The notes under the pieces were generated by a model. That model was not told where the DNA came from, ran no database searches, and worked only from the letters and a program-made list of their open reading frames with translations. Positions 1 through 33,482 of a DNA stretch of 33,482 nucleotides are shown piece by piece. The DNA lies in contig JAYWGM010000034.1 of assembly GCA_043778225.1 (NCBI GenBank), forward strand, positions 1 to 33,482, read 5' to 3'. Positions within the stretch are counted from its first letter, which is position 1. The number at the start of each line of letters is the position of its first letter. Source of the DNA: Deinococcales bacterium. GTDB lineage: Bacteria > Deinococcota > Deinococci > Deinococcales > JAAFIG01. The position numbers and the translations under genes were made by a program.

Positions 1-87
1 CGTTGTGCTTTTCTGATGCAGAATCCTGAACTGGTTCGTGGTCGGGCTGGATTTAGTTGGCTTGATGATTCAATACTATCTAAATAA
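1..87 (+). CDS. 3' end of probable IS630-family transposase (partial, runs off window)
   Basis: Frame +1 reads RCAFLMQNPELVRGRAGFSWLDDSILSK* (TAA 85-87). It resembles the RC..L...P.L.RG...F.W C-terminus I recall for IS630 DDE transposases. Not in the ORF track because it has no start codon in the window. Confidence 0.55.
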   Translation, partial: RCAFLMQNPELVRGRAGFSWLDDSILSK

Positions 88-98
88 ATTTGGTATTA
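1..98 (+). mobile_element. Putative right end of IS630-like element
   Basis: The transposase-like stop is followed by ATTTGGTAT-TA (88-98). IS630 elements insert at and duplicate TA. The left end is not visible. Confidence 0.35.
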
Positions 99-99
99 C

Positions 100-185
100 A
101 AGGTTAAAAGGTCAAAAGGTCAAAAGGTTAAAAGTTAAGAGCGGGTTTTCACTTTTAACCTTTTCTACTTTTACCCTTTTTACCT
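100..185. repeat. Bipartite octamer-periodic inverted repeat element, copy 1 (possible bidirectional terminator)
   Basis: An (AAAAGGTY)n arm, a spacer, then a (TTTTNNNN)n arm. Perfect 14-bp stem AAAAGGTTAAAAGT (122-135) / ACTTTTAACCTTTT (151-164). Lies between convergent genes. Confidence 0.85.
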
Positions 186-191
186 ACGCCT

Positions 192-2483
192 TTATTCCAG
201 TAAATCGGTCAATTGCCTTGGATTGACATCAATCCGTACCCGTACACCACCTTCACGGTAAGCGCGGGCTGGCTCAAGCAGGTGGGTTAGGCGTTCCCGA
301 GTTTGGGCGCGTACCAACAATTGATAGACAAATAAGCCTTTGACTCGAGCAATACTGGCGGGGGCGGGACCGAGCAGTTCAAGCCCAGCCGCACCTCGGT
401 CACGAATCAAGCCACCAAGTTTGCTGGCGGCAATTTCAGCATTGTTTTCTCGCCGCGCTGATATTTGTACTTGTGCCATTTGGGCATAGGGTGGGTATAA
501 AAAAGTTTCGCGGCTCTCGAGTTCGCTCCTTGCAAAACTGCTGGCATCCTCGAGATTCTGAATTTGCGTGATTGCTTTGTGCTGCCCGTCAAAGGTTTGA
601 ATCAGTAAAAGCGGCGCTCGGGTCGGATGCCACTCCAAGAGGGTTCGTAAGAGCGCATGGAAGCGCTCTCCACTGCGAAAATCTGGACTCGAGTGCATTG
701 TGTCGGCAAAAGTCAGGGCAATTAAAGCAAGGTTTGGCGGCGGCGGTAAGCCCAAGACGGCGGTTGTCCCCACCACAATTCCACTCTCGCCGCTATAGAT
801 TGGCTCAAGGTCGTCTTTGAAGTCTCGGTCAAAGCGGTAAATTTTACTTTGTGGCAAAAAGGCTTTTAATTCACGCCCAATCCATTCGCTGCCGGGTCCT
901 TTGGGCGCTAACACTGTCCCCTCGCAGCTTGGGCAACGGGTTGGCGGCACAGTCTTGTAGCCACACTGATGACACTCGAGATTTCGCGCCCCTGCATGGA
1001 ATTTAAGCGGCACATCGCAATGCGGGCAGTAGGGAGTCCAGCCACAATCCTTGCAGCGCAGCAGCGCACTGTAGCCACGGCGCGGCGCAATCACCACGGC
1101 TTGTCGTCCGCGTTCGGCAATTTGGCGCAAAACCCGTTTGAAGTTGGTCGAGATTGGAAAAGAATCCCTTGCCAGTGGCATATTTGACATTGGTCCTGTT
1201 TCGGGAACTTTGGGCGGCTTAGAAAAGTCAACAATATGTAAACGTGCGCTTGGTGGTGGTAAAATCACACCGCGCAGCGTGAGGCTTTCGGTGGCTGGCA
1301 CAGCCCCCACCCATAAGACTCGAGCCGATGCTAGTTTGCCACGGGTCAGCACCGCATCTGGTACAAACAGCCTCGAGCCACCATGAAGTTTCCAAGCGTC
1401 GGACAATTCATCCTCAAGAATGATGAAAGCCAAATCTGGAAGCGGCGCAAACAATGCCATTGGTGTGCCGAACAGCACCGAAACTTGCCCAGTGCTAGAA
1501 GTGCGCCAAACCGCTTCACGCTCGAGTGGACGCAAATTGCCAGAGAGCATCGCACTTTTAGCAACCCCACCCAGTGCCACAAAAGCTCGCTCGAGCCGCA
1601 GATGGTCGGGCGCGAGGTACAGCACACTCTGCCCAAGTTTGACGGCTCGCTGTATCAGTTCGCGCAGCACCGCAAATCGCTCTCGAGGTTTGCCACCGTG
1701 CAGTCGTGCGACTGACTCAATTTCCAGAAGATTGGCGACTTCAAGGTGCAGGGCTTTGACAATCGGAGCTTCAAATTTTGTGGCAAAGTCGGGTAAGTCC
1801 ATCGGCAAAGGCTCGAGTTCGCGCACGGCTACACCTTTCTCGAGCAACTTGCTGACCAGACCAGTCGAGACCTGAGCGGCTTCCGCCCACGCTTTTAAGG
1901 TATAAAAACCATTGTTTTCGCGCAGCACCTCAAGCGCGACAGCTTGCTTTGGTGTTGCTGCAAAATCGGTATTTGCAGCTTGGATAATTTCTCGAGATGG
2001 CTGCACCAGCCTTACATCCTCGAGCAATAAACCTTGTCCGCGCAAGAATTCTAATAAACTCGGGTCGAGGCTGGCAGCTTCTTGGCGCTGCTCGAGTTTA
2101 TTGGCACTTTCGGGCAAGCCACTGACCCCACGCACCAACTGTACCCAGTGGCTGATGTGTGGCTCGAGACCAAACGGCATAAAATCTTGATAGACCAAAC
2201 CGTCAAAACACATTCCCTGCTTTGCGACCTCGAGCAGGGCGGCGCAGGCATCGGGGGTAAAAAGTGGCTCGTCATCCAAAACCGCAATCGTGTCTTTAAG
2301 GCTCAGTCCACGCTCGAGTGTGCCATCCAAGACTTCAAGCACCACACCAATGCGGCTGCCCCCTTGCCACGGCACAAGGACTCGTTTTCCTAGCCCCCCG
2401 AGTGGATTGCCGACGGGCTGGAAATCATAAGCTGGAAGTGGAAGCGCCACCGCCACACGCCATCGAGGATGCTTCATCTTCAC
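192..2483 (-). CDS. priA: Primosomal protein N' (PriA), helicase motifs degenerate
   Basis: N-terminal VALP...GKRVLVPW...GVV domain. RRGYS followed by a CxxC-CxxC-CxxC-CxxC zinc region, and C-terminal PDFRxxER, YPPY, LGPAPA and IDVNP motifs. Walker A is replaced by HGGKPRER. Start is GTG 2483 or ATG 2477. Confidence 0.95.
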   Translation of the reverse strand: MKMKHPRWRVAVALPLPAYDFQPVGNPLGGLGKRVLVPWQGGSRIGVVLEVLDGTLERGLSLKDTIAVLDDEPLFTPDACAALLEVAKQGMCFDGLVYQDFMPFGLEPHISHWVQLVRGVSGLPESANKLEQRQEAASLDPSLLEFLRGQGLLLEDVRLVQPSREIIQAANTDFAATPKQAVALEVLRENNGFYTLKAWAEAAQVSTGLVSKLLEKGVAVRELEPLPMDLPDFATKFEAPIVKALHLEVANLLEIESVARLHGGKPRERFAVLRELIQRAVKLGQSVLYLAPDHLRLERAFVALGGVAKSAMLSGNLRPLEREAVWRTSSTGQVSVLFGTPMALFAPLPDLAFIILEDELSDAWKLHGGSRLFVPDAVLTRGKLASARVLWVGAVPATESLTLRGVILPPPSARLHIVDFSKPPKVPETGPMSNMPLARDSFPISTNFKRVLRQIAERGRQAVVIAPRRGYSALLRCKDCGWTPYCPHCDVPLKFHAGARNLECHQCGYKTVPPTRCPSCEGTVLAPKGPGSEWIGRELKAFLPQSKIYRFDRDFKDDLEPIYSGESGIVVGTTAVLGLPPPPNLALIALTFADTMHSSPDFRSGERFHALLRTLLEWHPTRAPLLLIQTFDGQHKAITQIQNLEDASSFARSELESRETFLYPPYAQMAQVQISARRENNAEIAASKLGGLIRDRGAAGLELLGPAPASIARVKGLFVYQLLVRAQTRERLTHLLEPARAYREGGVRVRIDVNPRQLTDLLE

Positions 2484-2740
2484 CGTTTGCGGTAAGTGCG
2501 TTTACTACGGCGTTCAATACCCATAAATGTACCTGAGTCCTCGCCAAGATAAAAAATAACTCGGTCTGGGATGATTTTGAGACGTGAATAGGGCGTTCCT
2601 ACAAATTGTTCTATATCTCCAAGTTGATGTAAGCAGTATAATTCGATTTTCTGGTAAAGCAAGACTTGGCGTTCTGGGGGATATAATTGCTCGAAATTAC
2701 GTTTGGCTTTTTCGGAATCCCAAGCCCATAAGGGGTTCAT
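2480..2740 (-). CDS. Putative RelE/ParE-superfamily toxin
   Basis: 86 aa with the GDI...G....RL....RVIF....R...Y pattern of RelE-like toxins. Overlaps the upstream small ORF (ATGA) and priA. Confidence 0.6.
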   Translation of the reverse strand: MNPLWAWDSEKAKRNFEQLYPPERQVLLYQKIELYCLHQLGDIEQFVGTPYSRLKIIPDRVIFYLGEDSGTFMGIERRSKRTYRKR

Positions 2741-2973
2741 TTTCGTCTGCCACGCTTTTCCACTTCGGCAATCAAAGTGGCTTCTTGAGTTGTAGGAACA
2801 ATCGCTGGTGCATTTTTGATTGACTCTCGAAGTTTTGCGACTCGGATTGTATTTTGAGCTTCGGCTAAAATTTGCTCGAGTGCCTGTTTTCGGCTTCGAA
2901 TGCCACGGGCTTTTCGAATATGGTCGAGATGGGCGAGGGCAGTTTTTGAGATTGACTGTTCAAGCATCGTCAT
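2737..2973 (-). CDS. Putative antitoxin (RHH-like N-terminus)
   Basis: 78 aa, directly upstream of and coupled to the RelE-like ORF, with its own -10 box. Confidence 0.55.
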   Translation of the reverse strand: MTMLEQSISKTALAHLDHIRKARGIRSRKQALEQILAEAQNTIRVAKLRESIKNAPAIVPTTQEATLIAEVEKRGRRK

Positions 2974-2979
2974 GGCGCT

Positions 2980-2985
2980 ATTCTA
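2980..2985 (-). promoter_or_regulatory. -10 box of leaderless promoter (TAGAAT-N6-ATG)
   Basis: The minus strand reads TAGAAT AGCGCC ATG, with no Shine-Dalgarno between box and start. Confidence 0.65.
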
Positions 2986-3043
2986 CTCTGCTCGAGGCGT
3001 AATGCCAAATGTATGATGCTAACGAGGAAGGCGATTTAGGGAT

Positions 3044-3337
3044 TTATTCATATGCGGAGTCATGGTCCGGATGCAAGGATAAAAACTGAACCTCGTCGGC
3101 TTGGCGGCGTACTACAGCGCGGCATTTGATGGTGATACGAATTGTATATTCATCATTTCCGATGCTTTCCCACTTTAAGCCAGAATCACGGTATATCAGA
3201 CTCCAACTGAGTTGTTTGAGTTTGCGAAAAGTCTTGAGTACAGCAATTTGCTCGGCTTTCTCGAGCGCAAAGAATTGATTCTGAAATTGCTCGTCGTTCA
3301 GGTCTAATTTAGGCACGCTGGAGTTCCATGGCTTCAA
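3044..3337 (-). CDS. Putative RelE-like toxin (LDLN...LKWE...HPDHDSAY type)
   Basis: 97 aa with Y.IRIT.K.RAV and a C-terminal HPDHDSAY. This is a RelE/ParE-fold pattern. It overlaps the upstream small ORF. Confidence 0.55.
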   Translation of the reverse strand: MKPWNSSVPKLDLNDEQFQNQFFALEKAEQIAVLKTFRKLKQLSWSLIYRDSGLKWESIGNDEYTIRITIKCRAVVRRQADEVQFLSLHPDHDSAYE

Positions 3338-3554
3338 ATTCGGCTAAAGTTTGCCCGAGGACACGACGTTCAAACTCATCTAAATCTGTTTCCTTGAAGG
3401 CTCGAGCATCAAGGCGTTCTTTGGCAGCGAGGATTTGAGACTTGAATGGCTCTTGTTGATACCAAGGCAATTGAGTCTCGAGCCACTTATCAAGTTCAAT
3501 CATCTCAATCGGTGTTAATTCCTGAATCGCTTTTTTAATCTCGAGGACACTCAT
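3309..3554 (-). CDS. Putative antitoxin / small acidic protein
   Basis: MSVLEIKKAIQELTPIEMIELDKWL resembles small antitoxin-like proteins. ATG 3554 is preferred over the track start because it follows CAGAAT-N6 and avoids overlap with the upstream gene. Confidence 0.55.
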   Translation of the reverse strand: MSVLEIKKAIQELTPIEMIELDKWLETQLPWYQQEPFKSQILAAKERLDARAFKETDLDEFERRVLGQTLAEFEAMELQRA

Positions 3555-3574
3555 CGTTTTATTCTGCCTCGAGT

Positions 3575-4816
3575 TTAGGTATTTTGCAACCAAGTCAGGG
3601 TTTTACTGACCAACTTGTCAAAAGCCACGACACACAATTCCAGATGTTGCTCGAGCGTGTCTTCGATTTTATTATGCGAAATTCCGCCTAAACTCTGGAC
3701 AAACATCATCACCGTTGGAATGCCAACTCGAGCTATCTCGGCGGCATCGTGCAGTGGTCCGCTTGGCAATTGGTGGCTTGTGCCGCACGTCTCGAGAATC
3801 GCTTGGTTGCAAAGTTCAATCAGTTTTGGATCAAATGGGATTGGTTCGATTGACCAAATTTTATGCCAAGCCACTGTACAGCCTTCCTCAAGGGCAAATT
3901 TTTCCGAGGCACTTTTAGCCGATGCCAGCATCCCAGCCAAGACCCCAGCATCTAGGTCGCGCTGGTCGAGCGTCATTTCGCAGCGTCCGACCACCGCCGT
4001 GACTATCCCCGGAAAGGTTTTAAGGCTGCCAACTGTACAAACTGCATCCAAATGCTTTTTGGCGATTTCTCGAATCTCGAGCGAGAGTTTAGCGGCTGCC
4101 CCCAAGGCATCGCGCCGTACTTTCATGGGGGTACTGCCAGAGTGCGCCTCTTGACCAAAAAAAGTAATGCCGTGCCGCTCGACTCCTTTTGTGCCTAACA
4201 CCACACCAAGCGGTAGTCCTAGCCCCTCGAGAACAGGACCTTGTTCGATGTGCAGTTCTAAATACGCCCCAGCCTTGGCTTTTGCCTTCCCAGCCTCGAG
4301 TGCCATATCCAAATCAATGCCGTGTTCACGCACCGCGTCCTCGAGCCGAATACCGTCTTTGTCTGTCCGATTTTTAAGGTCGTTTGGGTCAAAAAAACCA
4401 GACACAGCACTCGAGCCAAATAAACTTCTGCCAAAGCGTGCGCCTTCTTCATCCGCCCAATCCACCAAACGCACTGTAAGCGGTGGTTTGCCATTGAACT
4501 CGGTGGCAATTCGGCGCAGCACCTCGAGACCCGCCAGCACATTGAGGCAGCCATCGAGCCAGCCACCGTTTGGCACACTGTCTAAATGCCCACCAATCCA
4601 GAGTTCGCGTTCTGATTCGCCTTTTAATGTCACCCAAAGGTTTCCAGCTTGGTCTTGGGAGATTTCTACAGGCAAACCCTCGAGTTTGGATTTTAGGAAA
4701 TCCCGAGCCGCCACCCAAGTTGGTGTAAACGCCACGCGCTGTGCGCCATTGGCGTTGCCAGTTAAGGCACGGAGTTCTTTGAGTTCGGCAACGGTTCTTT
4801 GAGGATTGAGAGACAT
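3575..4816 (-). CDS. Zn-dependent M20-family amidohydrolase (hydantoinase/carbamoylase / allantoate amidohydrolase-like)
   Basis: Motifs GGHLDSVPNGGWLDG, DEEGARFG, YLELHIEQGPVLE, HSGSTPM, SGPLHDA and GGISHN. Confidence 0.93.
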   Translation of the reverse strand: MSLNPQRTVAELKELRALTGNANGAQRVAFTPTWVAARDFLKSKLEGLPVEISQDQAGNLWVTLKGESERELWIGGHLDSVPNGGWLDGCLNVLAGLEVLRRIATEFNGKPPLTVRLVDWADEEGARFGRSLFGSSAVSGFFDPNDLKNRTDKDGIRLEDAVREHGIDLDMALEAGKAKAKAGAYLELHIEQGPVLEGLGLPLGVVLGTKGVERHGITFFGQEAHSGSTPMKVRRDALGAAAKLSLEIREIAKKHLDAVCTVGSLKTFPGIVTAVVGRCEMTLDQRDLDAGVLAGMLASAKSASEKFALEEGCTVAWHKIWSIEPIPFDPKLIELCNQAILETCGTSHQLPSGPLHDAAEIARVGIPTVMMFVQSLGGISHNKIEDTLEQHLELCVVAFDKLVSKTLTWLQNT

Positions 4817-4840
4817 AAAGCAGTTTACCGCAGTCTCGAG

Positions 4841-5176
4841 TCAGACTGCTGGGTTGAATTCTGTGTACTGACGTAACTGCGGAGGATGGAAAGCCAAAAC
4901 TATCGAATCTTTGGGAACACCTTCTTTGAGCAGCAGTGAAGCAATGCCAACTTCAGTATTATCATCTTGAATCCAAATTAAATTGTCTTTGACATCAATA
5001 TACACAACAACATAAAAAAAACGTTTTGACCCTTCCCAGCCATATTTTAGTAGCTGATAACGATGGTGTGTTGTATCAAATAAAAGTTTGGGTTGTACAG
5101 GATTTGATGGACTGCTTAATAAGCTATAAGACTCGAGTACCCGCATAACGACTTGGCTTAACTGTTCGGTATCCAT
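4841..5176 (-). CDS. xisI: XisI-family protein
   Basis: Motifs LFD...HRYQL...GW, IWIQDDNTEVGIA..L...GVPK..IVLAFHPP..RQYTEF. Confidence 0.92.
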   Translation of the reverse strand: MDTEQLSQVVMRVLESYSLLSSPSNPVQPKLLFDTTHHRYQLLKYGWEGSKRFFYVVVYIDVKDNLIWIQDDNTEVGIASLLLKEGVPKDSIVLAFHPPQLRQYTEFNPAV

Positions 5177-5295
5177 TGTAACTCCTCAAACAATTCGCGT
5201 TTGCCAATACTTAACTCGAGTGGGTCATCGGTAATCTTCCAGCCTTGGCGCTCCAAGGCTCGGCGCACGATTGCATGAAAAATATCTCGAGCCAT
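5158..5295 (-). pseudogene. xisH: XisH-family gene with large internal in-frame deletion (45 aa)
   Basis: The XisH N-terminus MARDIFHAIVRRALERQGWKITDDPL is joined directly to an XisH-like C-terminus EELQWIP. It overlaps the xisI start as intact pairs do. Confidence 0.8.
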
Positions 5296-5301
5296 AAACC
5301 A

Positions 5302-5310
5302 AGTATAGCA
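5302..5310 (-). promoter_or_regulatory. Extended -10 leaderless promoter of xisH-xisI
   Basis: The minus strand reads TG-C-TATACT-TGGTTT-ATG. Confidence 0.7.
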
Positions 5311-5338
5311 AATCACTTTGAATTTCTTGCCTATCTCG

Positions 5339-5347
5339 TGATACCTT
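5339..5347 (+). promoter_or_regulatory. Extended -10 leaderless promoter of udk
   Basis: TG-A-TACCTT-N7-ATG(5355). Confidence 0.5.
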
Positions 5348-5354
5348 TTGCACC

Positions 5355-5990
5355 ATGACCACCATTGCAACCGCCATCAAACCACCCTTTATTATTGGCG
5401 TTGCGGGTGGCACTGGCAGTGGCAAAACCACAGTCACCGAAAGAGTTCTCGAGGTGGCTGGGGTCGGCAGTGTGGCGATTTTAGCCCAAGACAGTTATTA
5501 CCGTGACCAAGCCGAGTTACCGCCCGAAGTACGCCGACATATCAATTACGACCACCCAGATGCTTTTGACTGGACGCTAATGCTCGAGCAACTGCGGCGT
5601 TTGCGCGATGGAGAACCGATTTATTCGCCGATTTATGATTTTACCCACGATACCCGCGCCAGCAGTACGATTGCGATTTTACCTGCGCCAATTATTGTGA
5701 TCGAGGGGATTTTAGCACTTTATGACCCAGAACTGCGTTCGCTTTTTGACCTCAAAATTTTTGTGGATGCCGACCCCGATGTACGTTTTATTCGGCGACT
5801 CGAGCGTGATGTGCGTGAGCGTGGGCGCACCCCAGAAAGCGTCATTCATCAGTACCTCGAGCTTGTTCGCCCAAGCCATTTACAATTTATTGAACCGACC
5901 AAGCGCTATGCCGACGTGATTATTCCGCATGGCGGCATGAATCAGCCAGCCCTCGAGATGCTAGGAGCGCGAATCAGTGCGGTTTTGTAA
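5355..5990 (+). CDS. udk: Uridine kinase
   Basis: Motifs IIGVAGGTGSGKTT, QDSYY, NYDHPDAFD, RRLERDVRERGR and FIEPTKRYADVIIP. Confidence 0.97.
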   Translation: MTTIATAIKPPFIIGVAGGTGSGKTTVTERVLEVAGVGSVAILAQDSYYRDQAELPPEVRRHINYDHPDAFDWTLMLEQLRRLRDGEPIYSPIYDFTHDTRASSTIAILPAPIIVIEGILALYDPELRSLFDLKIFVDADPDVRFIRRLERDVRERGRTPESVIHQYLELVRPSHLQFIEPTKRYADVIIPHGGMNQPALEMLGARISAVL

Positions 5991-5994
5991 AGCA

Positions 5995-6065
5995 GGGTTA
6001 AAAGGGGAAAAGTAGAAAAGGGAAAGAGGTGTTTTAACCTTTTGACCTTTTAACCTTTTGACCTT
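5995..6065. repeat. Bipartite octamer-periodic inverted repeat element, copy 2 (opposite orientation to copy 1)
   Basis: GGTTAAAAGGGGAAAAGTAGAAAAGGGAAAG ... (TTTTRACC)x4. It lies between convergent udk and murE and supplies the last codons and stop of murE. Confidence 0.85.
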
Positions 6066-7536
6066 CAATCACGGCTCGAGCTTCGGCGTTTTCGTCCCAT
6101 GGCAAGATTGCCGCGCCGCGTTCTAAGGTGCGTTCGTGTCCTTTGCCTGCCAGTAAAACCGTATCGCCAGCCTTTGCCATCTCAATTGCAGCTTGAATCG
6201 CCTCGCGGCGGTCTGGGATAAGTTCATAACTGCTGCCACCAGCCGCAAGAAACGCAGTTTTCAGGCTCTCGAGAATCAGGTTGGTATCTTCGGTACGACT
6301 GTCTTCTTCGGTAAAAATAACGTGGTCAACGGTTTTGGCGGCGGTTGTACCGATGCCTGTCCGCCGATTTGGGTCGCGTTGTCCAGCTGCACCAATCACC
6401 AGAATCAGTTTGCCTGTCGTGGTTTGCTGTAAGGTCGTAGCAGCCACCTCGAGACTTGCGCCCGTGTGGGCAAAATCGTTAATCACCCGAAATGGCTCGG
6501 CTTGTAGAATCTGCATCCGTCCGGGGACACCCGCAAAGGTTCTTAGACCCTGCTCAAGTTGAGTTTCAGTCAGCCCAAGGTAATCACCAATGGTGTAAGC
6601 GCAAGCGGCATTGCTGGTGTTAAATCCACCAATCATTGGTAAAAACAATTCGTATTCCTCAAAACCATTTTTTAAGGTGAATTCTATTCCAAAAGCCGTT
6701 TCAGTCAGCTTGATGGGTTGCCAGTTAAATTCATCACCAAAAGCAATAATTTTCGGGTACTCGAGCTTTGTTTTGGCTCGAATGGCTGCAAACTCCGACC
6801 AAAATTGCGGCAAAAGACTTTTCTCAATCACCGCCACACGGCTTCTGGTTGGAAGTTTGGCTTTGGCGGCAAAATACGCAGCTTCCGAGCCATGAAAATC
6901 CAGATGGTCGTCTGGATAAAAATTAATCAGCGCTCCAATTTCAAATGCTATTCCTGTCACTCGCTCGAGGTCAAGTGCATGGCTTGAAATTTCCATGACC
7001 ACATGGGTACAACCAGCCTCAAGAAACCGACTCAACAATTCGTAGACCTGAGGTGATTCGGGGGTGGTGAAATGCCCTGGCAAATGCTCTTCGTGTCCAG
7101 CAAAACGCACCGCCACGGTACTCATCTGAGCAACCTTTAATCCAGCCGACTCGAGCAAATGATACACCAAGGCAACGGTGGTGCTTTTGCCCTTAGAACC
7201 TGTAATTCCGATTATTTTCATTTTTTCGTCTGGGCGACCCCAGATTTCTTTTGCCAACAGGGCGCAGGTTTCTCGAGGATTTGGGACTTGGATATACGGC
7301 ACACCCAACTCGAGAGTCTGGCTGCCCACCACAGCTACTGCGCCATGCTCGAGTGCCTTTTGAATAAAATCATGACCATCTAAAGGTGCGCGACCCGCCA
7401 ATGGAATTCCAGATGTAGCCACAAAAATAAATCCGGGTTTGACCAGCCTCGAGTCCAGTGCAATGCCAGTAATTTCGGGGTTGCTTGTGGGGGCGTGGTT
7501 AATTTTGGCTTGAATCAGCAGTTCGGAGAGGTTCAT
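6034..7536 (-). CDS. murE: UDP-N-acetylmuramoyl-L-alanyl-D-glutamate--diamino acid ligase
   Basis: Motifs DSR..KPG, DGHDFI, GITGSKGKST, TTPE, MEISSHAL, DHLDFHG, GVPGRM, DFAHT and LAGKGHE. The DAP-specific DNPR motif is replaced by EDSR, consistent with ornithine as in Deinococcota. Confidence 0.96.
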   Translation of the reverse strand: MNLSELLIQAKINHAPTSNPEITGIALDSRLVKPGFIFVATSGIPLAGRAPLDGHDFIQKALEHGAVAVVGSQTLELGVPYIQVPNPRETCALLAKEIWGRPDEKMKIIGITGSKGKSTTVALVYHLLESAGLKVAQMSTVAVRFAGHEEHLPGHFTTPESPQVYELLSRFLEAGCTHVVMEISSHALDLERVTGIAFEIGALINFYPDDHLDFHGSEAAYFAAKAKLPTRSRVAVIEKSLLPQFWSEFAAIRAKTKLEYPKIIAFGDEFNWQPIKLTETAFGIEFTLKNGFEEYELFLPMIGGFNTSNAACAYTIGDYLGLTETQLEQGLRTFAGVPGRMQILQAEPFRVINDFAHTGASLEVAATTLQQTTTGKLILVIGAAGQRDPNRRTGIGTTAAKTVDHVIFTEEDSRTEDTNLILESLKTAFLAAGGSSYELIPDRREAIQAAIEMAKAGDTVLLAGKGHERTLERGAAILPWDENAEARAVIEGQKVKRSKG

Positions 7537-7542
7537 GGTTTT

Positions 7543-7548
7543 AGGATA
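7543..7548 (-). promoter_or_regulatory. -10 box of leaderless murE promoter
   Basis: The minus strand reads TATCCT AAAACC ATG. Confidence 0.65.
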
Positions 7549-7680
7549 GCGCGAACAGACATCCCATGTGATGGATTTGTGTTTTATTTTCTTGAGCGCA
7601 TAAACTTTGGAAATACCAAGCCAATACGTCGCTGCCTATTGCCAAAACTCAAGATGACATACTTGGGATGATTCTGCGCC

Positions 7681-7749
7681 TTGACTTTTGGCTGCCAAAC
7701 CCGATATTTTAATCTATAGTAAAACAGTCGGATTACTTTACTATAGGAG
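7681..7749 (+). promoter_or_regulatory. Promoter/operator region of iron-uptake operon
   Basis: TTGACT (7681)-N18-TATTTT (7705). Perfect 10-bp inverted repeat CTATAGTAAA (7714-7723) / TTTACTATAG (7737-7746). AGGAG RBS at 7745-7749. Confidence 0.55.
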
Positions 7750-7753
7750 TATC

Positions 7754-8677
7754 ATGAAAAAACTGTTCACCCAATTCATCCTTCTTTCAAGCCTCGGGCT
7801 AGTGGCAATCTCGAGCGCCCAGACAAACAGCGTCAGCATTAAACATGAAACTGGCACATATGCTGCCCCGCAAGCCGTCAAACGTGTGGTGGTTCTCGAG
7901 TACAGCTTTTTAGACACCCTGATTGCCCTTGGTGTCAAACCTGTCGGGGCGGCGATTGGTACACAAGCTGGTGACCGCGGCGCACCGCCGTATTTGCGGT
8001 CTTTACTGAGTGGCATCACCGAAGTCGGTTCTCGAGCCGCGCCAAACTTAGAAGTGATGCTGCGCTTAAAACCCGATGTGATTGTAGCCGATGCTTTTGT
8101 TCATAAAACGCTTGAGCCAAACTTAAAAGCCATTGCCCCCGCCATTATGTTTAACTCGCGGCGCGGCAGTTACGATGACCTGCAAAGCCAAACTCTGGAA
8201 TTGGCTAAATTGGTCGGTAAAGAAGGATTGGCTAAGACCTTACTCGAGGAACAAGCGCGTTTAATCCAAAAAGCCAAAGCCTTTGCCAACCCCAAAGCCC
8301 CGAGTTTTGTGGCGGCTGTCGCCACACCAGCCAGTTTAACGCTGCACAGCAGCGAATCGTTTATTGGCAGTTTACTCGAGCGACTCGGGCGTAAAAATGC
8401 GGTTAAACCACAAGGTACACTGACCCAATTTGAAATTTCACTCGAGGGTCTGATTGCGCTTAATCCAGCCACATTGGCACTGTTTACGGCAAGCGATGAA
8501 AAACCAATCACCGAAGAATGGGCAAAAAATCCGCTCTGGCAAAAGCTCGAGGCAGTCAAACGCAATCGTGTGTTTGTTTTTGACCGCGACCTCTGGACTC
8601 GTTCACGTGGACCAATTGCCTTAAAGAAAATTGTTGCCGAAGCGATTGACTCTGGGTTACTTGCGGACAAAAAGTAA
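7754..8677 (+). CDS. Iron-siderophore ABC transporter substrate-binding protein (FecB/FhuD-like)
   Basis: Signal peptide after an AGGAG RBS. Motifs KRVVVLEYSFLD...LGVKPVG, VGSR..PNLE....LKPDVI and NPLWQKLEAVKRNRV. Confidence 0.92.
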   Translation: MKKLFTQFILLSSLGLVAISSAQTNSVSIKHETGTYAAPQAVKRVVVLEYSFLDTLIALGVKPVGAAIGTQAGDRGAPPYLRSLLSGITEVGSRAAPNLEVMLRLKPDVIVADAFVHKTLEPNLKAIAPAIMFNSRRGSYDDLQSQTLELAKLVGKEGLAKTLLEEQARLIQKAKAFANPKAPSFVAAVATPASLTLHSSESFIGSLLERLGRKNAVKPQGTLTQFEISLEGLIALNPATLALFTASDEKPITEEWAKNPLWQKLEAVKRNRVFVFDRDLWTRSRGPIALKKIVAEAIDSGLLADKK

Positions 8678-9589
8678 ATGAAAAAAATTCTTTTTAGTGC
8701 AGTAATAGCACTTGTAGCTGTCTCGAGTCTCGCGCAAGGTATCTTCCCAATCAGCATCAAGCACGATGCTGGCGAAACAATTGTCTCGAGTCAACCCAAA
8801 CGAATTATTGCCCTGCACCCAACCAGTCTCGAGATGCTGCTGGCACTGGGCGTACAACCCGTTGGCATCGGCGCTTACGGTTTAATGACCGAGGAATTGC
8901 TGGGAAAAAATGCGATGAGCGTACCAAATTTCGATGATTTACTACCCGTTAAACCCGTTCATGTTGGAAGTGAGCCGTCACTTGAGGTCATGACTGCCTT
9001 AAAACCCGATTTAATTTTGTCGATTGCGTTTGCGGCGCAAAATGTTTTCCCACAATTTTCTAAAGTTGCACCAACACTGGTTTACAATTACGCGGCGGCT
9101 GGCGGCTGGGAAAAAGGACTGCGCGACGTGGCAAAATTACTGGGTAAAGAACAACGTGCCGAACAAGTTATTCGTAACCTCGAGAGCAAAGCCCGCACCA
9201 ACCGTAACCGCCTTGCACCAACTTTGGTGGCTGGTAATAAAATTGCAGTTTTTGCGCTGCGTGGACCACAACTGCTCAGTACAGGCTTAGGTTTTGCACC
9301 CTCAAGATTGCTGAATCAACTTGGTTTTAAGAATGTTGCACCCACCAACGCACCTGTCTTTGCGCCAATGTCCAGCGAAGGCTTACTGAGCCTCAAGGCT
9401 GACCGTGCGATGCTATTGAATTTTGGCGCTCCTAAAGAAATTCTCGAGAACACCATTGCGCTTTTGAAACGCGGAAACTTTAAGGGTGTTTACAGTATAG
9501 ACATTCTGATCGCCAGCCGTTCTGGGTTAGGACCACTTTCCGAAGCGCAATTATTAGATGCTTACAGCAAAAGCATTCTTGGGAAATAA
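8678..9589 (+). CDS. Second iron-complex ABC substrate-binding protein
   Basis: Signal peptide. Motifs FPISIKHDAGET, PKRIIAL, LGVQPVG, EPSLE....LKPDLI and FSKVAPT. Confidence 0.88.
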   Translation: MKKILFSAVIALVAVSSLAQGIFPISIKHDAGETIVSSQPKRIIALHPTSLEMLLALGVQPVGIGAYGLMTEELLGKNAMSVPNFDDLLPVKPVHVGSEPSLEVMTALKPDLILSIAFAAQNVFPQFSKVAPTLVYNYAAAGGWEKGLRDVAKLLGKEQRAEQVIRNLESKARTNRNRLAPTLVAGNKIAVFALRGPQLLSTGLGFAPSRLLNQLGFKNVAPTNAPVFAPMSSEGLLSLKADRAMLLNFGAPKEILENTIALLKRGNFKGVYSIDILIASRSGLGPLSEAQLLDAYSKSILGK

Positions 9590-9592
9590 AGC

Positions 9593-10324
9593 ATGACCCA
9601 AGTTTCTACTAAAATGCGAAATGATGTGATTGAACACCTCAATCAAACGCATCGTCTTGACTTGACCCAACTTGCTCAAGCCTTTGGTCATGCAGCTTGG
9701 GCAACCGATGCCGAAATAAGCGATTTTGATTTTCATGGAGTCAGCCTTACTGCGCTTCACGGCTCGAGAAACCAGATTTGTCGGATTGCTTTTGCTACCC
9801 CTGCCTCGGAAGAAAGCGACATTGAAGAACTGTTCATGAGCTTGGTAGATACGGCTCGAGAACAACTGGGCATTATTCCAGAAGTAAAAATTGTGACCGA
9901 TGTGATTGGAAATGCGACTCTCGTCCTGCCACTCTCCTATCAAACTGTTTTTACAGCACTTTGTGACGTGCAGCACTATCCAAATTGGTTGCCACCGATT
10001 GGTGCAATTCTTAAATCCAGTCATAAAAAACTGCAATTCGGCTCGAGTTTTACGGCGCTGGTACGCGGACAAGAAAACCAAATGGATATAGAAATTCTCG
10101 AGTACCAAGAAAATACGCTGCTGCACTGGCAAGAAAAGGCTGGTCATGCCCACTCGATAGGCTTTGTCCTCGAGCCAATCGAAACAAGCACCCAAATTCG
10201 GGTTCAAGTCAGTAATCGCGTACCAATTCCCGAATCTGAACTCGAGGAAAACCAAGAAAAACTTAGGAAACTCAGTCTGGTGATTGCCCAGAAACTCGAG
10301 ACATTTATGAAGATAGGCAAATAA
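9593..10324 (+). CDS. DUF2470-like domain fused to SRPBCC/START-fold domain
   Basis: N-terminal IEHLNQTH..DL...AQAFG....A..A.I...D..G..L...RIAF..P (DUF2470 pattern). C-terminal VF..L.D...YP.W.P pattern (SRPBCC). Confidence 0.65.
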   Translation: MTQVSTKMRNDVIEHLNQTHRLDLTQLAQAFGHAAWATDAEISDFDFHGVSLTALHGSRNQICRIAFATPASEESDIEELFMSLVDTAREQLGIIPEVKIVTDVIGNATLVLPLSYQTVFTALCDVQHYPNWLPPIGAILKSSHKKLQFGSSFTALVRGQENQMDIEILEYQENTLLHWQEKAGHAHSIGFVLEPIETSTQIRVQVSNRVPIPESELEENQEKLRKLSLVIAQKLETFMKIGK

Positions 10325-10923
10325 TGTCCGAATTGCCATTAGCACAATACAATCCTGATGCTTTAGAACAAATTATTATTGGGCGGCGTTCGTACCCAAT
10401 GGATAAACTCGAGTCCAGACCAATTCCCAAAGCCCTACTCGAGCGCTGTGTCAATGCAGCGCGGTTTGCTCCAAATCATGGGCGTACCAATCCATTTCGG
10501 TTTATGATCATTACCGGCGAAACGGCTAAAGAAGCACTGCTGGCGCGTTTTTTGGAGATTATCAGAAAACTCGAGATGCCAGCCAGTTACGATAAAATTT
10601 ACACCGATATGATCGCCGCTGCCCCCGCTTGGATTGCGATTGGCATGACTCCTCGGCTCGAGAAACCGATGCCAGAATGGGAGGAACTGGCTGCTGTGTC
10701 AATGGCAGTGCAAAATTTTCATCTCATGGCAGAAGCCCAAGGACTGGGCGGGTTATGGCTCAGTGGTCGGGTCTCTACCCATCCCGATTTAGCAACCGAT
10801 TTTGGCTGGGCGGATGCACCCAATAAATTGCTTGGATTGTTTTATATGGGCTTTGTCAAACACGCCTTAAAGCCTCGAGTCTACCCAAATCTCGAGGACA
10901 TTGCCACTTGGAGAGAGATCTAA
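10324..10923 (+). CDS. Nitroreductase-family flavoprotein (YdjA-like)
   Basis: Motifs I.GRRS, AARFAPNHGRTNPFRF, AVSMAVQNFHLMAEAQGLGGLWLSG and LLGLFYMG. Confidence 0.9.
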   Translation: MSELPLAQYNPDALEQIIIGRRSYPMDKLESRPIPKALLERCVNAARFAPNHGRTNPFRFMIITGETAKEALLARFLEIIRKLEMPASYDKIYTDMIAAAPAWIAIGMTPRLEKPMPEWEELAAVSMAVQNFHLMAEAQGLGGLWLSGRVSTHPDLATDFGWADAPNKLLGLFYMGFVKHALKPRVYPNLEDIATWREI

Positions 10924-10984
10924 AAATATGGTTCATCTTGCTGATAAAGCTCGAGTTAAGCTAAGGCTGTAAGGACAAAACGCT

Positions 10985-11992
10985 GTGCTGATTGCTAAAA
11001 CAAAACCCCATGTCTCGAGCCAGACCATAATTGTGTTGTTGCTGGTTATCGTCGTAATTTGCAGCATCGTTTCAATTGGCATTGGTGCGATTCGCATTCC
11101 ACCACTCGAGGTTGTACGGGCATTGTTTGATTCGTCTGGCGGCATCAATGCTCGGATTGTTCAGGAATTGCGTTTACCACGAATTATGGTGGCGTTAATC
11201 TGCGGCGCATTATTTGCAGTTTCTGGCACAATGCTGCAAGGTGTGGTGCGTAACCCATTGGCAAGCCCAGATTTGGTTGGGGTTGGCGCGGGCGCTGGGG
11301 TTTTTGCGGTCATCACCCTGATTTTACTGCCGACTGCACCAAGTTGGTTGTTACCTGTTGGGGCGTTTATTGGCGCGTGGCTTGGCTTTGCGTTGGTGCT
11401 GTTACTGGCGTACAAAAATAATGAAATCACGCCTGTGAGGGTCGCCCTGATTGGTATTGCGGTTGGGGCGGCACTCGGAGCAATCCAGCAACTGATTTTG
11501 GTGCGTGCGCCAGACGACATCGGACGCGCCTTAACTTTTTTGGCAGGTACAGTCTACGGCGCAGATTGGTCTCGAGTCGAGCGCTTACTGCCGTGGTTGG
11601 TATTGCTGCCAGTCGCGTGGGTTTTAGGCTATAAACTCGATGTGTTAGCGTTTTCGGATGATGTTGCCAGTGGACTTGGAATGCGTTTAATGTTGGCTCG
11701 AGTGGTCTGCATGAGCGTGGCAGTGGCATTGGCGGCGGCTGCTGTGACGGGCGTGGGTGTGCTGGGCTTTGTGGGTTTAATTGCACCGCACGCGGCACGG
11801 CTTTTGGTCGGCTCGAGACACGCGCTGCTGATTCCAACCAGTGGATTACTTGGCGCGATTCTGGTGGTTTGTGCCGATGCACTCGGGCGCGGTTTGATTC
11901 CGCCAATCGAAGTACCAGCCGGTATTTTAACCACCTTAATCGGAGCGCCATATTTTTTAATTTTAATGCGCCAACAAGGACAGCTAAAATGA
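10985..11992 (+). CDS. Iron-complex ABC transporter permease (FecCD family)
   Basis: Motifs LRLPR, QGVVRNPLASPDLVG, GFVGLIAPH and E.PAG..T..IGAPYF. Confidence 0.93.
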   Translation: MLIAKTKPHVSSQTIIVLLLVIVVICSIVSIGIGAIRIPPLEVVRALFDSSGGINARIVQELRLPRIMVALICGALFAVSGTMLQGVVRNPLASPDLVGVGAGAGVFAVITLILLPTAPSWLLPVGAFIGAWLGFALVLLLAYKNNEITPVRVALIGIAVGAALGAIQQLILVRAPDDIGRALTFLAGTVYGADWSRVERLLPWLVLLPVAWVLGYKLDVLAFSDDVASGLGMRLMLARVVCMSVAVALAAAAVTGVGVLGFVGLIAPHAARLLVGSRHALLIPTSGLLGAILVVCADALGRGLIPPIEVPAGILTTLIGAPYFLILMRQQGQLK

Positions 11993-12777
11993 AACTCGAG
12001 ACGCAGCATTTAAGCCTTGGTTATGAAGATAAAATTGTTGTCGAAGATTTGAATCTGACGCTCGAGATGGGTAAAATTACCACAATTATCGGCAGCAATG
12101 GTTGCGGTAAAAGCACAATTCTACGCAGCATCGCACGGCTCTTAAAACCTAAAATCGGCGCGGTGCTGCTTGATGGTAAAGCGATTCACACCTTGCCCAG
12201 CAAAATCGTGGCGCAACAACTGGCGATTCTGCCACAAACCCCAACTGCCCCCGAGGGCATTACGGTCGAGGCACTGGTACAGTTTGGGCGTTATCCGCAT
12301 CAAAATTTTTTGCAACAACGCAGTCCGCACGATAACCAAATCATCGAACAGGCACTCGAGCAAACTAAAATGACCGAATTTAGAACCCGTCCGCTCGAGA
12401 CGCTTTCTGGTGGGCAGCGCCAACGGGCTTGGATTGCCATGAGTTTAGCCCAAGACACCCCCATACTGCTGCTTGACGAACCAACAACTTATTTAGACAT
12501 TAAGCATCAACTCGAGGTGCTGCATTTGCTTGAGGAACTCAATGCTAAAGTAGGTAAAACTGTGGTCATGGTGTTACACGACCTGAATCAAGCTGCAAGG
12601 TACAGCCATCAGTTAATTGCAGTCCAGAACGGTCAGGTGATGGCACAGAACACGCCCGAGCTGGTGCTGACCAACCAAGTGGTACGCGATGTTTTTGGCA
12701 TTGAAGCGCACTTAATTCTTGACCCAAGCAACGGCAAACCACACGTGATTCCGTTTGCCTTGGCGGTCACAAAATGA
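11989..12777 (+). CDS. Iron-complex ABC transporter ATP-binding protein (FecE/FhuC-like)
   Basis: Motifs GSNGCGKST, LSGGQRQRAWIAM, LLLDEPTTYLD and VLHDLNQA. Start is ATG 11989, overlapping the upstream stop. Confidence 0.95.
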   Translation: MKLETQHLSLGYEDKIVVEDLNLTLEMGKITTIIGSNGCGKSTILRSIARLLKPKIGAVLLDGKAIHTLPSKIVAQQLAILPQTPTAPEGITVEALVQFGRYPHQNFLQQRSPHDNQIIEQALEQTKMTEFRTRPLETLSGGQRQRAWIAMSLAQDTPILLLDEPTTYLDIKHQLEVLHLLEELNAKVGKTVVMVLHDLNQAARYSHQLIAVQNGQVMAQNTPELVLTNQVVRDVFGIEAHLILDPSNGKPHVIPFALAVTK

Positions 12778-13781
12778 TTTTAGCCAAGGCTCGAGACTCG
12801 CGGGTTTTGTGGCTATGGCTGGTTTTTCTAATCCTGTTGGGCATTTTACTATTTACTTTTTTACTTTCGATTTCGGTGGGCGCAGCCAACATTCCTCTAC
12901 TTGAGGTTTGGCGACTGGTGTTCAGCCCAGACGACACAACCAACAGTTTAATTGTGCAAACGCTACGGCTTCCAAGGGCGGTGGTGGCTTTGATGGTCGG
13001 CTCAAGCCTTGCCATCAGCGCTACGCTTTTACAGGGCGTGACTCGCAATCCATTGGCGGGACCCGGCATTCTCGGAGTCAATGCTGGGGCTGCCCTTGGC
13101 ATTCTGGTTGGAATTGTATTTTTCCCCAGCTTACCATCTGGGCTTTTTATTCTGATGGCGTTTATGGGCGGGGTAGGTGCGGCAGCCCTGACTTTTGGCG
13201 TGACGGCGGCAGTCGGTATCACCCCAGTGCGTTTGGCACTGGCTGGTATTGCCGTGGGTGCAATGTTGGCAGCTTTAACAAGTGGTATTCAGATTTTATT
13301 CGAGGAACGCGCTCGAGCCGCGATTTTTAGCTTAGCGGGCAGTCTGGCTGGGCGGACATGGGAACACGCCCAAAGTATTGCGCCGTGGTTTATGGTCTGT
13401 GTGGTTCTGGCGTTCTTTTCGAGTCAGTTGCTGAATCTGGTATCGCTTGGCGAGGACGTGGCTCGAGGGCTTGGGGTCAATGTCAATCTGGCACGGTTTG
13501 GACTGGCTGGCTTGGCGGTGCTGCTTGCCAGTGCTGCCACCAGTGTGGCTGGACCGATTGGTTTTCTGGGTCTGATGTCGCCGCATTTGGCACGTGGCTT
13601 GGTTGGGACAGATAACCGCGTTGTACTGCCACTTTCTGCGCTAATAGGCTCGAGTATTTTACTGCTGGCAGATGTCGGCGCGCGGGTTGTGGATATGCCG
13701 CTCGAGACTCCTGTGGGTATTTTAATCACCGCCATTGGCGCACCTTTTTTTGTCTATTTGGCGCGGCGAATGAAATTTTAA
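12774..13781 (+). CDS. Iron-complex ABC transporter permease (FecCD family)
   Basis: Motifs LRLPR, QGVTRNPLAGPGILGVNAGA, GPIGFLGL..PH and ETPVG..IGAPFF. Confidence 0.93.
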   Translation: MILAKARDSRVLWLWLVFLILLGILLFTFLLSISVGAANIPLLEVWRLVFSPDDTTNSLIVQTLRLPRAVVALMVGSSLAISATLLQGVTRNPLAGPGILGVNAGAALGILVGIVFFPSLPSGLFILMAFMGGVGAAALTFGVTAAVGITPVRLALAGIAVGAMLAALTSGIQILFEERARAAIFSLAGSLAGRTWEHAQSIAPWFMVCVVLAFFSSQLLNLVSLGEDVARGLGVNVNLARFGLAGLAVLLASAATSVAGPIGFLGLMSPHLARGLVGTDNRVVLPLSALIGSSILLLADVGARVVDMPLETPVGILITAIGAPFFVYLARRMKF

Positions 13782-16700
13782 TCAGCCGCCATGCTTTGGC
13801 TTTCGTTTTTAATGCTGTAGACCCTCGAGATACCGCCTGTGTCGGTGGTCACCCCCCAGAGCGCATCGGCAATTTCCATCGTGGCTTTTTGATGCGTCAC
13901 CAAAATAAACTGTGTGCCTTGGTCGGCAAGTAAGCGCAAAAAATGGGTAAAACGTCGGATGTTGGCTTCGTCAAGCGGTGCATCCACTTCGTCAAGTGCC
14001 GCAAAAGGCAATCCTGCATGACCTTCGGGCGCTCTGGAGAGCGCAAATAAAAACGCCAAAGCCGCCATGGTGCGTTCGCCGGTGCTTAATAAGTGCAGCG
14101 CTCGGGTGCGTTTGCCTTTGGGTGTGACCCGCAATGCTAACCCTTCGAGTGCGCCAGTCTCGTCAAGTACAGTCTCGAGGTCGCCTTCGCCACCAAGCAA
14201 TTCGCTGCTGTATTCCTTAAAGGCTTTGGCAACCCTGCCGATGCTGGTTTTGAGCCGCGCTGTGACATCGCGCTCGAGTTCGTCCAGTGCCACTTCAAGT
14301 TCAGCAACCGCCGCTAACGAATCGGCAGCCCCAAGCTCGAGTTCAGACAGTCGTAGCTGTTCACGGCTAAATTCCTCGGCTGCCAGCATATTGACCGCAC
14401 CAATCTGCTCGAGTCGCTGACGAATTTGGTTAGTACGGGTTGTCCAGTTGCGCGGTGTGCCGTCTGGGTCGGGTAACTCGAGCAAAGTTTGAATATGGCT
14501 TTGGCGGTCGGTAAATTCTGTGCCGGTCAGCAGTTCTTGTTCGGTCGTCTCGAGGTTGGTTTCGCGCCGAGCAATGGCTAAGCGAGCATTTTCGATATTT
14601 TCGCGCTCAACTGAAACTTTTCGGGTGGTGCTGCTCAGGTCGGTCTCGAGCAACAGGCGCTGTTTTTCCAAATGCTCGAGTTCTTCTTTGGCTTCTTGCA
14701 CACCAAGATTGGTGGCTTGGGTCTCGAGGGCGACAATTTCTGGGTTGGCAATTTCTAAGCGAGTTTTCAATTCAAGTTCTTGTAAATAAATTTCTTCGAG
14801 TCGTTCACCGATGCGGCTGGCTCGAGCCTGATTTTCTTGGCTGCGTAAGAGGGCGGTTTGGTATGCCCGTTGCTTTTCGAGGTACAACGCAGCTTGGTTT
14901 TGGGCTTCGCGCCATGTATTTTCGCGGCTTCGCTCGGTGGCTCGAGCCACTTCAAGTTGGCTGGTGGCAGCCAGAACAACTTGCTCTTGGGGGGCTAAAT
15001 CGGGCAAACTGGCATCGCCTATGGTGCTGTTGGTGCTTGGCTCAAGTTGCCCAAGGCTGTTCTCGAGTTGTGCCACCCGATTCGCCAGACTTTCGCGCTT
15101 GGTTTCGGACTGGACTGCCAATTGCCGCGCCGCATCGGTTTGGCGGCGCAGGTCTACCACGCGGGTTTCCATGCGGGTCACGGCTTCTCGGGCTTCTCGA
15201 GCCATTTCTCGGTCGGTGTCGAGGGTTTTTTCGAGTTTGGTAAATTCTATCTCTAAGCCCTCGAGTTCGGTTTTGGTTTCCTCGAGTCGCCGCAACTCGG
15301 CAAAAGTCTCACCTGTTGTGTCGCGCCCACGCCCACCCGTGACTGCCCCGCCCGCCTCGAGCAATTCGCCCTCTCGAGTTACCAAGCGCGGTCGGTCTCG
15401 GTATGCCCGAGCCAACCGCAAACCAACATCGAGCGTTTGGACAATTAAAGTCTCGCCAAATAAGCTCTCGAGAACAAGCTGATAGCCCGACTCAACAAGT
15501 TCGGCAGCATAGCCAACCACGCCATCCTCCGAGGCAATTGGTAAATTGCGCCGTAGTGGTCGGGTTTTTAGAATATCGAGCGGTAAAAACGTAGCCCGTC
15601 CGCCAGACTTTTTTAAGCCCTCAATGATTTTTTTAGCGACCTCGCCATTTTCGACCACGATATTTTCGATGCGCCGCCCAAGGGCAGCCCCGACCGCCGT
15701 TTCGAGGTCTTGCGGCACACGCAACAAATCTGAAACAGGTCCAATTATGCCTTTGATGCCACTGCCAAGCGCCCGCCGTGGACCTTCGGAGAGGTACGAG
15801 TGGGCGTTTTTGGCGGCTTCTAAACGGGCAAATTCTTTTTGCAGTGGCGCTCGAGCCGCCCGCAATTCGATTTGTCTCGAGCCACCAAGGCTTAACCGCG
15901 CTGTGATACTGCCAGCTTCGCGCTCGAGTTTGTCCGCCCCTTTTTGGGCGCTCTCGAGTTCAATTTTGCATTGCTCGAGGGCTTGGGCGCTGCTGGCTGC
16001 ATCTTTTTGGGCGGGGAGCAGTTCGCTTTTTGTTTGCTCGAGTTCTTGCCAAAGTGTGCCGCGCCGTTCGTCGGCACGGGCGTTCATTTCCGATTGTACC
16101 CGAACTTCACGCTCGAGTTTATCGCGCTCAGAGCGCATTTTTGAGAGTTCAATTTTGGCATCCAATTCAGCCTGAGAAGCAACCCGCAAAGCAGCTTTGG
16201 CAGCCATAAAATCCGTCTCAAGGGCTGCCAAGTCGGTATTGGGCGCTTCTGGCTCGAGTGGCAGCGTTTGCACTGCCAAGACCTGAATTTCGGATTCGAG
16301 CCGCAAGCGCTCAGACTCCAAGGCTTTGGCGTTGGTATCGGCATTGGCAGCCCGTTCTCGAGCCAATTTGGCTTCGCCGCGTAAGCGCTCAAATTCGGCG
16401 GTCAGTTGGGCAAAACTGGCTTGTTTGGCTTCGCGGGTCAGCCGCAGTGCCTCGAGGCTGGTGCTGAGGCTGCTAAGGCTCTGACTGGCGTTTTCGGCTC
16501 GGGTTTCGGTCTCGAGTAAATCTAAATTCAGTTTAGCAATTTCCTCGCGCAGTACACGCACCTTGGAGCGGCGAATTGCCGACTCGAGGGCGCTGACTTC
16601 ATGGCTTAGCGCCACATATTCTTGGGCAATGACTGCATCTTTTTCGAGCTTGACGACCCGATTGCGGACTTCGTGGGTTAAATCCTCGGCTCGAGATAAA

Positions 16701-17254
16701 TGCAGCTTGGCTTGTTCAAGCCGTTCGATGCTCTGAGCGCGGCGGTGGGTGGCTCTGGACAATCCAGCCGCTTCCTCGAGATAGCCAAGCATGGTGGTTG
16801 GGTTGGCGCTAATGACTGCACCAATTTCACCCTGTCCAACCACCGCAATACCGCCCGGTCCAAGTCCAGAACCGCGCAGTGCATCGTGTAAATCGCGGAC
16901 ACGCACATTCTTGCCACCCAATTCAAGCTCCGAGTCGCCATCGCGGTATAAGCGCCGTGTAATCGCTAAACCGCCCGAAGGTTGCTCGAGTTCAACTTGG
17001 ACTTCGGCTAAATTCAGGGCTTGTTTACCGCTCGAGCCATGAAAAATCAGTTCGGTGCTTTCTTTGACCCGCAATTCTCGGGTTCGGGCGGTGTGGCTTG
17101 CCCAGCGAATGGCTTCAATCACATTGGATTTGCCCGAGCCGTTGGGTCCGATTACGGCATTGACTTTGGGTGAAAACTCGAGTCTGACCCGTTCGCCAAA
17201 ACTCTTAAAGCCTAAAATCGTGATACCGCGAATACGAATCGTCACGAACCGCAT
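13778..17254 (-). CDS. smc: Chromosome segregation protein SMC
   Basis: GFKSF and Walker A GPNGSGKSN, long coiled coils, hinge motif GRATFLPL, signature LSTGE and Walker B/D-loop LDEVDAPLD. Confidence 0.96.
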   Translation of the reverse strand: MRFVTIRIRGITILGFKSFGERVRLEFSPKVNAVIGPNGSGKSNVIEAIRWASHTARTRELRVKESTELIFHGSSGKQALNLAEVQVELEQPSGGLAITRRLYRDGDSELELGGKNVRVRDLHDALRGSGLGPGGIAVVGQGEIGAVISANPTTMLGYLEEAAGLSRATHRRAQSIERLEQAKLHLSRAEDLTHEVRNRVVKLEKDAVIAQEYVALSHEVSALESAIRRSKVRVLREEIAKLNLDLLETETRAENASQSLSSLSTSLEALRLTREAKQASFAQLTAEFERLRGEAKLARERAANADTNAKALESERLRLESEIQVLAVQTLPLEPEAPNTDLAALETDFMAAKAALRVASQAELDAKIELSKMRSERDKLEREVRVQSEMNARADERRGTLWQELEQTKSELLPAQKDAASSAQALEQCKIELESAQKGADKLEREAGSITARLSLGGSRQIELRAARAPLQKEFARLEAAKNAHSYLSEGPRRALGSGIKGIIGPVSDLLRVPQDLETAVGAALGRRIENIVVENGEVAKKIIEGLKKSGGRATFLPLDILKTRPLRRNLPIASEDGVVGYAAELVESGYQLVLESLFGETLIVQTLDVGLRLARAYRDRPRLVTREGELLEAGGAVTGGRGRDTTGETFAELRRLEETKTELEGLEIEFTKLEKTLDTDREMAREAREAVTRMETRVVDLRRQTDAARQLAVQSETKRESLANRVAQLENSLGQLEPSTNSTIGDASLPDLAPQEQVVLAATSQLEVARATERSRENTWREAQNQAALYLEKQRAYQTALLRSQENQARASRIGERLEEIYLQELELKTRLEIANPEIVALETQATNLGVQEAKEELEHLEKQRLLLETDLSSTTRKVSVERENIENARLAIARRETNLETTEQELLTGTEFTDRQSHIQTLLELPDPDGTPRNWTTRTNQIRQRLEQIGAVNMLAAEEFSREQLRLSELELGAADSLAAVAELEVALDELERDVTARLKTSIGRVAKAFKEYSSELLGGEGDLETVLDETGALEGLALRVTPKGKRTRALHLLSTGERTMAALAFLFALSRAPEGHAGLPFAALDEVDAPLDEANIRRFTHFLRLLADQGTQFILVTHQKATMEIADALWGVTTDTGGISRVYSIKNESQSMAAD

Positions 17255-17814
17255 TCCTTATTGGTAAATGGCTTGCTGGTCGGGATGTGTCCGCCAACGC
17301 TGGCAACCGGTTGCCCAGCCAGCAAAAATTTGACTTTTTGAACCCCTTCTAAACCCAGCATCGTGTTGGTGATGCCGCAAAGCAACAATAATTCACCTTG
17401 AGTACCCAATTGAATTTTTTGCCAAGCGGCTTGTAAATCAATAAAAACCGTGTCTTTGTTGGCAAAAACGGTCGGTGTTGGCAAATTTTTAGCCAAAGTT
17501 AAAGCACCATCGACTTTTGGTCCTTCGATATAATTTCGCATCGCGGTGCTGGCTCGAGTCTCGAGGTCGTCGAGTTCTAAACCCGCATCGCGTTTTTCGA
17601 CCGCAAAGGATTTTCCATCTGGAGTCACAAAGTACAATTCAAGTTGTAAGCGCGAACGCGAACGGTCTTCGGGTTGCAACAATTTGGGGTCTATGGCTAA
17701 AGCCGTTGGGCGGGTCTGAAAATAGCGCACCGTTAATGTAGCCGACAACAGCAAGACCAAAATAATGTTCCAAGGCGAGAACAACCAGCGAAAAAAAAGT
17801 TTGACCCACCTCAT
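17242..17814 (-). CDS. GerMN-domain membrane-anchored protein
   Basis: N-terminal TM helix. Motifs LYF, GP, GELLLLCGITNTM...GVQKVKFL..G.....GGHI. Confidence 0.8.
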   Translation of the reverse strand: MRWVKLFFRWLFSPWNIILVLLLSATLTVRYFQTRPTALAIDPKLLQPEDRSRSRLQLELYFVTPDGKSFAVEKRDAGLELDDLETRASTAMRNYIEGPKVDGALTLAKNLPTPTVFANKDTVFIDLQAAWQKIQLGTQGELLLLCGITNTMLGLEGVQKVKFLLAGQPVASVGGHIPTSKPFTNKECGS

Positions 17815-19241
17815 TTTGGCGGTACTCCAGTAACTGGTTTTTTGACCGGCACGGGTTTACCAAGGTACTCGAGAATCCCATACGCAATCGCTTCGGCACG
17901 TTGTACACTTTCGTCGGCATTTTGTAAAATTAAGCGGTCGGCTTGGCTCGATAAATACCCCAGTTCTAAAACCACGGCTGCCTTGGGAGCGCGTTCTAAA
18001 GCCGTATGGCTGGTCAGGCTCGAGACCCGCGCTGCCCCTTGTGGCACACTCAGGATTCTGGCACTGATGGTGTCGGCAAGGCGCTGTGAAGCTGCTCTAG
18101 GGGCAAGAAAACGCGCCAAGAGTTTTCGGTCACGCTCCGATTTTGGGTTCTCGAGCGCACTTCGCCCAGCCTCGAGAATTCCTTCGGCGGGTGCGTCTGG
18201 CGATAGATAAAAGATTTCTGCGCCGTTCAAACTGGTTTGCGGCATACTCGAGAGGTGCAAAGAGACAAAAACATCGGCTTTAACCGAGAGGGCTTGGCGT
18301 TGCTGGTTAGAAACGGTCTGGTCGCCTTCGCGGGTGTATTTCATGGCAATGCCACGTGGCGCTAAAAATGCTGCAATGCGCCGTGCCATGGATAAGGTAA
18401 TGTCTTTTTCGCGCAGACCACCCGATACAATTCCAAGGTCGTTGCCACCATGTCCGGGGTCGAGAACCACAATACTTGGGCGTGCCTCGAGTGCCACCGC
18501 CAAACGACCAAAGCGTGGACCGACATCAATAATCACGCGAGCCGGAATACTTGGCGCAGCCGCCACTGCAAAGGCGTTAAAACCATAATCGGGTTTGAGC
18601 TTAATTCTGACCTCGAGCTTTTGAGCGTTTTGTTTGACTTCAAAAATATCCACAAATTTGCCGCCAACTTGGTACGGTGCGGCATCGCCAGTTGTAAAAC
18701 GCAAGGTCACAATCAACTCGTTTTTTTCAATTCGTCCCGCAAAGCTAACGTCGCGGTCTACCTCGAGAACGATGCGGTCAGATTGGTCGGTTTTATCGCT
18801 CGAGACGGTCGTCAAACGGGCTTGTGGCATACCCACCAGATAGCGACCACCAGACTCTGCAAAACTCGCACCAGCCGCTTCGGCAACGGTGCGAACTGGA
18901 ATCAGCAACTTGCCTGTGCTGCTTAAACCGGCGGCGGGCGATTTTTGTTTGATACCATTGACTTCTACACCATTGGTCCAACGGGTCGAGGCTTCACTGG
19001 CATTGTCGGCAAGTGCGAGGCGAATAATTTTGCCACCTTGGGTTAAAATCACGGCTTCGTTGGTGACTGTGTACTCGAGTCCAAGGGCAGCCGCAACCTC
19101 GAGTCCAGAATAGGCAAAACCATTGTACATCAAGGCTTTGTAGTTACTGCCCAACACTTGCAAATCTCGAGACTGGACACTTTGACCAAGTGCCAACCAA
19201 GCCGTTGTCAGCAATAAGCCAAGCCAAATAAAGCGCTTCAT
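17811..19241 (-). CDS. N-acetylmuramoyl-L-alanine amidase (Amidase_3) with signal peptide
   Basis: Motifs VVLDPGHGG.D, EKDITL, ADVFVSLH and AVVLELGYLS. The likely start is ATG 19241 (MKRFIW) after GGAG, since the longer track ORF overlaps smpB. Confidence 0.88.
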   Translation of the reverse strand: MKRFIWLGLLLTTAWLALGQSVQSRDLQVLGSNYKALMYNGFAYSGLEVAAALGLEYTVTNEAVILTQGGKIIRLALADNASEASTRWTNGVEVNGIKQKSPAAGLSSTGKLLIPVRTVAEAAGASFAESGGRYLVGMPQARLTTVSSDKTDQSDRIVLEVDRDVSFAGRIEKNELIVTLRFTTGDAAPYQVGGKFVDIFEVKQNAQKLEVRIKLKPDYGFNAFAVAAAPSIPARVIIDVGPRFGRLAVALEARPSIVVLDPGHGGNDLGIVSGGLREKDITLSMARRIAAFLAPRGIAMKYTREGDQTVSNQQRQALSVKADVFVSLHLSSMPQTSLNGAEIFYLSPDAPAEGILEAGRSALENPKSERDRKLLARFLAPRAASQRLADTISARILSVPQGAARVSSLTSHTALERAPKAAVVLELGYLSSQADRLILQNADESVQRAEAIAYGILEYLGKPVPVKKPVTGVPPK

Positions 19242-19280
19242 TGGTACATCTCCACGTGGCGCTTCATCGGTACATCTCCA
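19233..19280. repeat. 22-bp direct duplication (21/22 identical, period 26) at smpB-amidase junction
   Basis: GCGCTTCATTGGTACATCTCCA (19233-19254) and GCGCTTCATCGGTACATCTCCA (19259-19280). Confidence 0.9.
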
Positions 19281-19689
19281 TCTCACGTTTGGCGGTTTTG
19301 GTTTTCTCAGCTTCACGTTTGTCGTGCAGTTTTTTGCCTCGAGCCAGCGCAATCTCGAGTTTTATTCGTCCATTCACAAAATACAATTTGACCGGCACGA
19401 TCGTTAAGCCTTTACGAGTCACCGAACCAAATAAATCGGTCAGTTCTTTGCGGTGCAGCAATAATTTGCGTTTGCGACGTGCTTCGTGATTGTTGTACGA
19501 AGCCTTGCCGTAAGGCGGAATATACAAATTTTCTAAAAACAGCTCATTGCCTTCAAATCGCGCATAGGAATCGCGGAAATCCACCCCGCCGCCACGCATT
19601 GATTTAATTTCTGTGCCACGCAACTCGACCCCTGCTTCAAAGCGGTCAAGCAATTCAAATTCAAAACGAGCGCGGCGGTTCTCGAACAT
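19264..19689 (-). CDS. smpB: SsrA-binding protein
   Basis: Motifs NRRARF, EAGVEL.GTEIKS.R, RKRKLLLHRKE and LARGKKLHDKRE. Confidence 0.98.
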   Translation of the reverse strand: MFENRRARFEFELLDRFEAGVELRGTEIKSMRGGGVDFRDSYARFEGNELFLENLYIPPYGKASYNNHEARRKRKLLLHRKELTDLFGSVTRKGLTIVPVKLYFVNGRIKLEIALARGKKLHDKREAEKTKTAKREMEMYR

Positions 19690-19695
19690 TTTTTA

Positions 19696-19701
19696 ATTGT
19701 A
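19696..19701 (-). promoter_or_regulatory. -10 box of leaderless smpB promoter
   Basis: The minus strand reads TACAAT TAAAAA ATG. Confidence 0.7.
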
Positions 19702-19742
19702 CCTAAGCCAAATGAGGACTGTGAAACTATGGTACACCACGA

Positions 19743-19805
19743 CCTATGTCAGCCTAGTAGACTGCACCCTATGTTCGCCTAGTATACTGCACCCTATGTT
19801 CGCCT
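19743..19805 (+). repeat. 25-bp tandem repeat (about 2.5 copies) containing -10 box plus ATG
   Basis: CCTATGTCAGCCTAGTAGACTGCAC / CCTATGTTCGCCTAGTATACTGCAC / CCTATGTTCGCCT. Confidence 0.9.
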
Positions 19806-21052
19806 CACGTCCGCAAGCATCACCAAATGTCTTTGGTTGGTACGCGGTTGGCAGCTTCTCGAGCCTCAGCCTTGGCTTGGCTGCTGCCCTCAATTTTTTA
19901 GACAGCAGCCTTGCTTTATTTTTGATTCCCGCGAGTGCTTTGGCGGTTTTGAGCCTTGTCTGGTTGGTGGCTCGCTTGACTGGGCAAATCTGGGCAGTCT
20001 CGAGCAGTCTAGGTTTGTTGGTCTCGAGTCTGCTGGCGGTGCTGCTTGGTGCTTGGGGGTGGTTGCTGCCGGGCTTAGTGGCGTTTATGAGTTTGCTGCC
20101 TTTATTGGCACGGGCTGGAGATTTACCACGCGGTTCAGAAGCCGACCTGTGGGGCTGGATTTTTGTTTTTCCGGCGGTTTTTTTACTGATTGTCTGGCAT
20201 TTTGCCCCAGCCTTGTATGCTTTGGTTTTATCGTTCCTCAAAGATTTTAATTTCTTAAAACCGCCAGAATTTGCTGGACTTGAGAACTACACTGCCCTGC
20301 TCCGCGACCCCGTTTTTTGGCAGAGCCTACTCAATAGTTTTTGGTATGTGGTTGGCACAGTCCCAATTGGAATTTTTATCGCCACCATCACAGCCATTTT
20401 GCTGAACGAGAAAGTTCGTGGCTTGCCAATTTTTCGCACCCTCTATTTTTTGCCCTATGTCACGGCTTTAACGGCAGCCGCCGCCGTCTGGAAATGGATT
20501 TACAACCCAGAATTTGGCTTATTGAATGCTGCACTTGGCACAAAAATCGCGTGGCTTGATAACCCCAACGGTATTTTTGCGCTTTTAACTGGTCTCGAGT
20601 TACCACAATGGGCAGCCGGACCAAGTGTGGCATTGTGTTCGATTATGGTCATGAGTGTCTGGCATCATTTGGGTTATAGCGTTGTGATTTTATTGGCTGG
20701 CTTACAAACCATTCCGCCCGAATACTACGAAGCCGCCAGTTTAGATGGGGCAACGTGGTGGGATAAAGTTCGCCATATTACTTTTCCGCTACTTTCTGCC
20801 ACAACTTTCTTTTTGGCAATTACGGGCTTAATTGGCGCATTTCAGGTTTTTACGCAAATTCTGGTGCTTACGCCAGATGGTGGGCAACTCAAAGACACCA
20901 CTACGATTGTCAAATACCTTTACGACAAGGGTTTTCGTGACAGCAACTACAGCTATGCCAGCGCGATGGCGTTTGCGCTGTTTGTGATTGTCTTTGTGGT
21001 CACGTTGGTGCAGAACCGAATTTTAAGTCAGCGCGTGACTTACGATATTTAG
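19796..21052 (+). CDS. Carbohydrate ABC transporter permease (MalF/UgpA-like) with N-terminal hydrophobic extension
   Basis: GLENY..L..DP.FW, FRTLYFLP, EAA loop (YYEAASLDGA) and YSYASAMA. Start ATG 19796 lies 7 nt after TATACT. Confidence 0.9.
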   Translation: MFASRPQASPNVFGWYAVGSFSSLSLGLAAALNFLDSSLALFLIPASALAVLSLVWLVARLTGQIWAVSSSLGLLVSSLLAVLLGAWGWLLPGLVAFMSLLPLLARAGDLPRGSEADLWGWIFVFPAVFLLIVWHFAPALYALVLSFLKDFNFLKPPEFAGLENYTALLRDPVFWQSLLNSFWYVVGTVPIGIFIATITAILLNEKVRGLPIFRTLYFLPYVTALTAAAAVWKWIYNPEFGLLNAALGTKIAWLDNPNGIFALLTGLELPQWAAGPSVALCSIMVMSVWHHLGYSVVILLAGLQTIPPEYYEAASLDGATWWDKVRHITFPLLSATTFFLAITGLIGAFQVFTQILVLTPDGGQLKDTTTIVKYLYDKGFRDSNYSYASAMAFALFVIVFVVTLVQNRILSQRVTYDI

Positions 21053-21054
21053 AG

Positions 21055-21837
21055 TCAGGGTTTTTTGAGGGTATAAACCTCTCTTTGATTCAAGTTTTTC
21101 ATTGGTATAATTTTAGATCGAGTTCCTAAAGCAATATCCAATGCAATAAGACTATCTGACGAGTTAGATACTGTTGGTATGGCTGGATTGTCCACAACGG
21201 TATTTAAAGTTGTCGCAACCACCACCACAAAGTAGGCGCGACTTGGATTGAGAACATCGACTGGAATCTCCACAGTATTTCCCAAGGTATAAATTGTACT
21301 TGAGACCACTTGATTGATAGAGGCATCAAGAACTCGAGCATAATAGCCAATTGCACCCATGACAGGCAGCCAATTTACCCTGACTTTTTGGAAGTTATTC
21401 TCATTGACATAAGCGGTTGTACCTGTGGTTAAAGGCAAACGATTATTTGAATCTATAATTTGGAAATTTGACTCGAGTTGTTCCCCATCAATGACCAGAC
21501 GCACCACATACTGACCCACAACCAAGGGAATTTTTGCCTGTGGCGCACTTACCCAAGAACTACCTGCGGGATACGAAAAGAAAATAGGCTGACCATTATT
21601 CCATGTCTTCGGACCCATAAAAGTTACCTGTCCGTTTGTAATCGGCAGTTTACCTTGCAAGGTACGAAGTTTTACGACAATGTTTGTACCCATGCTTGTT
21701 TCTGGTTGTCCCACATTAGTTTGTTGGACATAAGAACCTCCAGCGACCTCGAGCGTGTATTTTGATGGTACTGGTGGACAACCCACCAGTACCAAACTGA
21801 GTAAAAGGGAAATAATCAACCCTAGCTTCTTTTTCAT
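21055..21837 (-). CDS. Lipoprotein of unknown function (beta-sandwich/FN3-like C-terminal part)
   Basis: Lipobox signal MKKKLGLIISLLLSLVLVGC. VNW.PV.GA.GY pattern. ATGA overlap with the giant gene. Confidence 0.8.
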   Translation of the reverse strand: MKKKLGLIISLLLSLVLVGCPPVPSKYTLEVAGGSYVQQTNVGQPETSMGTNIVVKLRTLQGKLPITNGQVTFMGPKTWNNGQPIFFSYPAGSSWVSAPQAKIPLVVGQYVVRLVIDGEQLESNFQIIDSNNRLPLTTGTTAYVNENNFQKVRVNWLPVMGAIGYYARVLDASINQVVSSTIYTLGNTVEIPVDVLNPSRAYFVVVVATTLNTVVDNPAIPTVSNSSDSLIALDIALGTRSKIIPMKNLNQREVYTLKKP

Positions 21838-24800
21838 TGCTTCCCATCCCTTAAATACGTGTCAACTTCTTCGTGAAGCCTAGGGTTTGACAAAACAGAA
21901 GCATTTTGTTGAGTTTGACTGGTCAATTTTGGCTCTGGCAATTGGACACTAAAATGATCAATTATACTTTGTGTGGCAGTCGCATAGAGTGTTGCTCCTG
22001 TACCTCTGGATGTATTTTCCGAGTCACGTCCTGATTTTGCCCAGAAGGTATTAGCTAAACCTGCGTTGCCTGAATTTAGGGCATATAAACGAACACCGTT
22101 ACCAGAGTATCCGTTATAACTCGAGATAAGTACAGTACCGTTGGACAGAAGGGCTGGATCGTAAAGGCTCGAGGTGGCTGATCTAAACTGCCAACGAATG
22201 CTTCCGTCTTGTGCAATGGCTAAGAGTTTTCCACCAGAGATTAAGAACGTTGTGCCATCAGAAGCAAGGACAAGTGATTCGCCATTATTTGGCAGAGTGG
22301 TACTGGTCATTAATGTACCTGTACTGGAGACGGTATAAAGCTGTGTACCAGCTACTCGAATTGACCCACCAGCCAAGATAACCAAATTGCTTAGTTGTTC
22401 ATCTGGGAAATTCAGTGTCCATGCTTGAACCCCATTTGGATTGAAGGCGTAAATCCTTGATCCTGTAGTGAGATAGATTTGGTTGTTGATACCAACCACA
22501 GGCTCATGAATACATTGCATTTCCAACTCTTTTTGCCAAAGCATTGTACCTGTTGCACTGATGGTATCGAGGTAACAACGACCTCCACCTGAGTATTGCC
22601 AATGACTAAAGTAGATTGTGCCATCACTTGATGTTGAGAGTGCTCCACTATTTGCATAAATACTTTGTTGCCAGATTTCAATACCATTGGCGTTAAAGTA
22701 TCGTAAGTTGCTTCCATTATGGACAACCACTGCCCCGTTTGCTGCTAAAGCCATTGGCATGGTGCTAATTTGATAACCAATGCTTTGTTCCCAAAGTTTT
22801 GTGCCAGTTTTACTAAATGCCATGAGCATAGATTCGGAGTAATAATTTTCTTTAATAACACTGATATATAAGCGATTCTCTGATGTTAGGATAATATTTT
22901 TTACATACCCACCAACTGATTTGCGCCAACGTTGTGTACCATCAGCTGCGAATGCCACAATTTCATCCATATTTCCAGCGTACCAACTGCCGTCTTGTGC
23001 AATGGCAACCGAAGTGCCAACATCATTGAAGGCTTGTTTTGCTGCACCTAGTAGCTGTTTATCCAAAACCAGATTGCTGATTTGGCTTGAGACTTGATTT
23101 TGTATAATTGGTGCATTAAAGACTTTTGAATCAGAATTCAGGTCGTCTGAAGCAGTAACTTCCATTCGTGCTTCTGCTAGGGTATTAGACTGTTCTGAAA
23201 GTAAGAAGTATGCTTCGTAGTAGCCAGTAGAATTGGTTACTAATGAGTTATAAAAGTATCCGCCGATGTTGACTTTGGCATTTGCGATTGCTAGACCAGA
23301 ACCATCACGCACATATCCACTTAGTTTTATGGTTGTGATGGGTATTGCAATTTGGGTGTTGACTCGAGAAGTCGTATTAACCGAACCAGAAGGGGAAATT
23401 AGGCTAATCGTCTTTGAGCCATAGGTGGATGTAACTTCTGCTGTGGCATTAAAACCCGAGAGTTGGTTTACCATTGCTGTACAAATATATTGTCCGTTGG
23501 AACTTTCGTCTTGACACAAAAGTTGCCCGTCCATATCTTTGATTTTTACGGTGGCAGGAATGGAGGATGTTGGTTGGTATTCATTAAAAATCGTGCCGCT
23601 AAATTCAATTAGGCGGTATGAGCCAGCCTTTGGTGTTGCTTGATTACTATTTTGGTTGTTTCGTGCGAATTTTGCCCAATCAGAAACTGCTAAACCTTGA
23701 GATAAAGACTTTACTGCAATTACAGCGCCTAGATTATTTGAGCGATTCCAAGTACCAACATACAAAGTACCGTCATTACCAAGTACAAAATTCTCGAGTG
23801 ACAAAGAATTATCGTAAAACCATCGCACAGCCCCATTTTCAATGGCGTACAATCTACCAGTGTTTGTGGCTGCGTAAATCCAACCATCTGCCCCAACTGC
23901 AAGGGCTTGAACATTTCCGTTGGTAGTTACTTGCCATTGAAGCTGATCGCCTTGTTGAGTTTTACTTATTGCACTGATATTACTTTGGTTATAATAGTAA
24001 GCACTGTCGCTGGCTGTGATAATCCAACCATTTGCAGTAATAACAGGGGAAACTCTTGTTGAACTAAAGAATACTTCATTGTTGGCATTAACAGCTACGC
24101 TACCAACTGAATTTGATGATGTGCGTAACGAGCCATCGTAATTGTAAATAAATACTTGGTTACTTTGGTTGGTCGCATAGATTGTTCCATCTGCGCCAAT
24201 AACAGGGGCATAACCACCACTTGGGAAATCCACTGCCCAGCGTTGACTACCCGTGCCGGTAAGAGAAAAAAGCTGAGTTGCGGTGGTGAAAAAAAGTGTT
24301 CCAGCTGAACCGATAGCTGGGGCAGAGGCAGGATAACCTGTAGTAAATGTCCAACTGCTTGAGCCATTGGCATTAAATGCTCTAAGCGCCCCATTGTTAT
24401 AACCACCAGTACCAACGTAGATAATGCCACTTGGATCAACCGATAAACCTGTTGCGGGTGAGTTTAAGCTAACATTCCAACGTTCAGAACCATCTGCATT
24501 TAAGGCAAATAACTTACCACCAGAATTTTCATTGACCAGCGCGTACAAAACACCATCTGGTGATAAAGCTGTTCCCACAACAGGTCCGGCTCGATTCAAA
24601 GTCCAACGGGCTGAACCAGGTGCATTGGCATCAAGGGTGAAGTTAATGGTCTTCTGGTTCAAAACACCATTCGTTAAAGCCAGCACATGGTCATTGGCAC
24701 TAGAAAGCGTGCCACTCGAGGCTCGGACTGTCCAAGTTGCACTTGTTTTTTCTATCGGGAAACGCTTTTCGATGAAATAGCTACCTGTGGTACTGGCAAC

Positions 24801-27800
24801 GAGGGTGGCACTGACATCACCAGAAATCACCACATTGGCATTGGCAACAGGTTGTCCTACATCATTGGTAACGACACCAGATATTTTTAGGGTAGTGACT
24901 GAAATACCTAAATTCTGAGTGATTTGTTGAACTGTTCCAACACCACCAGATGCAATGGCTACTGAGGCACTGGTTTCGCCAAATCCACCTATGGCTTTTG
25001 CTGTTGCTTGAATCCCACCAAATTCAGTTGTGGGAGCGCTACAACTATACTGCCCTGTGGTATCTGTCCATGTCGAACAGAGTGTTTTGCCAGCACTATC
25101 TTGAATTTTGACCTGATAATCTGGTAAGCCAGACTGAGCTTGATTGACATTCCTGACCACACCCACAAATCGAATCATTCGTTGCGAGACATTGATAGCA
25201 GGCATGGCACTATTGTTCTGATTATTTCCCGAATCACTAATTGCCCATGAGGAGGTCGCCAAGCCGACATTACTGGCATTAAGCGCAATTAACTTCCCAT
25301 TAGCAAGTGTTGTGTAAATAACACCACTTGGGCTTAGGGTCGAAGCAGAAGCATTATATTCTGGGTATGTCCAAGCCGAAAGCGTTCCGTCAGCTTGTAC
25401 TGCCTTAATGAAAAAACTTCCTTGTATTAAAAGTGACCTGTCCGATGTGATTAACATGGACTGAAGGCGATCATTTACAGGTAGAGTATACCTTTTGACA
25501 ATCTGACCACTTGAATTGTATTTGATAACTTCGTTCGTTCCATAGCGGGTAGTTAAGAAAATAGACCCGTCACTATCAATAATAGCTAAGTTGCCCCCAC
25601 CCTCTTGGGCTGTCCATAAATCATCGCCATTTGAAGCTCGAGCAGTTAAAAGACCTGAATTTGGATCTGTAAAGAACAACCGAGAATCTGAACCGATGCC
25701 AAGCAAAACAGGTTGACCATACGAATTTAAGAACTTATCGTGCCAACGTGTTGAACCATCTGGATTGACCGCTCGAAGTCCGTCTTTAAGCACAACATAT
25801 ACCGTCCCATCTGGTGCAACAATGGGTTTTGTTGGCGCAAAAGCCCTATTGGTTACTTGTCCAGATTGAACAACCCATTCTACTTGACCTGATGAATTAA
25901 ACGCCTCGAGCTTGGACCCATCACCAGAAACTGCACTACTCACGGCATAGACCACGCCCGATGGTACGATGGTGAAATGATAATCATAAGCGGTACTCAA
26001 AGTAATCGTTCGTAAAAACTGCCCCGATTGAGAAAAGTGAAACAATGCAGGTTGATTAGCAAGACTACCAAAGACATACACACTTTGGTCAAAAGCAACC
26101 AATGGTGATCTTCTATCCAACTGCCCTGTTGCTGGAGAGGTTTCCCATTGCTTTTGACCCGGTTCGTTATAAGCTATCAACTTGCCACTGGCAACCAAGT
26201 AAACAAGCCCATTTGTACCTAAAACTGGGTTAGAGACGTTTGACGGATCAAGCGGGATAGACCAACGAACTGTCCCAAGTTCTGTGTTGACCAACATAAC
26301 ATCTTTAACGACAACATTAGGTCCTAGTGCTTGAAGTGGGGAAGCAACATTGGTATTGAATGTATTGACACCATCCGTGACTTTCACCTTTACTTCAACA
26401 CTGTTTTGAGAAGATAACATTGTCAGTACAGCCGTGTACTTGCCATCTATATCGGTTTCTAGGTTTGTAAACGAGAATTCTGTGGGGGTGGTAGCAAACT
26501 TCAATTCAACTCGAGCTTTATTAACCACTTGACCATCGGCTTGTTTAACCACACCAGAAATCCGCAGATTGGTGTACGGCATTTTGGTTATCACACGCGG
26601 TAATGCAGTTACAACACCTGTAGGGATAATAAAGGTTTGCTCCTCGAGTAAGACATTGGCAAACAACCCAGCACCAGGATTGAACTGAATTCTGCCAAGA
26701 CCCTTACCTGTTGTCGCCCCCATCGGTAAGACCATATTTACAGTGTACTGCCCTTGTGCATCAGTATAGGTTTTTTGCAGGATTCCAGAGATAACCACCT
26801 CAGCATTGGTCAAGGCTCGCCCAGTTTGATCGGTTACTAAACCACCAAATTGAACAATGGTTGGTGTAATCGCAACATTCTTTTCAAGCTGCGTGGCTTG
26901 GGGGTTAGCCGGAATAATATCAAAACTCTGCTGTGTTGCCGCACTGACCAATTCACCACCAAGCAAAACTCGGTACTCGAGATCAAGTTTTGAACGGCGA
27001 GCAATACGCTTGGTTGGGCAGTAATAACCACCAAGCGAAGTGACATCAGTTGTGCATAAAATGCCGACATCCTCAGATGAACCCTGCCCTGAGATAACCA
27101 ATTTCAGCCCAGAGGCATTAATAGTGTTATTGCTTGTAATTTGACCAGTTAAATAAACCTCATCACTATCTAAGTTCACACTTAAAGCCAAGTTCTTTGG
27201 TATTTCAAGGGCTGTTCCAACAGCAGGACTGGTAAAATTAACTGTGGCAGTAGCCGAGGCTTCTAAGGTCAGCGGCGGTGGCGCACGGTAGAAGGTACTG
27301 AGTTGAATAGTTCCAGAGGTTTGGGTAGCAAGTAAGGCAATGGGAAGACTGTACATACCTTTAGCATTGGCAACCGCAGAAAATAAATCCGAACCAATCT
27401 GGGCGTTAATGACCACATTTGGCAGGGCTAAACCTTGTGCATCGGTGGCTTGACCAACTACTTTTAAGGTGGTTGGGGAAACCGCAAAGTCTCGAGTTAC
27501 GGCAGGACGAATTGAAGTTCCTTCGGCTGGGTTGACATCAACACCCGTTATGGTTGCCACACCACGCTCTGAGACAGTGTACTCAACCTTAAATGGCTCA
27601 AGGGTAATCAGAGGATAATCACAAGAATACAAACCCTGTACATTGGTTGTGGTGATACAAATTGGAATGTTGGTTGGGGTTAAACGCTTAATCACCACTT
27701 TGGCATAGGGGACTGGTGCATTATCCGCCAATTGATTAGAAACTTTACCTGTAAAAACCAGTGTGCGTTGTTCAACCACCAAGTCCTGAACTTGTACCAA

Positions 27801-30800
27801 GATGGTATTGGCATTCAGGCTATCAATTTGCTTTGTTGTTTTAGCTTCAACACCCAACGCCTTGACCGTGTAATCCACAATAATAGGAGCAGTTTGTGAA
27901 TCTGGAATTGCAACATAAGCCAAGTAATGTCCATCTGAACCTGATTTACCAGTAAAAGTTCTTGACCATGTGGCTGTCCGAATTACAAAATTCAAATCAG
28001 CATCAGGTAGATCACGCCCACCACCACGAACTAGACCCTCGAGTTTTAAGGTCGTCGGACGCAATTTTAGATCAGGTAATTCAAAACGAGTATCTGACCC
28101 CGCAATAGGCACAACAGGAACATCCACCTCTACAGGTGTAAAAGCACCAAAACCAGAAATACTAACCATGACCTTGAATGGCTGCGTTGCTTTCACGTCG
28201 GCATAGCATAAGTACCCGCCACCGGCTTGCACCATGGTTTCGCAAACATCACCGACAATCGCACCAACACCACGAATCGAAACTTTAGCTCCAGGCACAG
28301 GTGTGTTCGCTACCAAATCATTTAAGACTAAACCACTAAAAATGATTTTGCCAGGCGCAGGGGTTAAAGAACGCACAGGCAAAACTGGGGTTGCCAAAGT
28401 AACCAAGGCAATATCTCGAGTTAAATTCGACATACCTAAAGCAAGCGAATCAACATTGACTTCAAAAATATTCTGAGCTGTCCGATCTGCGCCAGTCACT
28501 TCATACCGTAAACGACCAGCATCCACACCATCTGGTAACGGCACAAGCAACTCATAAGCACCATCTGTACCCGTAAACACAGACCCAGAAGCCATACCCG
28601 AAACAAACACGGTTGCCTTCGCTGCACCAACCCCAGAAACTATGCCTTTGAGTCTAAGAACACGCTGAACAGCCGTCGTAAAGTCCTGATTCACACCAGC
28701 CCCAGCAAAATGAGCAGGCGTATCCACCATCACACTACGTTCCTGCACAGTCCCACGACCAGACACACGATAATTCAATTGAATTTGTGCGGCACTTGGC
28801 GGTGGAACAGAAACACTACAACTGTACATACCAGCATCATTGGTGGCGACTTCACAAACCTTACCAATTTGCGGCGAAGAAATCAGCACTGTCACCCCAG
28901 CCACCCGAGCATCAGACAGATTAGACAAAGTAACTGTACCGCTCACAGATACTCGAATAAACGGCGCAGGAGGTGTAATTTTAGCCACACGACCCTCGAA
29001 GCACAAACCATTGGCTAACAAATTCTTTTCTGTACGCCCCACTGCTAACTCGAGCGCCAGTGTTTGAATATACACATCCCCAATAGCCGCTAAATTGGCT
29101 TGACAAACCCCAAGTAATGTCTTGGCTCGAGCCACAAAACCACCATCTAATAATTGTTGTGCGGTTGGACGCAATTCGGTTTGCACAATGTTAAAAGTCG
29201 CGTGAGATTCGGGAGTTTGATAAGTAAATAACGAATTCTGCGGTGTGGTACGCCAAGCCTCCATAAATTGCGAGTGCGATGTGGCTTGAACACCAGATGG
29301 TAACGCCCAATCATCCAATTTATCACCGTTAATTAAACCAAATACACCAGAGTAACGACCAGCTTCAGGCGTTGTAAATTCAATAGTCAACGAAGAAGCA
29401 AGTTCAGTTGTATCAGCCCGCACAAAATCAGACTGCGGATTCATCCCCATCTGCAACCTCGAAATACCCTGAGCCGAGCCGACTTTATCGACAGGCAAGT
29501 TATACTCATGCCACCAAACAACCACATTGCCATTCTTCTCGAGTACCAAAACAGCCTCGTCAATGGCATACTCACCCGTTGCCAAATTGACCTTCTGACC
29601 ATCCACAAGTACCACCAAAGGCTCTAAAACAGATAACGATTTAGGCAATTGCACTTCAATGGTATGTTTGCCAACTTTAACAACCGCAGCCGTATTAAAC
29701 GAAGCCCACAACGGATACCCCGCCAAACGACCATGCCGTGACTGCACCACAACACCATCAGGCACATTTGAACGAGCTAAAATAAACTCTCCAAGCTCCA
29801 TACTGGTAAAGCCAAACCCATCTGGGGTTTGAATATGTGGATCGCCATGTGCAGAACCAGAGCGCATATTGTTGGTTTGACCAGAAGTATTGACCGCACG
29901 AGCCACCTGATTAGGTGGTCCAGCACCAGCATTAGAATTTGAACCACCAGAACCACTACTCGGGATAGGTGGAATACCACCACGCAAACCAGAGTACGTG
30001 GATGGAGAACTGCTACCACCAGGACCACCGTCACAAGTACCACCAGCACCAGCTGGCGGTTTAATTTTCTCAATTTCACTTAAAATTTTAATCTGAAAAT
30101 TACGTGTAAACGAAATTGGTTCTTGTTCTGTGATTGTGGGATTGTAGTTTAGTTTAATCTGGCTCGAATGACCACCAGCCGCCAAGGGTACTTTGAAGGT
30201 TAAACTGCGTACTTGATTACCAGGTACTAAAAAGCCTTTAGGGGAAGAATCATAAAAAATTTCGCCCACACTCATTTCCGCCGCTTTTGAATTAATCTTT
30301 GCAATGAAATCCAGATTTTGATCAGGATCAACGTTTTTCCCTTTACAATCTGAAACTTTGGGATCATATTCTTTCTTTTTGAATTCAAGAATCGCGCCTT
30401 CGGTAATTGGCTCTCCCGCCAGTATAAAAGTAGGCTCGAGCTTCACGCATTCCAGTTCTACTTGAACTCGGTCTATACTTGTGACACCATTTGCGGTGTA
30501 TTTCAAATTAACAAAACCAATTTTTGACTCATCTGCATTTGGACAGGTGGTTTCAAAAGAAACAGGCTTTGTATTTTCTGTAGCAGCAACCACGCCGTTA
30601 CTGATTGGTGACACCCAATCAGGCTTGCTTACTATTTCAAAATTAATAGGTAATTTTGGTTGAGCGTTTGGCTCTGTGCGCTCAAGAGCAAACTTTGCAA
30701 GGCGTTTCTTACCTGCCATAGATTGGACTTTGACAACTTTCGGGGTTGCGTCGAGGGGCTGCTTTTCGCAAACGAAATTCATGGGAATAGGGTCAACTTG

Positions 30801-33482
30801 GTTAGTTTTACGCCCTTGAATCTCAATTGAAATGGCTGGTGCGCGTGCTTTTGATAAAGTCGTATTTGGAGGATTAAAAGGATTGGTATCACCAGGTATC
30901 TCACCATACCAACCATTGTGTGAAATGGATAACCAACCTTTTTCGTCAGCTCGATTTTGATTTTGTTGAAATTTTGTGCTGTCACATATTGCCCCGACTT
31001 CAACTTCCAATATACTTTTTTGGGAAACGGTGTATTCTTGTTCTATAACTAATGGGACAATGGCAGGGTCATTCGTTGGTGTTTCTTCATACTTGAATTT
31101 GAATTTGAGATCACCACAACCAGAGTTTGTGATTGTCATCTTTTGAGTTTGCGTATCAACACCACTATTTAATTTTTTTAGGTCAATGTTTATTGGTGCA
31201 AAGTTGAAAGAAATTTCAGGATCGTTTTGAAGACGTGCGCTTAAAAAATTTCCATCTTTTTCATTTACAAGACTTGACCCAAGTTCAGCCAGAGATTTTA
31301 CGGTAGAGAGAAGGTCTGCTATTTTTAAGAACATGGCAAGATTTTTTAAGCGGTCAACACCAACACCTGTTAAATTGTCAATGTAGGCATCCCGTTTATC
31401 TCCCAGAGCAACACCTGTAATACTACTGATAATATCGGCAGCAAAAGTAGCACCTGGTCGTGCGAATGCTTTTGCTATATTTATCCAATCTGTTGGAGCA
31501 GCAACTTTAGGATCAAAGTTTTTGTACTGCTGAGAGACGTTATAAAAATTACTAGCCAAACGCAAAAAAGCCAAATAGACTTCTTGTACTTCGGATGGCT
31601 TTAAGTTTTTAAAGTCAAAAGAAAGTCCAAAAAGGTCAGCTAAACCAGTTGCAACCACCATAATGTTATAAAAACCATCTGAGGTAAATTTGCCTGTTTG
31701 AGGGTCAAAAAATTGGGAATAAAATAAATCAACCTTTCTACAATCGTCAACTGGCATTGGAAACATAATGGGTTTGGCTAAAGCGTTAATAAATATGTCT
31801 ACAAAATCCACACCCGTGACATCATTTGCACCGCCTAAAGAAACTCTTGGCTCATACACGGCACTACCCTCTAATTTCGGAAAAAAACTGGTGTACAAAG
31901 AAGTTAATGACCGAAGCGTATACTCTTTTTTTGCTGCTTGGTCTATCAGTGCCAAAGTCAAAAGCTGATTATTAAGCACCTTGGAGTATATTCCCTGATT
32001 ACCACTTGGCTTAGGTTTTCCTACTTCTTGGGCATCTGTTTTTGCAAAGTTTTTTTGAACTGGTTTATTGGTTGCCGCCCAACCAGAAAAAAGTGATTTC
32101 AGTGTCATGTCGAACGTATTGGTTGTTTCATCGGACTTTGGTAACGCAGCCAGAACTATTGGAATTCGTAATTTTAAGTTTGAAATGATATTTGAAGTGA
32201 TTTCTGCTGCAAGTTCACGTTGCTTTACAGTCAGTGTAATGGTTGTTAGTTCTGAAACCAACGAATAGAATTCGTTCCACTTAGGATGAGATATAAACAT
32301 AGAAATAACTTCGTCTGTAACATTAAATTTTCGTGTATTGGCATCGAATTCGGAAGCTAAAAGTGCCAAAGCAGTATTGCGTTTAGAAAACGATAAAAAT
32401 GCTTTACTTGGCATCACAAAATCCATTGCTAAAACATTTTTATTTTGGTCGCGCAAAAAAGCATAATGAATAGAATCTGGAGCAATAAACGTAGAAATTA
32501 CGTTTTTCCCAACAACATTACTCATTAGTATTGTTTCGGTTTGAATCTCGACCGTATTTGGATTGAAATTACCAAGACGAAAATTAACATCTGCTGCCCA
32601 AAAATTGTTGACACTTCCCAAAGCTTTTTGAGCATTCGGAAGTTTTGTTATGTCAAAACTTGGTGCTTGTAGCGTAAATATTGCTGTTTGAACACGGTTA
32701 CTTAACAGAATAGATGTTTGTAGTGGCGCACTTGTTTGTAACGTATCAAGGTCTGTTTTTATCACAGCAGTGTAGTTGACATTGCGACGCAAACGAACAT
32801 TGCCCGTCCAAGTCTGTAACCCTTCACGCCTTAATTGTACTGTTCGTTTAGCAGCAACTCCGCCATCCCGCCCACCGACAACATTTTGAGGCTCGAGAAT
32901 TGCCGTTAAAGCATTGGCATACAAAGGCACATTATTGACCATCAACTGCAAAATACTATTTGACCCACTGGTATCTGGGCGTTTAGGGTTAATGATGTTG
33001 ATAAAACGATACACACAAGTTAAACGAAATTTGGGCGAAATAAAACAAGCTGTGACTACCTGAACACCAGCATTGGTGTAAGTATGCTCGAGGTCAAGGG
33101 TTGTAAGCCATTCGGGTACATTTTGTATGTTAAATTTACCATCGCCCCAAAGTACAAGAACCTTACCCAAAGCAGCACCATCGGCACTTTGAGCCGCTAA
33201 TGACAATTTGACCGATGTTTTCATATCGGCTTTGTCTGGCAAAGCAACACTATTAAAAATGGGTGGCATATCAATGGCACTGACCTTTGAAATAACCACA
33301 ACAAATTTGGCTGGTTTAGTATCTTTAAGTGTAATACTTTGCGAACCCTGATAACGTAAAGTATTATTAACATCACGTCCTTCGACAACCAAAGGTAAAT
33401 CCGTTCCAGTTTCAACATCTGCCAATGTGGCAATCATTTCGCCATTACGAACTTGTAAAGTTTCGGACGAGTCTGCAACACT
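21834..33482 (-). CDS. Giant multidomain surface/secreted protein (PKD-like, VWD with GDPH, carboxypeptidase-regulatory-like repeats, three PQQ-like propellers); 5' partial
   Basis: The frame stays open from 33437 to the window edge (SVADSSETLQVRNGE-MIAT...), giving more than 3,880 aa. WGDG...HTY (PKD-like), HGDPHIQTPDG..F....GEFILAR (VWD), repeated G.V.D..G..L..A.V...T...G.Y units, and repeated DG..RW / P..G.DG.IY blades. Confidence 0.9.
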   Translation of the reverse strand, partial: SVADSSETLQVRNGEMIATLADVETGTDLPLVVEGRDVNNTLRYQGSQSITLKDTKPAKFVVVISKVSAIDMPPIFNSVALPDKADMKTSVKLSLAAQSADGAALGKVLVLWGDGKFNIQNVPEWLTTLDLEHTYTNAGVQVVTACFISPKFRLTCVYRFINIINPKRPDTSGSNSILQLMVNNVPLYANALTAILEPQNVVGGRDGGVAAKRTVQLRREGLQTWTGNVRLRRNVNYTAVIKTDLDTLQTSAPLQTSILLSNRVQTAIFTLQAPSFDITKLPNAQKALGSVNNFWAADVNFRLGNFNPNTVEIQTETILMSNVVGKNVISTFIAPDSIHYAFLRDQNKNVLAMDFVMPSKAFLSFSKRNTALALLASEFDANTRKFNVTDEVISMFISHPKWNEFYSLVSELTTITLTVKQRELAAEITSNIISNLKLRIPIVLAALPKSDETTNTFDMTLKSLFSGWAATNKPVQKNFAKTDAQEVGKPKPSGNQGIYSKVLNNQLLTLALIDQAAKKEYTLRSLTSLYTSFFPKLEGSAVYEPRVSLGGANDVTGVDFVDIFINALAKPIMFPMPVDDCRKVDLFYSQFFDPQTGKFTSDGFYNIMVVATGLADLFGLSFDFKNLKPSEVQEVYLAFLRLASNFYNVSQQYKNFDPKVAAPTDWINIAKAFARPGATFAADIISSITGVALGDKRDAYIDNLTGVGVDRLKNLAMFLKIADLLSTVKSLAELGSSLVNEKDGNFLSARLQNDPEISFNFAPINIDLKKLNSGVDTQTQKMTITNSGCGDLKFKFKYEETPTNDPAIVPLVIEQEYTVSQKSILEVEVGAICDSTKFQQNQNRADEKGWLSISHNGWYGEIPGDTNPFNPPNTTLSKARAPAISIEIQGRKTNQVDPIPMNFVCEKQPLDATPKVVKVQSMAGKKRLAKFALERTEPNAQPKLPINFEIVSKPDWVSPISNGVVAATENTKPVSFETTCPNADESKIGFVNLKYTANGVTSIDRVQVELECVKLEPTFILAGEPITEGAILEFKKKEYDPKVSDCKGKNVDPDQNLDFIAKINSKAAEMSVGEIFYDSSPKGFLVPGNQVRSLTFKVPLAAGGHSSQIKLNYNPTITEQEPISFTRNFQIKILSEIEKIKPPAGAGGTCDGGPGGSSSPSTYSGLRGGIPPIPSSGSGGSNSNAGAGPPNQVARAVNTSGQTNNMRSGSAHGDPHIQTPDGFGFTSMELGEFILARSNVPDGVVVQSRHGRLAGYPLWASFNTAAVVKVGKHTIEVQLPKSLSVLEPLVVLVDGQKVNLATGEYAIDEAVLVLEKNGNVVVWWHEYNLPVDKVGSAQGISRLQMGMNPQSDFVRADTTELASSLTIEFTTPEAGRYSGVFGLINGDKLDDWALPSGVQATSHSQFMEAWRTTPQNSLFTYQTPESHATFNIVQTELRPTAQQLLDGGFVARAKTLLGVCQANLAAIGDVYIQTLALELAVGRTEKNLLANGLCFEGRVAKITPPAPFIRVSVSGTVTLSNLSDARVAGVTVLISSPQIGKVCEVATNDAGMYSCSVSVPPPSAAQIQLNYRVSGRGTVQERSVMVDTPAHFAGAGVNQDFTTAVQRVLRLKGIVSGVGAAKATVFVSGMASGSVFTGTDGAYELLVPLPDGVDAGRLRYEVTGADRTAQNIFEVNVDSLALGMSNLTRDIALVTLATPVLPVRSLTPAPGKIIFSGLVLNDLVANTPVPGAKVSIRGVGAIVGDVCETMVQAGGGYLCYADVKATQPFKVMVSISGFGAFTPVEVDVPVVPIAGSDTRFELPDLKLRPTTLKLEGLVRGGGRDLPDADLNFVIRTATWSRTFTGKSGSDGHYLAYVAIPDSQTAPIIVDYTVKALGVEAKTTKQIDSLNANTILVQVQDLVVEQRTLVFTGKVSNQLADNAPVPYAKVVIKRLTPTNIPICITTTNVQGLYSCDYPLITLEPFKVEYTVSERGVATITGVDVNPAEGTSIRPAVTRDFAVSPTTLKVVGQATDAQGLALPNVVINAQIGSDLFSAVANAKGMYSLPIALLATQTSGTIQLSTFYRAPPPLTLEASATATVNFTSPAVGTALEIPKNLALSVNLDSDEVYLTGQITSNNTINASGLKLVISGQGSSEDVGILCTTDVTSLGGYYCPTKRIARRSKLDLEYRVLLGGELVSAATQQSFDIIPANPQATQLEKNVAITPTIVQFGGLVTDQTGRALTNAEVVISGILQKTYTDAQGQYTVNMVLPMGATTGKGLGRIQFNPGAGLFANVLLEEQTFIIPTGVVTALPRVITKMPYTNLRISGVVKQADGQVVNKARVELKFATTPTEFSFTNLETDIDGKYTAVLTMLSSQNSVEVKVKVTDGVNTFNTNVASPLQALGPNVVVKDVMLVNTELGTVRWSIPLDPSNVSNPVLGTNGLVYLVASGKLIAYNEPGQKQWETSPATGQLDRRSPLVAFDQSVYVFGSLANQPALFHFSQSGQFLRTITLSTAYDYHFTIVPSGVVYAVSSAVSGDGSKLEAFNSSGQVEWVVQSGQVTNRAFAPTKPIVAPDGTVYVVLKDGLRAVNPDGSTRWHDKFLNSYGQPVLLGIGSDSRLFFTDPNSGLLTARASNGDDLWTAQEGGGNLAIIDSDGSIFLTTRYGTNEVIKYNSSGQIVKRYTLPVNDRLQSMLITSDRSLLIQGSFFIKAVQADGTLSAWTYPEYNASASTLSPSGVIYTTLANGKLIALNASNVGLATSSWAISDSGNNQNNSAMPAINVSQRMIRFVGVVRNVNQAQSGLPDYQVKIQDSAGKTLCSTWTDTTGQYSCSAPTTEFGGIQATAKAIGGFGETSASVAIASGGVGTVQQITQNLGISVTTLKISGVVTNDVGQPVANANVVISGDVSATLVASTTGSYFIEKRFPIEKTSATWTVRASSGTLSSANDHVLALTNGVLNQKTINFTLDANAPGSARWTLNRAGPVVGTALSPDGVLYALVNENSGGKLFALNADGSERWNVSLNSPATGLSVDPSGIIYVGTGGYNNGALRAFNANGSSSWTFTTGYPASAPAIGSAGTLFFTTATQLFSLTGTGSQRWAVDFPSGGYAPVIGADGTIYATNQSNQVFIYNYDGSLRTSSNSVGSVAVNANNEVFFSSTRVSPVITANGWIITASDSAYYYNQSNISAISKTQQGDQLQWQVTTNGNVQALAVGADGWIYAATNTGRLYAIENGAVRWFYDNSLSLENFVLGNDGTLYVGTWNRSNNLGAVIAVKSLSQGLAVSDWAKFARNNQNSNQATPKAGSYRLIEFSGTIFNEYQPTSSIPATVKIKDMDGQLLCQDESSNGQYICTAMVNQLSGFNATAEVTSTYGSKTISLISPSGSVNTTSRVNTQIAIPITTIKLSGYVRDGSGLAIANAKVNIGGYFYNSLVTNSTGYYEAYFLLSEQSNTLAEARMEVTASDDLNSDSKVFNAPIIQNQVSSQISNLVLDKQLLGAAKQAFNDVGTSVAIAQDGSWYAGNMDEIVAFAADGTQRWRKSVGGYVKNIILTSENRLYISVIKENYYSESMLMAFSKTGTKLWEQSIGYQISTMPMALAANGAVVVHNGSNLRYFNANGIEIWQQSIYANSGALSTSSDGTIYFSHWQYSGGGRCYLDTISATGTMLWQKELEMQCIHEPVVGINNQIYLTTGSRIYAFNPNGVQAWTLNFPDEQLSNLVILAGGSIRVAGTQLYTVSSTGTLMTSTTLPNNGESLVLASDGTTFLISGGKLLAIAQDGSIRWQFRSATSSLYDPALLSNGTVLISSYNGYSGNGVRLYALNSGNAGLANTFWAKSGRDSENTSRGTGATLYATATQSIIDHFSVQLPEPKLTSQTQQNASVLSNPRLHEEVDTYLRDGKQ

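Follow-up and report, generated by a model that had tools for sequence, protein, structure and literature searches.

Why should one six-letter palindrome, CTCGAG, recur so densely in a 33,482-bp stretch of DNA (the window) from an uncultured relative of Deinococcus, and what could maintain it there? The window carries 173 copies, whereas 100 dinucleotide-preserving shuffles give 3.66 (sd 1.74, maximum 8). The copies are divided into 151 between positions 192 and 21052 (one per 138 bp) and 22 between 21053 and 33482. A preliminary description of this DNA had counted the word by hand in priA, murE and smc, and those counts are exact (Table 1). The tandem arrangement that it reported is present as CTCGAGTCTCGAG, and sites do occur in intergenic gaps, such as the one at 19354.

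Table 1. CTCGAG sites and genes in the window (a dot means that no strand applies)
Feature	Position	Strand	Properties	Source
Dense field of CTCGAG sites	344..20599	.	151 sites, 7.2 per kb, in core genes and spacers	Site list
priA	192..2483	-	18 CTCGAG; 18 of 39 synonymous-compatible positions filled	Site list and ORF scan
Mur ligase gene (murE-like)	6034..7536	-	10 CTCGAG; 10 of 19 compatible positions filled	
smc	13778..17254	-	36 CTCGAG; 36 of 78 compatible positions filled; gene used in the family-wide orthologue comparison	
Site pair 7 bp apart	17553..17565	.	CTCGAG-T-CTCGAG	
Spacer site	19354..19359	.	Between the end of an amidase gene (19352) and the start of a permease gene (19697)	
Gene for a giant surface-type protein	21834..33437	-	3,867 aa; PQQ_2 and CarboxypepD_reg domains; GC 42.8%	

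In the whole source genome (4.03 Mb in 107 contigs, the longest ~139 kb), CTCGAG occurs 24,877 times, or once per 162 bp, which is 26.7 times expectation. The runner-up among six-letter palindromes reaches only 2.5 times. Highly iterated palindromes (HIPs) have been defined as palindromic oligomers more than 16-fold over composition (PMC5861425), and at 26.7-fold CTCGAG is a genuine member of this class. Many other palindromes are scarce: 34 of the 64 six-letter palindromes fall below 0.1 times expectation, CGATCG is present in 182 copies (0.20 times), and GGCC occurs 131 times genome-wide. We found no paper in the literature that describes hyper-abundance of CTCGAG.

The word might be a by-product of codon usage, of selection on peptides, or of a small mobile repeat. 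Consistent with such an origin, 59% of the coding sites lie in frame 0, where CTC GAG encodes Leu-Glu, and codon usage suffices to explain CTCGAG counts in a high-GC Thermus-like genome and in a high-GC viral contig. However, when codons are shuffled within each of 2,981 crude genes (5 replicates), retaining every protein, every dipeptide and the codon usage of each gene, 2,195 sites remain (sd 20) versus 21,109 observed, a roughly 10-fold excess. Loss of the enrichment under such a shuffle had been named in advance as a refutation of the idea that protein sequence alone is insufficient; the enrichment survives. All three frames are used, as had been claimed, both genome-wide (12,479, 4,244 and 4,386 sites) and in the long ORFs of the window (96, 30 and 25, versus 18.8 after synonymous shuffling). 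Frames 1 and 2 are enriched 36- to 51-fold in odds. Clean spacers, 870 in number, carry 6.09 sites per kb versus 0.176 expected (35 times), the flanks are unconserved, and outside the word the CTC codon has a background share of only 9%. These results refute the by-product explanation, whose remaining probability is negligible.

Instead, there is a fixation bias on the double-stranded hexamer itself, regardless of frame, strand or coding status. Coding DNA contains 6.17 sites per kb and the remaining DNA 6.20. The odds ratios in four independent site classes are 100, 51, 36 and 35, which correspond to a scaled advantage of ~3.6 to 4.6 per site, and compatible sites are filled to 69%, 56% and 42%. 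The bias overrides codon choice and also some amino acids: Leu-Glu occurs 18,010 times versus 7,758 expected (2.32 times), the highest value among the 400 dipeptides, whereas the reverse dipeptide, Glu-Leu, stands at 0.96 times expectation. The exact word is required. Its flanks hold at most 0.033 bits, so that a bare hexamer without flanking consensus is seen, and its one-letter variants, at 0.15 to 1.41 times expectation, form at most a mutational halo, in which changes at the outer position are somewhat commoner (6,184 versus 3,503 and 4,106). Equal coding and non-coding densities, the use of all frames, odds ratios of 35 to 100, and enrichment in every genome of the source family thus bear out the central proposal of the preliminary description, namely that a genome-wide process maintains CTCGAG itself as a DNA word rather than any peptide or codon.

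Between close orthologues (55 pairwise gene alignments with at least 70% amino acid identity, the pairs not being independent), the identical hexamer is found at 57, 46 and 62% of CTCGAG sites versus 23% for other hexamers, or ~2.5 times as often. At family distance (45 to 70% identity) this positional conservation is gone, and sites turn over. Adjacent sites interfere with each other. The coefficient of variation of the gaps is 0.883, versus 0.977 +/- 0.008 when sites are permuted among compatible positions, and when a 12-bp hard core is imposed, the corresponding values become 0.873 and 0.935 +/- 0.006; gaps of 12 to 50 bp and of 500 to 1000 bp are under-represented. This evenness is modest, counts within spacers are approximately Poisson, and helical periodicity is absent from the spacing. 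Conserved genes are poorer in the word (2.3 to 3.3 per kb in rpoB), and sites fall on variable residues. Only strong constraint, as in tRNA genes and rpoB, slows the bias.

The enrichment is present in 19 of 19 genomes of the source family. The lineage limit implied earlier is too narrow, since sampled genomes of two other Deinococcales families have a weaker enrichment in all frames. The sampled Thermus-like genome has none beyond codon usage, and in Deinococcus-like genomes the word is depleted. Within one order the strength of the bias ranges from none to ~100-fold in odds.

Comparison of CTCGAG with HIP1 and with uptake sequences, as first proposed, is apt. HIP1 (GCGATCGC) and the alternate cyanobacterial HIPs (Elhai 2015, PMC4390886; Xu, Lawrence and Durand 2018, PMC5861425) are likewise single exact palindromes enriched far above 16-fold. 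They occur in all gene frames and between genes, are conserved among orthologues beyond background, are lacking in imported DNA, and are common to an entire deep lineage at whatever GC content; in the same genomes many other palindromes are avoided. CTCGAG differs from HIP1 in being another word in another phylum, with six letters rather than eight, and in being denser, at 4 to 7 per kb; HIP1 is reported at 0.43 per kb in one HIP1-rich isolate, with a low-frequency boundary of 0.2 per kb (PMC5861425). Also, an orthologue search of six genomes found no conserved cognate or orphan methyltransferase for CTCGAG. For HIP1, a periodic distribution at 10 to 90 kb is reported as well (PMC5861425).

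The uptake sequences of Pasteurellaceae (USS) and Neisseriaceae (DUS) resemble CTCGAG in their genome-wide over-representation, the approximate doubling of an encoded peptide, their absence from genes without relatives, and their preference for genes and residues that are little conserved. Both are accompanied by competence genes, and allele-level drive can explain accumulation. Uptake sequences are described as non-palindromes of 9 to 12 nucleotides, occurring ~1 per kb, with a consensus that extends further and with mismatched forms also enriched (Findlay and Redfield 2009, PMC2817400; Bakkali 2007, PMC1939737), whereas CTCGAG is a bare and exact palindrome of 6 bp, present 6 times per kb without flanking consensus. 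Chi, with RecBCD or AddAB, is also a short over-represented word that marks self DNA for recombinational repair, a role proposed for CTCGAG as well. However, Chi is an oriented, non-palindromic octamer, and RecC (PF04257) was found in none of 121 Deinococcales genomes by a search whose control matched in E. coli, which excludes the classical RecBCD/Chi mechanism.

Our best guess, inferred from sequence statistics and held tentatively, is that CTCGAG acts as a tag of self DNA that is read during DNA uptake or recombination, a role for which HIP1 too is now being argued. A sequence-exact and probably dimeric protein would read the word in natural transformation, homologous recombination or both, and alleles bearing it would have a better chance of being taken up, of being retained or of serving as recombination substrates. 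CTCGAG would thereby spread allele by allele to about one per 100 to 200 bp, with an extra copy on the same fragment adding little. The uptake-like signatures support such a tag, namely the doubled peptide, the absence from imported DNA and the lower numbers in conserved genes. HIP1 is reported to raise transformation efficiency (bioRxiv 10.1101/2024.09.10.611283), and its abundance to co-vary with pilus and competence proteins (PMC13756078). ComEC and DprA domains were each detected in 18 of the 19 family genomes, the misses being MAGs that are 79% and 87% complete; competence genes are near-universal in the order, and finding them is therefore not diagnostic. Counting against the tag, the effect of HIP1 on transformation needs methylation, while no methyltransferase shared by the family was found in the six genomes compared, and CTCGAG, a palindrome needed in exact form, with 6 copies per kb and variants at no more than 1.4 times expectation, is unlike uptake sequences. 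Moreover, a uniform advantage per site explains the densities, so that any distributed binding function fits equally well.

Unlike with HIP1, a conserved methyltransferase is not evident, and therefore reading of CTCGAG may not depend on methylation. It is conceivable, though doubtful, that the word is a methylation-independent watermark of self DNA, read by a sequence-exact protein in DNA uptake or recombination, graded through much of Deinococcales and of independent origin from cyanobacterial HIP1. Such a watermark would be extreme in the source family, weaker in sampled genomes of two others, unseen in the sampled Thermus-like genome and inverted in Deinococcus-like genomes. Both phyla, Cyanobacteria and the Deinococcus group, are reputed to be polyploid. 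If this reading is true, naturally competent lineages that face strong pressure from restriction would have arrived convergently at palindromic watermarks.

Among the mechanisms listed in the preliminary description, methyltransferase-directed repair or conversion is disfavoured by the genomic evidence, and we regard it as very unlikely. According to this model, which Elhai put forward for HIP1, a methylase would mark CTCGAG or its TCGA core, and biased, methyl-directed short-patch mismatch repair would convert near-cognate words to CTCGAG. Each cyanobacterial HIP is reported to have a cognate methylase (PMC4390886). The source genome has ~25 methyltransferase genes, including two TaqI-like gamma enzymes, and the greater frequency of outer-position variants matches what Elhai saw for HIP1. 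However, these two enzymes are found in 3 and 2, respectively, of the 19 family genomes, and the six best genomes (G000, G005, G020, G025, G035 and G040) share no methyltransferase orthologue (PF00145, PF01555, PF02384, PF07669, PF02086), although non-orthologous enzymes might have the same target. C5 methylases occur in 18 of the 19 family genomes, again without a shared orthologue, and have no match in G035 (91% complete), which contains 21,883 CTCGAG sites. Similarly, beta-class N4/N6 enzymes have no match in the closed genome G025, and Vsr has none in G000 (89% complete). No methyltransferase domain was detected among the 17 window ORFs scanned, in agreement with the earlier remark that no gene responsible can be seen there. 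The deamination product CTTGAG, which should be drained, stands at 1.41 times expectation and is enriched ~3 times among Leu-Glu codon pairs; both C-to-T neighbours of CTCGAG are equally frequent, which indicates no hotspot at a methylated C. In E. coli, very-short-patch repair by Dcm and Vsr shapes the frequencies of words related to CCWGG. That system shows that repair can raise the target word of its methylase, but here Vsr was not found, the C5 methylase is not universal, and the neighbour predicted to be drained is enriched. A search for the XhoI-family endonuclease (PF04555) gave no match in G000, but its control was also silent in all 14 genomes.

Two further explanations were considered. 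In one, CTCGAG would be a code for chromosome organization, bound by an abundant, sequence-specific nucleoid or bridging protein, with selection preserving about one site per persistence length of DNA. The nucleoid-site systems that are known rely on tens to hundreds of sites, compared with 25,000 here. The equal coding and non-coding densities, the over-even spacing with its short-range repulsion and few gaps of 500 to 1000 bp, and the suitability of a palindrome to a dimer are all consistent with this code, and a nucleoid role has been argued for HIP1 (Xu et al., PMC5861425). Nevertheless, we consider it unlikely, as no candidate protein was found, the spacing lacks helical periodicity, and sites are interchangeable at family distance. 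In the other explanation, the word would stop or divert a degradative or defence nuclease that destroys phage and other foreign DNA lacking it; alleles without the word would more often undergo resection and be replaced by the allele of a sister chromosome copy, and biased gene conversion would spread CTCGAG. The extreme restriction pressure evident in the scarcity of other palindromes and the many methyltransferase genes is in line with such a marker, as are the absence of the word from foreign low-GC islands and the readability of a palindrome from either end. A Chi-like effect has also been suggested for HIP1 (bioRxiv 10.1101/2024.09.10.611283). At least 128 viral contigs have clustered CTCGAG, and those listed are high-GC; codon usage explains the sites of the densest one examined (L294), so that no viral mimicry was seen. 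Given this, and that RecC was found in none of the 121 genomes and no other nuclease emerged as a candidate, a nuclease marker seems quite improbable.

For thirty years HIP1 has been an oddity of one phylum, and its function is only now being approached. CTCGAG provides a second and denser case beside the still unexplained HIP1, and an independent case (another word, another phylum, several times the density, no conserved methylase seen) would turn a lone example into a class. The graded strength of the bias could be correlated with gene content, as in the 2026 study of HIP1 in cyanobacteria, and the weaker form in other families may allow bench tests if these include cultured strains. The doubling of Leu-Glu also demonstrates that a pressure on DNA only can reshape a proteome.

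Sites 7 bp apart, like the pair in the window, occur 123 times genome-wide versus 30 to 53 times for spacings of 8 to 11 bp, and the middle base can be any. The giant surface-type gene fills only 28% of its compatible positions (19 of 67), versus a genome median of 61%, and includes a site-free stretch of 2,457 bp (30435-32891). Stretches of more than 1.5 kb without CTCGAG number 19 in the genome, all with 31 to 47% GC; low-GC imported islands have yet to be filled by the bias, and in practice CTCGAG distinguishes native from imported DNA in these genomes.

CTCGAG occurs 173 times in the window, compared with a mean of 3.66 and a maximum of 8 in 100 dinucleotide-preserving shuffles. A preliminary description of the window, in which the hexamer was likened to HIP1 (the highly iterated palindrome of cyanobacteria), included hand counts for priA, the Mur ligase gene and smc; these agree exactly with the list of sites set against the ORFs (see table). 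Positions 192-21052 hold 151 of the sites, and the last 12.4 kb hold only 22. The window is contig C34 of G000, a Deinococcales metagenome-assembled genome (MAG) of 4.03 Mb (107 contigs, 89% complete, GC 48.7%), in which CTCGAG is the most frequent hexamer of any kind. Its 24,877 copies, or one per 162 bp, correspond to a 26.7-fold excess over the 931 expected from base composition. The main public contigs, which come from one study only, are identical to the window.

Features of the window, with their CTCGAG sites where counted
Feature	Positions	Strand	CTCGAG sites	Remarks
priA	192-2483		18	
Mur ligase gene	6034-7536		10	
smc	13778-17254		36	
Giant 3,867-aa ORF	21834-33437	-		PQQ_2 beta-propeller and CarboxypepD_reg domains; reaches contig end region

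We show that CTCGAG is kept at saturation by a fixation bias that is exact, blind to reading frame and strand-symmetric. In G000, the density of the word is 6.17 per kb inside 2,981 long ORFs, a crudely defined collection of 3.42 Mb, and 6.20 per kb elsewhere, and 870 clean spacers (113 kb, GC 43%) carry 6.09 per kb where 0.176 is expected. The preliminary description held that protein sequence alone does not explain the enrichment, and that a loss under shuffling that preserves codons and dipeptides, or confinement to one frame, would speak against this view. When synonymous codons are shuffled within genes, keeping proteins, dipeptides and codon usage, only 2,195 sites remain, as against 21,109 observed, and shuffling codon order leaves 970. 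The observed sites are distributed over the three frames as 12,479, 4,244 and 4,386, so neither pattern was found. Information in the flanks is at most 0.033 bits per position, indicating a bare hexamer and not a longer repeat or mobile element.

Of all Leu-Glu pairs in G000, 69% are written as CTCGAG, as are 56% of the [SPTA]-Arg-[VADEG] triplets and 42% of the x-Ser-[Ser/Arg] triplets that are able to hold it. With codon usage outside CTCGAG as the reference, the odds in its favour are 100, 51 and 36 for the Leu-Glu, Arg and Ser classes, respectively, and 35 in spacers. A single pressure of comparable size, with a scaled advantage of 3.6 to 4.6, is thus at work everywhere. We dropped an argument for a "set-point density" based on equal coding and spacer densities, since both follow from a uniform odds ratio of 35-100. 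A maximal-order Markov expectation is uninformative for this word, as CTCGA and TCGAG hardly occur outside it.

Conservation among orthologues, proposed as a check in the preliminary description, is evident at close range. We aligned window genes pairwise with those of relatives sharing at least 70% amino acid identity (55 alignments, the pairs being non-independent). An identical hexamer is present at 57, 46 and 62% of CTCGAG sites in the three frames, versus 23% for all other hexamers. Where the residues are conserved, these values are 68, 57 and 79%, versus 33-35%. At 45-70% identity, positional memory of the word is lost. Among Leu-Glu pairs present in both genomes, CTCGAG is the counterpart of 70 of 103 pairs written otherwise and of 72 of 138 pairs written as CTCGAG. 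The sites are therefore maintained, yet interchangeable. Most one-letter differences at these sites between orthologues are transitions (94 of 106). The three transition neighbours of the word are mildly enriched in G000, at 1.16-1.41 times expectation, and its transversion neighbours occur at 0.15-0.95 times expectation. This pattern is that of a halo produced by decay of 25,000 sources, and not that of a drained funnel.

We also analyzed spacing by permuting occupancy, gene by gene, among compatible positions, which are places where synonymous codons could hold CTCGAG. Sites are more evenly spaced than expected by chance, with a coefficient of variation of gaps of 0.883 versus 0.977 +/- 0.008 after permutation (0.873 versus 0.935 +/- 0.006 under a null that includes a 12-bp exclusion zone). 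Gaps are deficient in the ranges 12-50 bp and 500-1000 bp, site spacing has no helical periodicity of 10-11 bp, and counts inside spacers are near Poisson. CTCGAG-N-CTCGAG (spacing 7) occurs 123 times in the genome, versus 30-53 times for each of spacings 8-11, and the preliminary description was right in placing such a pair at 17553-17565 of the window. Any base can occupy the middle of these pairs, which share no context and contrast with the overall scarcity of close pairs.

The pressure on the DNA word extends to proteins. Leu-Glu has the greatest excess of the 400 dipeptides (18,010 versus 7,758 expected), whereas Glu-Leu, its reverse, occurs at 0.96 times expectation; Ser-Ser is at 1.58 times. 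The rpoB gene (3.1 kb) has only 7-10 sites in each of five genomes examined from the window's family. In an rpoB alignment, about 9 of 22 site positions have residues that are absent from the rows of other members or from most outgroup rows, as in a change from Leu-Arg-Val to Ala-Arg-Val at one site. This alignment serves as illustration only, because some outgroup rows were mis-framed by the use of a longest-ORF rule in high-GC DNA.

Transfer RNA genes resist the pressure, with 6 CTCGAG in the 68 genes called by ARAGORN in the 4 Mb assembly, versus 33 at genome density. Of the six tRNA genes that carry the word, four lie in a tRNA cluster at ~9.9-12.8 kb of contig C19. Few protein genes have low occupancy, which is below 15% in only 17 of 2,029. 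The 19 stretches of G000 that exceed 1.5 kb and lack CTCGAG all have a GC content of 31-47%. The giant gene in the table (GC 42.8%) includes a 2.46-kb stretch free of CTCGAG; it has few compatible positions, of which 19 of 67 (28%) are occupied.

The relatives to which public records give a name are uncultured MAGs of Deinococcales or Deinococcota; a 16S rRNA search found no match in G000. We sampled 121 Deinococcales genomes. All 19 from the window's family have between 12,028 and 35,442 CTCGAG; these genomes span five genera, SMC identities down to 49% and GC contents of 46-63%. Deinococcus-like genomes are depleted (40-942 copies). The main Thermus-like genus has ~1 copy per kb, a level that codon usage accounts for in the Thermus-like genome sampled (39 observed versus 48 after shuffling). 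Several genera in three other families have 1.5-3 copies per kb, and we sampled 40-kb stretches from five such genomes. Four of these, from families f5 and f2, exhibit an excess in every frame as well as in uncalled DNA, with 9-14 copies versus 0.6-1.1 in frame 1, 7-13 versus 0.9-1.8 in uncalled DNA, and odds ratios of 3-12 at Leu-Glu sites. The fifth, from family f4, has a weak excess (2 versus 0.2 in frame 1 and 4 versus 1.1 in uncalled DNA). The trait is thus graded across the order, with the window's family as its extreme.

A screen of viral contigs for three clustered CTCGAG gave at least 128 stretches, and among the matches listed these are in high-GC contigs, with no recognised phage of the window's family. 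The densest listed match, L294 (IMG/VR, 16 kb read, GC 66.7%), has 108 copies, or 6.7 per kb. Its clear genes have 10, 12 and 15 copies, versus 8.0, 6.7 and 11.4 after synonymous shuffling, and it does not avoid other palindromes. L294 is a useful negative control, in which codon usage alone gives high counts at high GC.

Nearly every other short palindrome is avoided in G000, and to an extreme degree. The six-letter palindrome ranked after CTCGAG is only 2.5-fold enriched, 58 of 64 are below expectation, and 34 of 64 are below 0.1 times expectation. GGGCCC, GACGTC and AGGCCT have one copy each in 4 Mb. Of the four-letter palindromes, GGCC has 131 copies (0.009 times expectation) and GATC reaches 0.13 times expectation. 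CTCGAG contains 68% of all TCGA, and the remaining palindromic NTCGAN words are almost missing. The reversed word, GAGCTC, is close to missing in most genomes of the family. This avoidance is in keeping with the ~25 DNA methyltransferases, of all classes, that G000 encodes.

The 17 window ORFs scanned have no methyltransferase domain, in agreement with the preliminary description, and none of the ~25 methyltransferases of G000 resembles a family-wide agent. Two TaqI-like methylases are present in only 3 and 2 of the 19 family genomes, C5 methylases have no match in the family member G035, and beta-class methylases have none in the closed genome G025. When all matches to five Pfam families in six genomes (89-94% complete) were clustered, no group occurred in more than three of the genomes. 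CTCGAG density does not discriminate resident from mobile methylase genes, since nearly all have 3-7 copies per kb. Vsr was looked for in G000 and not found, and the XhoI endonuclease family gives zero matches, in controls as well. Elhai 2015 (PMC4390886) links HIP1 to a methylase and presents a model of methyl-dependent repair; for CTCGAG, a methylase-plus-repair model fits worst.

Our first choice, held tentatively and at somewhat less than an even chance, is that CTCGAG would act as a tag of self-DNA during uptake or recombination; a nucleoid code and a self-marker for a nuclease are live rivals to it. This choice is based on signatures shared with uptake sequences and on recent results for HIP1. 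As with uptake sequences (Findlay and Redfield 2009, PMC2817400; Bakkali 2007, PMC1939737), a peptide is doubled, imported DNA lacks the word, weakly constrained positions are preferred and neighbouring sites interfere. For HIP1, Xu et al. 2018 (PMC5861425) treat conservation, periodicity and a >16-fold criterion. A preprint by Kamoku and Nielsen (bioRxiv 10.1101/2024.09.10.611283) reports that HIP1 raises transformation efficiency, up to >100-fold overall if methylated, and suggests a Chi-like role. According to Rodriguez-Cruz et al. 2026 (PMC13756078), pilus and competence proteins co-vary with HIP1 abundance, and an uptake watermark is proposed. Our searches of the literature on CTCGAG and iterated palindromes, including Deinococc, Thermus and Meiothermus, found no description of CTCGAG over-representation.

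Of the 19 family genomes, 18 have a ComEC domain and 18 have a DprA domain, and RecC is in none of the 121 genomes sampled. In G000, dprA on contig C89 (21497-24507) is ~1.6 kb upstream of an ORF for a D12-class (Dam-like) methyltransferase on the same strand, but no such pairing was seen in the family members G005 and G025. Because the word is exact and two-fold symmetric, we suggest that its reader would be restriction-enzyme-like or otherwise dimeric, and not a receptor of the pilin type.

A dispersed spacer repeat is present at window positions 95-190 and 5985-6075. It consists of 8-bp units, GGTTAAAA / GGTCAAAA, together with their complements, which fold as a long hairpin (-29.7 kcal/mol for a 91-bp copy). 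The repeat is found at gene ends, does not contain CTCGAG, and resembles a REP-like or terminator-like family. The 91-bp copy has 140 BLAST matches in G000, with others in relatives of the same genus.

Follow-up and report, generated by a model that had tools for sequence, protein, structure and literature searches.

A giant open reading frame in the window (the whole 33,482-nucleotide stretch of DNA that was analysed, which is the entire contig G000:C34) contains a predicted VWD plus C8-like fold in which a GDPH motif would place a cut, in the register of the cleavage sites of animal VWDs, at Asp1214/Pro1215. On the basis of a structural model, this domain probably cleaves itself between these two residues. 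A tentative reading, plausible although we would not call it probable, is that the protein is a lipid-anchored surface filament whose self-cut VWD leaves a sheddable 283-kDa stalk with three propellers, held by one beta-strand. Under this proposal, Sec export and lipidation would take place at the missing N-terminus, the Asp side chain would attack to give an anhydride that would be hydrolysed by water, and the two halves would be held via beta1 until a change in force, pH or ions separated them; the stalk and propellers may have a role in adhesion or in a matrix.

The reading frame was stop-free, and its 5' end was open at the end of the contig (Table 1). By homology, about 190 residues are missing from this end and the full-length protein would have about 4,070 aa. 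Positions 31500-33414 were covered with zero differences by contigs from runs X1 and X2; these runs are a possible source of this DNA and so not independent of it. Pfam analysis of the giant ORF detected PQQ_2 (1.4e-42), Beta-prop_ACSF4 in three stretches and CarboxypepD_reg; the boundaries of the three propellers are our own reading and not profile edges. A preliminary description of this DNA had given the ORF more than 3,880 aa and a particular order of parts, and both agreed with the frame and the Pfam results. The WGDG/HTY stretch at aa 80-165 is one that we take to be PKD-like, and PKD gave zero Pfam matches in the giant ORF. Four of the approximately nine stalk domains had a Cys pair, and the first unit resembled transthyretin-like sandwich folds in a VIA fold comparison of the model (Z scores of 8.5 to 10.2). 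Identity with BamB or a PQQ dehydrogenase was rejected (TIGR03300, 86.7 bits against a cut-off of 285.2), and the source name "BamB" on the relatives P0009 and P0057 is a propeller-fold label only.

Table 1. Positions in the window of the giant reading frame, its parts and the adjoining lipoprotein gene
Feature	Position	Strand	Remarks
Giant ORF	21834..33482	-	3,882 codons, 5' part missing
Conserved N-terminal anchor-side beta domains, aa 1-270	32673..33482	-	PKD-like stretch (aa 80-165) inside
Variable cassette, aa 275-760	31203..32660	-	Similar only to P0009/P0153 and P0057
Cys-containing beta region, aa 761-1140	30063..31202	-	Presumed Ig-like, from a reading of the sequence
Gly/Ser/Pro linker, aa 1142-1205	29868..30059	-	56% G/S/P
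VWD strand beta1, aa 1206-1212	29847..29867	-	Model strand E7-13; Cys-free
GDPH motif	29835..29846	-	Predicted cut Asp1214/Pro1215
VWD core without cysteine, aa 1215 to ~1435	29178..29840	-	Model, fold searches, Cys count
C8-like helical domain	28983..29162	-	Model helices; two conserved cysteines, C1460 and C1494
Stalk, ~9 transthyretin-like/CarboxypepD_reg beta-sandwich domains, aa 1508-2400	26283..28961	-	Pfam PF13620; first unit modelled
PQQ-like beta-propeller 1, ~aa 2403-2760	25203..26276	-	Pfam; boundaries read off sequence
Stalk domain pair, ~aa 2768-2950	24633..25181	-	Pfam and Cys-pair motif
PQQ-like beta-propeller 2, ~aa 2955-3285	23628..24620	-	Pfam PF13570, best stretch 2956-3143
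Stalk domain pair, ~aa 3290-3470	23073..23615	-	Cys-pair motif
PQQ-like beta-propeller 3, ~aa 3475-3830	21993..23060	-	Pfam PF13360, best stretch 3488-3615
Partner lipoprotein P0001, 260 aa	21055..21837	-	Start overlaps giant gene stop (ATGA)

The VWD assignment was made because of a structural model, fold searches and Pfam-positive homologues, and not from Pfam on the ORF itself: Pfam VWD (PF00094) gave zero matches to the domain of the giant ORF, which fell below threshold, and several homologues scored over the cut-off. An AlphaFold2 model of residues 1200-1600, obtained with a 35-sequence alignment, had a mean pLDDT of 89.5. In a Foldseek search with this model, the best 40 matches listed were all VWD-bearing chains (E values of 1e-12 to 3e-5); MUC2, VWF, MUC5AC, MUC5B and FCGBP took the first ranks, and no bacterial VWD structures were among the fold matches listed. 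Z scores of 19 to 22 to VWF, MUC2, MUC5AC and FCGBP were observed in VIA comparisons, and the alignment with VWF (8d3c; Z 22.1, rmsd 3.7, 236 aligned residues, model residues 4-302) took in the helical domain after the VWD, hence the name C8-like. The model and these scores supported the earlier expectation that the region folds as a VWD. Cysteines C1460 and C1494 of the C8-like domain were present in 46 and 45 of 47 alignment rows, respectively, whereas an animal C8 has eight cysteines. A calcium site may be formed at the TxDG and G-x-x-D-G..ND loops.

The GDPH motif, which the preliminary description had put at nucleotides 29835-29846 and at residues 1198-1201 of its ORF, was found at exactly that place (residues 1213-1216 of the open frame, or 1198-1201 from the ATG at 33437; nucleotides 29846-29835). 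It occurs once in the ORF, against a composition-based chance expectation of 0.004. Model strands E7-13 and E17-19 lie either side of GDPH, which would make it the beta1-beta2 turn, and in FCGBP and RGMB the motif likewise lies between beta1 and beta2. The cleaved FCGBP D10 chain 8qci_B, which starts at residue 4081, aligned with the model from model residue 16, that is, Pro1215 (Z 19.1, rmsd 2.5), and the RGMB chains, which start at 169, began to align at the same residue. In the model, the Asp-Pro bond is therefore in register with proven cleavage sites, as had been claimed. In FCGBP, the Asp side chain initiates cleavage, the Asp and His are required and Gln4094 gives partial support (PMC10880436, available part). 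The equivalent of Gln4094 is Met in the window protein and is variable across the family.

The loss of this Gln is one point in favour of GDPH being a structural turn in an ordinary, uncleaved adhesin domain, a reading that we consider distinctly improbable. Conservation of the motif bears on it directly. A full-library search with residues 1200-1500 returned 722 proteins at E ≤0.001, and analysis was performed on the best 150 of these 722. Alignment A1 combined the query with 46 of those 150, picked as non-animal matches with the sub-family pattern and hence not blind to the motif; Asp-Pro-His was present in 45/45 rows that span the site (47 rows, 2 of them N-terminally truncated). When the best 150 of 722 were aligned to a profile, 118 low-cysteine proteins contributed 134 domains, and 114 of these had x-D-P-H; low cysteine is a proxy for non-animal origin and not taxonomy. 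The other 20 of the 134, which include GDVH (10 domains) and GEPH (3 domains), would fit an uncleaved turn, as would the long branch (0.96) of the window VWD in a quick tree. Many animal VWDs, however, fold without GDPH, and yet D, P and H are invariant here across phyla; furthermore, GDPH is cleaved in FCGBP, in RGM and in bacterial MIIA domains.

In the same quick tree (140 domains), the 46 family rows and 2 others clustered with an SH-aLRT value of 99 and stood apart from the animal CGLC sequences, among other low-cysteine VWDs; the tree was midpoint-rooted, and the direction of origin is not readable from it. Members with names came from Deinococcales, Herpetosiphonaceae, Chloroflexaceae, Roseiflexaceae and Cystobacter. 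Judged by sequence, the family spans Deinococcota, Chloroflexota and Myxococcota, with a constant core of VWD, C8-like domain and stalk and with modules swapped on both sides. The domain was matched in 11 of 251 Deinococcota genomes (own included), with a strong match in one other only, and its distribution is therefore patchy. A scan of genome contigs by alignment yielded 5 loci from 15 stretches, and the scan by single protein yielded zero matches. Six further proteins (P0058, P0087, P0091, P0111, P0142 and P0144) were large and nearly Cys-free, with one to several VWD-like domains and, in some, GEPH or other variants.

The source genome has other relatives of the domain. A second copy on contig C93 is a 5'-open paralogue of 5,181 aa (L002:3-15545) with RDPH at the GDPH position and more stalk and propeller repeats; in G006, its orthologue (L040) is complete, is a lipoprotein and carries GDPH. 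The sole match in a six-frame VWD profile search of the genome was a 942-aa lipoprotein on contig C28 (L001:520-3345), which has a Pfam-positive GDPH VWD of a different sub-family.

A distinct difference from FCGBP and the mucins was detected in the cysteines, as the window protein has none in beta1 or at CGLC. The VWD core contained 0 Cys in 44/44 members checked, and the CGLC position was Cys-free in 136 of 137 low-cysteine domains versus C..C in 118 of 188 cysteine-rich domains. A disulfide across the cut is therefore not expected, and beta1 (aa 1206-1212) would be the sole structural link over it. The 16 Cys downstream of the predicted cut form 8 local pairs. A Cys lies ≤12 residues upstream of the Asp in 17 of the 44 members but not in the window protein (the nearest is C1150); in those 17, this Cys has no partner in the core and may pair elsewhere. 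Fragmentation of VWDs that lack the beta1 disulfide has been considered possible (PMC10880436, available part), and the Cys-less C-terminal domain of ITIH is released, its Asp binding glycans (PMC11670116, likewise seen in part).

Cleavage could instead be a maturation step that locks the VWD-C8-like fold, so that the halves stay together for life and nothing is released. This alternative is unlikely in our estimate, though it is one to be taken seriously. Cleaved FCGBP D10 gains resistance to proteases and heat, mainly a stabilisation of the fold, and C8 normally packs onto beta1-beta3 (both from the available part of PMC10880436). The model fits this canonical packing, with the C8 helices over beta1-beta3, and such packing on beta1 would resist separation. 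We count this arrangement against shedding, together with the Met at the Gln4094 position. Members without an anchor at either end also retain the motif. Against a purely stabilising role, the beta1 disulfide of FCGBP and the mucins is gone in 44/44 members, though disulfides are used elsewhere in these proteins, and the site is kept at a fixed border between flexible linker and stalk.

The tentative shedding proposal depends on which half is anchored. The N-terminal 270 residues of the frame showed 27 to 43% identity to lipoproteins in genomes G010, G018 and G009 and to P0009, P0057, P0006, P0008 and P0145, and 7/7 full-length proteins with this N-terminus (G010, G009, P0009, P0057, P0006, P0008 and P0145) had a lipoprotein-type signal. 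For the sequence upstream of the window, a 3'-open lipobox ORF on contig C15 (C15:1-468, minus strand) was found as a candidate start, but its join to the window is only approximate. This ORF matched P0009 residues 2-143 (E value of 2.6e-12), P0009 from residue 197 matched the window protein from residue 2, and a single G010 ORF, preceded by the same small divergent gene, could be aligned to the C15 ORF as well as to the window protein. The lipoboxes of the C15 ORF and of the seven full-length proteins were identified by eye or with a pattern. A 174-base record at approximately double depth in runs X1 and X2 (maybe the source) covered the final 98 bases of the window and continued beyond, and a record on C15 had a loose end of matching size (120 bases) that shared 8 bases with the window end. 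Several diverged tandem copies of the N-terminal segment were present in other records of these runs, and the C15-C34 join point is thus approximate. Very probably, the absent start resembles the lipoprotein segment at the end of contig C15. Slightly diverged tandem copies of the giant N-terminal segment, one of them stop-terminated, were present at L008:1-1405 on C15, and the source contigs carry further variants. Each tandem copy adjoins a small divergent lipoprotein gene (C15:454-906, plus strand), which occupies the same place in G010.

No hydrophobic 19-mer was detected anywhere in the giant ORF, nor was a C-terminal membrane or wall anchor. The anchor is placed before the cut because relatives have a lipoprotein N-terminus and the C-terminus has no anchor. 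After the predicted cut, the N-half would have about 1,400 residues and the C-half 2,668 residues (283 kDa). The polarity first proposed, in which the N-terminal 1,200 or more residues were released or covalently attached, would therefore be reversed as regards release: with an N-terminal anchor, it is the stalk and propellers that could be released. Many Chloroflexota-type members had a plain signal peptide and no evident anchor at either end, and "shedding from the cell" cannot therefore hold family-wide.

A third use of the cut would be an ITIH-like clip-and-link reaction, in which the Asp1214 anhydride acylates a glycan, peptidoglycan or a lysine, so that the N-half is tied to the envelope, the matrix or a neighbouring cell and the C-half leaves. 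This we regard as improbable. Cys-less ITIH heavy chains do release their C-terminal domain and bind glycans (PMC11670116 and PMC8267560, available parts), an RTX clip-and-link precedent is cited in PMC8267560, and the long flexible linker upstream of beta1 would suit such a reaction. In FCGBP, however, the available text of PMC8267560 reports that the anhydride was hydrolysed and that a cross-link was looked for and not seen. An elaborate C-half of 2,668 residues is also hard to see as a discarded propeptide, and no dedicated acceptor gene is evident beside the ORF. Cross-linking by the anhydride, which the preliminary description had raised, may thus claim ITIH as a precedent but, with FCGBP as the counterexample, is by analogy a minority reading.

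The region before the cut is variable in these proteins. Comparison of P0006 with P0008 gave 75 to 90% identity over the first 450 residues, 14 to 21% over the next 900 (the cassette) and mostly 53 to 81% after the VWD, where one stretch of 150 residues fell to 28%. A similar dip was observed between the window protein and P0009 (33 to 40, 19 to 25 and 37 to 41%). The window cassette (aa 275-760) had 23 to 24% identity to its relatives and zero Pfam matches, and the Cys-bearing region (aa 761-1140) had approximately 20% identity to P0009. For aa 275-800, no match was found among proteins below 2,135 aa, no usable Atlas match was obtained and no metagenome locus was confirmed (0 of 90 stretches); a single-sequence model of the cassette was uninformative (pLDDT of 34.6). 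When 36 family proteins and 11 locus pieces were scanned with Pfam, Lipase_3 (P0008), GDPD (P0025 and P0026), S8 (P0040) and M23 (P0011) were detected before the motif, along with CBM6, F5/8, ice-binding-like, EGF, cadherin and PKD modules. Modules beyond the stalk comprised PQQ-like, NHL, LVIVD/PD40, legume lectin, laminin B and HYDIN-type Ig types. Immediately before beta1, some members had a Gly/Ser/Pro linker, others a Gly-Trp-rich stretch and others a long hydrophobic hairpin (P0016 at approximately aa 1355-1400, P0031, P0033 and L015); cleavage would leave this hairpin as the C-terminal end of the N-half.

These enzymes and hairpins before the cut, the swapping of cassettes and the tandem N-terminal copies with their small variable lipoprotein genes would fit a polymorphic effector, in which the pre-GDPH cassette would act as a toxin or lytic enzyme and the small lipoproteins encoded nearby would confer immunity. 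We rate this as highly improbable, since the variability lies on the side of the anchor, the reverse of what is described for polymorphic toxins (PMC3482391, available part), in other relatives the same place is taken by CBM6, ice-binding-like, EGF or cadherin modules, the window cassette has no toxin match, and the partner lipoprotein is conserved and not cassette-specific.

Counting the source genome, 12 of 41 related genomes had homologues of this partner lipoprotein (P0001). At two G018 loci the homologue was the next gene after a giant gene, and in G009 and G006 it was one gene away, but homologues occurred in unrelated contexts too; Atlas returned only unnamed clusters below 0.9 and fn3-like look-alikes for P0001. 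On contig C33 of G009 (L010, L011 and L039), genes for a DUF11/SdrD_B adhesin and for the partner lipoprotein come after a family member of 8,651 codons. Elsewhere in the window are an iron/heme uptake-like cluster (7688-13781: two periplasmic binding proteins, a DUF2470 protein, a nitroreductase-like protein, two FecCD permeases and an ABC ATPase), an XisI-family gene (4841-5176) and, at 17242-19352, a gene for a protein with Amidase_3 and copper-amine-oxidase-N domains, an adjoining GerMN protein gene and then smc.

The closest known systems are the GDPH-cleaving VWDs (FCGBP, MUC2, MUC5AC, RGM and BMPER; PF00094; D assembly VWD-C8-TIL-E), which the window protein resembles in its predicted VWD and C8-like helices. 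Unlike animal D assemblies, it is bacterial, has a single VWD by the family profile and falls below the Pfam VWD threshold. The label "mucin/FCGBP-like" did not hold for the whole protein: beside the one VWD, there is no TIL/E cysteine pattern, no mucin PTS tract in the giant ORF (peak Pro plus Thr plus Ser of 33 per 100 residues) and no IgGFc-binding (FCGBP_N) Pfam match in the ORF or the C15 start, and a transthyretin-like stalk and propellers follow. The ITIH heavy-chain C-terminal domain and the sponge wreath domain (PMC11670116, seen in part) share the Asp-Pro hairpin between strands 1 and 2 and the lack of Cys, but their VWD-like domain is terminal and released, with the N-part coupled to glycan, whereas the window VWD is central and precedes the long C-half. 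The ZU5-autopeptidase bacterial surface proteins (available part of PMC3482391) are likewise large and autoproteolytic, with adhesion modules, lipases and phosphodiesterases; they differ in fold and use a thiol or hydroxyl nucleophile, versus Asp-Pro in a VWD. Diatom adhesive trail proteins (bioRxiv 10.1101/2023.03.06.531300 and 10.1101/2020.02.11.942037) also have GDPH/VWD in secreted, adhesion-linked proteins, but in the available parts of these sources they are described as diatom-specific, PTS-rich and eukaryotic, with no lipid anchor or TTR stalk.

Bacterial GD/PH cleavage itself is already known from the MIIA/DUF1521 domains (NopE1, NopE2 and VIC_001052; PF07481), in which autocleavage occurs after the Asp of GDPH, as predicted here (PMC6506597, available part). 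Those domains are very acidic (42 acidic of 171 residues, versus 22 of 190 in the window core), fold with Ca2+ and belong to type III-secreted effectors, and PF07481 had no match in the genome at E values up to 10. The window protein is a bacterial GDPH-VWD variant with predicted cleavage. Among open-access papers, without their supplements, none was found on bacterial VWD-GDPH surface proteins or on this architecture; supplements and subscription papers may list them. The view that the combined architecture was uncharacterised therefore stood as far as open-access papers go, but the protein belongs to a family of dozens and is not a one-off. Furthermore, bacterial VWD matches are routine in Pfam scans.

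A broader proposal, possible but doubtful, is that these proteins share a widespread bacterial Cys-free VWD-C8-like "breakaway joint", with swappable cell-side cargo (enzymes, binding modules or hydrophobic hairpins) and stalk-borne tips that part on a mechanical or chemical cue. Such a joint would predate or parallel the animal D assembly, contrary to the view of a eukaryotic invention. In the available part of PMC4948705, VWD is placed in early eukaryotes and VWD-C8 first in choanoflagellates, and bacterial FCGBP_N is reported; a diverse bacterial family with VWD and C8-like domains, apart from the animal sequences in the quick tree, reopens this question of origin. The available part of PMC10880436 describes the purpose of GDPH cleavage as unknown for any VWD and reports that the recombinant MUC2 C-terminus retained uncleaved GDPH. 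In a Cys-free protein of a bacterium, with its anchor before the cut and 283 kDa beyond it, that purpose can be tested with a simple expression system, and a small disulfide-free domain that is predicted to cleave itself may be of use as a protein-engineering tool. If the shedding proposal is true, bacteria would be able to shed or renew giant adhesins without a protease, by a new route.
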